Part shown: positions 1 to 64,000 of the stretch, piece by piece
Layout of the letters: each line of letters starts with the position of its first letter
Position numbering within the stretch: the stretch's first letter is position 1
IMG/VR virus record: IMGVR_UViG_3300044701_003572
Coordinates: 22,379-86,378 of that record
Reading direction: 5' to 3' (one strand)
Length of the DNA: 64,000 nucleotides
Source of the DNA: a virus
Program-made: the position numbers and the translations under genes
The notes under the pieces: generated by a model
Seen by the model: only the letters and a program-made list of their open reading frames with translations
Told to the model about the DNA's origin: nothing
Databases searched by the model: none

Positions 1-253
1 CTACGGGGGGTTGAGCTATAGAAGCCGGAGTTCCATCTTTAGGAGGTCCTAATCTAGGATCTCTTTGTCCTTTGAATATATGCTCAGGACAGGTTCTCGT
101 TACATCACATAATGGAAGTTTGCACATATCTTTGTCCCAATTAGCTGGATCTTGACAAGGATAACGGAAACTATCTCCTCCGAAAATAGCTAGACCTAAA
201 GGTAGGGCAAGCAAAATAATTACCCATTTAAATAATTTTAAATCACTGTTCAT
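1..253 (-). CDS. Cys-rich membrane-anchored phage protein (partial, runs off window start)
   Basis: Not in ORF track. ATG at 253 with AAAGGAG RBS; translates MNSDLKLFKWVIILLALPLGLAIFGGDSFRYPCQDPANWDKDMCKLPLCDVTRTCPEH, open to position 1. Confidence 0.75.
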   Translation of the reverse strand, partial: MNSDLKLFKWVIILLALPLGLAIFGGDSFRYPCQDPANWDKDMCKLPLCDVTRTCPEHIFKGQRDPRLGPPKDGTPASIAQPPV

Positions 254-333
254 ACCGCTCCTTTTGCTCTAACATAAAATACAATGTTATTTACCCAAAA
301 AAGTTGTAAAGTGCTGCCTTGAATAAACTGCTA

Positions 334-699
334 TTATAATTCAGGCTCAGCTGGTTGGGGTACACGTTTTGGACCAGGAGCCGGGGAAATTCTGCCGACC
401 ACTGAGCTCTGCCCTTTGCTCATCCAGGCAGTTACTCCCATATAGGCACCTACTACTCCGGCCTGTGCAATATAAAACAGTCCTAGTAAATCTGCCAACG
501 CTTCGACCCTACTGTCGGATACAACAGGACTGAATAGTAAGACAGTAAACACGATCATGGAAATAATAGCTACCCAAGCCATTCTGCGCTGGCTGTCTGC
601 TTTTTCTTCTCTAAGTTCTAATTCTAACAGTTGAGTACTGTTTTCTATATCACGTCGACCTATCTTACCGTCGTTGTCTAGATCTGCAACTGAAACCAT
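334..699 (-). CDS. putative holin (two TM helices, N-terminal EF-hand-like DLDNDGKI)
   Basis: Two hydrophobic helices; lies in the lysis cassette. Confidence 0.5.
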   Translation of the reverse strand: MVSVADLDNDGKIGRRDIENSTQLLELELREEKADSQRRMAWVAIISMIVFTVLLFSPVVSDSRVEALADLLGLFYIAQAGVVGAYMGVTAWMSKGQSSVVGRISPAPGPKRVPQPAEPEL

Positions 700-700
700 A

Positions 701-973
701 TTATTTCACTTCGTCGAAAATTTTCTTCTGCGCATTATACCATTCGACCCAGCCGTCGACTTTAATCTTACATTCGTGATATTGTGCGTAATTATCAGCT
801 ACTACACCTATGACCTTTGATAGTTGTTCTGTACCAGGCTCTACGGTTTTCAGTGCAGGACAGGCTTTCATTAATTCTTCTGGAACACCTGGAAAGTTTC
901 TTTTTACTGGTGCAGTAGTTCCTAGACAACCTGCTAATAAAAATACTGGAAGAATTAAAATTAGTTTTTTCAT
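701..973 (-). CDS. putative o-spanin (Rz1-like lipoprotein)
   Basis: Signal peptide with LAGC lipobox; Pro/Cys-containing periplasmic part; directly after the i-spanin candidate. Confidence 0.7.
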   Translation of the reverse strand: MKKLILILPVFLLAGCLGTTAPVKRNFPGVPEELMKACPALKTVEPGTEQLSKVIGVVADNYAQYHECKIKVDGWVEWYNAQKKIFDEVK

Positions 974-1437
974 TTCTTTTCTTCCTTTAACTGTCCGGTA
1001 GCTGCCATATTAAGTATGTCGATAGCTTCAGGTGCAACCTTGCATTGTGCATCGATTATCTTTTCTTTTTCAACAATTATATTTCTAACAACTTCTTGTA
1101 CTACTTTAACTTCTTTGATTTTTTCTACAATCTTAGTGCGTATCTCGATATTCTTTTCTTTGGCTTTCTGTTCTGAGATCGCTACCTTTTCTTCTAGTTC
1201 ACGAACACGTTCACGCCAATCCATTTCAGTTCCATAGCTGCCAAATACATAGGCACCTACAGTTAATAGTAGGACACCCAAGATTTCTGCAGGAAATTTA
1301 TATTGGCTTAAAAGAGGTAGCCATTGAATAACTTTGCTAAGAATATATAATGCTACCCCTAGACCAACCAGTGCATAGCTTACCCAGACAAAAAACGTAT
1401 CCGGTATAAAACTTAGCATCCAGCCAGTTAACCACAT
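970..1437 (-). CDS. putative i-spanin (Rz-like)
   Basis: N-terminal TM segments, coiled coil, C-terminal Cys; between endolysin and lipoprotein. Confidence 0.6.
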   Translation of the reverse strand: MWLTGWMLSFIPDTFFVWVSYALVGLGVALYILSKVIQWLPLLSQYKFPAEILGVLLLTVGAYVFGSYGTEMDWRERVRELEEKVAISEQKAKEKNIEIRTKIVEKIKEVKVVQEVVRNIIVEKEKIIDAQCKVAPEAIDILNMAATGQLKEEKK

Positions 1438-1439
1438 TT

Positions 1440-2069
1440 TTAGTGTGCTCCAAAAATATGTAAAGCGTGTTGATAGTGTTTCTGGCGATCCTCTAGACCG
1501 ATAGTACCACCATTGATACGCTTGGTCAGTGTGAGTATGTCACCTGCGTCCGCCCACTTATTTAGATTATTTTGTTCCCAGAAGAAACAGGCTGACTGCA
1601 CAGCACCTTCGAAGGTCTGTAGATACTCGCTGGCTTCTTCTACAGGAATATCTAAACTTGCTGCGAAGAATGTATAATTGTCTTTACCAGTCAACTGGAT
1701 CAATCCTCTACCACAGTAGCGCCATCCGTCTCCAGATGATTCATCACCGTTGCCCATACGACTAGCATAAACTCTGTTAGCGATCTTTTCTGGCTTGTTA
1801 GCGTAGGCCGCTGCTGTTGCATCGTCTGGAAAATACTTAGGAAACACTTTGCGTAAACTTGCTGCTTTGTAATTTAGATTTTCTTTTAGGAAAATAAAAC
1901 CACCTGATTCGTGAGCGCATTGTGCTAAAAATGCTGCAACTCTCTGTGGAGTGTTTATTTCGTATTCCGGAAGAATTTCAGATATGGCTTTGTACCAGTT
2001 ATCCAAATATGGATTTTTCGGAATCATTTCTTTAAGTTGATCTTTGGTAAAGTTGAATGTAAAACTCAT
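1440..2069 (-). CDS. glycoside hydrolase family 19 endolysin
   Basis: FLAQCAHESGG, ENLNY, GRGLIQLTGKDNY and TKRINGGTIGL motifs. Confidence 0.92.
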   Translation of the reverse strand: MSFTFNFTKDQLKEMIPKNPYLDNWYKAISEILPEYEINTPQRVAAFLAQCAHESGGFIFLKENLNYKAASLRKVFPKYFPDDATAAAYANKPEKIANRVYASRMGNGDESSGDGWRYCGRGLIQLTGKDNYTFFAASLDIPVEEASEYLQTFEGAVQSACFFWEQNNLNKWADAGDILTLTKRINGGTIGLEDRQKHYQHALHIFGAH

Positions 2070-2815
2070 TAGTCTATCCTTTGTAGTAACATGGCTCGCC
2101 CCTTGTTATCGAACAAGAAGTTCTCGCCAATTTTAGTAATGTTATAATCCCCTAATACTTTAGTTAACCAAAAAACTTCACTGGTTGATGTTTGATCTAC
2201 TGTAGTTGTATCTTCGGTATTTTCTAAAATGTGTTGAGTATTGTCTTCGCCTATTATTTTTAATCTAACAAATTTATTGAAAGGTTTTTTAATTGTGATA
2301 ACATCGTTTTCTAAAACTAAATCATCCATTAAGGTTTTGTTGAAGAATTTTTTAATACTTTCAGTTTTGGTTTTATTCATAAATCCTTCGTAGGCCATTG
2401 GAGTTTCCGGAACGATTCTTCTCAACATTTCCTGATTAGCCTCGTGTACAGCAGAATCTTTATGATATTTAAATTTCCACTGATCATTGCCGGTAAGTTT
2501 ATTGATACCGTAGGTTAGTTCTTTAATGTTTTCTGATAACTTTTCGTTTCGTGAAAGTTCTATAAAAACAAAATATTCTCCCTGATCGTTTTCACCAGAG
2601 CTAACATCTGCATCTAAAACAAAAGAGTAACCTTTTTCAACGAATTCCATTAGGTCTTTTGCCGGAGCTCTGTCTTTAACCTTAAAAGAAAGAACGCAAA
2701 CATCTCGATCCTCTCCCATTTTTGATCTGTAGGTATCTATATCAAAAATAGGATGAACTAGATTAAGTAGATCATCTGATCTTAATCCTTCATTAAGCTG
2801 CTGGTTGTTCTGCAT
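2069..2815 (-). CDS. conserved phage hypothetical protein
   Basis: Long ORF; start placed at MQNNQQLNEGL (2815) rather than the track start at 2866. Confidence 0.6.
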   Translation of the reverse strand: MQNNQQLNEGLRSDDLLNLVHPIFDIDTYRSKMGEDRDVCVLSFKVKDRAPAKDLMEFVEKGYSFVLDADVSSGENDQGEYFVFIELSRNEKLSENIKELTYGINKLTGNDQWKFKYHKDSAVHEANQEMLRRIVPETPMAYEGFMNKTKTESIKKFFNKTLMDDLVLENDVITIKKPFNKFVRLKIIGEDNTQHILENTEDTTTVDQTSTSEVFWLTKVLGDYNITKIGENFLFDNKGRAMLLQRID

Positions 2816-3326
2816 TAGCTTGATCCTGTACTTGTGTTTCTGATGCGTCAACATTAGTGTTAACAACGCCGAACTGATTTATGATATCTTCTACTTTATT
2901 TTTGTCTAAATTCTTATAACCACGATTAATGTCCTGCATTAATTTTTTAGGCATCAAAATTTTAACTAACCAGATATCTTCGATATCGATTTTACCTTTG
3001 CGTGTTCCTGGTCTTATATCATCAGGAGTTTTAATTTTTCTTACTTTTTTTAGGGTCGATTCTGCAAATTTAACTTTGCACCCGTAATCTAATAATCTCA
3101 TTCCGCCTCTAGGCTCGGGCATACGATCTTTTGGCCACATAAAGGTACACTCTACAAAATACCTGTGTTCCTTAGGACCCGCCACTAATTGCCCGTCTAA
3201 CCAATTATCATAGACATAGGTATCTAGCTCGTCTATAACACGTTCAAAATCTTTAAGTAAATTTAAGCTATTATTAGAACCGTAGATTTGTTCTATATTG
3301 CTTATGATATCTTTTATATCTGCCAT
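2793..3326 (-). CDS. phage hypothetical protein
   Basis: 177 aa ORF with GGGAG RBS and a TAAATA promoter at 3342-3347. Confidence 0.7.
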   Translation of the reverse strand: MADIKDIISNIEQIYGSNNSLNLLKDFERVIDELDTYVYDNWLDGQLVAGPKEHRYFVECTFMWPKDRMPEPRGGMRLLDYGCKVKFAESTLKKVRKIKTPDDIRPGTRKGKIDIEDIWLVKILMPKKLMQDINRGYKNLDKNKVEDIINQFGVVNTNVDASETQVQDQANAEQPAA

Positions 3327-3394
3327 GGAGTTCTCCCAATGTATTTATTCCGCCTAAAACTTAAACATAACTTATAATAAAATAGGCTTCCGGT

Positions 3395-3449
3395 TAAATA
3401 CGTTTGTGTTCGGCTACGGACACTACGGTTTGAGGTCCGTGCCTAACAC
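3395..3449 (+). promoter_or_regulatory. TAAATA late-type promoter followed by a 5'-leader hairpin of phoH
   Basis: TAAATA at 3395-3400; stem GTGTT-C-GGC-T-ACGGAC / GTCCGT-GCC-T-AACAC at 3406-3449; RBS AAGGAGG at 3455-3461. Confidence 0.55.
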
Positions 3450-3472
3450 GTTTAAAGGAGGGCTAACCTTAT

Positions 3473-4207
3473 ATGAAGCGTAAAAGAGCAGCAGTACTGA
3501 AAGCTACTAATTATCAAGAAGAGTCTAATGTAATAAAGCTAGTTGATAAAAATTATCAAAAGCGCCCGAAAGTCCAGTTATACCCAAAAAATCTTAATCA
3601 AGAAAACTACCTGTTAAAACTTAACAATGAGCAAAAAATGATAATTTTTGCCATAGGTCCAGCAGGCACGGGTAAAACTATGTTAGCTGTACAGTGGGCG
3701 ATAGACCAGTTGAAATACGGGTCAACTACGAAAATTGTTATTACTAGACCAGCTGTTTCAGTAGATGAACAACACGGATTTTTACCGGGAGACCTACAGC
3801 AAAAAATGGAACCTTGGACTAAACCGATAATGGATGTTTTCGCCGAGAACTACAATGCTAGAGAAATTACTAACATGATAACCGAGGGGGTGATTGAAAC
3901 CAGTCCTTTAGCATATATGAGAGGCCGAACATTTAAAAATGCTGTAATCATCGCAGATGAGATGCAGAATGCTACACCTAGTCAAATGAAGATGCTGCTT
4001 ACTAGGTTAGGTCAGGGTTCTAAGATGATTGTTACTGGAGATTTGCAACAGGCAGACCGTCCTTCAAACAACGGACTGCTCGAGTTCCTTGGGTTGTATA
4101 ACAACTTTGCAAATCACAGATATGTAGATATCTGTCACTTCACAGTAGGTGACGTTGAACGCCACGAGGCGGTTAAGGAGATACTAGCAATATACGGAGA
4201 TGATTAA
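3473..4207 (+). CDS. phoH: PhoH-family ATPase
   Basis: GPAGTGKT Walker A, ITRPAV, GFLPGD, YMRGRTF, DEMQN and GDLQQ motifs. Confidence 0.95.
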   Translation: MKRKRAAVLKATNYQEESNVIKLVDKNYQKRPKVQLYPKNLNQENYLLKLNNEQKMIIFAIGPAGTGKTMLAVQWAIDQLKYGSTTKIVITRPAVSVDEQHGFLPGDLQQKMEPWTKPIMDVFAENYNAREITNMITEGVIETSPLAYMRGRTFKNAVIIADEMQNATPSQMKMLLTRLGQGSKMIVTGDLQQADRPSNNGLLEFLGLYNNFANHRYVDICHFTVGDVERHEAVKEILAIYGDD

Positions 4208-4446
4208 TCTTTAGGAAGATAGGGGGTCAATTGATCCCCTAACAATCTTTTATAGAATTCTAACATATCATCGAAGCCAGCCTGAGGATTGATAGAATTC
4301 ATAATACACTTCTTCTCTTTAAAATCTAAAATGACTTTAGAAGTTTGGTAGTGCCGAGTTTTTAGACTATTTTTAAAATCGGTAATTTCGTCCCATTTGC
4401 CGTTGGGTTTCTGGATGTACGAAACTAACATATATCTATATTTCAT
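4204..4446 (-). CDS. hypothetical protein
   Basis: 80 aa ORF translationally coupled to the ferredoxin. Confidence 0.6.
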
Positions 4447-4766
4447 TCTTCCAACAATGGTAACTTATTAGGTTTACCATCCCATTCTTCAGAATCCGGT
4501 AACGACGATTTCTTTTTAGTGATATTCGGCCATTTAGAGCTTAGTCTACGATTTAAATCTGTCCAAAATACTATATCAATGTCTTTATCGTTGTCTGGAA
4601 CGATAGCATCAACAGGACACTCAGGAACACACACCGCACAATCAATACATTCGTCTGGATTGATTGCTAAAAAATTTGGACCTTCGTAAAAACAATCAAC
4701 TGGACATACTTCTACACAATCAGTATGTTTGCATTTAATACAGTTTTCTGTAACCAAATAACTCAT
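4443..4766 (-). CDS. fdxA: FdxA-type dicluster ferredoxin
   Basis: [18 protein letters not shown] and [16 protein letters not shown] cluster motifs plus WPNIT C-terminal tail. Confidence 0.92.
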
Positions 4767-5683
4767 TATACTATCCTTGCAAGTTTGACTAAAGTAGCAG
4801 ATAAATTTATTTCTGGATCAACTATCAAAGTATGATCCACTAATCCTTGTTTGATAATCAAAATAGCTTTGTCCTGATTGTCTTCTGAACCAAAAATATC
4901 TAAATTGTTATATAACCAAACAAATACTTCTTCCATTTCCTCTGCTCGAAGTTTTCCGCAGAGCATTTTTCGAGCCTCGTTGATTTTTCCTTCTTTGAAC
5001 AATTTTACCATGTCAAATTTCCAATCGGCTTCACCTGCATCTCCCTTATTAGGAGCTGCCAATTTATTATCTTGAACATTTTGTTGGATCAGATTAATAC
5101 ATTTGCGAAGATCAGGATAAGTTACTTTGACATAATTATCTAGAGTTTCAAGATCGAACTCCACAGCCTCTTCAACAAGAACAGTAGCAACACGAGCGGT
5201 AAACTCAGTAAGATCCGTTCGCTCAACGTGAAATCCTTGACATCGTGAGTGTATAGCAGGGATAATACGATTAGGGTAGTTACAGGTGAGGATGAAACGA
5301 GAAGTTGCATGGTACTCCTCCATGACCCCACGTAACGCTGCCTGAGCGTTCGGACTAAGATAATCAGCTTCATCTAATAGCACCACCTTGAATGGTCCAA
5401 ATGGAATCATCTGGACAAAATTTGTAATTTTATCACGCACATCATCTACCGAATTGGTACGACTTGCGTTAATTTCTAATACATCATAATCTTCAATTCC
5501 TAACTCTTGGATAAGAATCTTAGCAAGAGTAGTCTTACCTATGCCAGCTGTTCCGCTTAGTAATAGATGCGGAATGCTTTTGTCTTTGATCCAGGTTGCG
5601 ATCTGTTTACGCTGATGGTCATCTCTAAAGACATAACCATCAATTGTTTTCGGACGATACTTCTCTACCCATAGTTCTTTCAT
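4766..5683 (-). CDS. sliding-clamp loader AAA+ subunit (T4 gp44 / RFC-small-like)
   Basis: [26 protein letters not shown] and SRC motifs; start placed at MKELWVEK (5683). Confidence 0.92.
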
Positions 5684-5761
5684 TTTTTTCCTCTGTGTCT
5701 TTAGCCCAGTCGCCTTCAATTATATAGCAAGGTTCGGGCGGTTCGTGATATTCATCATCGT

Positions 5762-5929
5762 TCATACCAATTCCTCAGCGATACCTAGAACTTCGGCTAA
5801 TACAATACATAAACCAGCTAACCAAAAGTTTCCAGCCATTAATACACCACCGGCAAATATTCTGATTCCACTTTTTGCAAGACTCACATAAAAGTGTCCT
5901 TTGCTGGTATCTTTAGGCTGTATGTTCAT
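5762..5929 (-). CDS. small membrane protein (55 aa)
   Basis: Not in track; MNIQPKDTSKGHFYVSLAKSGIRIFAGG...LGIAEELV; start overlaps the upstream stop. Confidence 0.6.
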   Translation of the reverse strand: MNIQPKDTSKGHFYVSLAKSGIRIFAGGVLMAGNFWLAGLCIVLAEVLGIAEELV

Positions 5930-6120
5930 TTATGTTCTTTCTTTAGTTCTTGAGGTTCTGCAAATCTTACGTTCGGGTCTATTATTTTGTAGATTCCCAC
6001 AGGCTTCCAATATTTGTGTACAAGATTATTAATAATTAAAATAGCGATTACCCATACTATTGCGGCTAACATAGTTAAAATACTACTGGCTAAAAACATA
6101 GCCGCATGGTCCATATTCAT
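5926..6120 (-). CDS. small membrane protein
   Basis: Hydrophobic N-terminal half; coupled within the operon. Confidence 0.6.
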   Translation of the reverse strand: MNMDHAAMFLASSILTMLAAIVWVIAILIINNLVHKYWKPVGIYKIIDPNVRFAEPQELKKEHK

Positions 6121-6551
6121 TGTTTTAATCCTTTTTCTACTTCTGCGGCTACTACACGATTCCGCAATTCTGTTGTTGAAAAACTGTGTTGGCGCCTGTT
6201 GAAATAAAATTCAATTCCTTTAGCAATACATTCGTACTTTCCAGTGAATTCTTTTTCTTGATATTCATCTCCTAATATTCTAACAGTAATAGGATAAGAA
6301 AGCAAGATGTCTACTAATTCTTTTTCAGTAGAATAGGGGATTACTTCGTCGATATACTTGCAGGCTTTAAGTTGTACGAATCTTTCAAATACACTTTGTA
6401 CAGGCTTGTTTTTTTCTGTCGGTCTATCTATAGTAGGATCTGTTTGTAAACCTACAATGAGATAGTCGCATTGTTTTTTGGCTTCTTCTAACATCAAAAG
6501 ATGTCCGGCATGAAACAGATCAAAGGTTGAGCAGGTAAATCCTATCTTCAT
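6117..6551 (-). CDS. cytidylyltransferase (TagD / RfaE-domain-II-like)
   Basis: FDLFHAGH (HxGH) and C-terminal FSTTELR motifs; start MKIGFT at 6551. Confidence 0.85.
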   Translation of the reverse strand: MKIGFTCSTFDLFHAGHLLMLEEAKKQCDYLIVGLQTDPTIDRPTEKNKPVQSVFERFVQLKACKYIDEVIPYSTEKELVDILLSYPITVRILGDEYQEKEFTGKYECIAKGIEFYFNRRQHSFSTTELRNRVVAAEVEKGLKQ

Positions 6552-6958
6552 AGGATATCCATTTCCGGCGAGATCCATCCATTACCGTTATCTTTAGAAA
6601 CAAAAGGTTTTAAGTTAGGAGGTTCCCAGCCCAATGGTTTGAGAACTTTACCATCTTCACGTTTACGAACTTTGCCTGTTTCTTTGTCAATCTTGGCAAA
6701 GTTAGTACGCATTACTTCTTTCCAGGCGCCTTCAGCGTCTGCACCCATAGAATGAATAGTGCCGATGGTAACAACAAGAATATCTATTAGTGCATCTAAC
6801 GTTTCTACTTTGTCATTATTATCAACAGCTACGGCTAATTCTCTATGTTCTTCTTGAATGAGTTTAAGATACATATTGAATTGATCTTGATTGAATGTGT
6901 CGGTGCTTTGATCACAGGCTCTCATGAACTTTTCTTGATCTCTAAAAGCATTGGTCAT
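6548..6958 (-). CDS. MazG-like nucleotide pyrophosphohydrolase
   Basis: LIQEEHREL...DALIDILVV and NFAK...REDGKVLKP motifs. Confidence 0.8.
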   Translation of the reverse strand: MTNAFRDQEKFMRACDQSTDTFNQDQFNMYLKLIQEEHRELAVAVDNNDKVETLDALIDILVVTIGTIHSMGADAEGAWKEVMRTNFAKIDKETGKVRKREDGKVLKPLGWEPPNLKPFVSKDNGNGWISPEMDIL

Positions 6959-6967
6959 TTGATTTCC

Positions 6968-7207
6968 TTAGGACTTTAGAATGTTAATAATACGCTTCTT
7001 TTCTTGTTCTTGCAACCAGTCTTTTTCCAACTGGCCGAAATCAGGAGCATCGTTTATTGATTGGTCTATGATATTTTTAAGAATGTATAATTCTTTTTTG
7101 AATTCAAAAGAAGTGAAACCGTCGTTATATGCACTGTTACATTCTCTTGATAGGGAATGTATCTGGTTGACTATGTCAGCCAAATCCCAACTCTTTTTTA
7201 ATCCCAT
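6968..7207 (-). CDS. hypothetical protein
   Basis: 79 aa ORF within the operon. Confidence 0.55.
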   Translation of the reverse strand: MGLKKSWDLADIVNQIHSLSRECNSAYNDGFTSFEFKKELYILKNIIDQSINDAPDFGQLEKDWLQEQEKKRIINILKS

Positions 7208-7605
7208 TATTTTATAAAATCTTCTGGGCGTATAGTTGTACTGGATCCGTGACCAAATTCTTGTCCTATGTAGGCATCATTGGGTCTTTCGTCAGCAACG
7301 GCTAGAATACTAGAAACTTCTACCTTTTGAATCTCTTTCTCACTGTCACCGTCGTTGATTTTTATTTTTCTGGTCCAACGACCGTGTTCTATCAAGATCC
7401 ATTGACCTTCTTTGATATCTTCTTGCTTGGGACCTACTTTGTATACTTTACCCCATCTAGGTTTAACACCGTGAGCCTTACCGTCATCGCTTAGAATTAC
7501 GATACCACCCATAGTTGTTTGTTCTCCCAGATCCATATCTGTGATGATTACGTCATCGTGTAACGCACGAATTTTTATATGTTTTACATCGTAGGCAGTG
7601 ACCAT
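7207..7605 (-). CDS. groES: GroES-like co-chaperonin
   Basis: IRALHDDVII, TMGGIVI mobile loop, GKVYKVGP and ILAV motifs. Confidence 0.8.
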   Translation of the reverse strand: MVTAYDVKHIKIRALHDDVIITDMDLGEQTTMGGIVILSDDGKAHGVKPRWGKVYKVGPKQEDIKEGQWILIEHGRWTRKIKINDGDSEKEIQKVEVSSILAVADERPNDAYIGQEFGHGSSTTIRPEDFIK

Positions 7606-7607
7606 AA

Positions 7608-7838
7608 TTACCTCTTGTTACCTCGAGATCCCAATTCTTCTTTGATTGCTCTAGGATTATTTTTATAATAATCTTGTAGAATTTCTTCTCTAGTTTTAAC
7701 GACTTTACCACCGGTTCCGATGATATCCCCGCGAGCATTCATTTTAGCATTTCCTACAGCAGGTTCTTTTTCATTTTTAAGAGCTAGCTTTTCTAGATCA
7801 ACTTCTTTGCCTCGCATACTTGTGTATGATTTACCCAT
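7608..7838 (-). CDS. conserved phage hypothetical protein
   Basis: 76 aa ORF with GGAG RBS; AVGNAKMNARGD segment. Confidence 0.65.
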   Translation of the reverse strand: MGKSYTSMRGKEVDLEKLALKNEKEPAVGNAKMNARGDIIGTGGKVVKTREEILQDYYKNNPRAIKEELGSRGNKR

Positions 7839-7839
7839 T

Positions 7840-8310
7840 TTATATCTCCTTGAAGAATTCTTCTATTGGTAATTTGTATTTAACACTGTCTATCCTGTGT
7901 ACCCCTATCAAATAGAGTACATAACTAGCTACGCTCGAACCTCGCCCTACACCCCAGACTATATTGTTAGCACGAAGTGTGTCAACTATATATTTCATAG
8001 TTTTTAACATAGGAATCATATTGTATTTGGCAAATAATCTAAGTTCTTCAACTACTCGTTCTTTAGTTTCAGGAGTAGGGCAACGTTGGTATAACCAATC
8101 TAAAATATCCATCGTTTGGTATTTCTCTGGAATAAACCAATTTGATGGATCGATACTAGCTGGAGGGATTGGATAACTTAAATGCTCTTGATATACTCGA
8201 TCTATATATTTCTCGAGATCGTCAGAACAGAGACAATGGTCTAGGATTTCTGGACCATGTTTTAGTATGCCTTTGATTAATTGTTCTTCAGTGTTAATTT
8301 CAGTCCACAT
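7840..8310 (-). CDS. DNA polymerase III alpha fragment (piece of a split DnaE-like polymerase)
   Basis: RVVEEL...WGVGRGSSVASYVLYLIGVHRID matches the DnaE GxGRGS motif; ORF ends before the PDxD catalytic motif. Confidence 0.8.
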   Translation of the reverse strand: MWTEINTEEQLIKGILKHGPEILDHCLCSDDLEKYIDRVYQEHLSYPIPPASIDPSNWFIPEKYQTMDILDWLYQRCPTPETKERVVEELRLFAKYNMIPMLKTMKYIVDTLRANNIVWGVGRGSSVASYVLYLIGVHRIDSVKYKLPIEEFFKEI

Positions 8311-8533
8311 TAATTAGTTGATCCAAGTCAGTATCAGTTTGTCCTTGATTTTTTCTAAGATATCTCTTAGACATCTCTTCTCTATATATTGTAACAAACG
8401 TACCTAATTGTGTCAACAGGTCAGTCTTACCTAATCTTGCTGCTGCGTGGTATTTTTTGGTAACTTCTAACAGCTTAGATTCTACTTCAGAATCCTTTAG
8501 ATCGGATAAGTCATTGACAAATGGATGAAACAT
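8300..8533 (-). CDS. hypothetical protein
   Basis: 77 aa ORF coupled to its neighbours. Confidence 0.6.
   Translation of the reverse strand: MFHPFVNDLSDLKDSEVESKLLEVTKKYHAAARLGKTDLLTQLGTFVTIYREEMSKRYLRKNQGQTDTDLDQLINVD
8388..8416 (-). promoter_or_regulatory. sigma70-type promoter for the replication block
   Basis: TTGACA-N17-TACAAT on the minus strand, inside the 77 aa ORF. Confidence 0.7.
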
Positions 8534-8534
8534 A

Positions 8535-9149
8535 TTAACTAAAGCTACCTAGATAATTTAGGAAAATATTATCAGAATCGTGTTGCCAAACTTCTATAAT
8601 TACAGGATTGGTTTTTGATGTTAATGTAATTTGAGGACTAGCACCTACTACCGGAAAAGTAGCATTTTTCTTAAAAACAGTACCGCCTTCTGTGGTAAAG
8701 ATAATCGTTTTATTTTCCGTGGCTGCTGTATCCAAATATATCTCTAAGGTTATCTTGCCAACTCCTGATACAACATTAGTATCTGGATCGTCTAAGGTAG
8801 GAAAATTTCTAAATACTAGATTTGAGTTTTCTTGTATACTTACAATTTGATATTGTCCTTGCTCAAAATCTATTTCCCTATTAGCTGATGTTACAACTAT
8901 CTGTCGTTTTCTAGTGATAAAATTTTGAGTATAAGCTTCATTTAAGAGTTTATAGTTAAAGCTATTGTCAGTGTCTGTCTTAGCTGTATTTTCTAGTAAG
9001 TCAGACAGCTCTCTATTAGCTTCGTAGAGTCCGTTATAAATGGTATCAAAGTTATCTCTAAATGTCTGTGTGTCGTTGTCCTGTCCTGCTACAGGAAAGT
9101 TCACATCAATATTATAAATGACTCTGCTGGTTGTTAGTCTTTCTGTCAT
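8535..9149 (-). CDS. putative virion structural / baseplate protein
   Basis: FPVAGQDNDTQTFRDNF plus coiled-coil N-terminus; last gene of the structural block. Confidence 0.6.
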   Translation of the reverse strand: MTERLTTSRVIYNIDVNFPVAGQDNDTQTFRDNFDTIYNGLYEANRELSDLLENTAKTDTDNSFNYKLLNEAYTQNFITRKRQIVVTSANREIDFEQGQYQIVSIQENSNLVFRNFPTLDDPDTNVVSGVGKITLEIYLDTAATENKTIIFTTEGGTVFKKNATFPVVGASPQITLTSKTNPVIIEVWQHDSDNIFLNYLGSFS

Positions 9150-11908
9150 GGTAATTTTTCTCCGCGTTGTGGGAACGCAAGGTATTTATTCTCTATCTCA
9201 CCCTCTAAAACGTCAATTAGATAACGATCAGCTGTGAAATCTATTTTTTTGAAATCAAAGCCATTGGCTTTAATTCTGCTAATAATATAGTCCGCTCTAC
9301 CCGATTTAGCATAGCAAAGTACTAGAGCTTTTGTATAACCTAGCTCTACCGGTGAAGTAATTTGAGTAGAACGCATCCAAAGAGGTAAAAAATCTCTATC
9401 TCGATCTCCAACTGATCTAATTCGCTTCCTCATATTTTTTATTGAATTTGGAAATAACCGCTGATGATCACTGTCGCTGACAAACGGTATGTCGCTGTCT
9501 ACTTTAATAGCATCATAGCTAATAAGCACTTTGCTGTTTATGTTATCGGGTAAGTTAATAGTGTCGCTGATACTAATTCCGCCTTCTTCAAATTCATCTA
9601 CAATTTCTACATATATTGCTTCGTAGACAACTTCTTGAGTAGTAGGATCTTTAGCCAGGGCCTTTTTTATTTCACCGAACCTAATCTGTTTTCTATAATG
9701 ATTTCTGCTCATTGCCTGCACAAACTTTACCGCATCTACACTTTCTATCCCTGCAAACACCAATACTTTTATTTCCGATTGAACTCCGAAATTAGAATCA
9801 CCGTACCTATAGATATCTTCTATTTTGAAAATATTGGCATCCGTGATAAAGTTAAACCAATTCAATCTATTTAACTTGGACTGCAAAGCGACCATGTATA
9901 GGTTGGCAAATGTTTTTTGATTATCGGCTACAACAGTAATAGAAAATTCTTTGATAGATTCGGCGTAATTGGCTGTATCCCTGGCTTTAACTCTGAAAGT
10001 AAATTTCTTATCAAAAGTCGTAGTCTCATCATCGAATGTAGTGGTGTAAGCACGTGATCCTGTAGAACTATCTTCGTTGACATTTATACTATCAGTACGT
10101 TCGTAGAATCGAGTAAGACCAGTAATGCCGTTGTTTATATCACCGAATTGTCTAACCTTACCAACTATTAACCCAGTACCTAGTAAGTTTAATCCTGGAG
10201 GTAAATTGCCGCTGACTAATTCATAGATCGCTAAATTTCCGTATAATAAACTATTTGCTATTAATTGTTTTCTGCTAGGCTGATTAGGTTTAATAGTTCC
10301 TAAATCGCCGTCAGTAACCCATTCGATAGCACTTTCTATTTCTCCTATGATATCTATAGTAAATGTTTTTTCTGCTGTAGAAACACCTAATCGCCAGTAG
10401 TCTGTCGAAACGTCCGGAATTTGATTTTGATTATCTGAAATAGCCACATAGATAAAACCTTCGTACCTTACAGATTCACCTTCGAAATACGTAGAAGTCC
10501 CGTCCCAGTCTCCTTGAAGAGTTGATTCTGTAAGGTCAGCAGGGAAATTTACAGCCAACATTGTGAATTTATAAGTCTTGGTAACTGCTGACTGATAAGG
10601 AATCTTACCCGCTAGGTCACCTGATAGACTATCTAATGTTAATCCAGGAGGAAATATACTGTCTGTTTCTTTCTCAGTTACAGTCCAGTAGGACGGACTG
10701 GGAGCCGTGAATTTTCCTAGCTGTGTGTTTATTAATTCGTTTGACCAATAGGAGCCTTCTATCGGAGTTTGATTCAAATGATTTGAAATACAAACCCAGG
10801 TTAATCTGTTATAAATTACAGCATCCCCTACTTTGTAATTAATGACACTCGACCAATTACCTTTTAGGTTATAAGTGAATTTAGGCAATATGTCTGAAAT
10901 TTCGTATTTCCCGTCAGTGATGGTTTCCCCAGTTTCTTTTAAGATGTAAGTACCAGGATTAGTATCAGATTTATAATAAACTATAGTTCCAGTGAATTCA
11001 GCAGGATCGTATACATCTAAGAAAATTGTTAGATAATTATTAGCCCTTCTACGACCAAGATACCCTGGAGTGATCCATTGAGGTACACGGTCTCCTGCTG
11101 AGTCTGCTCTGAATAGATTAGTATCTACTTGAACTATGCTGTTGTCTGCTCTAAGAAATTCTTCAGTTACTACATAAATTTTAAAAAGTCTTCGAATTTC
11201 ATTGCGCCCATCTGTTGCAGAAACTACAAAAGCGTATGGTCGACTGATACGTCTTGGAGCTCTAACTGGTTCATTATAATCAAAAGTTACGGCATCATAA
11301 AAGTAACTATCAAATCCGTTAGACCTAGCTTGGGGAACATCTAACGGTAGCACATCAAATGCGCTGGTATCGTAGGCGCCTGTAGGGTTTTCGCTATATT
11401 CTACAGCGAAGATAGGATCAGTAAATCCGTATATTCTTCCTTCAGCGGTAAGAGTCAATCCGGGAGGTAGTTCCCCACCATTAGGAATTAGATAGTATTC
11501 TAAGCTATCTCCGGCTATTTCGTCAGTGTCTCTGGCTTCTAATTGAAAATCAATATAGCTGTTATCTAAAGCATAGTAAGCTTCGCCTTGTCCAACCTGT
11601 AGAAATCCTTCCTCAGTAATCCATCGGGGTGCGTCTGAGCCATCTATAGATATAGAAAATGTTCTATCTTCAAGATCGGAAGAATCTCTAGCTCTGATTA
11701 CAAATCTACTTTCTGTAAATTTTCTTACTTCTGTGGGAGTTCCAACAATAGCAGATCCGCTAAGTCGTAGACCTCGTGGCAATGATCCTGAAATCACTTC
11801 AAACGATACAGCTCCAACATCTGATGATGCCTGTAATTGTACAGATATTGTCTGTCGTTCTTGAAAAGTTCCTAAACTGCCAGCTGCCGTTGTCCAGGAT
11901 ATGGTCAT
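9146..11908 (-). CDS. baseplate-like protein with putative Ig repeats and two CBM5/12-like modules
   Basis: Repeated (G)xLPxGLxL Ig-like motifs; WSSVINYKVGDAVIYN and WDGTSTYFEGESVRYEG modules. Confidence 0.65.
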   Translation of the reverse strand: MTISWTTAAGSLGTFQERQTISVQLQASSDVGAVSFEVISGSLPRGLRLSGSAIVGTPTEVRKFTESRFVIRARDSSDLEDRTFSISIDGSDAPRWITEEGFLQVGQGEAYYALDNSYIDFQLEARDTDEIAGDSLEYYLIPNGGELPPGLTLTAEGRIYGFTDPIFAVEYSENPTGAYDTSAFDVLPLDVPQARSNGFDSYFYDAVTFDYNEPVRAPRRISRPYAFVVSATDGRNEIRRLFKIYVVTEEFLRADNSIVQVDTNLFRADSAGDRVPQWITPGYLGRRRANNYLTIFLDVYDPAEFTGTIVYYKSDTNPGTYILKETGETITDGKYEISDILPKFTYNLKGNWSSVINYKVGDAVIYNRLTWVCISNHLNQTPIEGSYWSNELINTQLGKFTAPSPSYWTVTEKETDSIFPPGLTLDSLSGDLAGKIPYQSAVTKTYKFTMLAVNFPADLTESTLQGDWDGTSTYFEGESVRYEGFIYVAISDNQNQIPDVSTDYWRLGVSTAEKTFTIDIIGEIESAIEWVTDGDLGTIKPNQPSRKQLIANSLLYGNLAIYELVSGNLPPGLNLLGTGLIVGKVRQFGDINNGITGLTRFYERTDSINVNEDSSTGSRAYTTTFDDETTTFDKKFTFRVKARDTANYAESIKEFSITVVADNQKTFANLYMVALQSKLNRLNWFNFITDANIFKIEDIYRYGDSNFGVQSEIKVLVFAGIESVDAVKFVQAMSRNHYRKQIRFGEIKKALAKDPTTQEVVYEAIYVEIVDEFEEGGISISDTINLPDNINSKVLISYDAIKVDSDIPFVSDSDHQRLFPNSIKNMRKRIRSVGDRDRDFLPLWMRSTQITSPVELGYTKALVLCYAKSGRADYIISRIKANGFDFKKIDFTADRYLIDVLEGEIENKYLAFPQRGEKLP

Positions 11909-11917
11909 TAATACTCC

Positions 11918-12508
11918 TTAGATCAACGGTGCTGCGACCGTTCCGAAATCTACAGATATCCTACTAGGAATTGGAACAGTTCCGAAATCAATATTAGATG
12001 CAGATAAATTAAATTGCACGACACTGTCGTAGTCGTTGGACACTGGTCCAAAATCAACATTTCTTAAAATGTTAGTTACTGGTAAGTCAGTATCTATAGT
12101 GATAACATTGTTTGCAGCGGTAACACTTATATTATTACCACCTTGCATGGTTAAAACTGTGTTTGCCGAGACGCTAGTTCCGCTAGGTACTGCAGATGCT
12201 ATACCGCTTTCAGTTATAACTTTGGTAAATGCATCTGGAGTGTTATTTGAAATTACAACAGTATCTGAAGTTGATGAAAGTAAGATCTTGTTATTTCCAG
12301 CAATTAATTTTTTAAATTCTAGATTAAGACCATTCTTTTGTTTAAAAATGCCTTCACCGTTTACAGTTTCTGGTATGTTTTTTCCTGTAACCGATAGTTC
12401 TGCATCTAATGACGAGAAGTTTGCATTGACCTTTTGAAACGCTGACCGTAGATCATCGCCTAGGCCATCATTTACCACGTTTCCGATATTAATTGTTTGT
12501 ATAGTCAT
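11918..12508 (-). CDS. baseplate/tail protein with gp9/gp10-like N-terminus
   Basis: QTINIGNVVNDGLGDDLRSAFQKVNANF; TAAATA at 12527-12532. Confidence 0.7.
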   Translation of the reverse strand: MTIQTINIGNVVNDGLGDDLRSAFQKVNANFSSLDAELSVTGKNIPETVNGEGIFKQKNGLNLEFKKLIAGNNKILLSSTSDTVVISNNTPDAFTKVITESGIASAVPSGTSVSANTVLTMQGGNNISVTAANNVITIDTDLPVTNILRNVDFGPVSNDYDSVVQFNLSASNIDFGTVPIPSRISVDFGTVAAPLI

Positions 12509-12542
12509 AACACGCTCTCTTTAGTATATTTACCCTATTGTA

Positions 12543-13631
12543 TTATCTTACCCAATACCAAATAACGCCCGGGCTACCGCCATCTTGGATTGTGGCCAAC
12601 CACGGTGCTGGTTCCCATCCGCCACACGAGATCAATGTTCCCCACCAACCGCCACGGAATCCATCTGTGGTCAACCAACCGTGATTGATACCAATGCCTA
12701 CCCAAGGCATACGTGCTTCCATAGCATCGTAATGATAATCCCACGTTTTATCATTGTAACCAAAGCGAGCTAGTTCTGTAATGTTCTTGCGCCAGCCAGG
12801 TGTACCTAAATGTTCATCACCCATGTCAGCACTTTCATGAGTTTGAGTAAATGAGTATGCTTCGTTGGCAGTCCAAGCACCGCCCAGTGATCCGTGTTCG
12901 CGAGCAGTGATCATAAAATCAAATCCTGTCTCTGCACGTTTGATCTTGTTAGCCCAACTTAATATGCTGTAGTTTTGTTCAACTGAACGATTGTTGTATG
13001 CAGCCAGTTGAGTAGGGCAAGTGGTAGCGTTGCGACTAAACACTTGTTCTTCTGTCCAGTTACTAATAGAATTTTGTAAAATCAATGTCCAACCACCACC
13101 AAGTGTAGTCATATCACAATAGACTTGGAACGGATCGCCATTATTGATTGCGTCATTCTGTATCCAGTATACACTATCTTCACTGTCCGGGTAGTCTTGT
13201 TTGATCTGCCACGCACTAGTGCTGTATTCTTCTCTAGTCTTGCCGTTAGGTACGCCTAATGCTTGATTACGTGCTATAAGTTCTGCCTTTTCACGTGCTA
13301 GAATAGTCTGTTCTTCTGTGCGTATTGCGGCAACTAATGCTGTACGATCAGTAATGCTTAATGTTTCGTAATAATCTAAAACAGTTTCGTTGTCTACAAC
13401 TGCGTCAGTGTTGTTGATGGTATCCGCATTTTGCAAAGAGTCGTGTAGCGTATCAAAGTTTTCATTGACAGTATTGATAACTTCGACTAGTGGATTAGCA
13501 GGATGTAAATCTTTTAGTTCTAATTTCTTAAATGTCATAGGATTCTCAAAGTTTTCGTTAACCGTATTAATAACTTCAACTAACGGATTAGCAGGATGTA
13601 AGTCGTAGAGTTCTATTTTCTTAACGGACAC
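12543..13631 (-). CDS. tail-associated protein with a fibrinogen-like domain
   Basis: FQVYCDMTTLGGGWTLILQ fibrinogen-related motif; duplicated N-terminal module; AGGA RBS before GTG. Confidence 0.65.
   Translation of the reverse strand: MSVKKIELYDLHPANPLVEVINTVNENFENPMTFKKLELKDLHPANPLVEVINTVNENFDTLHDSLQNADTINNTDAVVDNETVLDYYETLSITDRTALVAAIRTEEQTILAREKAELIARNQALGVPNGKTREEYSTSAWQIKQDYPDSEDSVYWIQNDAINNGDPFQVYCDMTTLGGGWTLILQNSISNWTEEQVFSRNATTCPTQLAAYNNRSVEQNYSILSWANKIKRAETGFDFMITAREHGSLGGAWTANEAYSFTQTHESADMGDEHLGTPGWRKNITELARFGYNDKTWDYHYDAMEARMPWVGIGINHGWLTTDGFRGGWWGTLISCGGWEPAPWLATIQDGGSPGVIWYWVR
13455..13631 (-). repeat. tandem duplication of a 31-aa (93-nt) module
   Basis: DLHPANPLVEVINTVNENF occurs twice; 8 of 57 nt differ and all are synonymous. 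Confidence 0.85.
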
Positions 13632-13642
13632 AGTATTTCCTT

Positions 13643-14779
13643 TTACCAGCTAGTGCCAGTCCACGCTACACGGACCCAAATGTCAGTGGTGTTATTAACG
13701 TAGTTTTGTTTACAATAGTATATGTACGGGTCAGTGAATACCACCATTCCTTCTAGGTCTCCGGCAGCACCATAACTGTGTTCTGGCACAGTTCCATTGG
13801 GGAATATCATCCTGCCGTCAGGAGAAAATGTAAAAGTAGTACTGCCTAAAAGTGTTTGTGCAATAATCTCGGTAGTACCGTCGGAATTTATTAAAATTCC
13901 TCCTAGCGGCTCGAGTAATGGGCCATCTGCACCGGCGGCTCTCAACTGTATATATTTGTTAGAGGCACCCCAGATATTGGTATTACCAGCGACATCGCTT
14001 TCTACTCGGACTCCGCTAGGAAATGTTAGACTACCGTCATTGTCATCAAAGTGCCAAGGATACGATGGTGTGCCTATCGTAAGTATTCCGCCGGAAGCCG
14101 GCGAAAGACCAAGACCACCGGAAGTTGATATAACACTACCGCCTGGGAGTGTCAGTCCACCGTAACTATCAAATGTCCAAGACTTTAGTGTAGTTAGTGC
14201 ATTAGTATTAACCACAACAGAGTCAGATGATGTAATTGCCACGGCTCCATTAGCAGATGCTATTTCAGCGCCTTGGATAATGATATTTTCACCAGATGCT
14301 ACTGTTGGAAAAGTCACATATGGATTAGCACCACCAGTTAATACTACCTCCTTAGCACCAACTGCTAATTTATCAGTTGAAGAAACTAATGTGCCGTTGA
14401 CTGTTAATTGCCCGCTACCGTTTACACTTAGGGGAGTTTCACCTAGATAGATAGTGTTGTTGCTGACATATAAACTCTTCCAAGGTTTAGCAGCACTACC
14501 TAAGTTACCACCGAGAGCAGTCTGTGGAACAACATCCCCGCCTACATTTAAGTCGCTAGTAACAGTAACAGCCTGGTCAATGGTGATCGCTGAACTGTCT
14601 GTGGTGCTGATAGTGCTGCCGGTAAATTCAAATGCGCCAATATTTAAAGGAGCAACATCTAATCCTAGTGCTGTATAAAGTTCAGTGAAGTTGGCATTTA
14701 CTTTTTGGAACGCAGCACGTAGGCTATCACCTTGTTTATCATTTGATGTTATGCCTACGTTAATTGTTTGCTTAGTCAT
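13643..14779 (-). CDS. tail fibre / baseplate protein with gp9/gp10-like N-terminus
   Basis: KQTINVGITSNDKQGDSLRAAFQKVNANFTELY; repeated WxFxxxGxLTxP. Confidence 0.7.
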   Translation of the reverse strand: MTKQTINVGITSNDKQGDSLRAAFQKVNANFTELYTALGLDVAPLNIGAFEFTGSTISTTDSSAITIDQAVTVTSDLNVGGDVVPQTALGGNLGSAAKPWKSLYVSNNTIYLGETPLSVNGSGQLTVNGTLVSSTDKLAVGAKEVVLTGGANPYVTFPTVASGENIIIQGAEIASANGAVAITSSDSVVVNTNALTTLKSWTFDSYGGLTLPGGSVISTSGGLGLSPASGGILTIGTPSYPWHFDDNDGSLTFPSGVRVESDVAGNTNIWGASNKYIQLRAAGADGPLLEPLGGILINSDGTTEIIAQTLLGSTTFTFSPDGRMIFPNGTVPEHSYGAAGDLEGMVVFTDPYIYYCKQNYVNNTTDIWVRVAWTGTSW

Positions 14780-14790
14780 TTATACGCCCC

Positions 14791-16905
14791 TTATGCCAAC
14801 GCTGCTATTGCTGATTGGAATGCAGCATAACTGCCAGCTGCCGCCACCAATACTTTTAATTCTGCTATACTAATCGCAGCACCAGTTTGATACCTAGAAT
14901 CGGGGAATTGAATTTGACCGTTAGTATCAAACACCCATTCTTTCTGTGTTGGTCCAACTCCAGTAACAACTCCCACAACTCGATTTGATGTTAATGTAAC
15001 TGATTCTGTTCCAGCCCCAGAATATATAGAAATGCCAGTGTCTTTAGCCCAGTTGGAGTAAATGTTTAGCTCTTCGTTAACACCTTCTATTTCTGCAATA
15101 GCTAATCTTTTCTCAAGAATTAAATTATCTTTGAGTGTGATATTACCGTCAACTGTGATTGAAGTTTGGAATATAACTGGACTGTCAAACTGGATGGCAC
15201 TGGAATCACTAGTCGAAACAGTGCTGCCTATAAATTCCAATACACTGCTTGAAAATAGTTCGCTGGTAGCTGTGTCATACATCAATGGTCGACCGTTGCC
15301 GGACGATCGTATTGGATTAACAAAGAATCCTGCAGCCGCAGCTTCTACTGCAACACCGCTGGCATTAAGTACAATTGAACTGGCATTTTGATTAGTAAAG
15401 CCTGCTCGGTATCCAATAGCGATTGAGTAGGCACCTTGATTAGTTTGACCAGCACTCCATCCTATGGCCACTGCTGAAGTACCTTGTGTAATCTGTGCAG
15501 CGGTATAACCTAGTGCAATTGAACCTGCGCCCTGAGTAGTTTGACCAGCAGTATAACCCATAGCAATTGAATTACTTCCTTGCGTATTATAACCTGCTGT
15601 AGGACCAATAGCTATTGATTGCGAGCCTTGTGATATTTCTCCAGCAATGTGTCCTATTGCTACTCCGTAGGTACCCTGCGAAGTTTTACCAGCTTCAAAT
15701 CCAATAGCCACTGCACCTTGGCCTTGCGTAGTTGTGCCAGCCTGATAACCAATTGCTGTTGCCCATTGTCCTTGTGTAGCACTTCCTGCAAGATAGCCAA
15801 CAGCTACAGCTAATGTCCCTTGTGTGGTTTTCCCTGCTTCTTGACCAATAGCTATTGAATACGTACTTTGGGAAGTTTTGCCAGCATCACTACCTAATGC
15901 AATTTGAGATTCTACTGTTCGTAGTGTTGTGGCTGAAACATTGCCGTAAATGTAATTGCTGACAGCATCAACTAAGATTGAACTGTCATCGCCGAACACT
16001 GACCCTTTGAGATCAAAACTTGTAGTAGATGAGATAGTGATCGTATCAGTACCAGGAACAGTAGTGATAAAAATATTTGTACCTGCTGTTAAAGTAAGAG
16101 TATCTTCACGAACCTCAGCAACCACAGAACTTTGTCCAGTGACTGCTATAGTTCTAAAACCAAACGTGTCCGGTAAATCGTTAGTAATCGTTACAGCACC
16201 TGTGCCTCCTACTGGACTGATTGAAATACCTGTACCTGCTGCGATACTGGTTACTCCTAGGTTAGTCAGTGTTACCTGACCCCTACCACCTGTTAGTGTT
16301 CCGCTAATTCCTATCTGTCCTGCAGTACCTACAAGCTGTGTGACACCTAAATTAGTTAATGTAACATTACCTTTGCCAGTACCGCTAACTCCTATTTCAT
16401 TAGCAGTGCCGTTAAGTTGCGTTACACCATTGTTAACAAACGTAACAGTATCTGTTGTGGCGTTGGTTGTGATATTGATATCTGTGCCAGCAAATGTAAC
16501 GGTATCAGTGTAGTTGTCTGCTGATACAGTAGTTTGACCGCTGACCGCGATGTTTTTAAAACTTGCTTCTGCAGGATTTTTTATTAATTCACCGCCTACT
16601 GTTGATCCTGCAGGAAGATTAACAGCAGCGCCATCTGGGCTAAAAACCACTGCTCCACCTATATCGATACCGTCTGTGGTAAGATACAGTGCTTTCCATC
16701 TGTTGTCACTAGATCCTAGAAAAAATGCTCCTGATGTATTTGGACTTAAGTTACCTGCTAGGTTTTCTAAATCTACAGCACCGGAACTACCGCCGGATAT
16801 AGTCAAATATAGTTCAGTGAAATTTGCATTAATTTTATCAAATGCATCGCTGACAGAGCTCCACAGTATAGGAGCCGAACCAGGAGTTATATTTTGTTGT
16901 GCCAT
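14791..16905 (-). CDS. tail fibre with YadA-head-like repeats
   Basis: AFDKINANFTELY anchor; GVTQL/GVTSI repeats; 11 x 16-aa IAIGxxAGxTxQG repeats. Confidence 0.75.
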   Translation of the reverse strand: MAQQNITPGSAPILWSSVSDAFDKINANFTELYLTISGGSSGAVDLENLAGNLSPNTSGAFFLGSSDNRWKALYLTTDGIDIGGAVVFSPDGAAVNLPAGSTVGGELIKNPAEASFKNIAVSGQTTVSADNYTDTVTFAGTDINITTNATTDTVTFVNNGVTQLNGTANEIGVSGTGKGNVTLTNLGVTQLVGTAGQIGISGTLTGGRGQVTLTNLGVTSIAAGTGISISPVGGTGAVTITNDLPDTFGFRTIAVTGQSSVVAEVREDTLTLTAGTNIFITTVPGTDTITISSTTSFDLKGSVFGDDSSILVDAVSNYIYGNVSATTLRTVESQIALGSDAGKTSQSTYSIAIGQEAGKTTQGTLAVAVGYLAGSATQGQWATAIGYQAGTTTQGQGAVAIGFEAGKTSQGTYGVAIGHIAGEISQGSQSIAIGPTAGYNTQGSNSIAMGYTAGQTTQGAGSIALGYTAAQITQGTSAVAIGWSAGQTNQGAYSIAIGYRAGFTNQNASSIVLNASGVAVEAAAAGFFVNPIRSSGNGRPLMYDTATSELFSSSVLEFIGSTVSTSDSSAIQFDSPVIFQTSITVDGNITLKDNLILEKRLAIAEIEGVNEELNIYSNWAKDTGISIYSGAGTESVTLTSNRVVGVVTGVGPTQKEWVFDTNGQIQFPDSRYQTGAAISIAELKVLVAAAGSYAAFQSAIAALA
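15379..15906 (-). repeat. 11 x 48-nt coding repeat (beta-roll, Hep/Hag-like)
   Basis: From QIALGSDAGKTSQSTY to SIAIGYRAGFTNQNAS, period 16 aa. Confidence 0.8.
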
Positions 16906-19900
16906 TATGCTCTCCCTACAGCAAGTTCAATAGTTCCAATATGATCACTGTCATAATCTGCTAGTGCCTTACCTAAAATTGTTCCTGATGATGCAGAGCC
17001 TTTGGCAGAAACAGCCACCCCTGGAATATTGCTAGTTACCATTAAATCTCCTTTGTTGACTTTGCCCACTACTTTGCAAGGAACTCGACCTTGTAACGCA
17101 ATTAAATTTTTGTATCCAGGACAAGCACCGTTCATCACGTACCCTGCATTGTCGCTGATGATACCCGCTACTCTATGATCTCTTTCTTTGGTAGATACTG
17201 TAACTTCTTTGTCACCGCCAAACACCAGTACTGTTCCTACTTCATATTCTCGATCACCTTCGTAATATTCTGCTAAGTCAGCGGAATATGTTGCTTGGAA
17301 TCTCGCACCAGCGTTCAAAGTCCATGTTCCCGAAACTGTAGCAGTTGATCCCGTATTACCTGCAGATAAAGAATAAACACTTACTGTACCTGTAGAAGTA
17401 ACGTTTCCGCAAGTTATAGGAGCATTCGATAAACCGTTTTGAGTATAGAAAATATGAGATTCGTTGTAATATAATGTTTTCTTATCATTTGCAACTGTGC
17501 CATCGCCTACGAATATTGCTCCCACAGATGCTCCTGAGCCGTTATAACCATATAACTGAGTATAACCTCCTGTGCCTGCACCTGTTAAGTCCAATATAGT
17601 CTGAGCTACCGGTGTTACTGCATCGTTGTTCAGCAACAGTCTATTAGCTGTAACATCAGAAAATGCGATGTTCCCTCCGGAACTTCTTACGGCAACTGTG
17701 CTGCCAGTCGCTAGATCCGTGCCAGCGATCATTCCGTAATCCGATGCACCCGCTCCAGTTTTTCTTAAAAATCCTAAACTACTGTATTGACTCTTAAGAA
17801 TAGCCCCACCCTCTTCTACTATAGTTGTGAATGCCACTGCGGCAACGTTATCTGTGCCTGCCGAGTTATTAGCCAATGCAGTCTTCGTGGTAATCTGTTG
17901 CAGTTTTCCTGTAGGTATACCATTGGTTTTCAGTGAAGCCCAACCGTTAGTTACATCAAATTGACTGGAGTCGAATCCTGATATGCCTTTAAGAGCAGTT
18001 ACTGAACCTCCCGATTCAGATCCTGTTTTTGTTCCCGCATAGGTGATTTGAGTTGCTGTGCAGGTTGATACAGTATAGATTCCATTATAACTAGGTGTAC
18101 CTGCAGCAAATCCTGATACTATGATTTTCTGTCCTGCTGTGAATACCGCAGTAGTTGTTGAAGCGAACGATAATGTTACTACAGATCCAGTGCCGGTAGC
18201 CGATACTGATAAAATACTAGCTACAGATGTAGCATAAGCATTGTTTAAAGACAGTTTAGATTGATCGATAGCTGCTGCAGAATTAATCTGAGAGTTAACA
18301 ATTTTATCATTCTGTACATTCAGGGTTACTGAATGAGCAGTACTATCTAGAGATAGAGTGATATCTCCGCCGGAAGATATTTCAGCATTGGTAATAATAG
18401 ATTCGGCACCGGTAAAGATAGCTAAATCACCGCCTCTAATATTGTCTAGATCAAAATCATCTATATTGGAAATAGTAAGACTTCTAAGATTTACAGCATC
18501 TTGAGGATTTTCAGGATCGGCGAGATTAACGATCTTGTAATTAGACATTTTCAGATTGTCTGGCCCTTCCCAATCGAGTATACCACTCAGTGCTAAAAAG
18601 CCTCCTGTATTGTTAGGAATTCTTGATTCAGCGGCAACAGCAGCCCCACTTGCTGCTCTTGTACCTAATCTTCTTTCTATGTAACCAACTATAGCCGACT
18701 CTGTAGGAACAGTATCCTGTTGAGGATCGGCCATGTTGTCGTCTGTAGAAAATTCAGCGATTGTAGCTCCACGCTTAAATCCTAGACCGTCAAGATTACT
18801 CAATGCCAAAGATGCTGCAAACGTAACAGATCCAGTTCCTTGGTCAACTCTGAAATATGGTCCTACCGAGAAGTTACCAAACTGATCAGTGGTTACAAAA
18901 AACACACGACCCGAACCTCTTTCTTGTGTCTGTGCTCTAGTCACAGCGTTACCTTCTTCGTCGATGCTGGTCGCTGCGAGCGGAACACTATCTATGCTAT
19001 TCACTGCCTGGCCGTAAATTTCATTAGGATAGTTGGTGTCGGCATACGAGCCTGTACCAATATCTAACAAATCGTGAGATGTCACACGAGTAAGAGAAAT
19101 CCTAATAGTCAGTGTACCTAAAGCAAAACTAGAATAAACAGGAATTCCAGCTTTTAATGTTATCTGTGAGTCGAATGAAATAGGACTTATATCAAAAGCA
19201 GGAGAAACAGTAATTAATCCGTAGAGAGTTCCTAGAGATGCTTTACTCTGATAATTGGTTATTTGATATGTGGTTCCTTGATAAACAAACTCATATTCTG
19301 TTCCCGCCGCTATGCCGTTGTTAACTCGCTGAGCATCAAGAATCGAAAGATCTCCCACGGCCAAGGTAGTTGAGTTTTGGCCTCCTATGAGGGTACCATA
19401 CACCTGTGTTCCTACTCCTGTAGTAGATACATTTAACTCAGGTTTTTCAATATTAAAGACCACAGTACCATTCGAAGGACTAGTAGAGTCGATAGTAATC
19501 GAAGTTTCGCTGACGATAGTTAAAACAGTTGGGTCAGTGCCTAGGCTTCCTGTTGCTACAACAGTAATAGTACCTCCGCTGGCTGAAGCTACAATAGTGC
19601 TGTTAGCATAGGTTACTGTAGTAGTTGTACAGCTTATTACAGTTTTTGTACCGTTTAAACTAGTACCACCTCCACCAAATCCACTAACGGTAATTGATTG
19701 ATTAGCTAGATATGGAGGTCGAGGCTGTTTGATAAAAGTAAGAGTAGCTAGAGTAGCGGTACTAACGCCACTTACGCTGGTGATATTTGGTCTCGAAACT
19801 AATCTATCACCAGCAGCTATATTTTCAGTACAGGCTAATCCTGTTATAGTCGTTCCTGATAATGTACCGCCTACTCCTATCAATGTGCTGTCAATAGGAG

Positions 19901-22900
19901 GCTCATTAGAAACTTTAAAGGAATCTGCGGCTAGATCTTGAGACACTACCCAGTAATAACTATCGATACTGCCAATACCAGAAGGCAAACTAGATCCAGT
20001 ACCACTGGAATTAAATTTCAGCATAGTACCTGCCGTTAGACCGTGGGCTACTTTATTAAATACTCCAGGAGTTCCCGGAGTAACAGTATAGGTTACAAGA
20101 CTACTGGGAGTAGAATAGGGTTGGGAAATATACGCACCAACATCAACATAATTATAATTTTCACGAAGCTGGGTCAAGGCCAACCCAAACGGAATCATAT
20201 ATACAGTACCTGACAGAGTGATAACATCTGCAGATGTGTTCACCGGTGTTCCGCCGTCAACAGCAGAGATAGTAAATGTATAATCACTAGGAACAGATGT
20301 TATATAATATTCAGTAGCGAAGTCCGGATCAACATCCGCATCGATTGATTCTGGAACTGTGGCTCCAGAAGTGGCCTTAATAATTTTAACCTTATATCCT
20401 ATTTGCTGTCTATGTGCAATATCTGTAGTAATCACTCCCGGATTAGCGATCGAAATTCCTGTTATGGTAAATGTATCCCCGTCGTAGGCTGAATCGTATG
20501 CTGAAAAATCTAAAACACGATAGATGTCATTGGAGTCTGCTAGTTTAAGAGCTGTACTAGGGCGTGTAGCAACATCTACAACATCTCCTGTGAGCACAAC
20601 ATAACTATTCTGTCTGATAGTACATATCGCACCATTAGGAACACTGAACTGCAATCCTCCACTGCTGCTGATATTTAATTTGGTAAACTTAGTAGCTGCA
20701 TTGACAATCTCCACAGTGGATATTGAATATTTTACCAATGCACCGTTGTGATTTATTTCTAATTCGGATCCGTTTAACGGATTATAATCTTCATAATATC
20801 CGTAGATCGCAGTGCTAGCTTTTCGATTACTATACTGACTAGGAGTAGTAACCACAGTAAATCTCTGTGACAGTTTGTGGTATAAACTAACAGGAGTAGG
20901 TACTTCTAGTGGATCTGCTCCTTCAGCAACTAGAGCAAAGTTACCGTGAGAGCTAGATCCTCCGATCGATCTAATTTGTCCGCCGTTGATTGAATAATAG
21001 GATACATGACAGTAATAGGTAAACATCGATACCGCTTCAGTTAATCCACCGTTAGTAGCGATTAAACCATAACCTAAGTCGTTGACCTGTGTAAAGTCAT
21101 TGCTTAACATAGATCTATTACCAGGCATCAGCACTTCGTATATTCTTTCGTAGTTCAGTGTACCAGAACCCGTGCTAGTTATTTCTACCGGGTCACCGTC
21201 CGGCTCGTCTGAAAATCTAAATGTATTTGCAGTTTTACCACCTAACAATACATAATAGTCCTGACCGGCGGTGATACCGCTAGGTAAGACTCCGCCTGCT
21301 CCTAATGCGAATCGTATAGTCGCTCCACTTTGTAATCCATGACCTGTTTTATTGACAGTGGCTATATTTGAAGGATTAGTAAAAGTGAATGCCAGTGCAC
21401 CATAAGTTAAAGAAAATGGAGTTGTTTCGTCTAATTCAAACTGTGCAGTTGATCCTGCCGGGTCAAAAATATACTGTCTGAGATAATTAATTCTATATAC
21501 TTCGTCGTTGACGATAAATGAACAAGGCAGCTGCGGGGGTCTAATTAGCCCTGAGATCGCCAATCTTGTAGAAGTTATAGCATTAGTGATACGGAATTGT
21601 AGGTTACCGGTAAATCCGTCAACAAACATACCTCCACCGAATTTTTTGTAGCCGGTGCTTTTGCTGAATACAGCACCTTCTTGTGCGTACGGCGACTTAG
21701 CAAGAATTTGTCCTTCCGGGTCAAGTACCAACGCAAAACCACCATGGCCTTGCATAGTCATTGCTCTAAGTATTACAGCATCGTTACACAGGAATACATC
21801 GAGTTCGTCATTATTTTTCGGTAAATTACTAGGAGAATTTTCAATTATATCTAGAAGAACATCTATTAATATACCTACAGCCCCACCTTGAGGTGTAACA
21901 GTTCCTCCGCTACCTGGTACATAAGCAGTAAATCCAGCGCCATTTACACTGGTAGTAAGATTAAAATCTGTATATAAATCTATTCTAGTCGGTTGATTGG
22001 CGACAGTTTTCACATAATAGGTATTGCCATTGAGATTGGTCATGCTGCCGCCGGCTATTCCGGAAATGTCTATTTTTTCTTTGTCTGCATAACCGTGTGC
22101 TGCGGTAAAGGTTAATCTCACGGGATTGGCTTGAGATGCTGCGCTGATACTTCTTGGCAGAGCACCTGCTCCCCGTTCTGCTTGATACGCAGCATCGGCA
22201 ATCTGTGTAGCGGTGCTATAGATCTGTGACTCGTCTAATTCTATATTTTGTATAATTCGTTGAACTAGGTACTCTAATCTTTCAATAGCAGCTAGTGTTT
22301 CATCTAGCTGACTACTTATAGCTAGAGCTGCACTTTCATTATATGGGTCTCTGTACTTCAATGCAGCAGAAACAGTTCGATTATAACCTCCGTATTTCAA
22401 ATCGTATATCATTGAATCGATGATTAATCCTACATCTCGTTTACAGATTTCACTATTGTAGGAGAATGAACTAGTAAAGGGTGCTAGGTTTTCTTCTATT
22501 TGATAATCGATCCAAGATACTACTTCTGTTTGTAAAAATAATTTATTGCGGCTTAATAGTTCTGCAGCACTATTAAAAGACCCTTTATTGTTTACTATAG
22601 GATAGATAGGACTGTCTGAATTTTCCAAATAATGATAACCGAACAGTCTGTCTGATGTTACAAGACTGTCAATGCTTCTATCTCTTCTAAAATTTATTAA
22701 TGCCCATGGGCTAGTGCTAAATCCTAATTTAGGTCTTATTATAGTTCTTCTAAATTCATCACCGATAACAGCAACGTTTTGTGGAATTTTTATAGGTAAG
22801 TTTTCTTCATAAATACCGCTTTCTATGAACACAGATATCTGTACATTTCTAGTGATATCGCCATAGGCTATTCTTTCACCTTCTTGAAACGAACCGTAAA

Positions 22901-24488
22901 TGATATCAACATCAAATACTTCAGATAAATTACCGAATTCCGAAGTTCCGTCTAATGCACCTGTATGCGCTAAAATCTGAGCCAGAGCACCGGATGCTTC
23001 TCCATAAAGATACAACCCTTCTCTGATGTCTCTTCCACGTATAGCTTCCGGGGTACCTGTTAAAACATCGCCAGTAAAATCAGTTCTCTGACCATTAGTA
23101 AAGATTAAAAATCTCGGCAAGTCTACCACGCAGGTTGGGATTCCGGTGAACCCTGAACCTCTACTAGTGATAGTAAGTGTATCGATGCTGCCATCTATTT
23201 GATTTACAGTTGCAGTTCCAAAAGCGTTACTTCCTCCTCCGCCTACGAATCTCACTGATACTAGTGTATAACCTGTACCTGCACCTCCTTCATCAATCTC
23301 GACACTGTTAACGTTGAATGTGGTATTAAATGTAGCACCACTACCTGGTGTTGAACCACCATTGGAATTTGTTGCAGTGGTGCTTAATCTAACCGAACCA
23401 CTTATAACGCTGCCAGGGATTACTCTGTATTTTCCTGCGCTCAACTGCTTTATAGATAAAATTGGCCCTCTTCCGCCGCTGCCTTCGAATGCATCTACAT
23501 CTAATACTTCATACCTTGCCTGAAGACCTGTACCGCCAGATACTGTTAGTATGTCACCGATGGCATAGTTAGCACCGCCAAAATGTATAGAAATTTCATC
23601 TATGCTTACAAAAGTCGTACCCAAAAATCCCGAACCAGACAGGGGAGAAGTGCTAATATCAGTTAGATAACAAAAGTTAGCTCCGTCGTTATATGTTAGA
23701 ACTTTTTTGTAAGGTCCTATTTCTAATGGACTTTCGTTAATAATCTCTTCGGCTCGTTTTAATGCAGCTTCTATAGTTCTATATGCATATGCTAATGCTC
23801 TTCCTTGCAATGCGTTCGATACACCAACTCTAGAATCTTCTCCAGAAGTTGCAACATATAAGTTTGCTACACTGCCGAATGCAGACGCATCTACATATCT
23901 TTTAGTAGCTGCGATCAGTCCGTTATAAGTTTCGTCGTCGTCTGGTTCGGGGTCTCTAGATAAAATTAATGGACCGGTCATTCTACCAAACGCTGAAGTA
24001 GGTTGACCACCATCTGGATCTATAGCTTCCACGCCCGCTAGAGATATTTTTGTATCAACATATCCTTTATTAGCAGCCTCGTCGCTGGTCACAGGAGTTG
24101 CAAGATCTTGAATACGGAATTGAGTATTGGCTGATTGCGCTGAAAGATTACCACCTAATTGTGGATTTTTATCTCCGGATATGGAAGAAAATAGCGAGGA
24201 TATAGATATAGATGAAGGAGTATTATTGATACTAACACCATTACCCCCAACAATAGATTTAAAAACTACCTGTCCGCCCCCTTCTTCACTAACAGCCAGT
24301 ACTCTATTATCTTGTCCTTGAAATGAATTTGGTGTTTGATCTAGCCCTGTAAAGGACAATCTTTCACCTAGTCCCAATGAACCGTAGAGTTCTCTAAAAT
24401 TATCATTAACTTTTCGGAACGCATCGCGGATACTATCGCCGGTGCCGTCATTGCCTAGTGTACCAATATCTATCGAGTTTCTTGCCAT
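16905..24488 (-). CDS. giant (2527 aa) tail/baseplate protein with FCCH-like repeats and a C-terminal peptidase-G2-like autochaperone
   Basis: gp9/10-like N-terminus; ANP...AHG repeats; C-terminal ADLAEYY...ALQGRVPCKVVG...GKAL; TAAATA at 24518-24523. Confidence 0.75.
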   Translation of the reverse strand: MARNSIDIGTLGNDGTGDSIRDAFRKVNDNFRELYGSLGLGERLSFTGLDQTPNSFQGQDNRVLAVSEEGGGQVVFKSIVGGNGVSINNTPSSISISSLFSSISGDKNPQLGGNLSAQSANTQFRIQDLATPVTSDEAANKGYVDTKISLAGVEAIDPDGGQPTSAFGRMTGPLILSRDPEPDDDETYNGLIAATKRYVDASAFGSVANLYVATSGEDSRVGVSNALQGRALAYAYRTIEAALKRAEEIINESPLEIGPYKKVLTYNDGANFCYLTDISTSPLSGSGFLGTTFVSIDEISIHFGGANYAIGDILTVSGGTGLQARYEVLDVDAFEGSGGRGPILSIKQLSAGKYRVIPGSVISGSVRLSTTATNSNGGSTPGSGATFNTTFNVNSVEIDEGGAGTGYTLVSVRFVGGGGSNAFGTATVNQIDGSIDTLTITSRGSGFTGIPTCVVDLPRFLIFTNGQRTDFTGDVLTGTPEAIRGRDIREGLYLYGEASGALAQILAHTGALDGTSEFGNLSEVFDVDIIYGSFQEGERIAYGDITRNVQISVFIESGIYEENLPIKIPQNVAVIGDEFRRTIIRPKLGFSTSPWALINFRRDRSIDSLVTSDRLFGYHYLENSDSPIYPIVNNKGSFNSAAELLSRNKLFLQTEVVSWIDYQIEENLAPFTSSFSYNSEICKRDVGLIIDSMIYDLKYGGYNRTVSAALKYRDPYNESAALAISSQLDETLAAIERLEYLVQRIIQNIELDESQIYSTATQIADAAYQAERGAGALPRSISAASQANPVRLTFTAAHGYADKEKIDISGIAGGSMTNLNGNTYYVKTVANQPTRIDLYTDFNLTTSVNGAGFTAYVPGSGGTVTPQGGAVGILIDVLLDIIENSPSNLPKNNDELDVFLCNDAVILRAMTMQGHGGFALVLDPEGQILAKSPYAQEGAVFSKSTGYKKFGGGMFVDGFTGNLQFRITNAITSTRLAISGLIRPPQLPCSFIVNDEVYRINYLRQYIFDPAGSTAQFELDETTPFSLTYGALAFTFTNPSNIATVNKTGHGLQSGATIRFALGAGGVLPSGITAGQDYYVLLGGKTANTFRFSDEPDGDPVEITSTGSGTLNYERIYEVLMPGNRSMLSNDFTQVNDLGYGLIATNGGLTEAVSMFTYYCHVSYYSINGGQIRSIGGSSSHGNFALVAEGADPLEVPTPVSLYHKLSQRFTVVTTPSQYSNRKASTAIYGYYEDYNPLNGSELEINHNGALVKYSISTVEIVNAATKFTKLNISSSGGLQFSVPNGAICTIRQNSYVVLTGDVVDVATRPSTALKLADSNDIYRVLDFSAYDSAYDGDTFTITGISIANPGVITTDIAHRQQIGYKVKIIKATSGATVPESIDADVDPDFATEYYITSVPSDYTFTISAVDGGTPVNTSADVITLSGTVYMIPFGLALTQLRENYNYVDVGAYISQPYSTPSSLVTYTVTPGTPGVFNKVAHGLTAGTMLKFNSSGTGSSLPSGIGSIDSYYWVVSQDLAADSFKVSNEPPIDSTLIGVGGTLSGTTITGLACTENIAAGDRLVSRPNITSVSGVSTATLATLTFIKQPRPPYLANQSITVSGFGGGGTSLNGTKTVISCTTTTVTYANSTIVASASGGTITVVATGSLGTDPTVLTIVSETSITIDSTSPSNGTVVFNIEKPELNVSTTGVGTQVYGTLIGGQNSTTLAVGDLSILDAQRVNNGIAAGTEYEFVYQGTTYQITNYQSKASLGTLYGLITVSPAFDISPISFDSQITLKAGIPVYSSFALGTLTIRISLTRVTSHDLLDIGTGSYADTNYPNEIYGQAVNSIDSVPLAATSIDEEGNAVTRAQTQERGSGRVFFVTTDQFGNFSVGPYFRVDQGTGSVTFAASLALSNLDGLGFKRGATIAEFSTDDNMADPQQDTVPTESAIVGYIERRLGTRAASGAAVAAESRIPNNTGGFLALSGILDWEGPDNLKMSNYKIVNLADPENPQDAVNLRSLTISNIDDFDLDNIRGGDLAIFTGAESIITNAEISSGGDITLSLDSTAHSVTLNVQNDKIVNSQINSAAAIDQSKLSLNNAYATSVASILSVSATGTGSVVTLSFASTTTAVFTAGQKIIVSGFAAGTPSYNGIYTVSTCTATQITYAGTKTGSESGGSVTALKGISGFDSSQFDVTNGWASLKTNGIPTGKLQQITTKTALANNSAGTDNVAAVAFTTIVEEGGAILKSQYSSLGFLRKTGAGASDYGMIAGTDLATGSTVAVRSSGGNIAFSDVTANRLLLNNDAVTPVAQTILDLTGAGTGGYTQLYGYNGSGASVGAIFVGDGTVANDKKTLYYNESHIFYTQNGLSNAPITCGNVTSTGTVSVYSLSAGNTGSTATVSGTWTLNAGARFQATYSADLAEYYEGDREYEVGTVLVFGGDKEVTVSTKERDHRVAGIISDNAGYVMNGACPGYKNLIALQGRVPCKVVGKVNKGDLMVTSNIPGVAVSAKGSASSGTILGKALADYDSDHIGTIELAVGRA

Positions 24489-24557
24489 AATAATTCCTAA
24501 GAATATGAATTTCTAAGTATTTAGCCCAAAATTCTGTAAGCCTAATGTAAATACTTG

Positions 24558-24845
24558 ATGTTTCTAAAAACAGAAATTGAATCTACAGAATATGTTCGAG
24601 TCAGCAAGTTAGGCAAAGAACATAGGTATAAAAGAAAAAAGACCTTAGCGGTCTTTAGATGTGATAACTGTGATCAAATTTTTAAGAGAGAACTTAAAAA
24701 AATACACAGTAAAAGATTAAGTAACAATTATTTTCATTGTTGTTCAAACTGCGATGCAAAGAAATTTGCTCAACGAAAAGGAGTGGAGCGAAAGAAAATA
24801 TGGGATATGCCAGCTAGTTTAGAGTGGCCAGTGTCTAAATTCTAA
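24558..24845 (+). CDS. small basic Zn-finger-like protein
   Basis: CDNC and CCSNC; ATG lies 4 nt after TAAATA (24548-24553). Confidence 0.6.
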   Translation: MFLKTEIESTEYVRVSKLGKEHRYKRKKTLAVFRCDNCDQIFKRELKKIHSKRLSNNYFHCCSNCDAKKFAQRKGVERKKIWDMPASLEWPVSKF

Positions 24846-25155
24846 AACTTTCGCCGCAGCCACAGCGGTCTCGTTCGTTAGGATTAATAAAATCAAAACC
24901 TTCGTTTAAGCCTTTTTTTAGCCAATCCATAGTCAAACCGTTTAGATAAGGCATAGCTTTAGGATCTACGAATATATGTATCCCTTCGCTAACAAAGCTA
25001 AGATCTTCCTGTATAGGATTGTCGACGTATTCTATAGTATATGCAAGTCCGCTACAGCCTGTGGTTTTTACACCGATTTTAATTCCGTGTCCTTTGCCTC
25101 TATGTTCTAGATGATGTTTTACTTTGTTAGCTGCTAACGGTGTTAGTGATATCAT
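24835..25155 (-). CDS. iscA: Fe-S cluster A-type carrier IscA
   Basis: TTGCSGLAY and CGCGESF motifs. Confidence 0.95.
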   Translation of the reverse strand: MISLTPLAANKVKHHLEHRGKGHGIKIGVKTTGCSGLAYTIEYVDNPIQEDLSFVSEGIHIFVDPKAMPYLNGLTMDWLKKGLNEGFDFINPNERDRCGCGESFRI

Positions 25156-25531
25156 GTTTGGCTTTATAATCAGCTACTGCGGCTTTGATCGCATCTTCGG
25201 CTAGAATACTACAGTGTATTTTAACTGGCGGCAAGGCTAGCTCTTCGGCGATAGCGGAGTTTTTAATTGTTCCTGCTTCGTCGAGGGTTTTTCCTTTGAG
25301 CCATTCTGTAACGAGGCTCGAGCTTGCGATAGCCGATCCGCAGCCATACGTTTTAAATTTTGCATCTGTAATAATACCTGTATCATCATCGACCTTAATC
25401 TGTAGTTTCATAACATCTCCGCAGGCAGGAGCACCAACCATACCGGTGCCCACCTCCGGATCATTCTTATCAAAGCTACCCACGTTACGAGGGTTCTCGT
25501 AGTGGTCAATAACTCTGTCAGAATATGCCAT
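25127..25531 (-). CDS. iscU: Fe-S scaffold IscU
   Basis: GAPACGDVM, GCGSAIAS and LPPVKIHCS motifs. Confidence 0.97.
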   Translation of the reverse strand: MAYSDRVIDHYENPRNVGSFDKNDPEVGTGMVGAPACGDVMKLQIKVDDDTGIITDAKFKTYGCGSAIASSSLVTEWLKGKTLDEAGTIKNSAIAEELALPPVKIHCSILAEDAIKAAVADYKAKHDITNTVSS

Positions 25532-25540
25532 ACTATCTCC

Positions 25541-25660
25541 TTATTGTTTCTTAGCAATCATTGCCTGAATTTTTTCCTGTACGATCTTAGCCCAAAATGG
25601 CTGTGGAAAATTCCATCCAATAAATGCCCCGACTGCTACCCATAATAGTGTATCTAACAT
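25541..25660 (-). CDS. small membrane peptide (39 aa)
   Basis: Not in track; AGGAG RBS; MLDTLLWVAVGAFIGWNFPQPFWAKIVQEKIQAMIAKKQ. Confidence 0.65.
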   Translation of the reverse strand: MLDTLLWVAVGAFIGWNFPQPFWAKIVQEKIQAMIAKKQ

Positions 25661-25661
25661 T

Positions 25662-26219
25662 TTACGCTCCTTGTAAACGGATATCAACAACTTCCCAGTT
25701 GATGATTCTCCATATATTATTTAAGTACTTTGCTTTGTCTTGTTGATAATCCAGTGCCCAAGCGTGTTCCCAAGCATCTATCAACAGAGCAATTTTCATA
25801 TTCTTTTTATATTCGTGATTATGTATTGTGTGCAGTTTGCCGGAGGTATCCATATAGATCCAATTGGATCCTTGAGCGGCCATGAACTCTTTTTCAAAAG
25901 CCTCTTTAAACTTTTCAAAATTTCCATAATTATCTTCGATTAGGGTCTTACTGATCCCCTCTGGTTTATTAGCAGCTCTAGGTGGGGTAAGATTAGCAAA
26001 GAAAATATTATGTAACATAGCACCACCGTAGTTAAAATCCGGGTCGCCTTCACCTTTGTTGTAACGTTCAGAGTATTTGGCAGCTAATCCGTCGTAATGA
26101 TATTTAACGGTATCTTCGCTCATCACAGGCTCTAACTCGTTTTTATCAAACTTGAGTTTATCTTGACGGATTTCGCTCTTGTCTTTGTTTTCTGTTATAC
26201 TTTTAATAAAATGTAGCAT
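25662..26219 (-). CDS. Fe/Mn superoxide dismutase (divergent)
   Basis: YHY, LHNIFF and DAWEHAW metal-ligand motifs; start MLHF lies 5 nt after TAAATA (26225-26230). Confidence 0.85.
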   Translation of the reverse strand: MLHFIKSITENKDKSEIRQDKLKFDKNELEPVMSEDTVKYHYDGLAAKYSERYNKGEGDPDFNYGGAMLHNIFFANLTPPRAANKPEGISKTLIEDNYGNFEKFKEAFEKEFMAAQGSNWIYMDTSGKLHTIHNHEYKKNMKIALLIDAWEHAWALDYQQDKAKYLNNIWRIINWEVVDIRLQGA

Positions 26220-26262
26220 ATGCATATTTACCGTGCTAAATAAACCACAAGGAGAAAAACCT

Positions 26263-26571
26263 ATGGAAATCGTACTTCTAGCAATCGCCGCAGTGGTAAT
26301 TGGTGCTTTTGTTTATTACAATCGTTCTTCAAAAGGACTCGATGTAAACAATGATGGCAAAGTTGACGCTGCTGATGCCAAGGCTGCTGTTCAAAATGTC
26401 GTTGAGGGTGTAAAAGCCACCGCCGATGTTAACAAGGACGGAAAAGTTGATTCTGCAGATGTAGCAGTGGTAAAAGAAAAGGTCAAGACAGTTGCCAAAA
26501 AGACAACAGCCAAGGCCAAAGAAACTGTTACGAAAGCAACAACTCGCGGTCGCAAGCCAAAGGCTCAATAA
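26263..26571 (+). CDS. membrane protein with two EF-hand/dockerin-like motifs and a Lys/Ala/Thr-rich tail
   Basis: AAGGAG RBS; TM helix; DVNNDGKVDAAD and DVNKDGKVDSAD. Confidence 0.7.
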   Translation: MEIVLLAIAAVVIGAFVYYNRSSKGLDVNNDGKVDAADAKAAVQNVVEGVKATADVNKDGKVDSADVAVVKEKVKTVAKKTTAKAKETVTKATTRGRKPKAQ

Positions 26572-27586
26572 TCTTTTGAGCCTCTTCGTAAAGTGCAAAT
26601 GAAGCTAGATTCTTAGCTTTGCTTTCGCACATTATATCGAAGTCATCCCTAAAACTCAGTGCCCATTGATTCGCTGCTGTATTCCAGTAGAAGTTTGAAT
26701 GCGCTCTGAGTTTTGCTTTTTTGTGTCCGGATTCTAGTAGCGTCCGAAGATCGGGACGGATGTGTCTGGGATGGTCATTAAGATGCTCTTCCCGTGAAAC
26801 ACTATAATGTATGACAGGACGCACACCACGCCAGCTATCAATAATCCTTTTAACACGGTCGTCATTCGCATTTATATATTCTCCTGTGTGTATCCAATGA
26901 TGGTGTATGTCTAATACTAGAGCACAATGATCGACTAGTTCTAGGCTAGAATCAATACCCCAACTAATTTCGTCGTTCTCAATAGTTAGTGTATTGCGAG
27001 CCTCTGGAGTCATGCGAGCCAACGCAGCAACGATTCCCATTGGGCCTTGTCTACCTGCGATATGAACGTTGATTTTAAAGTCTTGAAACGTTCGGCCAAA
27101 TCCCATCCAGCGAGCCATGTCCACATGATATTCAAACTCCTCTATACTTCTATTTACAATATCTGGATTATCGCTAGCAAGGACAGTAAACTGCCCAGGA
27201 TGAAAACTAAGGCGAACACCCCTCTTGCGAGCCAAATCCCCCACGGCTCGAAATGCTGTTTCACAATAGGCTCGGACATCGGAAGTCCGCCAAAACCAAC
27301 TCCAAGTTGGCTCAGTGTACACAGGAAGGATATCGCTGCTGAGTCGTACCATTCTAAGATTTTCATCTAGTTCTCCTACTCGTTCCACAAGCAAGCGGCA
27401 CGATTCAATGTTCTGTTCCATAAGGGACCAGAGTTTTTCAGTAGCCACGTCCTTAGTCTGTCTATTTAACCAGGCTACGGTGGTACTACCGGTATTGTAT
27501 TTTTTACAATCATCTTTGGGTTTAATGCCGTCTACTTGATCGGAACGGTCGATCCATTTGCAGGCAAAGCCAATACGCTTGATCAT
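26528..27586 (-). CDS. uvsE: UV-damage endonuclease UvsE/UVDE
   Basis: RIGFAC, RLSSD, SFHPGQF, IENDE, LDIHHH and MCESKAK motifs. Confidence 0.9.
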   Translation of the reverse strand: MIKRIGFACKWIDRSDQVDGIKPKDDCKKYNTGSTTVAWLNRQTKDVATEKLWSLMEQNIESCRLLVERVGELDENLRMVRLSSDILPVYTEPTWSWFWRTSDVRAYCETAFRAVGDLARKRGVRLSFHPGQFTVLASDNPDIVNRSIEEFEYHVDMARWMGFGRTFQDFKINVHIAGRQGPMGIVAALARMTPEARNTLTIENDEISWGIDSSLELVDHCALVLDIHHHWIHTGEYINANDDRVKRIIDSWRGVRPVIHYSVSREEHLNDHPRHIRPDLRTLLESGHKKAKLRAHSNFYWNTAANQWALSFRDDFDIMCESKAKNLASFALYEEAQKIIEPLACDRELLLS

Positions 27587-27754
27587 TTAATGTACCGCTT
27601 TCTTAGCATCTACTTCGCACTCAACTACCCAATTATTAAATTCGGTAAATTTGTTTACTTCAACTCCTAGTCCAACGGCTTCATTTACAAAGTGCTGCAG
27701 AAGTGCATTATAAAGCTCGTCGGGCATTGTGTTTTTATCAAATTTAATTTTCAT
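27587..27754 (-). CDS. hypothetical protein (55 aa)
   Basis: Not in track; MKIKFDKNTMPDELYNALLQHF...; sits just after a sigma70 promoter. Confidence 0.6.
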   Translation of the reverse strand: MKIKFDKNTMPDELYNALLQHFVNEAVGLGVEVNKFTEFNNWVVECEVDAKKAVH

Positions 27755-27760
27755 AATACA

Positions 27761-27789
27761 AGTATAACACCATCAGCACCAGTTGTCAA
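27761..27789 (-). promoter_or_regulatory. sigma70-type promoter
   Basis: TTGACA-N17-TATACT with extended TG. Confidence 0.7.
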
Positions 27790-28561
27790 CAACAAACTTG
27801 TCTCTAACGTCTTGAGGTTTTGGATCACCGTGGAATACTGCCACGCAGCATTCTGGACTTATATTGAGATTATCCTGAGTGTCTTTAAAAAATCGTTTAC
27901 CCTTTTCATAGATCAGCTCTTCTCTTTTTCGTATTTCCCACTTGTAACTTAATATCCAATCGGTGGGCCAATATTTGATTTTATTGAAACTTACTTTATA
28001 GATCCAATCTTGGTCACCCTGCAATCTTTGAGCCTCAGATGGGTTAACCATAAATTTTTCATATATTTCTGTTTGGGAACCGTGTCTCCAAGACATCACA
28101 GAACTGTTAACAATTTTCCAATTGTTATAAAATTTTCTATTAAAATCTTGTATACCGTAAAAACCGTTACCTAAATTTGTCACTAACTTATTGATGTTAG
28201 CGTGTATTACAACATCCAAATCAAAATATAAGATTCTACCGTGTACCGGTAATCGAGAATCGAACATATGAACTTTGTGCCACCAAAGTTTTTTATAAGG
28301 ACCTGTTGGTTGATAGATGTTTCTAACTCCGTCAATTGTGTGACGATCGTCAGTTAGACAAACAAATTCATAGGGAACAGTAAGATGTCTTGCGACCATG
28401 TTGCGGAGACGTTCAACATATTCTCTACCGTATCGTGTACCAAATCTCACACAGAGAACGGTGACTTTATCATCTTCAGCTGAAATTACAGATTGTTGAT
28501 TAAATTTTTCTGCACGTTTTTCCGCTTTAAGACGTCTACGTTCTTCTTTTGACAATTCCAT
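27773..28561 (-). CDS. GT-A glycosyltransferase (GT8-like)
   Basis: CLTDD, FDLDVVI (DxD), NSSVM, GDQDWI and FHGDPKP motifs. Confidence 0.75.
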
Positions 28562-29366
28562 CGATAGCCACCAATTCTTCTAATAGTTCTTTTAATTTAT
28601 CTAGACGAACCATATTTGGACCGTCGCTTGGAGCATTGTCTGGATTTTCGTGAGTTTCGATAAAAACTCCAGCAACACAACCTGTAGCTACAGCAGCTCT
28701 CGCCAGGTAGGGTACCATGGTCCGATCTCCACCAGATCGTTCTCCCATTCCTCCAGGTTGCTGTACACTATGAGTGGCATCAAAGACCACTGGATACCCG
28801 GTGCTTGCCATAATAGGCAAACTGCGCATATCCACAACAAGATTGTTATATCCATGGGTGTATCCTCTTTCGCATAACATAACTCGATCATTCCCGGTAG
28901 ATGCTATTTTTTCTGCGACATTTTTCATGTCGTGCGGTGCTAAGAATTGTCCCTTCTTAACATTAACAGCCTTACCGGTACTACCTGCTGCTAGTAGCAA
29001 GTCAGTTTGTCTACATAAAAAAGCTGGTATCTGTAACACATCTGTGCCAGCACTGGCAACTAACTCTGCCTGCCAGCACTCATGAATATCAGTCAATATA
29101 GGCATACCAAAAAGATGTTTAACAGAATTTAATATTTGTAAACCCTTTTCTAATCCGACACCTCTTTTAGTGTTTATACTGGATCTGTTAGCTTTATCGA
29201 AACTGCTTTTATAGATCAAACCAATATTAAGATCATCGCAGATTTCTTTAATTGATCCTGCTGTTTGATGAGCATGATCTTGACTTTCTATTTGACAAGG
29301 GCCAGCGATTAAAAATATTTTGTTCTTATTGCTGATCTCTACGTGGTTGATTGAAAATGTATGCAT
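28536..29366 (-). CDS. kdsA: KDO 8-phosphate synthase
   Basis: [36 protein letters not shown] and APSDG motifs. Confidence 0.95.
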
Positions 29367-29374
29367 ATTATTAT

Positions 29375-29566
29375 TTACCAGTGTCTAATGACATTGGCAA
29401 TAATGAACAGGCAAGTAACTACGTGGATAACTACCCAAAAAGTTTTTAGAAACAAAGCTATTCTAGCTTCTCGAATAGTGAGAATAGGCACATCTGGCCT
29501 ATCCTCGTCAGTTCTGCCCATTAAATGGCCAGTAGCCCTAGCCCAGATTTTTTCTAAACTGTTCAT
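29375..29566 (-). CDS. small membrane protein
   Basis: 63 aa ORF coupled to queD; C-terminal TM helix. Confidence 0.6.
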
Positions 29567-30090
29567 CCCTCGTACACTGCCGAGTTTCCTGCGTGTTCAA
29601 ATACTTCGGCGGATTTTAGTCTAACACCTTGTCCGACTGGATAACGTGCTTCAAATACACGACCATCCGGATGCGTCCAACCGCGACCTTCTTGATAAGC
29701 AGTTAAAATTTCATTCATAGTTTTGTAAACTAATTCAGCGAACATTTCACAGCCAACACCGTCTACAATACGTAGATCGATGATGCCCATGTTTTTAAAT
29801 CCGCCTTGGATTTTGTTTAGTTCTACAAATGTGCCGCGTTCCGGATCGTCTTTGCCGATGACCATAGTATGATCAAACTGCCATTCGCTCCATTCTTTAA
29901 AAGCTTTAAGTCCGCCAAAGTCCATGACCCAATTCCGATCATCTAAGGTTTCAGATTCAAAGATTAGTTTGATGCCAATGGAATAACCATGTAGCAGTGA
30001 GCAATGGCTGTGTGTTGAACGCCATTGTCTAAAACAGCATGACAGGCCTCTGTCGTTACCGTAAGTTTTTGTTGAAAGATATTTCGCCAT
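29563..30090 (-). CDS. queD: 6-carboxytetrahydropterin synthase / 6-pyruvoyl-tetrahydropterin synthase family
   Basis: HCSLLHGYS, MDFGGLK, FDHT, GCEMFA and EH...A motifs; start MAKYLS with AGGAGG RBS. Confidence 0.85.
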   Translation of the reverse strand: MAKYLSTKTYGNDRGLSCCFRQWRSTHSHCSLLHGYSIGIKLIFESETLDDRNWVMDFGGLKAFKEWSEWQFDHTMVIGKDDPERGTFVELNKIQGGFKNMGIIDLRIVDGVGCEMFAELVYKTMNEILTAYQEGRGWTHPDGRVFEARYPVGQGVRLKSAEVFEHAGNSAVYEG

Positions 30091-30128
30091 CTCTTGCCTC
30101 CTATAAAATGCATAAGCGAGTAAGTTTG

Positions 30129-30176
30129 ATGACACGCAGAGTATTTAAAGAGGGGTGAGCGTCATAGAAGTCCTCT
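30129..30176 (-). ncRNA. candidate riboswitch-like H-type pseudoknot in the queD leader (preQ1-I-like)
   Basis: P1 AGAGG/CCUCU; loop AUGACGC pairs with downstream GUGUCAU; begins at the predicted +1. Confidence 0.5.
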
Positions 30177-30182
30177 ATATGT

Positions 30183-30211
30183 ATATTACACGATATTTAG
30201 CTGAAGTGCAA
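30183..30211 (-). promoter_or_regulatory. sigma70-type promoter with a nested TAAATA, upstream of the queD leader
   Basis: TTGCAC-N17-TAATAT; TAAATA at 30194-30199. Confidence 0.55.
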
Positions 30212-30833
30212 GACCTTGATCGATATTCTTGAAATTCTCTATCTCCATAAAAGAAACATTGTCTAAAATCCACTCTTTAGGCATTTTCCAATCTTTATAA
30301 TTGACAATGATATATTCTTTATGGGTATGATGTTTGAACGTTTCGGATATTTGATAGATCCAAAAACTAGGATCTACTGGTAAAGAATCGGTACTGTTAT
30401 AATTTTTTGTACCTTTATAGATATTATTAAATTTGTTATTAGTTGAATAAAGATCAAAACCTATGAGATAGATTTGATCATGATCTAATAAACTGGCTAC
30501 TAATATTGCATACGGACCGCTGCCCCAATGTTCAGGGTTATCTCTTTTGATATTGCCATTTGTAGGCACTGCAGGAAGTTGACATATATTTTTATTTTTT
30601 TGTATCTTTTTGAAAGATTTATAAAATCTTTCTCTTACATATATTTTTGTTGATAGATTGTTTTTATTTTCTAATGACTCAAAGACCATTCGATGATCGC
30701 AACAAATTAGATGATCGACAGTAATATCTCTGTGTATAGCGTTGCAACCTACTATCGGATATATCTTCTTGAGATTGTCGATATCAACGGCTGACCTGCT
30801 TTCGCCGTTGCCTAAAACTATTACCGAGTTCAC
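30186..30833 (-). CDS. GT42/DUF115 (Maf)-like putative ulosonic acid transferase
   Basis: VLGNGES, GCN, SG and IYLIGFDLY pattern resembles the CstII/Maf fold. Confidence 0.5.
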   Translation of the reverse strand: MNSVIVLGNGESRSAVDIDNLKKIYPIVGCNAIHRDITVDHLICCDHRMVFESLENKNNLSTKIYVRERFYKSFKKIQKNKNICQLPAVPTNGNIKRDNPEHWGSGPYAILVASLLDHDQIYLIGFDLYSTNNKFNNIYKGTKNYNSTDSLPVDPSFWIYQISETFKHHTHKEYIIVNYKDWKMPKEWILDNVSFMEIENFKNIDQGLALQLNIV

Positions 30834-31987
30834 AGTGTAGGTTTAATATCACCAAATGGTAACCATATCCCGGGTGCGCCTGCAGAAATACAGACCCAGC
30901 CAATATAAGATCCGGGTCTTGGTTCAGTGTTCCAGACCACGTCCCCTTTATTGTAATTGCCGCTGCTAGGAAATCTTTCTCCGTATTGATGTAATCTGTC
31001 GTCGAACTTTATAGATCCCTGAACGTGTAATGCAGCACGATCGTCGGGATTTTTAGCACCGATAGATAATTTGCCATGAACAAAAACTTTACTTGGAAAT
31101 TGATTTTGATTACCAAGAATTATATCGCCGTTTGGTTGTACGGTAATTCTAGCTGTGTTATCAGTAACGATGTCGAAAGGTAAACTTGCGTAAGTTCCTA
31201 CGATACCTCTGGTCTGATCTTTAGTGCCTAACAATACTTCAACACCATCTTCCATTACAGATAAAGCGGCATTGGGTTCTTCGGTTCCTAGACCTAACCT
31301 ATTACTATTAGAACTATAAACAATATACTGATCGATTATTACATCACCGTCTACTATTAAACCTTTTAATCTTCCTAGCTCTCGGAGAGAACTTTTAGTC
31401 ACTGAGTTACCTAATTCATTAGGAGCCAATACAGGAACTCCATTAATAGCGTAATGTTTGTCTTTGTGGATATCGATTATTTCTGTACTGAAGAATCTAT
31501 CAGGATATGGTTTGTAAACAAATTGTTTAGCATAGCCTTCACCGATCCACCAAAGTCCTTTGTTTTCTAAAGACTCAGTTTCAGTTTTTTTAAACTCTAA
31601 AGAAGCAGACCTTTCTATTCTAGTATCTGATAAAATTTCAGTTACTTCAATAGTTGCTGCTTTGAGATGCCCACTGATAGTTAGATTTTTGGCTGTTATA
31701 TTCTCGGAAACATTGAGGTTTCCTTGTAATGTGCCTACACTTAAAACGTCGATTTTAATACCGTCGTTGCCTACTACTAGCTTAGTAGAAGTAGCATCAT
31801 CTTTAATACCTAGGCTAGAAAATGCAGTTATTGTTCCGCCCGTTATATGATCTCCGCTTAGACCTCTTTTCGGTATCGATTTAACGATATCGTTAAAGTC
31901 AAAAACAGGTTTGGTGTTATTGGCCAGGTCTTTTAGAGCTGTGCCAAGGTATGCGATTGCTTTATCTAGATTGTTTTGGTCTGTCAT
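30830..31987 (-). CDS. putative virion fibre / structural protein
   Basis: RLGLGTEEPNAAL repeats; C-terminal GDVVWN...GWVC...G.W; TAAATA at 31995-32000. Confidence 0.6.
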   Translation of the reverse strand: MTDQNNLDKAIAYLGTALKDLANNTKPVFDFNDIVKSIPKRGLSGDHITGGTITAFSSLGIKDDATSTKLVVGNDGIKIDVLSVGTLQGNLNVSENITAKNLTISGHLKAATIEVTEILSDTRIERSASLEFKKTETESLENKGLWWIGEGYAKQFVYKPYPDRFFSTEIIDIHKDKHYAINGVPVLAPNELGNSVTKSSLRELGRLKGLIVDGDVIIDQYIVYSSNSNRLGLGTEEPNAALSVMEDGVEVLLGTKDQTRGIVGTYASLPFDIVTDNTARITVQPNGDIILGNQNQFPSKVFVHGKLSIGAKNPDDRAALHVQGSIKFDDRLHQYGERFPSSGNYNKGDVVWNTEPRPGSYIGWVCISAGAPGIWLPFGDIKPTL

Positions 31988-32029
31988 AGTCTAGTATTTA
32001 TTTAGAACTATGACAGATCAAGAATTGAA

Positions 32030-33217
32030 TTACAAAGTTTTAAGTAGAATTGTATCTTCGTTGATGCGACCGTTGAGCTTGATATCTACTGCTTTAATGT
32101 CCTCTAAGAACTTACGCAGGGCTACTTTACCTGCCGCTTTGAACTCTTTGAGTTGCTCTTCGGGCTTGCGCAAGGTCTTCTGCACAGATCGATTTTCGTC
32201 AAAACCCGTGATAGAAGTACCCTTAACTCCGAGCTCACCAAATTCGCTGGTAACATATTTGCCTAACTTACGGGTCTTGATATTGAAGATCCATAGTTCT
32301 TTGGCACCCACGATATCTGCAGGGCTAATAGAAACCAGTTTGAGCTTATCATCTTGCTTCAAATATTTGAGCTTTTCGACGATCTTCTCTACGGGTTTAG
32401 ACTTCTTAGCACGTGGCTTACGATTAACTTTGGCTTCCTGCATCAGCATATCGCAGGCCGACAGTATTTCTTGATAGAAGGTTACGATTTTTTTGACCTG
32501 TGCTTTGCTTAGGTGACGATAGGCTTCTTTGAGCTGTTCGCATTTACCTTCTTGAAGCTCTAGATATTCGTTATATTGGCGCTGATAATAATCTTTAATG
32601 ATGCGAGCGTGAGCAGCCTTGGTCTGTTTTCCACGCAGAAGATTAAGTACCTTAAATGCTTTAGGATCAAAAGCTTCGGGATCTTGACTAAATGATTCGA
32701 TAGTGTCCTCGATCTCTTCGGTCATTACAAAGGTAGCTTCGCGAACACGTTCTTGGATAGTTATCTGAGGTACAGCAGCCTTTTCCTCAGTAACTTCTGG
32801 TTCGTAGTCGTCTTTGCCTTCTTCGATAATTTTAGAAATCTGTTCCCCTAGCCATTGAGCGGTATTTCTGCCTTCATTAAAGTCTGCTCGAACTGGAGGC
32901 ATTCCTCTGAGAAGATTAGCAGCTATAGCTCCCATAGTTCCGCCGCAACGAAAGTCTTTGGTATCTTTAAAGGCTTTAACTTGGTCCTTAGTATAACCAT
33001 TAACTCCCATCCAATTGATTACTTTAGGTTTAAGATCTCTCCCGCTAAACTCTACACGATAGTAATCCATTGATCGACGAAAGTGCATATAAAACTCGTC
33101 CGTGGACATAGTTTCGTATCCGTCCCATTTTGGACTTAGATCGCGCTTTGAATTTGCACGATGTGCCGCTACGTCTTTAGCGGTAACACGAGTCTTAGTA
33201 GAGAGTTTGGCCATCAA
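32030..33217 (-). CDS. conserved T4-like phage hypothetical protein
   Basis: 395 aa; C-terminal KTLRKPEEQL...LNGRINEDTILL. Confidence 0.7.
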   Translation of the reverse strand: MMAKLSTKTRVTAKDVAAHRANSKRDLSPKWDGYETMSTDEFYMHFRRSMDYYRVEFSGRDLKPKVINWMGVNGYTKDQVKAFKDTKDFRCGGTMGAIAANLLRGMPPVRADFNEGRNTAQWLGEQISKIIEEGKDDYEPEVTEEKAAVPQITIQERVREATFVMTEEIEDTIESFSQDPEAFDPKAFKVLNLLRGKQTKAAHARIIKDYYQRQYNEYLELQEGKCEQLKEAYRHLSKAQVKKIVTFYQEILSACDMLMQEAKVNRKPRAKKSKPVEKIVEKLKYLKQDDKLKLVSISPADIVGAKELWIFNIKTRKLGKYVTSEFGELGVKGTSITGFDENRSVQKTLRKPEEQLKEFKAAGKVALRKFLEDIKAVDIKLNGRINEDTILLKTL

Positions 33218-33246
33218 TTGCTCCTAGTGTTTAACAGTATGTATAT

Positions 33247-33275
33247 ATTATAATGCCAATCTGTCATGCTGTCAA
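33247..33275 (-). promoter_or_regulatory. consensus sigma70 (early) promoter
   Basis: Exact TTGACA-N17-TATAAT. Confidence 0.85.
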
Positions 33276-33452
33276 CCGTTCGATTTCTTCATAGTCGCCG
33301 TCGGCAGTTTCTCTAAATACTTTGGAAACTTCTGCACCTTCATTAATGGCTTTTTTGGCTAATTGAATAGCCTCTTTACGACTTTTGGTTGTGTCAATAA
33401 GTTCTTCGTGTCCGTCAACTTCGGACCAGACCTCATAAAGTTCCCAGGTCAT
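33264..33452 (-). CDS. hypothetical protein
   Basis: 62 aa ORF. Confidence 0.6.
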   Translation of the reverse strand: MTWELYEVWSEVDGHEELIDTTKSRKEAIQLAKKAINEGAEVSKVFRETADGDYEEIERLTA

Positions 33453-33477
33453 TTTAGTTTACTTTTCTCCTATTAGG

Positions 33478-34062
33478 TTAAACAAATTTAAGCCAATCTC
33501 CATCAGGCGCCACTGCCCAACCAAGACGTTGGAGATCATTCCGGATCTCGTCGGTTATAAGGCCTTCCGGCACATATCTGTTAACCATTTCTATTCTAGC
33601 CATTTGTTCTTCAGTGAGTTCTTTTGGCTCTTCGTCCGCCGGAGGATATATACCGATATCTCGAATACCAGAACAGTACCAATCGATGTAATCGCCTTTT
33701 TGTTGCATATCTGCGATTATGCCGCCCGCTGATCTCCAAGAGCAACCCCATTCTTCTTCTTTAAGAATAGGAATGATATCCATTTTAATAAAACCGTTGT
33801 TACACATAGCCGCATATAAATTCTGTGCATAGGCATCGTCAGCACGAACTTTCTCCAGAATCCAATCAGTGGTTAGGAGATCGTATTCCATATTGTTGAT
33901 TCTGCTTTTGGGATCGTCGAATTTACGCTTATGATCGTCGATTATTTTTTCAAACCAATCGATATAATCTTCGTTGACAGATTCACCTTTTTCTGCCTGA
34001 CGGTTGACATAGCCCTCTTTTTGGAAGCTGTGTCGTTCAGGGCTTTTTGAAATCTTTGACAT
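33478..34062 (-). CDS. conserved phage hypothetical protein
   Basis: YAQNLYAAMCNN...CSWRSAGGIIA...DYIDWYCSG segment. Confidence 0.7.
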   Translation of the reverse strand: MSKISKSPERHSFQKEGYVNRQAEKGESVNEDYIDWFEKIIDDHKRKFDDPKSRINNMEYDLLTTDWILEKVRADDAYAQNLYAAMCNNGFIKMDIIPILKEEEWGCSWRSAGGIIADMQQKGDYIDWYCSGIRDIGIYPPADEEPKELTEEQMARIEMVNRYVPEGLITDEIRNDLQRLGWAVAPDGDWLKFV

Positions 34063-34366
34063 CTTTAATTGCTGATTTTAAAGTTTCTGCATAGTTTAGA
34101 GCAGTCTGCTCATTCATTGTTAATACAGTTTGATGTTCAAGATAGCCTTTAGCAAGTAAGGTCCAGATCTGTTTAAACCTATTCATAGACCACCAAGGTG
34201 ATTTCACTGTGGCATAGATTGTAACAGTAATACCAACATCTTCGGCTTCGATCCAAAGATCGTGAGTGTGATCTTCTGAGCCGCAGTCACAGACCACATG
34301 ATATGTTTTGGCATCACCCCAATCATTCTTTTTAAGAATACCCTCCGCCGGTGTCTGTAATTCCAT
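34037..34366 (-). CDS. hypothetical protein (CDC...H)
   Basis: Probable start MELQTPAEG at 34366. Confidence 0.55.
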   Translation of the reverse strand: MELQTPAEGILKKNDWGDAKTYHVVCDCGSEDHTHDLWIEAEDVGITVTIYATVKSPWWSMNRFKQIWTLLAKGYLEHQTVLTMNEQTALNYAETLKSAIKDVKDFKKP

Positions 34367-34367
34367 A

Positions 34368-34592
34368 TTAATCATTAAATGTTTTAACTTGATCTCGTTG
34401 GTCGTAAATGCTTTTGACCATTCGTTGATAATCTTCTTCACTCATACAGGTTCTATATAGACTCAGCGCCTGTATAGCCATTATACCTGCTATTTCCATA
34501 GCATCATATTCTTCTAACATCACACCGGTGAATTGAAGATATTTTGCATACAGGTCTTCTGTACTGTGTTTATAATTATCAAGCAAGCTCAT
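34368..34592 (-). CDS. hypothetical protein
   Basis: 74 aa ORF within the operon. Confidence 0.6.
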   Translation of the reverse strand: MSLLDNYKHSTEDLYAKYLQFTGVMLEEYDAMEIAGIMAIQALSLYRTCMSEEDYQRMVKSIYDQRDQVKTFND

Positions 34593-34594
34593 TA

Positions 34595-35413
34595 TTATGT
34601 CCAGAGTGATTGACGTATCTTGATTAAACGAATCATCATTTCTTCGTCTTCTTGTTCGTATTTTGCTTCCAACTCACGACTCTTGTCAAGAGCAGTCTTA
34701 CACATTTCTGCTTCTTCTGGAGTTTTATCTTCCATATCAAGGAGGTGATATCCTTTTTCGCGACGCATATCGCAGTAGGCACTCCAACCGCTAGCGTCAT
34801 AAACATCGGGGCGATTTGGGTAGATTTCTTTCCACCAGGTGTAAAGCTCTAAGATTTCTTTAGCAGCCTTAGCCTGATGAGTAGGATCTTCTTGTTCGCC
34901 TTCTTCGATGAAATCTTTATTGGTAAGAGTCATTGCCCATTTTAGATGAGCGACGCCTGCTTCTGGACAGCGCCAAGTTCTCCAACGTAGCCAACCACTG
35001 CGCCACCAAGGCGGAGAATACTTTTTACGTGCTTCATCGTCCCACATACAGGTATGCCAGGCCTGTTCTACTTCAACAAAATCAACAAGCTCATTAAACA
35101 AACATGGAAGAAAACGGTTGCCAACATCACGCCACTCGCCGCGAGGAATATCGCTTGGATGAGCAGTAAGAGCGTGGGTTTTAGTGATCCAGCGATTGTT
35201 GATATAGTAGCGTACATCATTGATCCTTTCAGGAATGTAACACCAAACATCTTGAATTTTATCCAAACCTTCTTCAGCAATCCACCAACGGATCGGATAT
35301 TTGTCTTTAGCAGCCTTCTCCCATTCGTGCCATTCTTTTCCAGTACCGCACTTTAACTTAGTAGTGCCACGAATCCAATCAGCAAATGGTGAACAAGTCC
35401 AATAATTTCTCAT
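34595..35413 (-). CDS. Trp-rich phage hypothetical (probably early) protein
   Basis: 272 aa ORF directly downstream of a sigma70 promoter. Confidence 0.7.
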   Translation of the reverse strand: MRNYWTCSPFADWIRGTTKLKCGTGKEWHEWEKAAKDKYPIRWWIAEEGLDKIQDVWCYIPERINDVRYYINNRWITKTHALTAHPSDIPRGEWRDVGNRFLPCLFNELVDFVEVEQAWHTCMWDDEARKKYSPPWWRSGWLRWRTWRCPEAGVAHLKWAMTLTNKDFIEEGEQEDPTHQAKAAKEILELYTWWKEIYPNRPDVYDASGWSAYCDMRREKGYHLLDMEDKTPEEAEMCKTALDKSRELEAKYEQEDEEMMIRLIKIRQSLWT

Positions 35414-35440
35414 AATATATTCTTTCTGTCGAACATTTTA

Positions 35441-35469
35441 ATTATACGATCTTTTAAAAAACTCGTCAA
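35441..35469 (-). promoter_or_regulatory. sigma70 (early) promoter
   Basis: TTGACG-N17-TATAAT. Confidence 0.8.
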
Positions 35470-35491
35470 TAAGATTCTTTTTTGACGTATT

Positions 35492-35845
35492 TTATTTTAC
35501 AAGATGTTGGGACAGCACCATACAAGCTAGCCAAATCCAAAGTGTGTTAAATCCTACCAATGTTGGTAGTAGTTTTTTATTACTGGCCCAAATTAATGTC
35601 ATGCTAGTGGCCAGTGCTACAAAATATAATTGCCAAATTTGTATTCCAAATATCAAACCTGGAACGATAATAGACGCTTTAGCTAACCAACTAGCAGCTT
35701 CTATGATATTGTAGTTTGTCCAATAAGATCTAGTGAACCACATCTTGTAGCAGTTTACAACATTTTTCCATCCTGTAAAAGAATATATCAAGGATGTGCA
35801 AAAAATAAAAGCTAAAAATGCGAATAGGATTTGATCTGCGTTCAT
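35492..35845 (-). CDS. multi-pass membrane protein
   Basis: About four hydrophobic segments. Confidence 0.65.
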   Translation of the reverse strand: MNADQILFAFLAFIFCTSLIYSFTGWKNVVNCYKMWFTRSYWTNYNIIEAASWLAKASIIVPGLIFGIQIWQLYFVALATSMTLIWASNKKLLPTLVGFNTLWIWLACMVLSQHLVK

Positions 35846-36229
35846 TTAAAATCTCTTTTGATATCCAGCCATATTTAACATTATAGAGTACTGCTCGTAG
35901 GATTTTTGGACAGCAGGATTAGTGTTACGATAAAAAGATTCTTCTCGCTCCTTGTCCATAAGAGTTTGAAATAGATCAACTTCGCTTCTAGTATGATGTT
36001 GCCATTTGAAAAACTTACGTTCTAACTCTATCAGTGTTCGTAGGCGACTTTCCGGAATCTCTAAAGTGATTACTTTTTCGGTTTCGTATTCTACAATATC
36101 ATTACGAATAATATCAGCACGTTCGGGGTCTGTAAAAAATCTAGGAGGATGATACCGTGCCCTACGCTTTTGATCGTTTAGGACACGTACCTCATAATTT
36201 TCACAAAACTGAGAAACTTCTTTATCCAT
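35846..36229 (-). CDS. hypothetical protein
   Basis: 127 aa ORF overlapping the thyX stop. Confidence 0.65.
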   Translation of the reverse strand: MDKEVSQFCENYEVRVLNDQKRRARYHPPRFFTDPERADIIRNDIVEYETEKVITLEIPESRLRTLIELERKFFKWQHHTRSEVDLFQTLMDKEREESFYRNTNPAVQKSYEQYSIMLNMAGYQKRF

Positions 36230-36908
36230 TATTAACTAGACTTTCAGTCATCGGAAAGATTGCAGCAATAGCTTTGGCACATGCCAGTGCTACTAACTGA
36301 TGTTCTTTTTGTGTACCATTAGCTGATCGCAATTCAATAAAGTGTACCCAAGACCGTAAGGTACCATTCATATAAAGTTTACTTTCAATGTTTCCTTCGG
36401 GTAGAACAGCACGAGCTTGCTCTTTGGCTATACCGTTTGACACAGCCCAAGTGTAGGCCTCTCGAGCGGCTCTAATAACAGCCTGTTGTTTTTCTTCCCA
36501 TAGACGTGCAAGCTCTCTCTGCTCAGGGTCTGCCATGTCCAATTCGACAGAATTTTGTCTGTTTTTTGTGTCCTGCAACCGTGCTTCTCTAATGACGAAG
36601 TTAAGATCTTTTGTAGGGTCAGCGTATCGTTGACTAAACTCTTGGAAGGCAAAGCTTCTGTGTCGTAGGATCTGTCTTGCGATGTCTCTGGTTGTGGTGA
36701 TTTCAACGCAGGCTGAAACCATTTCCAAGGGACTCCAGTGTGCGTGTTTAACAAGATATCGAATAAGCTTCTCTGATGTCTCTGTATTGAGTTGGTTGCT
36801 TGGGTTGCTGACACGGGCGCAATACGCAATGAGTTCTTGTGCATCGTCGACACCCAATCCGGCAAATTCTGCTGTTGGTTGTGAATAGGATACCAGTTTA
36901 ACATTCAT
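36222..36908 (-). CDS. thyX: flavin-dependent thymidylate synthase
   Basis: HWSPLE, RHRSFAFQEFSQRY (RHRx7S), EQARAVLP and TQKEH motifs; start MNVKLVS. Confidence 0.95.
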   Translation of the reverse strand: MNVKLVSYSQPTAEFAGLGVDDAQELIAYCARVSNPSNQLNTETSEKLIRYLVKHAHWSPLEMVSACVEITTTRDIARQILRHRSFAFQEFSQRYADPTKDLNFVIREARLQDTKNRQNSVELDMADPEQRELARLWEEKQQAVIRAAREAYTWAVSNGIAKEQARAVLPEGNIESKLYMNGTLRSWVHFIELRSANGTQKEHQLVALACAKAIAAIFPMTESLVNNG

Positions 36909-37395
36909 CTTTCTCTTCTTTCTCGTCTGGGAAACACAATGATTCCATTGTTTTATAATGTTCGTAGGCTTTTTTGAGAGCTTCAAACTTTTCAAGTTTT
37001 TCTGGATCGGGAACCAGTATAGCTAATCTTTGCTCCATCTTTGAGATAAAATCTTTAAGACTAACATTACCAATTTTAAGATCGCCACCTTCTTTTATAT
37101 TAACACCATCAGTGTCTATGTTTACGGTGGGTGCATAATTTTGAGTCCAAGTGTAACCACTAGTCCCGTTCGTTGTGTATACTCCCCCGCCACCTCCACT
37201 AATTGTATAAGTTGAGGATGGAAAAGTTATAGTCGATGAAGTCATATTTAAATCATCCAAGGTGATAGTTTGCACACCATCCAGTTCCAGAGCTGCACCA
37301 ACAGCACCAATGTCAAGATCCAAAGTTATTGTATCAGTGACTGTGATGCTGTCAGTTTCGCTACCGCTAAGGATGTAATTATCCTTATCGTCCAT
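36898..37395 (-). CDS. hypothetical protein
   Basis: Thr/Gly-rich N-terminal part; C-terminal LKKAYEHYK. Confidence 0.6.
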   Translation of the reverse strand: MDDKDNYILSGSETDSITVTDTITLDLDIGAVGAALELDGVQTITLDDLNMTSSTITFPSSTYTISGGGGGVYTTNGTSGYTWTQNYAPTVNIDTDGVNIKEGGDLKIGNVSLKDFISKMEQRLAILVPDPEKLEKFEALKKAYEHYKTMESLCFPDEKEEKDEC

Positions 37396-37396
37396 A

Positions 37397-37597
37397 TTAG
37401 GCCTTTGTTACTTTTGCTTCTTTGCGAGCGTTCTTTTCTGCAGTGATTTCGTTACGGCGAGCCTTTACACTCTTAGCCACTTCTTGTAGGGCTTTACGAG
37501 CGCGAGTACCTGCTGCCGAGTTACCTGCTGTAAACTTTGCATCTTCTGCTAAAAATGTTTCGAAGTCTGCTTTTAGTTGTTCTACTGTATTTGACAT
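37397..37597 (-). CDS. histone H1-like (Hc1-type) small basic protein
   Basis: GNSAAGTRARKALQEVAK motif; AAGGA RBS. Confidence 0.65.
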   Translation of the reverse strand: MSNTVEQLKADFETFLAEDAKFTAGNSAAGTRARKALQEVAKSVKARRNEITAEKNARKEAKVTKA

Positions 37598-37640
37598 AAT
37601 TGTTTCCTTTAAGTTATGTTATTCTACTTATTCTAGAATT

Positions 37641-37753
37641 TGGTGTGGTCGGTAGGTTTCGAACCTACAAAGGCTGCGAGTTATACTCAGCGCCCCGTCC
37701 CCATTCTCGACTATGAGTCGAGCGGGAGGTCTGCCTATTCCACTCACGACCAC
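37641..37753 (-). tRNA. atypical 113-nt tRNA-like RNA (Leu-like body, CAU anticodon hairpin, encoded CCA)
   Basis: Acceptor GTGGTCG/CGACCAC + A + CCA; T-arm GTAGG-TTCGAAA-CCTAC; D-loop GG; hairpin CTCGA-CTCATAG-TCGAG; long variable arm. Confidence 0.75.
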
Positions 37754-37759
37754 AAGTAT

Positions 37760-37788
37760 ATTATATAACCTTAATCTTAAAAATACAA
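37760..37788 (-). promoter_or_regulatory. sigma70-type promoter of the tRNA-like gene
   Basis: TTGTAT-N17-TATAAT; the -10 element ends 6 nt before the RNA 5' G. Confidence 0.65.
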
Positions 37789-37816
37789 TATATGATAGGT
37801 TAAATAATAGCAGTTT

Positions 37817-38800
37817 ATGACACACGACTTTCAAAAAATACCTTTTCAAAATATAATTAAATTTGGACAGAGAACTATGTTAGAAAGACCTTTGTTCTCT
37901 GTAAGTTGGATATTAGGACGATTTTGTAATTATAGTTGTTCATATTGCTGGCCGTATGCAAGATCGGATAGAATTGATCACCAATCACTAGACATCTATA
38001 AAAATACAGTAGACGAAATTAAAAGACAAGCAAGACAGAATGGATTTACAGAGTTTCATTGGAGCTTCAGTGGTGGCGAACCAACGGCCTATAAACAACT
38101 ATTAGATCTAGCAAGACATTTAGAAAATGATTTAGAAAGTCCGTATCAGAGCATACATATGACTACCAATTTAAGTCCGGGAAGCAAATGGTGGAAAAAT
38201 TGGTCGAATACTACTGCTAATTTGCAGAGAAGAAGTATTACAGCAAGCTATCATTCTGAGTTCGCTAAAGAACAGGAATTTGGTGATAAATGCCTTCAGC
38301 TTATGTACGACAACGTATATGTTACAATCAATCAAGTAATGGTGCCGGATCAATTTTTTCAATTATACGAACGCTGTGAAAGACTGCATAAAAGAGGAAT
38401 CAATGTAACTCTGAAGCCTCAGAGTGATCCTACGGCCAGCGGCGTTGTAGATGGATATACCAAGGAAATGATTAACCTGATGCAGACAGGTTTTCCTCAG
38501 CAGGCCAACGCCGAAGAATTATATCAAATTGTACTTTATGATACTAATGATAAAGAGTATTTGTTTGATCAGGCAGAAAGATTTAACGCTTATGATTTTA
38601 ATAAGTTTCAAGGATGGCATTGTAATTCTGGATACCAAAGTGTTATAATTCGCAGCGATGAAGTAAAAAGATCCTATAGTTGTCATGATCAACTGTTAGG
38701 AACTTTAACAGAAGGATTTAATTTGTTTAATAAACCTCGACGCTGCATTACACCTAGTTGTGTAAGTTCAGCTGATAGTAAAGTACCAAAATGCAAATAG
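37817..38800 (+). CDS. radical SAM protein (C-terminal twitch-like Cys)
   Basis: CNYSCSYC, SGGEP, GWHCNSG...C...C. Confidence 0.9.
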   Translation: MTHDFQKIPFQNIIKFGQRTMLERPLFSVSWILGRFCNYSCSYCWPYARSDRIDHQSLDIYKNTVDEIKRQARQNGFTEFHWSFSGGEPTAYKQLLDLARHLENDLESPYQSIHMTTNLSPGSKWWKNWSNTTANLQRRSITASYHSEFAKEQEFGDKCLQLMYDNVYVTINQVMVPDQFFQLYERCERLHKRGINVTLKPQSDPTASGVVDGYTKEMINLMQTGFPQQANAEELYQIVLYDTNDKEYLFDQAERFNAYDFNKFQGWHCNSGYQSVIIRSDEVKRSYSCHDQLLGTLTEGFNLFNKPRRCITPSCVSSADSKVPKCK

Positions 38801-39399
38801 ATACAGAACATTTACATTACTGGATGCAGGCTATCCGGCAAAGCCCGAATCCTATGCGAACCATGGATGCATTCTGGAGAGGACAACTTAAAAGCAAAGA
38901 ATGGTTAATCGAAAATTTACGTAAGCACGTAAACAAATTTGTAACAGTAGATATTCACGGAGGATGGGTTGGAGTATTAGCTAGTATGTTGTTCCAGAGC
39001 GAAATTCCTATCATTAATATTCGTAGTATTGATATTGATCCAACGTGCGAACCTATCGCTGTTAATATGAATAAGATTGAAGAAATGGTAGGGAAGTTTC
39101 GAGCAGTCACTGCCGATATGTGTGTTATTAGCAGTAATGCAGATGTTATCATTAATACCAGCTGTGAACATATTACACAGTACGATTATGATACGTGGCT
39201 AAATGGTATTCCATCTAGCTCATTGCTTGTTTTACAAAGTAATAATTATCAAATTCCGGAGCACGTTCGAACAGCAAAAACATTAGATGAATTTAAAGAA
39301 CAATCTAATATTAACATATTGTGGTCCGGAGAACTAGAATTGCCCTTATACAACCGATATATGATCATTGGAAGAAAGAATGTTACCTTATCCACATAA
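38791..39399 (+). CDS. class I SAM-dependent methyltransferase-like protein
   Basis: IHGGWVG, SIDID, TADM and INTSCEH motifs. Confidence 0.65.
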   Translation: MQIDTEHLHYWMQAIRQSPNPMRTMDAFWRGQLKSKEWLIENLRKHVNKFVTVDIHGGWVGVLASMLFQSEIPIINIRSIDIDPTCEPIAVNMNKIEEMVGKFRAVTADMCVISSNADVIINTSCEHITQYDYDTWLNGIPSSSLLVLQSNNYQIPEHVRTAKTLDEFKEQSNINILWSGELELPLYNRYMIIGRKNVTLST

Positions 39400-40480
39400 T
39401 ATAAAATCAGTTCATATCGAATTAACTGACAAATGTCAAGCAGCCTGTCCTATGTGTTCGAGAAACGAGTTCGGCGGCAAAGAACGCAGTCATATTAAAA
39501 ATACTGAAATTACTTTAGAACAGTTTGTTCAATGGTTCCCTAGAGAATTCTTAATGAAACTTGATAGTTTTTATGCTTGTGGAAATAACGGAGACCCTTT
39601 ACTGGCTAAAGATTGTTTAGAAATATTCGAATATCTGGCTAATAACACTACTGATGATTGTAGACTTGCCATTCACACTAACGGAAGTTTGAGAAATAAA
39701 GAGTGGTGGACGAATCTTGCTAGAGTTCTGGGTAATAAAGGTTTGGTAGTTTTTGCTATCGATGGATTTAAAGGTCAGCATGAAATGTATAGGCGAAACA
39801 CTAGTTGGGATAAAATTATTGAGAATGCTAAGACATTTATAGCTGCTGGCGGCAAAGCAAGATCAGATACTTTGTTATTCAAACACAACGAAGATGAGGC
39901 AGAAAATCTAAAAGAATATCTACTTAGCATCGGGTTTGAAGAAGTTATTCTAAAACCAACACAAAGGTTTCACGGATTACCTCAGTTCCCAGTAAAAGAT
40001 CAATATGGTAACGTGGAATACTATATCGAAGGACCTACGAAACCGCAGTATAAAGAATACATTATGCAACCAAACATGGTTAAGTTAGTAGAAAAAGAAA
40101 CTTATAATGCTCTAATTAAAAATTCTGAAATTGATCCGAAGTGTCAAACTGGTCGAGACTTATTTGTTAATACTTTTGGTAATGTGTGGCCCTGCTGTTT
40201 TGTACAGGCATTAAATGTCACTGACGGACTTGACTGGCAAGGTGCCGAATATGTTATTAGGGAAAGATTAAGACTATCCGCTGTAGATGTAGCAGATGAT
40301 ATTGGTATTCCAAATTTGCACGGAACTAATATCGTTGATATTTTGAATTCTTGCGGTTGGGGCGAAAGTCTTCCTAAACATTATACCACTGATAAAAAAT
40401 TAGTTTGTGTTAAAAGTTGTTCTACAAACTTACGAAAGTTGGTTGAAGATAATAACAAACCTCAAATACAATACTGGTAA
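39380..40480 (+). CDS. radical SAM/SPASM protein
   Basis: CQAACPMC, GDP, HTNGS, PCC, CVKSC. Confidence 0.9.
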   Translation: MLPYPHNIKSVHIELTDKCQAACPMCSRNEFGGKERSHIKNTEITLEQFVQWFPREFLMKLDSFYACGNNGDPLLAKDCLEIFEYLANNTTDDCRLAIHTNGSLRNKEWWTNLARVLGNKGLVVFAIDGFKGQHEMYRRNTSWDKIIENAKTFIAAGGKARSDTLLFKHNEDEAENLKEYLLSIGFEEVILKPTQRFHGLPQFPVKDQYGNVEYYIEGPTKPQYKEYIMQPNMVKLVEKETYNALIKNSEIDPKCQTGRDLFVNTFGNVWPCCFVQALNVTDGLDWQGAEYVIRERLRLSAVDVADDIGIPNLHGTNIVDILNSCGWGESLPKHYTTDKKLVCVKSCSTNLRKLVEDNNKPQIQYW

Positions 40481-41142
40481 TCTAAAATAACACCTGCTCG
40501 GGTAATTGATTCAAAAGCACCTGTAAATGTATCTGGAGTCAGCGTGTTTAAATAAACTTCCTTTTCGCTGATTGCTTTGAAACCTGTAATTGTATTATTT
40601 TTTACACCTGCATTGATCAATGTCATAATCGGTGTGTACGCCAATTGCTTCCAATCATAGTCGCCTTCGATAATTTTAATTTTAAGAAAAGGATCTTGTT
40701 CGTTGTATCTCGGTAAAAGAACACGCACATTAAGATGTATTCTAGTTCGAGGTCCCCAATTTGCCGCAACGTGTATTTTGCCTGTGTTCATATACCATAG
40801 TTGTCCGTCGGCAGGCAGATGGTATAATTTGTTGTCAGTTATATCAACTAAAAAACTGTAAGGATTGGTAATAATAGCAAGATGTATTCGATCATCTGGA
40901 TCAGCGTGTGCAGTATATGACTCCGCAGATTCTAGTTTAAGAAGTCTAGCCTGCCCAATATTTCCTAAAGACTTTAATACCTCACCTAACGGAGTTGATT
41001 CAAACTCCGGCAAAATTATCCAAGGATCATGAAAGAAAGATCCAGAAGGTTTATTCAAGTCTAGACGTTTTTCAAATACCAAATCATCAACTTGTTGTAT
41101 AATGGGTTCTATAGAAAATTTTTGGTCGAGTTTAGTAAGCAT
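40462..41142 (-). CDS. Fe(II)/2OG oxygenase-like protein (Asp/Asn beta-hydroxylase-like)
   Basis: HAD...IHL...IHVAANWG..TRIHL. Confidence 0.65.
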   Translation of the reverse strand: MLTKLDQKFSIEPIIQQVDDLVFEKRLDLNKPSGSFFHDPWIILPEFESTPLGEVLKSLGNIGQARLLKLESAESYTAHADPDDRIHLAIITNPYSFLVDITDNKLYHLPADGQLWYMNTGKIHVAANWGPRTRIHLNVRVLLPRYNEQDPFLKIKIIEGDYDWKQLAYTPIMTLINAGVKNNTITGFKAISEKEVYLNTLTPDTFTGAFESITRAGVILDYQYCI

Positions 41143-41152
41143 AATTATACTT

Positions 41153-41875
41153 ATGAAAGTAGATATACCGTTTGATAATAATTGGAAAAGTGTTGCTATT
41201 GCGGTAAGTGGCGGCGCTGATAGCGCATTACTGACATTTCTAGTTTGTCAAACAGTAACAGAAAGAAATATTAATCCTTTTACTGTACACGTTATTAATA
41301 ACATTAGATGCTGGAAGACTAAGCCCTGGCAACAAAGCGATTTTAAAAAAGTTTATAATTGGTTAGTTCAACGATTTCCAAAAATTAATTTTCAAATACA
41401 CACAAATTTCGTACCTCCTGAACTAGAATGGGCCAATAAAGGTCCTAGCATTATCGATGAATACGGTAAGTTAGTCAGTGGAGACACACTAGAATTAAGA
41501 TCCTTTGCAGAATTTGTATGCATCAATCAGGATGTTGATGCATATTTCAATGGCGTTACACGAAATCCAAAAGGCGTTGATTTTCAGGGAATGCATACTA
41601 GAGATATAGAACCTACCGAAGAAAATCGTCATCTTAAACTAATGATACATATGGGAAAACTGGTATCGCATCCTTTTAGATTTTTAGATAAAAGTTGGAT
41701 AATTAAAAAGTATTATGAATTAGAGCTAGAGGATCTACTTAATACCACTAGAAGCTGCGAAGGAACTGTTCCAGGTTTAGATTATACTAATTATAAACCT
41801 TATCAATATGTTCCGGTGTGTGGAGAATGTTTCTGGTGTAAGGAACGAGAGTGGGGAATTAAATGTCAAGATTAA
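41153..41875 (+). CDS. QueC-like PP-loop ATPase
   Basis: SGGADS PP-loop; TRSC...CGECFWCKER Zn site; start MKVDIP. Confidence 0.65.
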   Translation: MKVDIPFDNNWKSVAIAVSGGADSALLTFLVCQTVTERNINPFTVHVINNIRCWKTKPWQQSDFKKVYNWLVQRFPKINFQIHTNFVPPELEWANKGPSIIDEYGKLVSGDTLELRSFAEFVCINQDVDAYFNGVTRNPKGVDFQGMHTRDIEPTEENRHLKLMIHMGKLVSHPFRFLDKSWIIKKYYELELEDLLNTTRSCEGTVPGLDYTNYKPYQYVPVCGECFWCKEREWGIKCQD

Positions 41876-42495
41876 TTACATTTGGGTGTTCATATACATT
41901 TGGACATGGTTTACCCGACTGTCTAGATCAAGAAGTTGATGGTTGTAGAATACCTCCAGAAACTGCTAGTAATCTAGGTTGGCCAGTTATTCTAGCAAAC
42001 AAAATGAATAGAACACTGATAAACGTGTCTAGGCCAGGATCTAGTAATTTAGAAATACTATATTCTATATTAAGTTTTGATTTTCAATCAACCGATCAAA
42101 TTGTTGTTATGTGGTCACATAACATTCGAGATATTATCTTTACTGAGGATGATATGAACCCATTATTACGTTTACGACTAGGACCTTGGAGTAACGAACG
42201 ATATGCACAGCAATGGGTATTAAAGGTAACTGAAAGAGATTATTGTTTAAAGACCTGGATATATATTCAACATTCTGATTTATTTTTTGAAAAGAAAAAT
42301 ATTAAATGGCTTCATTATCCGGCAGCGCCTCACGAATTATTAGAATTTAAATTTAATTTTATCAATTCTGATCATATTTGTTTCGACGGATTTAAAATAG
42401 TCGATGATGCTGAAGATAATAAACATCCAGGTTTGAAAACCCAACAATTAATAGCCGACAAGATTTACAACCAATTGTATGAACAATCAAAGTAA
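41863..42495 (+). CDS. SGNH/GDSL-like hydrolase or acyltransferase
   Basis: FGCSYT, GSSN and DNKHPG motifs. Confidence 0.6.
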   Translation: MSRLITFGCSYTFGHGLPDCLDQEVDGCRIPPETASNLGWPVILANKMNRTLINVSRPGSSNLEILYSILSFDFQSTDQIVVMWSHNIRDIIFTEDDMNPLLRLRLGPWSNERYAQQWVLKVTERDYCLKTWIYIQHSDLFFEKKNIKWLHYPAAPHELLEFKFNFINSDHICFDGFKIVDDAEDNKHPGLKTQQLIADKIYNQLYEQSK

Positions 42496-43744
42496 AACAT
42501 TTTGTATACATCCTTTCACAGGATTGGCAACACGAGAAGACGGTGCAGTCAAGGTCTGCTGCCGTAGTCAGCCTGTGGGTTGGATACAAGAACAGAGCAT
42601 AGAAGATATTTGGAACAGCGAAACTATATGTGAAGTTCGCAGGCAAGTGCTCTGCGGTGAGCGTCCTGAAGTCTGCAAACCCTGTTTTGATCTAGAAGAT
42701 CAAGGTGTAGAAAGTCTGCGCCAACGACACATCAATGGCGTCATACCTGAATCAAGAATTAATTTATATCCCAACGCACTAGATAGCCTACGTGAAGATT
42801 ACACAATGCCGTTTGAATTTCCTACAATGGAAATTAAACTTAATAATCTCTGTAATTTAAAATGCAGAATGTGCAATCCGTTAGATAGTACTAGCTGGAA
42901 AGACTGGGATTATGTCAAACCTTTTTATGAAAAAGAAAATAACTACCTTGTTCCCACAGTGGCCAAGTTGGTGCGTACTCCCGGACAGTACATTGGTCCT
43001 TTTGATGACACTGAAAACTGGTGGGTTAGTTTCGAAAAACTTTTGCCATATTTTCGTAGAGTAGAGTTTGCGGGAGGAGAACCTTTGATGGATCCGCAGC
43101 ACTATAAGATCTTAGATATGTTAAAGCCTTACGCTAAAAACATAGAAATCAAGTATGCTACTAACGGCACTACGTTAGGTATAAGTCGAGATAGAACTAT
43201 TCACGACTACTGGCCATATTTTAAATCTGTAGCAGTGAATGTTAGTCTTGATGGTATACATAGTGTATATGATTATATTCGTACCAATAGCAACTTTGCA
43301 GAAGTCGAAAAGAACATCAAAGAAATACAGACAATACCAAATGTCAGTAGAGTAGTAGGGGCATTTACTGCACAGGCTGGAAATATTTTACAGGCAGCAG
43401 AGTGTATCGATTATTTTATCAATGAAATGAACATAGTATTCTACAGCCATCGTGTAAGTTATCCTAATGTACTATCGGCCCAAGTACTACCGCAGGAATT
43501 AAAAGACTTAGCCATCAGCAGATTGCAGACAGTATCTAACAGAATTTGTACATTCCCTAACATAGAAAAATATCCTATTCTAGAAAAAATTACCCAACAA
43601 CAAATTAAAGATAATATCAACTATCTGCGAGCCAGGGATCAAAGTCATTTATGGCAAGATTTTTTAGAATTTAATCGTAAATTAGATACTACAAGAAATC
43701 AAAATTTATTAGAGGCTGTACCGGAGTTTACTGCATATGTATAA
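42479..43744 (+). CDS. radical SAM protein with N-terminal twitch/SPASM-like domain
   Basis: FCIHPF..CC..CKPC, then CNLKCRMC and AGGEP. Confidence 0.9.
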   Translation: MNNQSKTFCIHPFTGLATREDGAVKVCCRSQPVGWIQEQSIEDIWNSETICEVRRQVLCGERPEVCKPCFDLEDQGVESLRQRHINGVIPESRINLYPNALDSLREDYTMPFEFPTMEIKLNNLCNLKCRMCNPLDSTSWKDWDYVKPFYEKENNYLVPTVAKLVRTPGQYIGPFDDTENWWVSFEKLLPYFRRVEFAGGEPLMDPQHYKILDMLKPYAKNIEIKYATNGTTLGISRDRTIHDYWPYFKSVAVNVSLDGIHSVYDYIRTNSNFAEVEKNIKEIQTIPNVSRVVGAFTAQAGNILQAAECIDYFINEMNIVFYSHRVSYPNVLSAQVLPQELKDLAISRLQTVSNRICTFPNIEKYPILEKITQQQIKDNINYLRARDQSHLWQDFLEFNRKLDTTRNQNLLEAVPEFTAYV

Positions 43745-44636
43745 GGTTACTTCAGCTTGGCCTCACCAAGATCAGCTTAAAGTAGAATGGAATCTAGGTA
43801 AACGCTGTAACTACGATTGCAGTTATTGTCCTTCTGAGATACACGATAATGTTAGTCCCCATACAGATATCAATCTTTTAGAGAGAGCAGTGGATAGACT
43901 CTGCGAAATAGGCAAGCCTTTACGCATCAGTTTAACGGGTGGCGAACCTTGCGTTCACCCCGACATAGAAGATCTTTTAGATTATTTTAAGAGAAAAGAC
44001 ATATTTTGGGTCAACTTAACTACTAATGGAACTAGGGGTTATCGTTGGTATTTAGATCATGAAATGTTTTACAATCACATAGTATTCAGTCTGCATTTTG
44101 AACAAGACTGGCATAGAATTTTTGATACAATATTAAAATATTATGATACTACCGAGAGAGATTTTTTTGTGAATGTAATGGCACATCACAAGTATATGCA
44201 TAATGTCAAGACTGTAGTCAAGAAGTTTGACGAATTAGGAATTAAATATGCCGTTCGTAGAATACGATGGACCGAAGGCGATCATAATGTATTCGATGAT
44301 CTTAAATACGACGGACAAGACCTACAGTGGATATTGAATAAAGACGCTACAGCTAAACCTAATTGCCGTATAGACGATGAAAAAATCATTCATTCTAACG
44401 ATGTAATCAAACAACATTTAAATCAATTTAAAGGGTGGCGGTGCAATGCTGGACTTGAAAGCCTAATGATTAATTGGGACGGTGATGTACATCGTGCAAC
44501 CTGTCGAGTTGGCGGAAGTTTGGGCAACATCTACCAAGGTACTTTTGCAGTCCCGCAACAGCCCATCGAGTGTACTAGAGATTGGTGTACCTGTGCAGCA
44601 GATATACCTCTGACGAAGGTGAAGACGATTGAATAA
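43737..44636 (+). CDS. radical SAM protein
   Basis: CNYDCSYC, TGGEP, GWRCNAG...C..C.C. Confidence 0.9.
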   Translation: MYKVTSAWPHQDQLKVEWNLGKRCNYDCSYCPSEIHDNVSPHTDINLLERAVDRLCEIGKPLRISLTGGEPCVHPDIEDLLDYFKRKDIFWVNLTTNGTRGYRWYLDHEMFYNHIVFSLHFEQDWHRIFDTILKYYDTTERDFFVNVMAHHKYMHNVKTVVKKFDELGIKYAVRRIRWTEGDHNVFDDLKYDGQDLQWILNKDATAKPNCRIDDEKIIHSNDVIKQHLNQFKGWRCNAGLESLMINWDGDVHRATCRVGGSLGNIYQGTFAVPQQPIECTRDWCTCAADIPLTKVKTIE

Positions 44637-45597
44637 TTTTCTTAGTGAGATTACTTTCTGGTTGACACCAACAACTTAATTTAGAGCAAGTAGTTGACCT
44701 AAGAGCTGGTTTGAAATTTTCTATAAAATCTTTATCTCTAATATTATATTGAAAATCTAAATTATAAAGATTGTTTCCGCAAGCGCCTGTTAAATTTCCA
44801 TTTTTGTCTATGAACAGACTATCAATGCCTAGGTTACAGTCCCAACCATAGAAATTATTGATCTTCTTCAGTATGATTTCGTTGTTTTTAACATTAATCT
44901 TACTGCCGTCTTCGGTAACTACACTAGTTTTTAACAAAGTATGTTTGTTATTGATTAGGAACCAAAAAGGATTAGCCTGACGCAGTCTATGTTTCTTTAG
45001 TATTTCTTTTTGTTCTTCGTTGTAATTTATAGTACTATGATAGATCTCTTGTATATCTATACCCCATCTACGTTGGCTTTTCTTAAGGCGTTTTACTAAA
45101 TCCATGCATTTGTCCCAATGATTAGGATCCATTAATACCAGACCTGTGATAATTACCCGTTGGTCATATAGACAATCGGCAACTTTGATAAAGTGATCTA
45201 CATCCACACTCTCATGATGACAACTAAGTATAACCTTATCCATATACTTGCCATATTGTTCCCACCAGCGTAGTGTTCTAGATCCGTTAGAACTCATACT
45301 GAATATACAATCAAAGTTATCTTTAAAATGTTGTATGAAGCGTCCGAACTCTGGCCACATAGTGGGTTCGCCGCCTATGATGTGTAATTCAAAAGTTTTT
45401 TTATCTAGATTTTTAATGTAGTAATTTAATAAGTGTTCTAAATTTTTAACAAACAAATCATATTCGGGCCACCGATGTGTGCCTTCATTGCTACCTGGAA
45501 AACAATACCAACATTTGTAATTACAGGTATTGCCTAGCATGATTTCAATCCGTAATTTATTTTCAGGCCAACGGTGTTTAACTTCTACAATTTTCAT
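44575..45597 (-). CDS. radical SAM protein
   Basis: CNYKCWYC, GGEP, GWDCNLG...C...CWC. Confidence 0.9.
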   Translation of the reverse strand: MKIVEVKHRWPENKLRIEIMLGNTCNYKCWYCFPGSNEGTHRWPEYDLFVKNLEHLLNYYIKNLDKKTFELHIIGGEPTMWPEFGRFIQHFKDNFDCIFSMSSNGSRTLRWWEQYGKYMDKVILSCHHESVDVDHFIKVADCLYDQRVIITGLVLMDPNHWDKCMDLVKRLKKSQRRWGIDIQEIYHSTINYNEEQKEILKKHRLRQANPFWFLINNKHTLLKTSVVTEDGSKINVKNNEIILKKINNFYGWDCNLGIDSLFIDKNGNLTGACGNNLYNLDFQYNIRDKDFIENFKPALRSTTCSKLSCWCQPESNLTKKIIQSSSPSSEVYLLHRYTNL

Positions 45598-46979
45598 ACT
45601 AGATGTGACAGCTCTGGAAATATTGATTGAAAGCTTGTGCCTCTAATCTCATCTAGATTATTGATATATTCTTTAAATGCAGGTAATTGATCTGTGTGAT
45701 CTTCTGCATCCATAAAATCTAATACAGCTTGCCAACGACGCCAACCGTAGGGATTGTCCTTCCAATAGTCTTCGTCTTGCCGGTAATTTTCGTGTAACCA
45801 GTTAGATAGCTCTGCGAATTTTCTGCGAACTTCGACTTTGTCTTCGGAGGGTAGACAATGTATGCTTAAAAATGTTGGTATGTACAATAGGTGCATATTG
45901 AAGATCCCACCACCCATCTGTACATTGCCCGGTACTAGGCCCAGATTAATTTTCTTAAAATTTTGTTGTACTTTCCAACGAGCAAAGTCTGGCAAGTGTT
46001 TGATATTCAATATCTGTATAGCAGTGGCTATACTAACTTGTACGTTGTCTGGTGTTCGATCTAACTTGTGTAGATTTTCTACAATAGTTGCCCACTCACT
46101 AGGATATCTAATATACCAATTGCGTTGATCTGTAGCATCTAAACTAACAGCAAATTTAACTCTATTAAAAGGCTTCCATAGTTCTAGAATTTCATCATCT
46201 AATAAGAGTGCATTACTATTATAACGAATTAAAATTTGATCAGCATAACCCTGTCTAATGATTTCTTCCAAGAAAAGTTTATGCTCCTTGATCATTAAGG
46301 GTTCACCACCTGCGAAATACACCTGTTTTAGATTAGGTATCTGAGCATACATCTCTTTCCAGAAGTCCGGATTCTCATACCAAGTGTTGTTAAATTTATC
46401 ACTGTTCCATTCCATCTGTTCAGCAACAATAGGTATGGTAGTTTTTTTCATTAATTTTTCGTAATCTTGTACCCAACGACTGCTGTCGTGAGGCGAACAC
46501 ATTACACATTTTAGATTACAGGTGTGTCCTAATCTTAAATCTAGATAAGTGAGTTTATCCGGTATCGTTCCGTCTTTTTTAGTTTGACGAACTAGCTCTT
46601 CTAAATCGATACCGTCATTCATCCACGTATAAGTTTCCCAGAGCCTTTTACTAATTACACCTTGATCTTCTTCACTTATACATTTACCACAACTGGCAGG
46701 TATTTTACCTTCCAACATAGTTAGACGTACATCTCTCATGTATTGATTATTCCACGCCTCTAAAGGTTTACTAATACCAAAATTTGCAGGTACGCCCTTT
46801 TCATTCTTTACTAAACCTACACCATGATCTGTGCCGGCACCGCTGGCATTGGCTGAACAACAAAGCCGCATATCACCATTAGGCCTTGTGGCAAAATGAA
46901 TCCAAGGCAATATACAAAAGGTGCGACTGCCTGTTTTTTGTTCGAGAAGTTGGTAAAACTTTTTTTTATCGTTATTCAT
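45594..46979 (-). CDS. radical SAM protein with N-terminal twitch/SPASM-like domain
   Basis: FCILPW..CC..CGKC, then CNLKCVMC and AGGEP. Confidence 0.9.
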   Translation of the reverse strand: MNNDKKKFYQLLEQKTGSRTFCILPWIHFATRPNGDMRLCCSANASGAGTDHGVGLVKNEKGVPANFGISKPLEAWNNQYMRDVRLTMLEGKIPASCGKCISEEDQGVISKRLWETYTWMNDGIDLEELVRQTKKDGTIPDKLTYLDLRLGHTCNLKCVMCSPHDSSRWVQDYEKLMKKTTIPIVAEQMEWNSDKFNNTWYENPDFWKEMYAQIPNLKQVYFAGGEPLMIKEHKLFLEEIIRQGYADQILIRYNSNALLLDDEILELWKPFNRVKFAVSLDATDQRNWYIRYPSEWATIVENLHKLDRTPDNVQVSIATAIQILNIKHLPDFARWKVQQNFKKINLGLVPGNVQMGGGIFNMHLLYIPTFLSIHCLPSEDKVEVRRKFAELSNWLHENYRQDEDYWKDNPYGWRRWQAVLDFMDAEDHTDQLPAFKEYINNLDEIRGTSFQSIFPELSHLV

Positions 46980-48454
46980 TTACAGTTAAACTTTTTTTCT
47001 TTATATTCATTAATATGCTTATCTCTATTATAGCATTTAATTTCTTGATTGTCTTGATGAAAACCAATATTAAATGCCGTATCAAAATCTACACCATTCA
47101 ACAACATTTCGTTACCAATGTTCCAAATACCCTGTTTGAAATCGTACTTATTTGAATTAGTCCACCAGTGATTACATAGTTCTACAGCATCGAATATATC
47201 CAAATGTTCTGTGCTCCATAGCAACTGTTTGTCTAATCCCCATTTAAAAAACATCTGTCTGATACTTTCTGGAAACAAATCTACAGTTCTATCTGTAATA
47301 CTAAATCCTTTTTCACGCCACTTGAGGCTGAACTCCGAAGGATTGTGATCATCCATAGGTATAATTAAAGGATTAACAGCCATAGCCTCGCCCTGCCAAT
47401 TATCAATCAACCATTGGAAACCACGATGAGTACTTTCTTTAGTTTCGTGAGGTAAACCAACTATAAGACTTACCTCTCCTCTGTAAGGACCTTGTTGTTT
47501 AAAATACTTTCTTATTTCTACTAGCCCAGGTAACAATCTATCTGGATGCATTCCTTTGCCGATGCTTTTAGCACTTTCATAATTCGTACTTTCTATACCG
47601 TAGAACTGCCCAAACAATCTCATTCTAGCAATATGTTCTAAGTCTTGCGGGCGCGATACCATTAGATCGGCTCTAAGAAATCCGCTGAAAAAAGGTTGAA
47701 AGTTTAGTCTATCAACAACATCAGCAAACTTGATTAATTTTTCTGTGCGATCATTGATAGTTTCGTCTGCTACATAATAGTTTTTTATACCGTAGCGTTC
47801 GTAGGTAGTTCGTAATTCTCGTTCAAAATCTTCAGCATCTCGACTGTAGTCTCCTTTAACACCTAGAACAGGAAAATTACAGAAGTCGCATTTAAATTTA
47901 CAACCTCGTCCTAGCTCTATTCCTAACCATTCGTTAGATAAAAGAAAGTCTCTGTCCTCGTATTCTATTAATAGAGATCTCATAGGAAATGATGGATAAA
48001 ATTGATTGGCTTTGATAACCTTTTTATTGCCTAAATACTTTGCATCAAAGGATATTTTATTGCTGTTGCCGGTTAGATACTTGGTTAACTCTAACATAGC
48101 GTTCTCGCCAAACCCATCTACCCAGTAATCAATATTCTTAGCTGGAGTAGTCATTAGGTCCTGACCGCCTATGACTGTCTTTAGGTGAGGCCACTCTGTT
48201 TTTAACCAAGAGGCATATTGTTCAAGAGTATCTGACCAAGCATTAAAAAAACTACTAAACCCTACAAATACAGTTTTTGATGTAATTCTAGATTTACTTA
48301 ATTCTTTTAACTCGTCTAAAGTCCAGGACATACCGAAGTCAATAACTTCTACGTCCCATTCGTGTTGCCTTAGCCAAGTTGCTATTCTATATACTCCTAC
48401 TCCTCTTCTAATTAAAACAGAATTTACATGGAATAGTAGAGCATGATTACTCAT
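46976..48454 (-). CDS. cobalamin-binding (class B-like) radical SAM protein
   Basis: N-terminal VGFS...IGG B12-binding-like domain; GRGCKFKCDFC; DET; GIES; GLPHET. Confidence 0.8.
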   Translation of the reverse strand: MSNHALLFHVNSVLIRRGVGVYRIATWLRQHEWDVEVIDFGMSWTLDELKELSKSRITSKTVFVGFSSFFNAWSDTLEQYASWLKTEWPHLKTVIGGQDLMTTPAKNIDYWVDGFGENAMLELTKYLTGNSNKISFDAKYLGNKKVIKANQFYPSFPMRSLLIEYEDRDFLLSNEWLGIELGRGCKFKCDFCNFPVLGVKGDYSRDAEDFERELRTTYERYGIKNYYVADETINDRTEKLIKFADVVDRLNFQPFFSGFLRADLMVSRPQDLEHIARMRLFGQFYGIESTNYESAKSIGKGMHPDRLLPGLVEIRKYFKQQGPYRGEVSLIVGLPHETKESTHRGFQWLIDNWQGEAMAVNPLIIPMDDHNPSEFSLKWREKGFSITDRTVDLFPESIRQMFFKWGLDKQLLWSTEHLDIFDAVELCNHWWTNSNKYDFKQGIWNIGNEMLLNGVDFDTAFNIGFHQDNQEIKCYNRDKHINEYKEKKFNCK

Positions 48455-49004
48455 TTAGATCTATACCTAGATTCTCTTTGATCTTTGACCTAGTATAATC
48501 AGTTAGTTTAAGTTCAAAGTCCATTTGATTAATTCTAGGATTTTCGATCCACCAATCGACTGCGGAAACAATATCACTATAAAGTATAGGATGGTCGCAA
48601 CTGACAGCATTTTCTAACATAGATATTTTCATATACAAGATGTTAGATGTAGACTTTGAACTTAATTTCTTACATCTCTGTTCTAGTTGATGTTTGATTT
48701 CGCCGTAGGGTCTACAATTAGGATACATCTGTTCATAGTAATCTCCAGCGATAGATCCCATAACGATTATCTTAGGCACTGTGCCTTCTAGTCTGTTTAG
48801 CAGATCAATTTGATGAGTTTTAACAAATGAGTTGTTAATAAACAGATCGCAATCTTTTGATAGTTCAACAATTTCTTCTAATTTATCGTTGATGTCGAAT
48901 CCATTAGATCTAGAGAATCCCTGCACTTCCCAACCTTTGGCTGTGAAATGATCATAAAGAATTTTACCTATTCCAAAAGTATGACCGGTGATAGTACATT
49001 TCAT
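48447..49004 (-). CDS. short-chain dehydrogenase/reductase
   Basis: ITGHTFGIG, FINN, GS and YxxxK (YGEIK) motifs. Confidence 0.75.
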   Translation of the reverse strand: MKCTITGHTFGIGKILYDHFTAKGWEVQGFSRSNGFDINDKLEEIVELSKDCDLFINNSFVKTHQIDLLNRLEGTVPKIIVMGSIAGDYYEQMYPNCRPYGEIKHQLEQRCKKLSSKSTSNILYMKISMLENAVSCDHPILYSDIVSAVDWWIENPRINQMDFELKLTDYTRSKIKENLGIDLNE

Positions 49005-49017
49005 CTTGTACTTATTG

Positions 49018-49644
49018 TTAAATTGCTCCAGTGATCTCTAATAATGAATTGACATCTTCAGCATCGACTGAAAATATAATGTGAGGTCGATCCTCAGTGT
49101 CTTCATTATGTACGCTGTGCATCTGGGTAGTATCTACTAGATATATTGATCCGGCCTCTAGATTGTATCTTTCTCCTGCGTCGTCAAAATCAAAATATGC
49201 CTTTTTTGGACTATAGATAGGAATATGTACGTGCCACGATTCATCTACGTGTGTAGGAATATACGATCCGGGATAAGAAAGGCTAACTCCCATTCTATAA
49301 CCCATGGGAAATTTATTAGCGATTCTTTCCGCTATACCAAAATATAATTCAGTATTCCATTCCGGAGAAGGTACTTTAACAAGTACATTCCAAGGTGCGC
49401 AGATTCTCGACTGATCTTCTAAATAAGATTGTATGCTCCATCCGTGGGGCATTCTATTTAAATCGTGTTCTACATTGTCGCCAAATTCGTTAATCTGATC
49501 TGTGGTATACGCTTCTTTCTTGATATAATTTTTCTGTTCGCTGTGTACAAACTTTTTATGCTGAAAATTTTCAACGATAGCCTTGTAATAATCTCTAAGC
49601 TCTTCGATATTCACAGTGACGTCTAATTTATAAATTCGTTTCAT
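49018..49644 (-). CDS. Fe(II)/2OG oxygenase-like protein (Asp/Asn beta-hydroxylase-like)
   Basis: HVD...HIPI...MHSVHN...RPHI; start MKRIY lies 7 nt after TAAATA. Confidence 0.7.
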   Translation of the reverse strand: MKRIYKLDVTVNIEELRDYYKAIVENFQHKKFVHSEQKNYIKKEAYTTDQINEFGDNVEHDLNRMPHGWSIQSYLEDQSRICAPWNVLVKVPSPEWNTELYFGIAERIANKFPMGYRMGVSLSYPGSYIPTHVDESWHVHIPIYSPKKAYFDFDDAGERYNLEAGSIYLVDTTQMHSVHNEDTEDRPHIIFSVDAEDVNSLLEITGAI

Positions 49645-49684
49645 AGTCACATATTTATTGCCCAAAAAAACTAACAGTAAATAT

Positions 49685-50755
49685 ATGATGTTTTATGACA
49701 CTATAAAAGAATTAGATATTGAACACAGCTCGGTCTGCAATGCTGCTTGTCCTAGTTGCACTAGAGAACTACGTCCGGGAGATTATAGCTGGTTTAAACA
49801 AACTTGGTTACCCGAAGAGTTTTACAGAGAACGTATTCCACAAGAAATCTTTGATAACTTAGAAAGTATTTTCTTTAGCGGCATGGTTGGTGATCCTTGT
49901 GCTGCTCCAAATTTTTTAGAAGTCTGTAGAATTATCAAACAGAGAGCACCTCATATTAATATCAAAGTTAGTACTAATGGAGGAATGCGTAATCCGGAAT
50001 GGTGGGCCGAATTGGCAAAGATCTTAGATAAAGGATCCTGGGTCCGATTTGCTATAGATGGTTTAGAAGATACCAATCATATCTATAGAGTTAATGTTCG
50101 ATGGGATAAGACTATTGAAAATGCTCGATCATTTATCGATGCCGGCGGCGAGACCGAATGGCAATTTATCGCATTTAAGCACAACGAACATCAAATTGAA
50201 CAGGCTAGAGACTTTGCTTTATCTATAGGTTTCGATAGATTCATTGTTCGTAAGAGTCATAAGTTCTTATTAGACGCACTTTTTGAAATGCAACTCGCAG
50301 GTACGGGGGGCATTAAAATAGAAAAGCCTACACAGGACAAGTATGTGCATCCGTTGATATTAGAAAAATCTAAACCTTTTAAACTCAAAGAAGCATTAGA
50401 ACTTTCTAATAACAGTCCTATTACTTGTGAAGTACAAGGTCGCAAGGCTATGTATATTTCTGCAGAAGGATTTTTATTTCCCTGTGTTTATACCGGAACT
50501 TGTGTACATTTATCAAAAAGCAAAGACCTAAATGACAGTTGGGGTCAACTATGGTCAGAACACGGTAGTGATAAAATTAACCTAATGAAAAATGAGTGGC
50601 ACGATATTCTTAACGGCGATTTTTTTAACAATATACAGAAAGGTTGGAGTTGCGGCTACAGTAATGGACGCTTGGCTGCTTGTGGATTATTCTGTAGTAA
50701 GTCCGCAGCAAGAATTTTTGACTCGTGCGTAAATTACGATATTACAGATGTATAA
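49685..50755 (+). CDS. radical SAM/SPASM protein (paralog of 39380)
   Basis: CNAACPSC, GDP, STNGG, PC, CGLFC. Confidence 0.9.
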   Translation: MMFYDTIKELDIEHSSVCNAACPSCTRELRPGDYSWFKQTWLPEEFYRERIPQEIFDNLESIFFSGMVGDPCAAPNFLEVCRIIKQRAPHINIKVSTNGGMRNPEWWAELAKILDKGSWVRFAIDGLEDTNHIYRVNVRWDKTIENARSFIDAGGETEWQFIAFKHNEHQIEQARDFALSIGFDRFIVRKSHKFLLDALFEMQLAGTGGIKIEKPTQDKYVHPLILEKSKPFKLKEALELSNNSPITCEVQGRKAMYISAEGFLFPCVYTGTCVHLSKSKDLNDSWGQLWSEHGSDKINLMKNEWHDILNGDFFNNIQKGWSCGYSNGRLAACGLFCSKSAARIFDSCVNYDITDV

Positions 50756-52352
50756 TGTTATTCTTTTTACAGACACCCCTGGCACAGATTGGTTAAGCAG
50801 AGGTTACGGTTGTTATCGTTTAGCCACAGAGATCAGAGAAGCAGGATTTACTGTACTTACAGTTGAATACGGATCTAGCCTTACGTGGGATCGATATAAG
50901 GAAGTAATTGATCAGGCAGTTGGGGATGACACCTTAGTTGTTGGTTATTCCACAACCTGGTTCCCTTACAGGAATCTTAATAAGATTAATCCTAGATATT
51001 CTGTAGGTTTCAAAAGCAACAAGGAACATACAGATTTTAAACACGACAAACATTCTTGGTATTATGAAAGCCTTAGTCATTGTTTTAGTCAAGAGGATCC
51101 GGACAAATGGGTTGATTATGTTAAACAAAAAAATCCTAAAATTAAATGTATAGTAGGTGGTGCTAAATCTAACGAATATGTTTTTGAACCTAATGTAGAT
51201 AATATATTCATTGGATTCAGCGAGAATATGATTCTAGATTATGTTAAAAGTCTCAGCGGCCAAGGACCAAAAAGAATTTTTAATAAAATAGTTAATTATG
51301 ATCCCAAGGCATCGGATCCACGATTTGATTTTAAAAGTTCTTTTACAAGATATGTCGATACAGATTGTCTAGTCCAAGGAGAATTATTAACATTAGAATT
51401 TGCTAGAGGTTGTATCTTCAATTGTAATTTTTGTTCTTATCCTCATCGAAATCAACAGACCAGAGATTATATCAAATATAAAGAAAATATTCGAGCAGAG
51501 TTAATGGAAAATTGGGAGAAGTGGGGATGTACTAGATACATGATCACCGACGATACATTCAACGATGCCACAGAAAAATTAATACACATTAAAGAAGTAA
51601 TCGAAACTTTGCCTTTTAAACCTAAGTTTTGGGCGTATTGTCGAATGGATTTATTTCATAAATTTCCAGAACAGATACAGCTGATGAAAGATATTGGTGT
51701 TACTGAAATCTATTACGGTTTAGAAACCTGGCACGACAAGACTGCTAAAGTAATTAACAAAGGTGGTAAAATAGAAAACAAAATTTCTGCTATGAAAAAG
51801 GCTAGGGAAATCTGGGGATCTGACGTATACGTTACAGTAGGCTTAGTTATGGGATTACCTCACGACACAGTCGATAGTGTACAACAGGCCTGTGAGTGGT
51901 TTAAAGCTGAAGGACACAAATATATCGATTGGTTTAACGTATCATCATTAACAGTGTATCCCCCTACCGATAATTTAAAATATAAATTCTTTTCAGACAT
52001 AGAAAAAAATTTAGACAAGTACGGATACACATTCCCGGACGTAGAAAATAATCCTATAGAATGGAACAGACACGACGATGGCGATATCTGCAGTAAAAGT
52101 CAGGCTGATCAGTTAATGGACTTTTGGATGAAAGAAATAGGTCCCTACCAAGCTCCTAGAAAACAAATGTGGTTTTCTAATGCTCTTACAACAATAGATC
52201 CTAGATTAGATTACGAGTATCTTTTACATACGACTAGAGATGAATGGAATGATATTTTTAGAGGATTTAATCCTACAGAATATTATTGGAAATACGTAAA
52301 TTTTTACTATTGGCCGAAACTTTTAAGTATGTTACGGAAAAACAATTCGTGA
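50748..52352 (+). CDS. cobalamin-binding (class B-like) radical SAM protein
   Basis: VGYST...VGG; ARGCIFNCNFC; DDT; GLET; GLPHDT. Confidence 0.8.
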   Translation: MYNVILFTDTPGTDWLSRGYGCYRLATEIREAGFTVLTVEYGSSLTWDRYKEVIDQAVGDDTLVVGYSTTWFPYRNLNKINPRYSVGFKSNKEHTDFKHDKHSWYYESLSHCFSQEDPDKWVDYVKQKNPKIKCIVGGAKSNEYVFEPNVDNIFIGFSENMILDYVKSLSGQGPKRIFNKIVNYDPKASDPRFDFKSSFTRYVDTDCLVQGELLTLEFARGCIFNCNFCSYPHRNQQTRDYIKYKENIRAELMENWEKWGCTRYMITDDTFNDATEKLIHIKEVIETLPFKPKFWAYCRMDLFHKFPEQIQLMKDIGVTEIYYGLETWHDKTAKVINKGGKIENKISAMKKAREIWGSDVYVTVGLVMGLPHDTVDSVQQACEWFKAEGHKYIDWFNVSSLTVYPPTDNLKYKFFSDIEKNLDKYGYTFPDVENNPIEWNRHDDGDICSKSQADQLMDFWMKEIGPYQAPRKQMWFSNALTTIDPRLDYEYLLHTTRDEWNDIFRGFNPTEYYWKYVNFYYWPKLLSMLRKNNS

Positions 52353-53035
52353 GTTTTCGTACCTGGATGCTTTAAATCTCTGCCGTAATCAATTTGATTA
52401 GTGTTGTCAACTTCAATGACTCTGATGTTTTGATATTCTAACATCGAAACTATAGTGTCTCTGATAATTTTACTATAATGATCAAAGTAATCAGTGTCGA
52501 TAACTGAATTAAAATTTCTCCAATCCTGCTCAGATATTCTATCACCGATATCGGATTTACAAGACCAGGGACCTATAGGAACAATTTTATCTTGATATGC
52601 TCTAAAGGTTCTGACTATCTGTGGCCATTTTATGATCACTGCCTGTGGTTTAAGTTTTATGTGTTTAAACCAGGAACTTAGATTGAATGACACGAGGTCA
52701 TAACCCGCTCCTTCTACAGCAAGATTGTAATAATCAATTCCTAGTTGCTGTGAAACCAAATAAGGAAAAGTTTCTTTTAATGAAACAGCAGAACCTACTG
52801 TGATACTACAGCCTAAAAATAAAATAAAATCTTTGTCTAGATTTTCTATTTCTTTAGATCTATGACCGTAAGAATTTCTATCATATAAAACTCGTTTTGT
52901 TCTATAGATCCAATCTTGAGATTGAGATTTCAAATTACCAACAAATACCTGTTCGGTGTCCTGACCGTAAAGGCCAAATTCTGATACTCCGGATTCGCAG
53001 TATCCTACCAATTTTTCATTATACAGTTTTAGCAA
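52307..53035 (-). CDS. SGNH-like hydrolase or acyltransferase
   Basis: NSYGHRS, LGCSITVG, NLA and DLKHPG motifs. Confidence 0.6.
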   Translation of the reverse strand: MLKLYNEKLVGYCESGVSEFGLYGQDTEQVFVGNLKSQSQDWIYRTKRVLYDRNSYGHRSKEIENLDKDFILFLGCSITVGSAVSLKETFPYLVSQQLGIDYYNLAVEGAGYDLVSFNLSSWFKHIKLKPQAVIIKWPQIVRTFRAYQDKIVPIGPWSCKSDIGDRISEQDWRNFNSVIDTDYFDHYSKIIRDTIVSMLEYQNIRVIEVDNTNQIDYGRDLKHPGTKTHELFFRNILKSFGQ

Positions 53036-53077
53036 TTTATTACCAAATAAATAGTGTTATATTTAATATACAATAAA

Positions 53078-54250
53078 ATGTCAGAAATTTTTTTTCAAAT
53101 TAACCAATTTAATCAACTGGACTTCGACTCGGTATTTAAACACGTAGAATCTCTAGGCGGCCATCTTTTAGAGCCAACAGTTAGTCTGTGCCATCAGTGC
53201 CATTATCATATACCGGGATATACCTACTATGTTAACGACCAATTATGGATGATTAAAAAATGTAAAATTCACGGTATCACAACACATATGCTCGAACGTG
53301 ATTACACTTTTTATAAAAATTTAATTTACACCGATGCTTCTTTTACATTTACTAAAAAAAGCATCTTAACAGAAGTAACGGATAGATGCAATGCTGATTG
53401 CCCTCATTGCTATCATATTCCTGATAATAAAACATTAGATATTTCGATAGATGAAATAATATCTAGAATCGAAAAATGGAATCAGGGAGATGTTGATATT
53501 AACTTTGCAGGAGCAGAACCAACAATAAGAAAAGATTTTCCTGAATTGGTTAGGCGTGTAAAAGAAAGATGGCCTAATAATGCTCTTGGAGCATTAACTA
53601 ACGGTATTAGACTAGCAGACAAGGATTGGTTATTGGAAATTAAGGAAGCAGGAATTACTGCTTTAACTATAGGATTGAATCATCCTAGCTATCTTAATAA
53701 TGAAACACTAAGAAAGAAACAATTACAAGCGATTGATAACTGTTATGAGTTAGGAATGATGACATATTCGATTGGTTATACTATGGCAAGTCTAGAAGAG
53801 TTACATTTTATATTAGATGAAATTTGTAGCAATCCTTGGACACCAGTACATTTTAGAATACGATACGGAAGCGACATAGGTCGTTATCCTAATCAAGAAA
53901 GAATGTACGTAAGTGACACATATAAAGCTATTAAAATTTGGTGCGAAAAAAATGGTGTACCGTTCGAAGATATACCCGGGGATAATAATCTATATCATAC
54001 GATGGTCAATGTTAATGGAAAGTCAGTCCGAGTAATACAATGGTGCGATGAAACAGATATTCATATGGAAGAATTGTTAACTGGACCTTATTGCGACTTT
54101 GTTTCAGACGGTGTGACTAATTTCTTGCATCAAATAATCCGCAGAGACATAGAAAAAAATCAAGGAATTCGATTGCCGGATAGACCTCCTGCTAGATATC
54201 TTATGGAAAATAGATTTAACGTAGAATCTTTGGAGTTTAAAAATTTATGA
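53078..54250 (+). CDS. radical SAM protein with N-terminal Cys/His (Zn-like) domain
   Basis: CHQC...KKCKIHG; CNADCPHC; GAEPT; TNG; start uncertain (53054 or 53078). Confidence 0.85.
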   Translation: MSEIFFQINQFNQLDFDSVFKHVESLGGHLLEPTVSLCHQCHYHIPGYTYYVNDQLWMIKKCKIHGITTHMLERDYTFYKNLIYTDASFTFTKKSILTEVTDRCNADCPHCYHIPDNKTLDISIDEIISRIEKWNQGDVDINFAGAEPTIRKDFPELVRRVKERWPNNALGALTNGIRLADKDWLLEIKEAGITALTIGLNHPSYLNNETLRKKQLQAIDNCYELGMMTYSIGYTMASLEELHFILDEICSNPWTPVHFRIRYGSDIGRYPNQERMYVSDTYKAIKIWCEKNGVPFEDIPGDNNLYHTMVNVNGKSVRVIQWCDETDIHMEELLTGPYCDFVSDGVTNFLHQIIRRDIEKNQGIRLPDRPPARYLMENRFNVESLEFKNL

Positions 54251-54822
54251 GAATGATAGAATTTGATCACGACGATTTTGTAAAATTTTCTAAAGATGTT
54301 TTTAAAACTCTAGATTTTCCTATTGATTACTATAAAGGAACTGCGGTTTGGAATATGGCCTCTGTTAGGCCTGATTTGATAAATCAAGCTAAGAATTTTT
54401 TTCCTTGGTTATCAGGAAATGTTGCAGCATTTTTTTTACAACCAAATTCTCATTGTCCTATTCACGTTGACGATCATGACAATGTATCTTATTTCAACGC
54501 ACTCAATGTATTAATTGAAGACAATAACGGAAATCATAAAACATATTATTATGATGTTCCGGGAGGTTGGAACATACACGATCAGGGTACAATATACGGA
54601 TGGGGTGACGAGTATGTTGAAGGCGATCAAAAAATTCAAAGAGTATTTTCGCACACTGTAACAAAACCAACATTGTTTAATCATCAACAATTACATAGTA
54701 TTGAAAATTTTGATGGTAAGATACGAATAGTATTATGTTGGCAAATACATAAAGATTATAGTATAGAACATTTGAATTTATGGTTAGAAACAAATAATTT
54801 TAATCCTAAGGTACTTTATTGA
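54247..54822 (+). CDS. Fe(II) oxygenase / cupin-like protein
   Basis: HVD...LHSIEN...RIVL. Confidence 0.6.
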   Translation: MRMIEFDHDDFVKFSKDVFKTLDFPIDYYKGTAVWNMASVRPDLINQAKNFFPWLSGNVAAFFLQPNSHCPIHVDDHDNVSYFNALNVLIEDNNGNHKTYYYDVPGGWNIHDQGTIYGWGDEYVEGDQKIQRVFSHTVTKPTLFNHQQLHSIENFDGKIRIVLCWQIHKDYSIEHLNLWLETNNFNPKVLY

Positions 54823-55397
54823 TGTTGTTAAATTATAAACAGTATCGTCACTATAATTTGATAGATAATATTCTGTTAGTAGTTCAAGAAGAATTAAAAG
54901 AATATTTAAAATATAAAAAACAAAGTGATATGGCTTCTCTTGATTGGTTCGAAAATCAATATGGACATCAGTTACCTATGAGAGATATATTAAAGTTATG
55001 GTGGACTGTTCCTAGTATAAGAGCAGGTAATTATACTGAATGGTCTTTATTGATGCCCAATATGTCTAAGGCAGCTTACGATTTACCAGGGATAGTTAAT
55101 TTTAGTTTAAACTGTATATCTCCGGGGGGTATGATTCCAGTACATTCTGATTATACTTATGACATGAGAGAAGATTTATCAAACATTAAAAAAGCCTTTG
55201 CGATAATTGTTGCGGTTGATATACCTGCCGGGTCTCTAGACGAATGTGGCTTTGAACTCAACGGTAATAAAATTTATCTTAAGACCGGTGATATTATTGC
55301 ATTTGATGGAAAATTTCCTCACGGTTCTTGGAATTATACTTCTCAATGGAGGTACACATTGAATATGGATATAGAGGAGTCGTACTGGAATGTTTGA
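54819..55397 (+). CDS. Asp/Asn beta-hydroxylase-like oxygenase
   Basis: PGGMIPVHSD...FDGKFPHGSWN...RYTLNMD. Confidence 0.7.
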   Translation: MMLLNYKQYRHYNLIDNILLVVQEELKEYLKYKKQSDMASLDWFENQYGHQLPMRDILKLWWTVPSIRAGNYTEWSLLMPNMSKAAYDLPGIVNFSLNCISPGGMIPVHSDYTYDMREDLSNIKKAFAIIVAVDIPAGSLDECGFELNGNKIYLKTGDIIAFDGKFPHGSWNYTSQWRYTLNMDIEESYWNV

Positions 55398-55974
55398 ATA
55401 TTTAAATTATGTACAAATCCCGATCGATTTAAGAGATCATATTTTAGATTTAGCATTTAAAAATTCTTCTTATCAGGCGGAGAGGTTTGAAAAATTTTAT
55501 ATCGATAATAGAATAGAAGAAGCCATAGACGAAAGTTATCCTACTGTAAAATTAGGATTAGGTATATCTCCTAAAGAAGCTGAGAAAGTTTCCGGTATGT
55601 GTACAATGACTATGTTTCAATCAGATAAAGTTACAGATTGGGTTAGAAATAATATCAATGATTCTTTTATGGCTGTACACATTCAAAACTTCGATCGGGG
55701 GAGTTTATTCTTTCCTCACGTAGATCTAATTAGAACAAAAGCTTTAAATTATCTTATTGAAAGCGGCGATGCTGATACAATATTTTTCGAACCTCTCGAA
55801 GAGTTTAAAAATTTAGTTCCGCAACCTAGTACATATATACCTCATAATAGAATACGAGAAATTAAAAAAATTAAAATAGAAACAAATAGATGGCACCAAC
55901 TAGATGTTACTAAAATTCATAATGTAGAAAATATTAAATCTAGAAGATTAGCAATCACTGTTAGTTTCGCTTAG
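55390..55974 (+). CDS. Fe(II) oxygenase / cupin-like protein
   Basis: HVD...IHNVEN...RLAITV. Confidence 0.6.
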   Translation: MFEYLNYVQIPIDLRDHILDLAFKNSSYQAERFEKFYIDNRIEEAIDESYPTVKLGLGISPKEAEKVSGMCTMTMFQSDKVTDWVRNNINDSFMAVHIQNFDRGSLFFPHVDLIRTKALNYLIESGDADTIFFEPLEEFKNLVPQPSTYIPHNRIREIKKIKIETNRWHQLDVTKIHNVENIKSRRLAITVSFA

Positions 55975-57132
55975 TACTGAAACGAGTTTATTTTTTAAAG
56001 AATCAAAATAGTCAAATTCGGCGGTGATAGGAATCATCACTAAAACTCCATCTCGACTGCTATTCCAAATCCCCATATGCATTCCATGTTTGTAAAAAAT
56101 AGATTCTTTTTCTAAATAGTTTGATATTTCTGTTTTTAAGATTAGATTAAAACATACTCCGAAGTTTCTATAGTCTTTGATTAATTTTTGATTTTTTAAA
56201 TCATCAAATAATGATCTTGCAGTTGAAATAATTGTATCGTGCATCGATAAAATATTTTCTTTTTCGATTATGTCTAGATATTTTAAAACACTAATGATCC
56301 CGGCCATAGGAAAACTATAACTGAATCCGTGCATCAACATTTGTGGTTTAACGACATCTGCAACACGCTGGTTACAAAGAGTTGCACTTAAGGGAAAATA
56401 ACCTCCTGTTATTCCTTTTCCTATACAAAATATATCCGGTTGAACACCGTACATTTCGAACCCGAATAAGGTCCCTGTTTTTCCTCCGCAAAATGCTATG
56501 TCATCGATGACTAATAATACGTTATTTTTATTGCAAATATCTCTCAGATTTTGAAAATATTCTTGACCTAAATCAATTAGGCCGCCTTGCCAGGAACAAG
56601 TTTCTATTATTACTGCTGCGGTATCGGAATCGATTTGATCTAGTTGATCATATGAAATAATTTGACAATCATTATGACGCCCAAAAATATTTGTAATATA
56701 TTCACTTCCGCTCACACTAGAACTCATATATGTCGAACCGTGATAAGAGTGTTGAAAACCTATAATTTTTTTCTTTTTTCCTTGATGAAACATATGAACT
56801 AGTTTAATTGCACCCTCTATAGCATCACTGCCTGATAAAGAATACATTGGATAATAACCGTTAGATAAATTATAAAGTTTTTGAGAAAGCAAAGTAGTCA
56901 AATAATTAGCTGTAACGAAGTCTCCTTGACAGAAAGGGTATTTCTTTAATTCGTCTGTAACCGAGTCAATTAAGTCTGTTCTTTTAAATCCGAGTAAGAA
57001 ACAACCACTACTACCTAATCCAAGATCTAAAATATCTCTCTCGTCGTCTTTAAAACCGTATTTGGTTATTTCTGTTGATTTTTTAACAGTCGGCAACGGA
57101 TCGTTTATGCTAAATGGAAATAATTGTTTCAT
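55948..57132 (-). CDS. class III PLP-dependent aminotransferase
   Basis: SGSDAIEGAIK, SYHGST, DDI...GKTG and PDIFCIGKGITGG motifs. Confidence 0.88.
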   Translation of the reverse strand: MKQLFPFSINDPLPTVKKSTEITKYGFKDDERDILDLGLGSSGCFLLGFKRTDLIDSVTDELKKYPFCQGDFVTANYLTTLLSQKLYNLSNGYYPMYSLSGSDAIEGAIKLVHMFHQGKKKKIIGFQHSYHGSTYMSSSVSGSEYITNIFGRHNDCQIISYDQLDQIDSDTAAVIIETCSWQGGLIDLGQEYFQNLRDICNKNNVLLVIDDIAFCGGKTGTLFGFEMYGVQPDIFCIGKGITGGYFPLSATLCNQRVADVVKPQMLMHGFSYSFPMAGIISVLKYLDIIEKENILSMHDTIISTARSLFDDLKNQKLIKDYRNFGVCFNLILKTEISNYLEKESIFYKHGMHMGIWNSSRDGVLVMIPITAEFDYFDSLKNKLVSVLSETNSDC

Positions 57133-58346
57133 TCGTACCTCTTAATAAAAGGATATAGTTTTTGGTAGTTAGTTTTTCTAGTGATATCGTATAGATCCAG
57201 AACTCTGGTTCTTTCTGTCACTACTTCGTTAAAATCATTTATTTGACTTTGTAAAATTTCGATAGAATCTAGGATACCTTTCTTAAATCCTTTGCTATCA
57301 CTTAATATTTTTAAATCTTTATTTGAACATTTTTTGAGAAGACATATAGCTTTTTCTTTTTGTTCGGGTTCTAGATATTCAAAAGAAAAATAGTCTGGTT
57401 GAAATACGATTCTAAGTACAACATCTAACCATTCTATATTATATTTTTCTGCTGTCTTTTCGAAAGTGTCTAGAATTTCTTCTATATCAAATATATTGAA
57501 TATACTTATGGTAAAAGATATTCCAAGATTTCGATTGCCTGCTGAAATTAGTTTGTCTAAATTTTTTAAGAAATTGGAATAAGTAGCAGGATATCTTATG
57601 AGCCTAAATTTTTCATCCTCTATATGATCCCAACTAATCCATAGTTCTTTTTTTGGAAATTGAGTTAGCTTAGATAACATATCGTCAGTTAAACTAGTGA
57701 GATTTACTGTAGTTGATAAGTGTATATCTGTATATTTGTGTCTAATACAATAATCCAAGAGATTGTGTGTTACGGGACTAATTAATGGTTCACCACCCTG
57801 TAGTTCTAGTTTAATCTTATTCTTTAATAAACTTTCGATATTTTCTAAGATATAATCGCCTGCATAGAAATTACCTTGATTAATTTCTTCAATGACTTCG
57901 AGCCATTTAGGCATTTTTATATTTTCAGTTCTAAACAATTTTACTTCTTTCTCATGCTGAGAACTCTGATAATGATTACAAGTAATACATTTTAAATTAC
58001 AAGTATTATCTGATTTTAATCCTAACATCGAAGGTAAAGACTTTGTTTTTATGTTAATGTCTGTGTTTAGATTCTTAAACACTTTATTGAACTCTTGACG
58101 TTGACTGGTTGTTCCTCGAAGCTCTCTATTCCAACATACTTGACAATTTTTGTTTCTAACACCATTGAGTAAATCTTGTCTTAAGTTAACAAAATAATCA
58201 TCGTTCCACGCTTGTTCTATAGTGTGAGTATTAATGTTACTATTTTTTGTATCGCCGGTCTGACTGTGACCGCAGGCTACATAATCTCCGTTACGCTCTA
58301 AATAGACATTAATAAAAGGCATAATACAAAATGTTTCTTTATTCAT
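57129..58346 (-). CDS. radical SAM protein with N-terminal twitch/SPASM-like domain
   Basis: FCIMPF..C..CQVC; CNLKCITC; GGEP. Confidence 0.88.
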   Translation of the reverse strand: MNKETFCIMPFINVYLERNGDYVACGHSQTGDTKNSNINTHTIEQAWNDDYFVNLRQDLLNGVRNKNCQVCWNRELRGTTSQRQEFNKVFKNLNTDINIKTKSLPSMLGLKSDNTCNLKCITCNHYQSSQHEKEVKLFRTENIKMPKWLEVIEEINQGNFYAGDYILENIESLLKNKIKLELQGGEPLISPVTHNLLDYCIRHKYTDIHLSTTVNLTSLTDDMLSKLTQFPKKELWISWDHIEDEKFRLIRYPATYSNFLKNLDKLISAGNRNLGISFTISIFNIFDIEEILDTFEKTAEKYNIEWLDVVLRIVFQPDYFSFEYLEPEQKEKAICLLKKCSNKDLKILSDSKGFKKGILDSIEILQSQINDFNEVVTERTRVLDLYDITRKTNYQKLYPFIKRYE

Positions 58347-59646
58347 AATCTTTTAAGTAAGGAAACATTGTTCTGTAATCTGTATTTCGAATTTGATCGT
58401 AAATTCTCAAAACTCGAGTTCTTTCTCTGCACACATCAGTGTGGTCAAGATTTTCATCTCCCATATAACCCGGCACGCTAATCACACTTTCTACAAATTC
58501 TGGATTATCACGGAATATTTTATAATCATAATTGCGTGTCATAAAGTTGTTGATTCGGTCAGTTATTTCTTGTTTTTGATCTAATTCTAGGTAGCGTAGA
58601 CTAAAATAATTTGGATAATAAATTAATCCAAAGTTTATAACAAAACGATTAGTAGTTCTATGTGCAATAGTTTCCCATTCGGTAAAGATATCTTCGAAAT
58701 CGAAGATATTAAAAATACCCCAGGTAGTACTAAGTTTTTTCTCTATATGTTCATATTCCCAAAGTTTTTCAAAATTTCTTTTAAACACCGAATAGTCTGC
58801 GGGATATCTTATAAAATTAAATTTTGCAGGATCAATATGGTCGTAGCTAATACATAGCATCGGATATTTGAATTGATTTAGCAATCCTATGGTTTTAGGA
58901 TTGATCACAGATAGGTTTGTGATGATCTGTAACATCATATTTTTTGCATAACCTTTTTCCACACATTGCTCTAATAATCTTTGTGTGGTTTTGTTGACCA
59001 ACGGCTCCCCGCCTACTAGACTCATGTGTATGGCCTGTTGCAAACTAGGGTCTAAATTTTCTACTATTGGTTCGATATCTAAATCTCTAGGATTAAAATC
59101 TTCAACCTTAAAATTAAATTCTTTTACTCTATTGTCGAACATCTTTAGAAGGCCAGGAAGCTCTATACCTTTAGATGTCATTTCTTCTTGTTCGTCTTGA
59201 TGTAGACTACTACTGCCCGGATAGCACATAATACACTTTAAGTTGCACTGTGTTCCTACTTTCACATCAAGGTCAGTTGGCGGTGTTGATAATGCACCTC
59301 CATTGGCCAGAGCATCGTTAACAAATTTATCATAATCTGGATACATAAAGTGTTTCTCGTCATTGGTCTTTTGACGCTTACTATATGCACCCCCTGCTTC
59401 ATAATTCCAGCAGTATTCGCAGGTGGGATTTTTAATTCCATTTAATAGATCTAATCTAAGCTTTTTATACTGATCGCTGTTCCATACCTCTATTACATTA
59501 TCCTTTCTCATATTATAAGGAGTACCGTCGGGTTTGGCCACAACTATTTCTTCGCTGCAACAACAAGCTCGATAATTGCCGTCATTAGTAGAGCTTATGT
59601 GCGTAAACGGCAAAAGACAAAATGTAGGATGATTCTTATAATCCAT
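58339..59646 (-). CDS. radical SAM protein with N-terminal twitch/SPASM-like domain
   Basis: FCLLPF..CCC..CEYC; CNLKCIMC; GGEP. Confidence 0.88.
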   Translation of the reverse strand: MDYKNHPTFCLLPFTHISSTNDGNYRACCCSEEIVVAKPDGTPYNMRKDNVIEVWNSDQYKKLRLDLLNGIKNPTCEYCWNYEAGGAYSKRQKTNDEKHFMYPDYDKFVNDALANGGALSTPPTDLDVKVGTQCNLKCIMCYPGSSSLHQDEQEEMTSKGIELPGLLKMFDNRVKEFNFKVEDFNPRDLDIEPIVENLDPSLQQAIHMSLVGGEPLVNKTTQRLLEQCVEKGYAKNMMLQIITNLSVINPKTIGLLNQFKYPMLCISYDHIDPAKFNFIRYPADYSVFKRNFEKLWEYEHIEKKLSTTWGIFNIFDFEDIFTEWETIAHRTTNRFVINFGLIYYPNYFSLRYLELDQKQEITDRINNFMTRNYDYKIFRDNPEFVESVISVPGYMGDENLDHTDVCRERTRVLRIYDQIRNTDYRTMFPYLKDYE

Positions 59647-60226
59647 AAACTTTCTCGTAGATTTTAGGCAAAATGTTTCCAGGCCATTTTATATAATCAT
59701 TGAACGCATACTTCATTAGAATTCTCATGTCTAATTTTCCGTCTGTACTGATCTTTTCAATAAGATCTAATCGATCGCTATTTAAGATGGGTTTGTAAAA
59801 ATCTATACTTATAGGTTGCTCAGAATAATCACTGGCAGAATAAAAGTTAAATGCGTGAATTTTATTTCTCGAGTCTACATAAAAATATTTCGGATAGAAA
59901 CTAGGCTTGTAAATTCCTTCTCGATCAAGATCAATAACAATAGATTCTAATTGACTAACATAATCGTCGGGAATAATATCTTCGCAGGTATTTCCGTACC
60001 AACGAAAAACAATGCGCCTAGTAATTTTATCCATAGTAACAATTTCGGGAGACCAGCTATACTTCTGTAATCGTTCCAAGTATCTCACTTCTCGAGAAAA
60101 ACTGCTGTTAATTAAGTCTTCGGGATACCAGTTACCTTCGGGGTTAAAGTCCATGCAGAAAAGTCTACCGTCGTTGGTGATTAGGCTTCTATAGATTCCA
60201 CGATTTGAATTATATAATTTGAACAT
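59636..60226 (-). CDS. atypical protein-kinase-like fold protein (paralog of 63187)
   Basis: REVRYL alphaC-like segment; GIYKPSFYP; AFNFY. Confidence 0.45.
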   Translation of the reverse strand: MFKLYNSNRGIYRSLITNDGRLFCMDFNPEGNWYPEDLINSSFSREVRYLERLQKYSWSPEIVTMDKITRRIVFRWYGNTCEDIIPDDYVSQLESIVIDLDREGIYKPSFYPKYFYVDSRNKIHAFNFYSASDYSEQPISIDFYKPILNSDRLDLIEKISTDGKLDMRILMKYAFNDYIKWPGNILPKIYEKVYGL

Positions 60227-60249
60227 TTTTTCTCTAGTATTTACGCATC

Positions 60250-60257
60250 TATAAATA
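60250..60257 (+). promoter_or_regulatory. T4-type late promoter TATAAATA
   Basis: Exact T4 late consensus 4 nt before ATG 60262; a divergent TAAATA lies at 60238-60243. Confidence 0.7.
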
Positions 60258-60261
60258 CTCG

Positions 60262-60804
60262 ATGAAACTTATTGGGAATACTCTACATCTCATAGATTGG
60301 GATACTGTTATTAACACAATTAAAGATCGATCTGGAAACACACTAAAGTATAATGATAGTTGTTTTCCAAAAACTGACGACTTTGATCGGTTAGATAAAA
60401 TTTGGACAAAGGCAGGATATCTAAGAAACTCTGAAGTAGTTGAGTGGACTAACTACTTTCCAGGAGATGATTTTGATAAAACAGTTGTTGATCAATTTCG
60501 CAATATAGTTAGAGCAGAACCTTGGATGGTTTGGATTAGTAGAATACGCCCAGGAAAAATGGCTCCTTGGCATTTTGATGCACACAGCAAAATTAAAGAT
60601 TTAGACAAATTAGGAACGCCGGTTAGATTTACTTGTTATATTCAATCACCGCAACCAGGACACGTTAGCATTGTAGAAAACAGTTCAGTCTATATGCCGG
60701 ATAAGGGAAGCATATACCAGTGGCCTAGTCATGATGCTTGGCATTGCGGTATGAATGGAGGATTAGAGGATAAGTTTATGTTTAATTATTGGGGTTATAA
60801 ATGA
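60262..60804 (+). CDS. Fe(II)/2OG oxygenase-like protein
   Basis: PGKMAPWHFD...WHCGMNGG. Confidence 0.65.
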   Translation: MKLIGNTLHLIDWDTVINTIKDRSGNTLKYNDSCFPKTDDFDRLDKIWTKAGYLRNSEVVEWTNYFPGDDFDKTVVDQFRNIVRAEPWMVWISRIRPGKMAPWHFDAHSKIKDLDKLGTPVRFTCYIQSPQPGHVSIVENSSVYMPDKGSIYQWPSHDAWHCGMNGGLEDKFMFNYWGYK

Positions 60805-62375
60805 ACGTAATAATTGTAGGAGGCGGAACAGCCGGATGGATGACCGCCGGATGGCTAGTTAAAAAGAATAAGAATGTGTCAATAACAGTAATTGAAAGCC
60901 CTGACATTCCAAAAATCGGAGTAGGTGAAAGTGTAACACCACACGTAGCTAATTTCTTTATAGAATTAGGAGTTCCCGAAGAACACTGGATGTATCATAC
61001 TGGAGCAATCTATAAATTGGCTAATAAATTTGTTAATTGGAAAACAAATACAGGCGAAGCTGAATATTTTAGTTTTAATTACACAGGGGACTCCCGATTA
61101 TTCTATAAAGAAAATAGTGTGCCGTTGTCGAAGGACGACTGGCAAATTAAAAATCTACGATCATCAGATATATTATTAGATTTATGTAATCAAGGTAAAA
61201 TCGATAAATTTGGTAGTTATTTTCATACTCAGCATCATTACATGGAACAAAATCGAGCACCGTTTATTGATAACGAATATTTGCTTAATCCGTTGTTTAG
61301 TTGGAGTCATCATATCAATGCTGAACTAACTGCTGAATACATACGAGATCACATTGCTATTCCAGCAGGGGTTGTTCATATACAAGCCAAGGTAGTAGAT
61401 GCTAGTATGCAGGGCGAAAATATCACTTCAGTTATTCTAGAAAATGGCGAAGTGATTACCGGCGATGTCTTTGTGGACTGTACAGGATTTAGACGATTAC
61501 TAACAAATAAGTTAGGATGGAAAGTTAAAGAATATTCTGATGCCGCAGTTGACCGTGCATGGGTTTGTCAAATTGATTATACTAATCGTGAGAAAGAAAT
61601 GGTCAATTATAGTCAGACTATTGCACACCCGCACGGTTGGATGTTCAGGATTAGTCTATATCATCGAATGGGGACCGGATACATCTTTAGCTCTAATCAT
61701 ACTACCGAAGAAAAAGCTAGAGAATATTTTCTTAATCAAATAGGTGATATGGATCGTAGATTTGATCCTAAATTAATAAAATGGAATCCTAGTAGATTAG
61801 AGCATGCCGCTAATGGAAATACAGTAGCAGTGGGGTTAAGTTTTGGGTTTGTTGAACCTATGGAGGCTAATGCACTCTACACTATTATTACTACTATTGG
61901 TAAGTTGAGCGAGGCTATAGATAATAATTTAGACTTTGAGTTATTAAACAAAAATGTGTGTTATAGTATGGATGACATTGCTGACTTTGCAATGTTACAT
62001 TACAGCCTAAGTCAGCGCACCGATACTAACTTTTGGAGTGACATGAGAAGTCGTAATGTTAATAATGGTCATATCGATCTGCTATACAGTAAGTATACTA
62101 ATCCAATGCATTCGATGTCTAGTTGCATCGATGGAACTACATTATTTCCTGACTACATGTGGGCACACTTAGCACAGGCATGGGGAGTTGATACTAGCTC
62201 CTGGAATATTAAAGTTGATACGGCAACTCAAGAACTTGCCAAACTTTATTATGAATATCAATACAATAAACATAAGATAGCCAGCAGCAAATGTAACAAT
62301 AATTATTTATGGCTAAAAAAGAATCGATTCAACAATTTAAATTCCCAAGAATGGGAACGTTTAATACGAGGTTAA
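60801..62375 (+). CDS. tryptophan halogenase-family flavoprotein
   Basis: GGGTAGW, IGVGES, YKLANKF (catalytic Lys), DCTGF, WMFRIS and FVEPME motifs. Confidence 0.88.
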   Translation: MNVIIVGGGTAGWMTAGWLVKKNKNVSITVIESPDIPKIGVGESVTPHVANFFIELGVPEEHWMYHTGAIYKLANKFVNWKTNTGEAEYFSFNYTGDSRLFYKENSVPLSKDDWQIKNLRSSDILLDLCNQGKIDKFGSYFHTQHHYMEQNRAPFIDNEYLLNPLFSWSHHINAELTAEYIRDHIAIPAGVVHIQAKVVDASMQGENITSVILENGEVITGDVFVDCTGFRRLLTNKLGWKVKEYSDAAVDRAWVCQIDYTNREKEMVNYSQTIAHPHGWMFRISLYHRMGTGYIFSSNHTTEEKAREYFLNQIGDMDRRFDPKLIKWNPSRLEHAANGNTVAVGLSFGFVEPMEANALYTIITTIGKLSEAIDNNLDFELLNKNVCYSMDDIADFAMLHYSLSQRTDTNFWSDMRSRNVNNGHIDLLYSKYTNPMHSMSSCIDGTTLFPDYMWAHLAQAWGVDTSSWNIKVDTATQELAKLYYEYQYNKHKIASSKCNNNYLWLKKNRFNNLNSQEWERLIRG

Positions 62376-63164
62376 GTGATCAATACCTAACTTTTTTCGA
62401 AAAGCTTCTGTAAATTTTCCGTCAATGCGTAAGCTGTAACTTTGTTCGATGATCTTTTCGCCGCCGTGCCAGTCTTGATCGTTCCACCAAGCAGCACGAG
62501 TGTTTAGATAAACTTTATTTTTTGTATCCGGATCCCAAATATAAAAGGCTTTTTTAGTATTGGGTCTAATATGTATGAATTCATTACGATGTGGAAATGT
62601 AATGTTCATACCGTTCTTAGCATCTAGATCCCTGTGTTCAAATGGTATACCATCATGATCACAGTGAAAGAAAATAACACGACCGATGTGTTCAAATATA
62701 CCTCGATCGATGGTAGATTCCACCCACTTGACTACATTGGGAAAATACGCAGCTTCTTCTGTAAGTTTGCGAGGAGCCGTGCGATCGTCCCAAGAACCTT
62801 CTTCCCATAAGAAATAGTAAATGTAGGGATCGTACGCACCTAGAGCCATTTTTAGATAACGAGTAAATTTGTTTCTAGTTTGATGGTCTTTGATATTTGT
62901 ATAAAGATCCCATCCCCCTCGTTTGATAGGGTCATTATCCGGTAAGGATAGATATTCTTCTAGTGCTTGGTAGATAGGTTTCCAATGGGGAGTGTAGCTC
63001 ATTTCTTCAAAGGTAAATCCCGGTGCCATCCAAGTACCTTCTTTGGCATAGGGGCGTGCCTCGGCGAACCCACGGATGATTTCTGGTTGCAGTTTATCAA
63101 AAGTCTGCATATCCAAAAATTTTTCCATATCGAAATAGGTTTGGCCGTTTATTCCTCTGATCAT
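62361..63164 (-). CDS. Fe(II) oxygenase-like protein
   Basis: EHRD...DWHGG...SLRIDG. Confidence 0.55.
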   Translation of the reverse strand: MIRGINGQTYFDMEKFLDMQTFDKLQPEIIRGFAEARPYAKEGTWMAPGFTFEEMSYTPHWKPIYQALEEYLSLPDNDPIKRGGWDLYTNIKDHQTRNKFTRYLKMALGAYDPYIYYFLWEEGSWDDRTAPRKLTEEAAYFPNVVKWVESTIDRGIFEHIGRVIFFHCDHDGIPFEHRDLDAKNGMNITFPHRNEFIHIRPNTKKAFYIWDPDTKNKVYLNTRAAWWNDQDWHGGEKIIEQSYSLRIDGKFTEAFRKKLGIDHLTSY

Positions 63165-63186
63165 ATTTTTCCTAGATAATTACTGT

Positions 63187-63873
63187 ATGAAGTACGAATA
63201 CTACTATAATAATGTTCCCGGCATTGGTTTAACAAGGAACAACCTTATTTACACCAGTCTTATCAGTGACGATAAAAAAACTTTTGTCATGTGGTTTCAC
63301 AATGACAGCGAATATCATCGAGGTCAAAATGAAGTAATTGATTCAGAGTTAATGAAATCTAAATGGAACCGTGAAGTAAAATACCTTATAGAAATGTCTT
63401 GGAAGTATGAGGATAAAGTCCCAAAAATACTAGAGATAGATCATCAAAATCAAAAAATATATTTGGCTATCGATGGTTTAGATTTTTGGAATCGCGCAGG
63501 CTGTTTGACAGAAAACTATAACAGCGTATTACCCGATTGGCAAGATCAAATGTTAAGAATATTAACTGCTCATAGATCTTTGGGATTGTACAAGTATTCA
63601 ATGCACCCGAGCAGTTATTTTATTGTTGATGGTCAATTAAAAAGTATAAATTATTTCTTTTGCTATCACAAAAATGAAGGACCAATCTCTATCAAAGACC
63701 ATTCAAGTCATATACATTCTAATAGACAAGTAGAAATGCGTAAACATATAGATAGGCTAGGAATTAGTTGGACAGAACCTCAACCTTTGGCACTCCTGCA
63801 AGACCTCTGCTGGGAAAGTTTTAGAACAAATTATCCTAGCGATTTTATTGAGAAGGCAAAATGTATAAAGTAA
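63187..63873 (+). CDS. atypical protein-kinase-like fold protein (paralog of 59636)
   Basis: REVKYL; GLYKYSMHP; SINYF. Confidence 0.45.
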   Translation: MKYEYYYNNVPGIGLTRNNLIYTSLISDDKKTFVMWFHNDSEYHRGQNEVIDSELMKSKWNREVKYLIEMSWKYEDKVPKILEIDHQNQKIYLAIDGLDFWNRAGCLTENYNSVLPDWQDQMLRILTAHRSLGLYKYSMHPSSYFIVDGQLKSINYFFCYHKNEGPISIKDHSSHIHSNRQVEMRKHIDRLGISWTEPQPLALLQDLCWESFRTNYPSDFIEKAKCIK

Positions 63874-64000
63874 TTCCTTGGTCAGAAGATTTAGATCTCG
63901 ATCAATTTTATATTACAGCAAGGGCTAAAGGTTTTGAAAATAATTCTAGTCAACAGATGTTAGTCGATTGTTTTCGTAAAGAAAAAGAATGGCAGGTATG
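63861..64000 (+). CDS. hypothetical protein (partial)
   Basis: ATG at 63861; MYKVIPWSEDLDLDQFY...GFENNSSQQML, open to the window end. Confidence 0.6.
   Translation, partial: MYKVIPWSEDLDLDQFYITARAKGFENNSSQQMLVDCFRKEKEWQV

Follow-up and report, generated by a model that had tools for sequence, protein, structure and literature searches.

A conserved leucine-tRNA-like RNA with an exchangeable hairpin arm in a giant freshwater phage

The strongly promoted RNA gene described here comes from a giant freshwater phage and lies on the minus strand of a 64,000-nucleotide stretch of its DNA (hereafter, the window). In window coordinates, the gene, its parts and its immediate surroundings are as follows.

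37641..37753, minus strand: 113-nt tRNA-like RNA gene (G1 at 37753, terminal A of CCA at 37641)
37747..37753, minus strand: 5' strand of the acceptor stem, GUGGUCG, pairing with 37645-37651
37727..37746, minus strand: U8, then the D-arm, whose stem is imperfect and whose loop GGAAUAGGCAGAC is of the Leu type
37700..37726, minus strand: extended "anticodon" arm (4-bp base CCCG/UGGG, AA bulge, 5-bp stem CUCGA/UCGAG, heptaloop)
37711..37717, minus strand: heptaloop CUCAUAG, with CAU in the anticodon position
37670..37696, minus strand: 27-nt variable arm (11 bp, two bulges, AUA triloop)
37652..37668, minus strand: T-arm, GUAGG-UUCGAAA-CCUAC
37641..37651, minus strand: strand forming the 3' side of the acceptor stem, CGACCAC, discriminator A73 and encoded CCA
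37783..37788, minus strand: -35 element TTGTAT (family consensus TTGAC-)
37760..37765, minus strand: -10 element TATAAT, 6 nt before G1
37621..37639, minus strand: short A/U-rich hairpin in the gap that separates the RNA from the following gene, its conserved loop being of the ATAAGTA type; no terminator
37397..37597, minus strand: 66-aa Lys/Ala-rich open reading frame (ORF), starting 43 nt past the CCA
37817..38800, plus strand: divergent radical-SAM (rSAM) gene (PF04055, E 1.3e-11)

Read on the minus strand, this segment matches the initial annotation of a 113-nt tRNA-like RNA part for part. A 7-bp acceptor stem (GUGGUCG/CGACCAC) closes the molecule, and the extended arm, CCCG-[CUCGA-CUCAUAG-UCGAG]-AA-UGGG, is followed by the 27-nt variable hairpin inside a region of ~31 nt. 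The same annotation had noted an imperfect D-stem beside a Leu-like D-loop, and this is a family trait, with the third D-stem pair mismatched in 89 of 100 relatives. The minimum free energy of the window RNA is -45 kcal/mol (z = -3.0), and an equally good fold was obtained in 1 of 200 shuffles.

Phage genes of this kind escape standard tRNA finders as well as Rfam scans at default settings. ARAGORN, to which the initial annotation had pointed, called no tRNA gene and no tmRNA in the whole window, and did not report the tRNA-like element in two relatives (L237 and L238). Rfam likewise returned no tRNA for the whole window at the gathering threshold (default filters), or for a 401-nt slice at E-values up to 10. 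On a 119-nt slice, the RNA passes the Rfam tRNA gathering cut-off by a small margin (RF00005, 31.5 bits for a cut-off of 29, E 2.3e-5, with the same result in a search of its own genome). The family has no conserved canonical anticodon arm, for which a 5-bp stem directly below position 26, a 7-nt loop, U33 and a usable anticodon would be expected: the heptaloop of the window sits on a 9-bp bulged arm, and no such loop occurs in 95 of 108 variants.

Related phage DNA fragments carrying the RNA numbered at least 204, with 108 distinct sequences. Using the rSAM neighbour protein as query, the best 80 loci of 136 confirmed relatives were kept; an exact T-arm/acceptor pattern gave 46 loci, and a degenerate pattern at least 118 stretches, on contigs of up to 399,796 bases. 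Of 126 loci, 104 contained the element by BLAST, corresponding to 54 distinct full elements, and a regular-expression pass collected the 108 distinct elements, 95-119 nt long. Because the pattern behind this larger set fixes the T-arm, A73 and CC, statements of invariance are based only on the 54 BLAST-found sequences. The elements vary in length by numbers not divisible by three, hence the gene is an RNA gene rather than a coding one.

Against 50,697 phage records, blastn with 1 kb of the locus gave no 1-kb match, the blastn matches with the RNA were confined to chance T-arm stretches of ~30 nt or less, and tblastn with the rSAM protein recovered only Campylobacter phage CP21, at 23% identity. 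The family pattern had no match in a species-representative collection of cellular genomes. No description of the family came up in full-text literature searches; passages of PMC12619734 and PMC7824862 do not mention it, and the "anticodon-less" RNAs in those of PMC13434031 are cleavage products of a Schlafen-like nuclease. The sole hint of a host is a HemE protein of one relative, at most 61% identical to Pseudomonadota proteins.

Across the family, the acceptor stem, A73, CCA, Leu-type D-loop, T-arm, a variable arm of 8-11 bp and the promoter are all kept. Residues A73, G18G19, the two preceding A of the D-loop, U48 and U54-U55-C56 are invariant in all 54 BLAST-found sequences, as is the CC following A73 (the final A is a G in one), and A58 is found in at least 90% of them. 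The family model (R1) scores the window RNA at 108.9 bits and 100 distinct relatives at 67-115 bits. Among these relatives, paired cells amount to 92.1%, and the covariation score is 0.262 vs. 0.101 in shuffles (reached by 0 of 500), with at most 0.055 in a control where pairing partners were slid; covariation was also computed in a MAFFT-based version. The acceptor stem is 100% paired with compensatory changes (pair 3-70: GC 62, AU 35, GU 3; pair 5-68: UA 58, AU 37, CG 4, UG 1), as is the stem of the T-arm (pair 50-64: UA 87, CG 13). All four pairs at the base of the "anticodon" arm change on both sides, and the outer stem of the variable arm, 95.9% paired, does so at three of its five pairs; the inner hairpin of this arm covaries, and most family members have N-U-A as its 3-nt loop. 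Folding places two hairpins between the D- and T-arms in 107 of the 108 variants.

The comparison of phage homologs proposed by the initial annotation therefore yields compensatory changes in four helices and a structure far beyond chance: the tRNA-shaped body is under strong purifying selection. A decaying pseudo-tRNA without function, which the ARAGORN miss and the marginal Rfam score could have indicated, is effectively refuted by this covariation. Promoter and body are conserved in 108 distinct variants, and the RNA is present in two 94-100% complete relatives with different neighbouring genes, which leaves loss of function with a negligible probability.

The part corresponding to the anticodon arm behaves differently: it is replaced by a helix that varies in length and cap and is swapped on a near-identical chassis. 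The distal arm is hypervariable and 4-27 nt long, and the "anticodon" arm ranges from 4 bp with a CUUG cap up to 14 bp, with GNRA, UUCG and other caps. Among the 108 variants, 32 carry a GNRA loop on CGUU/AACG, 14 a loop-E-like motif, 14 pyrimidine-rich helices, 13 the CAUAG heptaloop and 9 a GUAACRAAC loop, 17 have other arms, and 9 have stubs of 4-6 bp capped by CUUG, UUCG or UUUG. Pairwise identity averages 0.448 for the arm vs. 0.745 for the core, and twelve pairs of sequences combine a core at least 93% identical with arms less than 50% identical (including L114, identical to the window, vs. L085). The GUAACRAAC loop is kept on several covarying stems; such conserved loops on covarying stems, seen in some arm modules, suggest that the arm may be functional in some lineages, and more than a sealed stub.

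A conserved leucine anticodon (NAG or YAA) was sought across the 108 variants, and none was found. The gene stands alone, away from tRNA clusters, and the RNA is not a spare decoder, given that near-complete relatives have separate clusters with 28-31 ordinary tRNAs, of which two are for Leu and two for Met. Of the three readings offered initially (a tRNA mimic, a spliced tRNA, or a substrate or donor for the adjacent gene island), the mimic is the one that holds, with a tRNA body kept across the family and no conserved anticodon; the two others are not supported.

The spliced reading took the gene for a tRNA-Leu(GAG) in which removal of a 12-nt intron after U33 yields a 101-nt decoder. Without these 12 nt the window does read CU-GAG-AA between CCCG and UGGG, but the same operation implies NAG (Leu) in only 8 of the 13 heptaloop variants and NGG (Pro, with C33) in the other 5, and the anticodon of the spliced form mirrors the first two stem pairs by complementarity. 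Moreover, the remaining stem would have four rather than five covarying pairs, 95 of the 108 variants carry unrelated arms, including unspliceable 4-6 bp stubs, and neither a bulge-helix-bulge motif nor group I features are evident by eye in the insert. The RNA-library contigs of this region showed no splice joint, with the 5' two-thirds of the RNA outside their cover. We thus regard an intron-containing tRNA-Leu(GAG) as rejected, its probability being close to nil.

The window itself represents a minority form, with a CAU-like heptaloop on its 9-bp bulged arm. Could this clade hold a working adaptor or anticodon-stem-loop mimic, with the CAU recognised by MetRS, TilS or an anticodon nuclease, or paired with AUG? 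The C-Y-Y-AUAG heptaloop is kept in 13 of the 108 distinct variants (window included) on six different covarying 5-bp stems, and in the window it has U33, CAU and A37 and is aligned by Rfam as an anticodon loop. However, only 4 of the 13 have U33 (C33 in 9), the stem-loop is stacked on four extra pairs and a 2-nt bulge, and in one relative, whose core is 95% identical, a U5-capped helix takes its place. The arm, 9 bp long and bulged, is too long for the fixed anticodon-to-CCA distance of the ribosome. Related phages already have two tRNA-Met and a tRNA-Ile(UAU). As for TilS, a TilS-like PP-loop gene is found in relatives with GNRA-capped RNAs and is absent from two near-complete relatives that keep the RNA (G001 and G002), so that the pairing of TilS with CAU was abandoned. 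A CAU-reading role in the window clade is, overall, very unlikely.

The body of the RNA points to leucine. E. coli LeuRS needs A73, A15-U48, G18G19, A20a and tertiary pairs joining the D-loop to the T-loop, and its substrates remain active without anticodon and variable arms (both from section 12 of PMC9976931). This bacterial LeuRS identity set is found in full in the family, as A73, A15-U48, G18G19, an A that follows G19 in the D-loop, and the D/T-loop tertiary pairs. Scored with the family model, the top canonical tRNA among those tested is T4 tRNA-Leu (40.3 bits); the tRNA-Leu(UAA) and tRNA-Leu(UAG) of the G002 relative reach 36.2 and 32.7 bits, and the other 26 ARAGORN-listed tRNAs of the same cluster 27 bits or less, or are unreported, with T5 tRNA-His as an outlier (34.5 bits). 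Since every element required by an E. coli-type LeuRS is kept and the unneeded ones are gone, the RNA is probably leucylated and, as judged from its sequence, probably chargeable by the LeuRS of the host. The variants in this way separate needed parts (acceptor end, elbow and long variable arm) from a free anticodon arm, a pattern matching the known anticodon-independent recognition by LeuRS.

Its fate once charged may differ from that of an ordinary tRNA-Leu. Pair A51-U63, of the weak type, is present in 100 of 100 relatives, and the T-stem sum from Table 2 of PMC3239215 is +0.7 kcal/mol for the mimic, compared to -0.1 and -0.6 kcal/mol for the two tRNA-Leu of the relative. Estimated EF-Tu binding is thus 0.8-1.3 kcal/mol weaker, which is within the 1.3 kcal/mol outlier limit given in that source. 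Together with the missing anticodon, this weak pair would exclude the RNA from translation.

These features raise the possibility of a dedicated leucine carrier, charged by LeuRS, excluded from decoding and passing its leucine to a non-ribosomal acceptor. Candidate acceptors are the L/F-transferase of the host's N-degron pathway and some phage transferase or tailoring pathway that escaped recognition. Besides the complete identity set and the first rank of tRNA-Leu with the family model, A51-U63 follows the logic described for the cell-wall tRNA-Gly of Staphylococcus in PMC3239215, and a host group having L/F-transferase is suggested by the promoter, of sigma70 type, together with the hint of Pseudomonadota. 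Yet among the five related phage records (G000-G004, two of them 94-100% complete), none had a FemAB, class Ia aminoacyl-tRNA synthetase, CCA-adding enzyme, SmpB, L/F-transferase, peptidyl-tRNA hydrolase or TROVE gene; L/F-transferase was found in the control genomes of E. coli and Caulobacter. No neighbour is conserved, the rSAM island being unlinked in distant relatives, and a carrier leaves the variability of the arm and the swapping of its modules unexplained. We consider a dedicated carrier rather unlikely.

Upstream, the window promoter consists of TTGTAT, a 17-nt spacer, TATAAT and 6 nt, then G1 at 37753. The consensus scan did not list this -35 element because just three of its six bases match, but positions -35 to -33 are T (96%), T (97%) and G (91%) among 108 distinct upstream 40-mers, and -12 to -7 read TATAAT in 65 and TATACT in 33 of the 108, always at a fixed distance. 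The conserved sigma70-type elements bear out the earlier placement of +1 at the mature 5' end, and their spacing agrees with the suggestion that RNase P may not be needed. The 5' end would then arise without an RNase P step, and the 3' side would be trimmed to CCA by host enzymes.

Downstream, no terminator-like site was found within 37300-38100. Within the GTGGTCG clade, the stems of the small hairpin at 37621-37639 covary. In nearly all contexts an ORF begins 20-61 nt past the CCA, with downstream genes varying by clade. Of 178 fragments with sufficient flank, 122 have a homolog of the 66-aa ORF downstream of the RNA, and the ORF itself had no match in Pfam or NCBIfam. Four RNA-library runs, of which only assembled contigs were used and which can neither prove transcripts nor show their absence, touch this region: two (X16 and X17) gave one contig each, covering the 66-aa gene only (37393-37585), and two (X18 and X19) yielded relatives' contigs, 88-95% alike, that reach 37674 or 37672, with no cover at 37678-37758.

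This arrangement would suit a natural "tRNA scaffold" or a cis-acting leader, in which the body mainly provides a stable 5' module with correct processing and either displays the arm as a payload or controls processing and stability of the downstream mRNA. In favour are the loops that several arm modules conserve while their stems covary, the exchange of arms on an unchanging chassis, and the downstream genes that differ between clades. The metatranscriptome contigs of relatives also run from the 3' part of the RNA into the gene downstream, which hints weakly at co-transcription, in libraries whose contigs are not proof of transcripts. Against this, 9 of the 108 variants have nothing but a capped 4-6 bp stub and hence no payload, and A73, the Leu-type D-loop and a long variable arm would be superfluous for processing or stability. 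A scaffold or leader is accordingly improbable in our assessment.

On the other side of the promoter, the rSAM gene adjoins the RNA in 163 of 185 fragments, a sample biased in this respect. In G001 and G002, both near-complete, the two genes are apart and the RNA lies beside unrelated genes; in one of these relatives an rSAM homologue is found 82 kb away. With the RNA persisting there beside unrelated genes and without the PP-loop gene, linkage gives no support to the initial idea of a substrate or aminoacyl donor for the adjacent island. Pfam and NCBIfam labels on the neighbours are generic (radical-SAM or PP-loop only). Arm type is incongruent with the rSAM tree, on which the CAUAG arm requires nine changes, at least three of them forced by supported branches (counts that include L125, L133 and L096, probably non-orthologous ORFs on a branch of ~5 substitutions per site), and the CAU arm cannot be dated from this tree as a result. 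The rSAM protein of L005 (CAU arm) is nearly identical to those of L220 and L157 (GNRA arm), which indicates that recombination separates the RNA and rSAM.

Altogether, the RNA is very probably a selected, non-decoding mimic of tRNA-Leu: a leucine-tRNA build with an over-long and varying hairpin arm, which the cell probably handles as a tRNA and with which translation is impossible. Its likeliest role would be that of a decoy or of a leucine carrier. We tentatively favor a trans-acting decoy, or a competitor, directed at some class II tRNA-binding factor of the host, at rather less than an even chance for this job, and the statement as a whole (a non-decoding class II tRNA-Leu mimic acting as a decoy) likewise stays somewhat short of even. 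Such a decoy would work through the acceptor end, the elbow and the long variable arm, and the leading candidate target would be a tRNA-directed defence nuclease or toxin, to which a sealed, fast-changing arm would leave nothing to cut. The invariant A73 suits a charged carrier better, as a decoy of an anticodon nuclease does not obviously need it, and an RNA preceding an ORF by 20-61 nt without a terminator also fits a role in cis.

It is tempting to speculate further on a leucyl-RNA excluded from the ribosome, its tRNA-Leu chassis pared down to the features read by LeuRS and tRNA-processing enzymes, used for non-ribosomal leucine transfer or as an uncleavable class II decoy, whose exchangeable arm tunes it to a host factor; we see this combined proposal as possible but doubtful. 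The arm forms concerned would be the CAU stem-loop mimic, the loop-E motif, the GUAAC loop and the bare tetraloop stub. If true, it would define a new functional class of viral tRNA mimic and might explain the tRNA-like stable RNAs of T5 and T4. A charged RNA would be a viral aminoacyl carrier outside translation, and a decoy a new RNA-based counter to tRNA-targeting defences.

Among known RNAs, bacterial and phage class II tRNA-Leu share with the mimic the 7-bp acceptor stem, A73, CCA, A15, G18G19, U48, T-arm, Leu-type D-loop and long variable arm, and rank highest with the family model among the canonical tRNAs tested. They differ in that the mimic has no leucine anticodon or conserved anticodon loop, has a mismatch in its D-stem and a variable arm of 8-11 bp (3-4 bp in the T4 tRNA-Leu fold and in the tRNA-Leu sequences of the relative), is transcribed from G1 and is a lone gene. 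For the non-proteinogenic tRNA-Gly of Staphylococcus, a cell-wall donor, PMC3239215 describes weak EF-Tu binding of the T-stem as a bar to translation, in line with the constant weak-type A51-U63 here; unlike the mimic, this tRNA-Gly keeps its anticodon and has a FemXAB transferase, with FemAB lacking in G000-G004. The tRNA-like domain of tmRNA (PMC3929946) is an acceptor/T-arm/D-loop module charged without an anticodon, whereas the mimic lacks G3:U70 (pair 3-70 is mostly GC or AU) and an mRNA-like domain, and SmpB was not found in G000-G004. Y RNA and YrlA, in which the two ends make a Ro-binding helix and Ro60 (TROVE) is the partner, differ from the mimic, whose ends form an acceptor stem with a free ACCA, and TROVE was not found in G000-G004. 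In engineered "tRNA scaffolds", an arbitrary structured insert takes over from the anticodon arm, while processing and stability come from the body of the tRNA. These are laboratory designs; the mimic is natural, and its insert can be a bare stub.

The initial annotation had compared the locus to T4 species 1/2 RNAs (rnaC and rnaD), which holds as an analogy, these being stable small phage RNAs of unassigned function, with a T-arm-like hairpin and a tRNA-like 3' part in rnaC. As homology the comparison was rejected: rnaC scores 19.0 bits with the family model and rnaD does not score, below many ordinary tRNAs, and both lie in a tRNA cluster and have no RF00005 match at E-values up to 1. Closer in design is T5 RNA1 (NC_005859, 30501-30644), annotated as "tRNA-like stable RNA with unknown functions", whose D-loop GGAAUUGGUAGAC is of the Leu type and which combines a T-arm and a long variable hairpin with a structured insert of 47 nt where the anticodon loop would be; it falls below the RF00005 cut-off (24 bits). 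It is no sequence relative (17.4 bits, with only a portion of the model aligned, below many ordinary tRNAs), lacks an encoded CCA, and lies inside the T5 tRNA cluster without its own +1 promoter. T5 RNA1 is thus the closest described analogue, with only the design in common. While the T4 and T5 reference records list their tRNA-like stable RNAs without an assigned function, the 108-variant family provides a far better handle on this kind of molecule.

The 113-nt tRNA-shaped RNA on the minus strand of the window is very probably a selected, non-decoding mimic of tRNA-Leu, organized as follows.

Parts of the RNA element, as read from the sequence
37753 to 37641, minus: tRNA-shaped RNA, 113 nt (hereafter the mimic)
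Part of 37641-37753, minus: acceptor stem, 7 bp, GUGGUCG/CGACCAC
Part of 37641-37753, minus: U8 and D-arm, D-loop GGAAUAGGCAGAC
Part of 37641-37753, minus: long arm CCCG-CUCGA-CUCAUAG-UCGAG-AA-UGGG
Part of 37641-37753, minus: variable hairpin, 27 nt
Part of 37641-37753, minus: T-arm GUAGG-UUCGAAA-CCUAC
Part of 37641-37753, minus: A73 and encoded CCA

The predicted fold (-45 kcal/mol, z = -3.0) was equalled in stability by 1 of 200 shuffles. The tRNA likeness proposed in the initial annotation was recovered by only some searches: ARAGORN reported no tRNA in the window, and an Rfam scan of the whole window or of a 401-nt slice around the mimic gave no tRNA match, but the Rfam tRNA model RF00005 scored 31.5 bits (cut-off 29) on a 119-nt slice and in a search of its own genome, with CUCGA-CUCAUAG-UCGAG aligned to the anticodon arm and a variable-region insert of 35 nt. 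The source IMG/VR record spans 86,378 bases and is estimated by CheckV to be 24% complete.

Related loci were gathered with the divergent radical-SAM gene (best 80 of 136 confirmed), with an exact 21-base T-arm/acceptor pattern (46 loci), and with a degenerate pattern (at least 118 further stretches, on contigs of up to 399,796 bases). A BLAST search with the 113-nt query found the mimic in 104 of 126 loci, with 54 distinct complete elements, and when all 235 loci were screened with a regular expression, 204 fragments yielded 108 distinct elements, 95-119 nt in length; as this expression presets the T-arm, A73 and CC, invariance was taken solely from the 54 BLAST-found sequences. Runs containing the mimic DNA were freshwater or lake metagenomes. 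No counterpart was found among 50,697 deposited phage records, the family pattern had 0 matches in bacteria and archaea (185,579 species-representative genomes), and literature searches returned no published description of the family.

The structure of the mimic is under selection. In a MAFFT alignment of the 54 sequences, acceptor and T stems were 100% paired and the covariation score was 0.176, vs. 0.083 for shuffled alignments (0/500 reaching it) and at most 0.086 for slid controls. Aligning 100 distinct sequences to R1, the family model, gave 92.1% of cells paired and a covariation of 0.262, vs. 0.101 shuffled (0/500) and at most 0.055 slid; being fitted to R1, this second alignment leans its way, although the MAFFT result is concordant. 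Covariance alignment of homologs, named initially as a check, thus revealed compensatory changes, including (R1 alignment) pairs 3-70 (GC 62, AU 35, GU 3), 5-68 (UA 58, AU 37, CG 4, UG 1) and 50-64 (UA 87, CG 13), with both-sided changes at all 4 pairs of the long-arm base and at 3 of 5 pairs of the outer variable-arm stem. The imperfect D-stem first seen in the window is a family-wide trait, its third pair being mismatched in 89 of 100 sequences. Element lengths vary by non-multiples of three, so an overlapping 73-codon ORF is not conserved.

Folding placed two hairpins between the D and T arms in 107 of 108 variants. Of these, the variable arm comes second and is conserved, at 8-11 bp with a loop of 3 nt that mostly reads N-U-A, whereas the first, the long arm, is hypervariable, with a distal length of 4-27 nt. 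Its classes comprise a GNRA tetraloop on CGUU/AACG with a UC/CAC internal loop (32/108), a loop-E-like UAGUA/GAAC internal loop (14/108), pyrimidine-rich helices capped by CUA, GAAA or U5 (14/108), the C-Y-Y-AUAG heptaloop of the window (13/108), a GUAACRAAC loop (9/108), 4-6 bp stubs capped by CUUG, UUCG or UUUG (9/108), and others (17/108). Mean pairwise identity was 0.448 for the arm vs. 0.745 for the rest of the mimic, and 12 pairs had cores at least 93% identical yet arms below 50%, as for L114 (a locus identical to the window) and L085, in which a U5-capped helix tops the shared CCCG/UGGGG base. Arms are thus replaced on a constant chassis, and the long arm may represent a set of exchangeable functional modules. 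Among these, GUAAC(A/G)AAC is a conserved 9-10 nt loop on different stems (loci listed for long-arm modules: L151, L173, L180, L192, L197, L202, L062), and the UAGUA/GAAC internal loop resembles a sarcin-ricin or loop-E motif.

The “anticodon arm” of the mimic is not an anticodon arm. The heptaloop (CCCAUAG in 8 of 13 variants, CUCAUAG in 4, CCUAUAG in 1) is carried on six different covarying 5-bp stems, and is thus constrained within the clade of the window, while U33 is absent in 9 of the 13. Its stem-loop stands on four extra covarying pairs and a 2-nt bulge, and the long-arm geometry would be incompatible with the fixed anticodon-to-CCA distance of the ribosome. The alternative first considered, tRNA-Leu(GAG) with a 12-nt insert, does not hold, as the implied NAG merely complements the first two bases of the stem; it would read NAG in 8 and NGG (with C33) in 5 heptaloop variants, and other clades have nothing spliceable. 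The favoured reading, though at less than even chances, is that the mimic competes for, or acts as a decoy of, a host factor binding class II tRNAs, in which case a nuclease directed at the anticodon would find nothing to cut in the sealed and fast-changing arm.

All 54 sequences share A73, G18G19 with two preceding A, the D-loop A after G19, U48 and U54-U55-C56, and at least 90% have A58. As described by Giege and Eriani (2023; PMC9976931), E. coli LeuRS relies on A73, A15-U48, G18G19, A20a and D/T-loop tertiary pairs, and is still active on variants without anticodon arm and variable arm. The invariant columns match these requirements, and the family has thus retained the features required by LeuRS and shed those it ignores. 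R1 scored 108.9 bits on the window and 86.2 and 84.6 on two distant relatives; among canonical tRNAs, T4 tRNA-Leu came first (40.3 bits), the related phage record G002 gave 36.2 for tRNA-Leu(UAA), 32.7 for tRNA-Leu(UAG), and at most 27 bits or no report for the other 26 ARAGORN-listed tRNAs of its cluster, and T5 tRNA-His (34.5) was the sole exception. From these sequence features, the mimic is probably of tRNA-Leu ancestry and chargeable by LeuRS. A51-U63 occurs in 100/100 variants, and by Table 2 of Schrader and Uhlenbeck (2011; PMC3239215) the three T-stem specificity pairs sum to +0.7 kcal/mol, vs. -0.1 and -0.6 for the G002 tRNA-Leu(UAA) and (UAG), a modest predicted weakening of EF-Tu binding that lies inside the 1.3 kcal/mol outlier limit stated there. 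The mimic would probably be kept off the ribosome. A ribosome-excluded leucine carrier, the main rival to a decoy and on balance an unlikely one, would better account for the invariant A73 and CCA but leaves the arm turnover unexplained. Clusters elsewhere in the genomes of relatives hold 28-31 ordinary tRNAs, two each for Leu, Ser and Met among them, so the mimic fills no decoding gap. Within the 28-tRNA cluster of G002, ARAGORN lists a 92-nt “tRNA-Ile(UAU)” whose variable region is very long (L236:13287-13378, minus).

The adjacent island (37817-46979) encodes six radical-SAM proteins (two bear a SPASM-type domain at the N-terminus), a TilS-like PP-loop ATPase (weak match, E 5e-4) and possibly a 2OG-type hydroxylase; NCBIfam gave sub-threshold matches only, to many maturase families. 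Among fragments that extend at least 1,200 nt upstream, 163 of 185 have a radical-SAM homologue there, usually divergent and at 28-82 nt; this sample is biased by the 80 loci fetched using that protein, and ten loci have neither usual neighbour. In G001 (100% complete) the mimic sits beside HemE and HemC, with the nearest radical-SAM homologue (52% identical) 82 kb away, and in G002 (94% complete) beside AdoMet decarboxylase and a DctP-type protein, with only paralogues of 26-38% identity. The PP-loop gene is present in G003-G005 (the G003 and G004 mimics being GNRA-capped) and absent from G001 and G002. The island is thus not a conserved partner, and the suggestion that the mimic serves it as substrate or donor finds no support. 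In these giant-phage relatives (flanks L238:7085-9195 and L237:6513-7908; porphyrin synthesis and solute-binding genes), the mimic seems to border variable islands of metabolic genes. None of FemAB, class Ia synthetase, CCA-adding enzyme, SmpB, L/F-transferase, peptidyl-tRNA hydrolase or TROVE was found in five related records. Arm type does not follow the radical-SAM tree, a sign of recombination between the two divergent units, with breakpoints in or near the intergenic divergent promoter region (37754-37816), given that L005 and L220/L157 have almost identical radical-SAM proteins and unlike RNAs (CAU vs. GNRA arm).

The proposed promoter with +1 at the mature 5' end was borne out across 108 distinct upstream sequences, where a sigma70-type promoter keeps a fixed distance from G1: T, T and G at -35 to -33 occur in 96, 97 and 91%, and TATAAT (65) or TATACT (33) at -12 to -7 is followed by 6 nt and G1 (TTGTAT, 17 nt, TATAAT, 6 nt, G in the window). 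The primary transcript should therefore start at the mature 5' end. This promoter type and the HemE of a relative (identity to Pseudomonadota proteins no higher than 61%) are only hints of the host group. No terminator was found after the mimic, a downstream ORF of clade-dependent family begins 20-61 nt later in nearly all contexts, and the 3' end would be made by processing. In two RNA libraries, assembled contigs cover the 66-aa gene downstream, and contigs from relatives join this gene to the 3' part of the mimic, which hints only weakly at co-transcription. Third in order, after decoy and carrier, stands a role as cis-leader or natural tRNA scaffold, which is improbable. The 66-aa protein (37397-37597, minus) is Lys/Ala-rich, has no Pfam or NCBIfam match, and the contigs that cover this gene alone come from lake and marine metatranscriptomes of different studies. 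Between it and the mimic, a small A/U-rich hairpin (37621-37639, minus), with a covarying stem and an ATAAGTA-like loop kept across the GTGGTCG clade, may serve in processing or as a promoter element specific to the phage (perhaps a late one).

Among known RNAs, phage T5 RNA1 (L239:702-845), annotated as “tRNA-like stable RNA with unknown functions”, shares with the mimic a Leu-type D-loop, a long variable hairpin, a T-arm and a structured insert (47 nt) replacing the anticodon loop, and scores 24 bits with RF00005. Unlike family members, it reaches only 17.4 bits with R1, which makes it an analogue rather than a member; T4 rnaC scores 19.0 bits, and T4 rnaD gives nothing with R1.

Follow-up and report, generated by a model that had tools for sequence, protein, structure and literature searches.

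A radical SAM-rich tailoring island in a freshwater jumbo phage, with a possible sugar-type substrate

A 24%-complete fragment of the genome of an uncultured freshwater T4-like jumbo phage carries a near-glycosyltransferase-free version of a radical SAM (rSAM) island that is recurrent in aquatic giant phages. The island occupies positions 37817-64000 of the window, the 64,000-base stretch analysed here, and reaches the end of the contig (at least 26 kb). Its 28 genes (Table 1) are packed tightly, mostly overlap, and encode soluble enzymes. We tentatively propose, with a probability of about 40%, that these enzymes act sequentially on a substrate of the sugar type, a reading favoured mainly because related arrays in Bdellovibrionales are interleaved with GT2 glycosyltransferases. 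The initial annotation had suggested decoration of a macromolecule (virion glycan or protein, DNA bases or host envelope) late in infection; a phage tailoring block lacking a scaffold synthase or precursor stands, and all of the listed substrates are kept as candidates. Its view that no characterised pathway has this composition agrees with tool and literature searches, which turned up none and found no paper describing the pathway. According to one paper, host-recognition clusters of pelagimyophages contain rSAM cassettes.

An intact and recurrent phage island

The block is a real and functional island whose genes are intact and under constraint. Searched in all six frames, the full 86,378-base record yielded 12 PF04055 matches, every one inside the island and none in the remaining ~60 kb. 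Tail-fibre genes lie upstream, and the sole non-coding gap of more than 40 bases (37396-37816) contains a tRNA-like RNA; a precursor gene therefore cannot fit inside the island, and NRPS and PKS domains were absent from every Pfam scan of the 28 genes, so that the claimed lack of both precursor peptide and scaffold synthase is upheld. A-type Fe-S carriers (PF01521) are encoded both by this phage and by its relatives, with two copies in G000, consistent with a heavy demand for Fe-S clusters.

The island core is present in 50 viral contigs. Its rSAMs are three small enzymes, one or two members of group B and two of the N-terminal-twitch type; the rest of the core is a Rossmann-like protein, an AspH-like cupin, a QueC-like ATPase, a 2OG-oxygenase-fold protein and a kinase-fold protein. 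The ~15 kb from 46976 to 62375 consists of accessory enzymes inserted between core genes, among them those marked accessory in Table 1. In each of two near-complete relatives the rSAM genes over cut-off form a single block, with 15 of them in the 332-kb relative and 9 in the 364-kb one. Synteny across related phages, which had been proposed as a check, was found: homologues of 25 of the 28 genes lie within one 32-kb block of relative G001, and the island of G002, a complete relative, again follows the backbone genes that run from the tail fibre to the homologue of 35849.

It is extremely improbable that bacterial DNA was wrongly joined to a phage contig here, or that the block is a relic in decay, both of which had been named as possible refutations. 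The core families do have bacterial relatives, and the junction at 37439-37737 is unbridged by the Logan contigs placed on the window, but a chimera is contradicted by the backbone of G002, by the 50 viral contigs, and by the absence of T4-like backbone genes from the bacterial loci. At least half of the sampled words are present in 13 runs, and contigs from an independent study (6.3, 6.1 and 9.0 kb, with at most 31 differences each) span 37737-50089, repeating 12 kb of the island at more than 99.5% identity. Decay is countered by open frames and retained cluster motifs: for four core rSAMs, CxxxCxxC is kept in 50/50, 31/31, 35/36 and 27/28 homologues.

The late-type promoters of the initial annotation are partly borne out. 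Of the 11 transcription-unit starts, 5 have TAAATA no more than 35 nt upstream (~0.16 expected, by arithmetic from 53 sites on 128,000 strand positions), and the sole TATAAATA of the window, against 9.8 expected in 64 kb, is found 5 nt upstream of the ATG at 60262. As far as promoter-like motifs alone can indicate, expression may fall late in infection.

Table 1. Genes of the tailoring island (window coordinates)
Position	Strand	Length (aa)	Assignment	Basis
37817..38800	+	327	rSAM group A, core	PF04055 45.4 bits; CNYSCSYC motif
38791..39399	+	202	Rossmann-like protein, possible methyltransferase, core	protein-atlas lead
39368..40480	+	370	rSAM group B, core	PF04055
40462..41142	-	226	AspH-like cupin, core	PF05118 E 0.0026, under cut-off
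41102..41875	+	257	QueC-like PP-loop ATPase, core, phages only	motif and predicted fold
41863..42495	+	210	SGNH-like protein	GCS and DNKH motifs
42479..43744	+	421	N-terminal-twitch rSAM, group C, core	PF04055; NF033640 320.8 bits (cut-off 170)
43737..44636	+	299	rSAM group A, core	PF04055 52.1 bits
44575..45597	-	340	rSAM group A	PF04055
45594..46979	-	461	N-terminal-twitch rSAM, group C, core	PF04055; NF033640 396.2 bits
46976..48454	-	492	B12-binding-type rSAM, group D, accessory	PF04055
48447..49004	-	185	short SDR-like protein	TGHTFGIG and YGEIK motifs
49018..49665	-	215	AspH-family cupin	PF05118 36.3 bits, over cut-off
49658..50755	+	365	rSAM group B	PF04055; motif retained in 6/6 homologues
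50748..52352	+	534	B12-type rSAM, group D, accessory	PF04055 71.3 bits
52307..53035	-	242	SGNH-like protein	GCS and DLKH motifs; DUF6473 under cut-off
53054..54250	+	398	rSAM group E, N-terminal zinc ribbon	PF04055 64.1 bits
54247..54822	+	191	HxD...H protein	oxygenase label from motif alone
54819..55397	+	192	AspH-family cupin	PF05118 37.9 bits, over cut-off
55390..55974	+	194	HxD...H protein	oxygenase label from motif alone
55948..57132	-	394	class-III PLP aminotransferase	PF00202 167.4 bits
57129..58346	-	405	N-terminal-twitch rSAM, group C, accessory	PF13186 (residues 7-72) and PF04055
58339..59646	-	435	N-terminal-twitch rSAM, group C, accessory	PF13186 and PF04055
59636..60226	-	196	protein-kinase-fold protein	family profile
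60262..60804	+	180	cupin-like HxD...H protein	hhalign
60801..62375	+	524	flavin-dependent halogenase homologue, accessory	PF04820 297 bits
62361..63164	-	267	2OG-oxygenase-fold protein, conserved, phages only	structure model
63187..63873	+	228	protein-kinase-fold protein, conserved, phages only	family profile

Enzyme families of the island

All 12 claimed rSAM genes match PF04055 over the gathering score, each product has one CxxxCxxC motif, and blastp recovered the five paralog groups (A-E). Against NCBIfam equivalog models of known chemistry, all scores of the island enzymes stayed under cut-off. Within group A, the motif is retained in 27/28 viral homologues of 37817 (which is 49-52% identical to its Bdellovibrionales homologues), in 35/36 homologues of 43737 and in 10/10 of 44575, three of the ten matches of the last containing a stop. 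The group-B proteins share 32% identity (blastp), with the motif kept in 17/17 homologues of 39368. In group C, a SPASM domain (residues 9-69) precedes the rSAM core of 42479, whose clade holds 24 viral representatives with a support of 1.0; 45594 has 3874 homologues at E <= 1e-10 and keeps its motif in all 50 viral loci; and 57129, which has four invariant N-terminal Cys in common with the group, pairs in the tree with 58339 as sister to a Bdellovibrionia sequence. The carbohydrate rSAM BtrN has a twitch domain to which the N-terminal domain of these twitch rSAMs aligns. The group-D proteins are 27% identical; 46976 matches PF02310 at 25.7 bits, under the cut-off of 32.1, and B12 rSAM families of NCBIfam weakly, and the matches of 50748 to PhpK and lipid B12-rSAM models are under their cut-offs.

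The seven proposed HxD...H oxygenases are unequally supported. Two (49018 and 54819) pass the PF05118 cut-off and three have other support: 40462 possesses HxD and the distal His and aligns to 49018 (hhalign probability 96.8), 60262 aligns to both (86.5 to 40462, 80 to 49018), and 62361 yields a confident model (pLDDT 88.7) that Foldseek matches best to 2OG oxygenases (T7H, proline hydroxylase, ALKBH5, PHD2 and AspH, ~1e-4), with H177-x-D179, H233 and R246 invariant. For 54247 and 55390, Pfam scans gave no family match.

Among the remaining enzymes, the annotated aminotransferase (PF00202, 5.5e-49; every NCBIfam match under its cut-off), which ends the minus-strand run 59636-58339-57129-55948, and the halogenase (PF04820, 3.2e-88) are confirmed. 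The latter contains GGGTAG and FVEPME, reads WMFRIS at the WxWxIP position, and has no homologue in G001. The two kinase-like proteins belong to a single family (hhalign probability 100) whose profile matches protein kinases (4e-6; that of 63187 matches TTK kinase at 4.3e-6), and 63187 has no PHROG match. The assignment of 41102 as a QueC-like ATPase also holds: SGGADS and four C-terminal Cys (C219, C240, C243 and C246) are invariant, QueC (3bl5, 2pg3) is the top Foldseek match of its model (pLDDT 80.6), and phrog_1550, 'QueC-like', matches across the C-terminus at 2e-5; PF06508 gave no match at E <= 0.01. Other labels stand in part. The two SGNH proteins are paralogs (hhalign probability 99.3) with GCS and DxxH motifs, but Pfam gives only sub-threshold DUF6473 for 52307 and no match for 41863. 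The SDR has TGxxxGxG and YxxxK motifs, but its Epimerase and SDR family matches are weak. The weakest label is that of methyltransferase for 38791, which comes from its nearest named atlas cluster (score 0.96; Methyltransf_31 in 21% of members); Pfam, PHROG and PDB profile searches were empty, and the protein is 30-40% identical to bacterial homologues.

Bacterial counterparts and the nature of the substrate

Five core families are also found in Bdellovibrionales genomes. The cellular N-terminal-twitch family (167 relatives, 78 loci kept) is overwhelmingly from this order, with 9-17 copies per genome in the GT2-interleaved arrays, and no match over cut-off occurred in 14 control genomes. The arrays include homologues of 37817, 39368/49658, 38791 and 40462. 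Glycosyltransferases adjoin the array in all three Pfam-annotated loci: L060 has five GT2 genes and one Glyco_transf_7C-only match, some overlapping rSAM genes; L071 has GT2, UDP-glucose dehydrogenase, AsnB and PMT_2; and L067 has two GT2 genes and an MFS transporter. Of the 45 bacterial loci that reach 15 kb, 17 were matched by a home-made GT2 HMM. No rSAM-glycosyltransferase fusion was found, the four longer relatives being tandem rSAM units only. Homologues of the QueC-like (78 loci searched), 62361 and 63187 families are missing from the bacterial arrays, so guilt by association spans only part of the core.

Several observations count against a sugar. Pfam scans found no glycosyltransferase or nucleotide-sugar enzyme in the 26-kb island, the home-made GT2 HMM matched 0 of 50 viral loci, and glycosyltransferases are nearly absent around the islands of the freshwater subclade; among 25 related viral records, Pfam matches over cut-off comprised GT2 in three (one far from the island), GT8 in two and GT1 in none. 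The PF05118 family is known chiefly for hydroxylases of proteins or lipids, and SPASM/twitch and B12 rSAMs plus a halogenase make up a combination typical of peptide tailoring as well. Post-translational modification of a ribosomal product by the rSAMs, AspH-like hydroxylases, B12 methylases and halogenase is an alternative that we regard as rather unlikely; the product could be a virion protein, for instance one of the neighbouring tail fibres, or a RiPP-like peptide whose gene lies elsewhere. PF05118 is the Asp/Asn beta-hydroxylase family, the tail-fibre module precedes an island with late-type motifs at several unit starts, and a 1355-aa fibre-like protein with a Peptidase_S74 end adjoins the cluster in L060; the phage fibre and this protein are, however, unrelated, and an EGF-like hydroxylation motif was absent from the six large structural proteins checked. 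Secondary NCBIfam matches of the rSAMs include many RiPP maturases, among them PapB, YhhB, SkfB-type, ScmE/F and CefB, but all of them are far under cut-off, Pfam scans found no RRE, leader peptidase or exporter, the island has no room for a precursor, and the bacterial arrays adjoin glycosyltransferases rather than peptide genes.

It is unlikely that FolE, QueD and the QueC-like ATPase, with an island rSAM as QueE analogue, make a 7-deazapurine or pterin that the remaining enzymes decorate for DNA, for the adjacent tRNA-like RNA or as a free metabolite. FolE (PF01227, 2e-40) and QueD/PTPS (PF01242, over cut-off) are encoded by G000 and both near-complete relatives, although scattered tens of kb from the island. 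The near-complete relatives have no canonical QueC (sub-threshold PF06508 only, one match being the 41102 homologue), neither an rSAM over cut-off nor a QueE was found outside the island, and the fold of 41102 is nearest QueC; among the 120 homologues listed, 11 are named 7-cyano-7-deazaguanine synthase by JGI and 7 have PF06508. A QueE candidate, 43737, is transcribed in the same direction as 41102 and can be aligned with QueE models across ~140 residues, but weakly (37 bits, cut-off 260), with QueE in 15th place in the PDB profile search (E 6e-4), behind viperin-like enzymes and GDGT-MAS. QueE carries a QGEG-type motif, which the 43737 sequence lacks. No PF01702 (TGT/DpdA) match was found in five records, and bacterial homologues of the rSAM core function with no QueC-like gene present. 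The zinc ribbon of 53054 (PF23545 Zn_ribbon_HMPTM, 33.5 bits) is that of a pterin-methylating rSAM family. The top PDB match of this protein (7tol, 3e-16), like that of the N-terminal-twitch profile, is the tetraether lipid synthase GDGT-MAS. Modification of host membrane lipid or lipid A, to which the best NCBIfam matches of the group-D rSAMs (among them a lipid-biosynthesis B12 rSAM and the hopanoid enzymes HpnJ and HpnR) and faint LpxO and OlsC matches of the cupins also point, is very unlikely: all such matches are far under family cut-offs and mainly cover the generic rSAM core, and Pfam scans found no acyl-carrier, acyltransferase or membrane protein in the island.

Under the sugar-type reading, the enzymes would act one by one on a single substrate, for which the candidates are a glycan unit, a nucleotide-sugar and a small molecule derived from a sugar; the product might be borne by the host envelope, a virion fibre or another target. 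The twitch rSAMs would take hydrogen from C-H or C-OH positions in a BtrN-type oxidation, which could supply the co-transcribed aminotransferase. B12-type rSAMs would add C-methyl groups, cupins would hydroxylate the substrate, the QueC-like ATPase would activate a carboxylate for amidation, and the kinase-fold, SGNH-like, SDR-like and halogenase proteins may complete the decoration. Islands of this kind are widespread and conserved among aquatic jumbo phages, and the present one is an example.

Layout and enzyme content of the island

The window, 64,000 bases long, is the closing part of an 86,378-base record with a CheckV completeness of 24%, and the island at 37817-64000 runs off the contig end; its full length therefore exceeds what the window shows. 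The left part of the window has a T4-like gene content (see table), and the island lies downstream of the tail-fibre genes. It contains 28 ORFs across 37817-63873, named here by their start coordinate in the window, which are arranged in divergent blocks whose neighbours mostly overlap by a few bases, and the sole non-coding gap of more than 40 bases is at 37396-37816. The ORFs called for the divergent pair 40462-41142 (minus strand) and 41102 (plus strand) share 41 bases where their 5' ends meet, and the real start codons may lie further inside. The C-terminus of the 2527-aa tail-fibre-like protein, judged by eye from the translation, resembles an endosialidase-chaperone (Peptidase_S74) domain.

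Features of the T4-like left part of the window
Feature	Position in window	Strand
Clamp loader	4766-5719	
Tail-fibre-like protein	9146-11908	
Baseplate-wedge connector	13643-14779	
Tail-fibre-like ORF, 2527 aa	16905-24488	-
Endonuclease		
Thymidylate-synthase-like gene	36222-36995	

The initial annotation, made by a model from the sequence alone, had proposed 12 radical SAM (rSAM) genes in five paralog groups. Each of the 12 scores above the PF04055 gathering cut-off (29.5 bits) and carries one CxxxCxxC motif, a six-frame search of the entire 86,378-base record returned exactly these matches and none elsewhere, and blastp recovered the same five groups. The closest named relative is NF033640 (N_Twi_rSAM), an uncharacterised NCBIfam family with a cut-off of 170 bits, against which the whole proteins of two group-C genes, 42479 and 45594, score 320.8 and 396.2 bits; the remaining group-C members, 57129 and 58339, are tied to the family by blastp and alignment only. 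Unlike NF033640 as named, the family here resides in a phage, together with eight further rSAMs of four other types. All four group-C paralogs have a PF13186 SPASM/twitch match at residues 7-100, ahead of PF04055, and share invariant C22, C40, C97 and C100 preceding a CNLKCxxC core. BtrN, one of the twitch rSAMs of aminoglycoside and sugar pathways, has an auxiliary-cluster (twitch) domain to which the N-terminal region of the group-C profile can be aligned (1.4e-6), but this domain is C-terminal in BtrN and the similarity of the cores is marginal. The twitch rSAM family has 3874 metagenomic homologues. A search for longer relatives yielded four proteins with rSAM and SPASM domains only, and no GT2-rSAM fusion occurred among the loci examined; tandem-fused N-terminal-twitch forms of 813-1425 aa do exist.

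For group D, the PF02310 B12-binding domain scores 25.7 bits in 46976 (cut-off 32.1) and has no match in 50748, and all NCBIfam B12-rSAM matches fall far under their cut-offs. The single group-E protein, 53054, has the zinc ribbon of the pterin-methylating HMPTM family, its best PDB match being the lipid synthase GDGT-MAS. Assignment of 43737 as QueE was considered and is unsupported, as NCBIfam and PDB profile searches found it not specifically QueE-like. For four core rSAMs, the cluster motif is retained in 50/50, 31/31, 35/36 and 27/28 of the homologues. Two A-type Fe-S carriers (PF01521, 59 bits each) are encoded at window 24835-25155 (minus strand) and, upstream of the window in the same viral record, at G000:C1:13070-13375; the near-complete relatives G001 and G002 encode two each, and G004 one. 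These carriers may be helpers for the many Fe-S enzymes of the phage, in keeping with the needs of twelve rSAMs. Searches of five records gave no match to flavodoxin (PF00258) or to SAM synthetase (PF02773).

The seven HxD...H proteins proposed as Fe(II) oxygenases vary in their support. Two AspH-like cupins, 49018 (36.3 bits) and 54819 (37.9 bits), exceed the 22.6-bit cut-off of PF05118, the Asp/Asn beta-hydroxylase-type 2OG oxygenase family, and have the HxD...H triad, and 40462 falls just below it (18.1 bits). No Pfam match exists for 60262, which hhalign links to the AspH-like cupins, or for 54247 and 55390, whose oxygenase label is the HxD...H motif only; 62361 gives a confident structural model that matches 2OG oxygenases best, at low TM-scores (0.3-0.38), an assignment by fold only. 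By Pfam family the aminotransferase label (55948) is clear and 60801 is a probable halogenase. Flavin-dependent (tryptophan-type) halogenases carry the motifs GxGxxG, WxWxIP and FxEPxE; 60801 (PF04820, 297 bits) has GGGTAG and FVEPME, with WMFRIS at the WxWxIP position. The two kinase-like proteins, 59636 and 63187, belong to one kinase-fold family, and 59636 begins a co-oriented minus-strand run, 59636-58339-57129-55948, in which two twitch rSAMs lie beside the aminotransferase. The SGNH and SDR labels have supporting motifs and weak family matches, and the methyltransferase label of 38791 retains a lead from a protein atlas only. PDB profile searches found nothing significant for 38791 in two runs, nor for 62361.

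The QueC-like label of 41102 holds in that the protein is a PP-loop ATPase with QueC as its closest fold, although it does not pass the QueC family model. Like QueC and the QueC-like protein Cap9, it has an SGGxDS PP-loop and a four-Cys C-terminal site, both invariant in 15 sequences, and QueC structures are its best Foldseek matches (3bl5 and 2pg3, E 5e-7), with Cap9 at rank 7. Unlike QueC itself, it reaches a TM-score of only 0.48-0.61 and has no PF06508 match at E <= 0.01 (the homologue in G001 reaches 16.2 bits, short of the 22-bit cut-off), and a PDB profile search gave marginal PP-loop matches only (E 0.12-0.22). This ATPase has 3922 metagenomic homologues. FolE and QueD/PTPS are encoded at G000:C1:366-899 and window 29704-30042, and family matches to canonical QueC, QueE and TGT/DpdA were not found. 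PHROGs assigned six core proteins to generic 'radical SAM domain' families and the C-terminal part of 41102 to phrog_1550 'QueC-like'; 38791, 40462, 62361 and 63187, four of the ten core proteins searched, had no match. As had been proposed, no scaffold synthase is present: the island encodes soluble tailoring enzymes, none with that role, and as a set they are conserved and intact.

The initial annotation also placed late-type promoters ahead of several blocks, a claim that motif matches bear out in part. TAAATA occurs within 35 nt upstream of five of 11 unit starts (37817, 53054, 60262, 53035 and 60226; about 0.16 expected), the sites being 37801, 53048, 53065, 60243 and 60252. The T4 late-promoter octamer TATAAATA is found at one start only, its lone copy in the window sitting 5 nt ahead of the ATG of 60262; 9.8 sites were expected, and all 100 shuffles contained at least one. 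The depletion of TATAAATA suggests that the motif has a function as a signal and is avoided at other sites, and these motifs fit a phage-driven, perhaps late, transcription of the island.

Viral relatives and integrity of the record

When viral contigs were searched with 45594 as the query protein, 50 loci at 43-83% identity were identified. Two near-complete relatives, G001 (331,570 bases, 93% complete) and G002 (363,943 bases, 100% complete), each hold their rSAM genes in a single block, with 15 PF04055 matches in all in the former, of which 14 exceed the cut-off and lie at 240-271 kb, and nine over the cut-off at 240-264 kb in the latter. Of the 28 island genes, 25 are represented in G001 by homologues that form a single block, the exceptions being 41863, 44575 and the halogenase, and in G002 the island is preceded by the same backbone genes as here; the extra island genes of G002 are further AspH-like cupins and include no glycosyltransferases. 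A tblastn matrix of the viral loci defines a conserved core of 37817, 38791, 39368, 40462, 41102, 42479, 43737, 44575 and 45594, which in other phages is often directly adjoined by 62361, 63187, 60262 and 48447. The insert at 46976-62375, between these genes, is mainly accessory, comprising the B12-type rSAMs, 53054, the aminotransferase, 57129, 58339 and the halogenase, and also carries the copies of 48447 and 60262 that are elsewhere often core-adjacent.

The recurrence of the core among related phages bears on whether the island is an artefact, that is, bacterial DNA mis-joined to a phage contig or a decaying remnant. In an independent 2021 freshwater study, contig pieces of 6.3, 6.1 and 9.0 kb cover 37737-50089 with at most 31 differences each, and 13 public runs contain half or more of the words sampled from 41102-50755. 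None of the Logan contigs placed on the window spans the roughly 300 bases at 37439-37737 that join backbone and island; because independent contigs leave this stretch unbridged, the junction rests on synteny with G002. Together with that synteny, the independent contigs, the kept cluster motifs and the 50 viral loci make an artefact exceedingly improbable. None of the 20 runs listed as matching was an RNA dataset.

Neither the island nor the tail region had a megablast match among 50,697 phage records, and no close homologue of 45594 was present in a phage isolate of the collection searched. Tblastn of 45594 found distant matches only, in Ralstonia phage RsoM2USA (25%) and Vibrio phages K566 and K567. 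RsoM2USA is a cultured 344-kb phage, in which the distant N-terminal-twitch rSAM homologue (locus L137, 202-234 kb) is surrounded by genes of about 190-220 aa, all annotated hypothetical; this region may represent a remote counterpart of the island in a phage that can be cultured. The GC content of the loci offered no clue to the host.

Bacterial homologues and described systems

Scanning species-representative genomes with the group-C alignment revealed 167 relatives, of which 78 loci (L059-L136) were kept. The bacterial relatives are nearly all Bdellovibrionales or Oligoflexia, with a few other metagenome-assembled genomes (MAGs), and their records include long chromosomes and one titled isolate, Bdellovibrio sp. 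HCB2-146 (locus L060), whose homologues of core genes 45594 and 37817 are 47-49% identical. In the bacterial loci, as many as six or seven twitch rSAM copies stand in tandem, along with homologues of 37817 (49-52% identical), 39368/49658, 38791 and 40462; T4-like backbone genes are absent. NF033640 matches number 9-17 per genome in five genomes (G005-G009), and in 14 control genomes no match exceeded the cut-off. In a midpoint-rooted FastTree phylogeny of 256 representatives, from which near-identical sequences and ORFs outside 380-560 aa had been dropped, the phage paralogs are split among three or more positions, each with bacterial neighbours. This scattered placement indicates that they are old subfamilies rather than recent phage duplications.

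Each of the three bacterial loci given a Pfam annotation has glycosyltransferases next to its rSAM genes. In HCB2-146, Pfam identifies five GT2 genes and one Glyco_transf_7C-only match interleaved with, and partly overlapping, the rSAM homologues; a 1355-aa protein ending in Peptidase_S74 adjoins this cluster and shows no homology to the phage fibre. At L071, seven or eight rSAM genes are followed by AsnB, GT2, UDP-glucose dehydrogenase and a PMT_2 transferase, and at L067 a compact cassette between housekeeping genes consists of a 575-aa protein without a known family, two GT2 genes, two twitch rSAMs, a small rSAM and an MFS transporter. Just upstream of the latter cassette, in a Pseudobdellovibrionaceae MAG, lies a tRNA-synt_2 (class II aminoacyl-tRNA-synthetase-like) gene of 432 aa (L067:4238-5536), which may simply be housekeeping. 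A home-made GT2 HMM, built from six sequences of annotated bacterial loci, had matches, often directly beside rSAM genes, in 17 of the 45 bacterial loci that are 15 kb or longer, and in none of the 50 viral loci. Pfam scans found no glycosyltransferase or nucleotide-sugar enzyme in the island, such genes being present only in the homologous bacterial loci, and among 25 related viral records detected GT2 over the cut-off in three, GT1 in none and GT8 in two. The island is thus glycosyltransferase-poor and glycosyltransferases are rare in the phage subclade examined: from these counts and the extra genes of G002, the link is strong in bacteria and nearly absent in this phage subclade.

The closest described setting is the host-recognition cluster (HRC) of pelagimyophages and cyanomyophages (PMC7029224), which likewise is a large hypervariable region beside the tail fibres of T4-like aquatic myophages. 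That paper emphasises glycosyltransferases and LPS genes, mentions rSAM cassettes, and states that its freshwater genomes are without rSAM proteins; the present island, unlike the HRC so described, belongs to a freshwater jumbo phage (relatives of 332-364 kb) and combines 12 rSAMs with no glycosyltransferase. PMC12801897 mentions one rSAM maturase in a cyanophage. Searches of the literature on rSAM in jumbo or huge phages, myoviruses and Bdellovibrio, on twitch domains and on glycosyltransferases turned up no characterised pathway of this composition, in agreement with the initial annotation, and no paper describing or characterising such an island.

Candidate substrates and significance

We favour, tentatively and at a probability of about 0.4, a sugar-type substrate that would be edited stepwise by the island enzymes. 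Guilt by association with the glycosyltransferases beside the bacterial homologues points to such a substrate, as do the resemblance of the group-C twitch domain to that of the carbohydrate rSAM BtrN and the position of the island downstream of the tail-fibre genes. The co-oriented twitch rSAM/aminotransferase run recalls the oxidise-then-transaminate steps of butirosin biosynthesis, although the aminotransferase here is class III and not of the DegT type. The phage-encoded A-type Fe-S carriers also accord with this reading in that they fit the Fe-S demand of a dozen rSAMs. Modification of a protein or peptide is rather unlikely. The enzyme classes would suit it, and proteusin-type RiPP tailoring sets, which include rSAM epimerases, B12 C-methyltransferases and an Fe/2OG hydroxylase, have a comparable mix with many rSAMs in one cluster. 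Unlike those sets, however, the island yielded no precursor gene, leader-binding domain or protease, and no model over its cut-off; the ORF layout leaves no room for a precursor, Pfam scans detected no RRE or PqqD-type match, and the EGF-like hydroxylation motif is absent from six structural proteins. These negatives concern the island, and a precursor encoded elsewhere stays compatible with them. Lipid tailoring, for which all matches are sub-threshold, is improbable.

A GTP-derived deazapurine or pterin scaffold is unlikely. FolE and QueD are encoded in this phage, G001 and G002; because the phages have no canonical QueC and no rSAM over the cut-off outside the island, the QueE and QueC steps would have to lie within it if they make a deazapurine themselves. 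Against this, 43737 is not specifically QueE-like, the bacterial arrays are without a QueC-like gene, and a search for the PF01702 transglycosylase gave no match in five records. Of the phage 7-deazaguanine DNA-modification set, FolE and QueD are present, a QueE equivalog is absent and QueC is represented by the QueC-like 41102. It is quite unlikely, though conceivable, that giant phages and Bdellovibrio-type bacteria, two kinds of predator, share an rSAM chemistry whose phage version is a new hypermodification of deazapurine or pterin type and not a glycan pathway. Arrays of N-terminal-twitch enzymes would then edit one scaffold at many positions, giving a heavily C-H-functionalised product used in handling prey or host, and the glycosyltransferase-free phage version could draw its scaffold from its own FolE and QueD and the island QueC-like enzyme.

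To our knowledge, phages usually carry at most one or two rSAM genes (QueE, NrdG or viperin-like). The virus described here has 12, and its close relatives 9-15, and the interest of the island lies in this scale, in its spread and in a culturable bacterium with a homologous core. With HCB2-146 on record as an isolate, the question becomes testable in culture. Identification of the product would establish the chemistry of a large radical SAM branch that is at present orphan, and would explain why aerobic aquatic phages spend about 8% of a 330-360 kb genome on oxygen-sensitive enzymes and encode Fe-S carriers of their own. A tool common to phages and predatory bacteria might also come to light.
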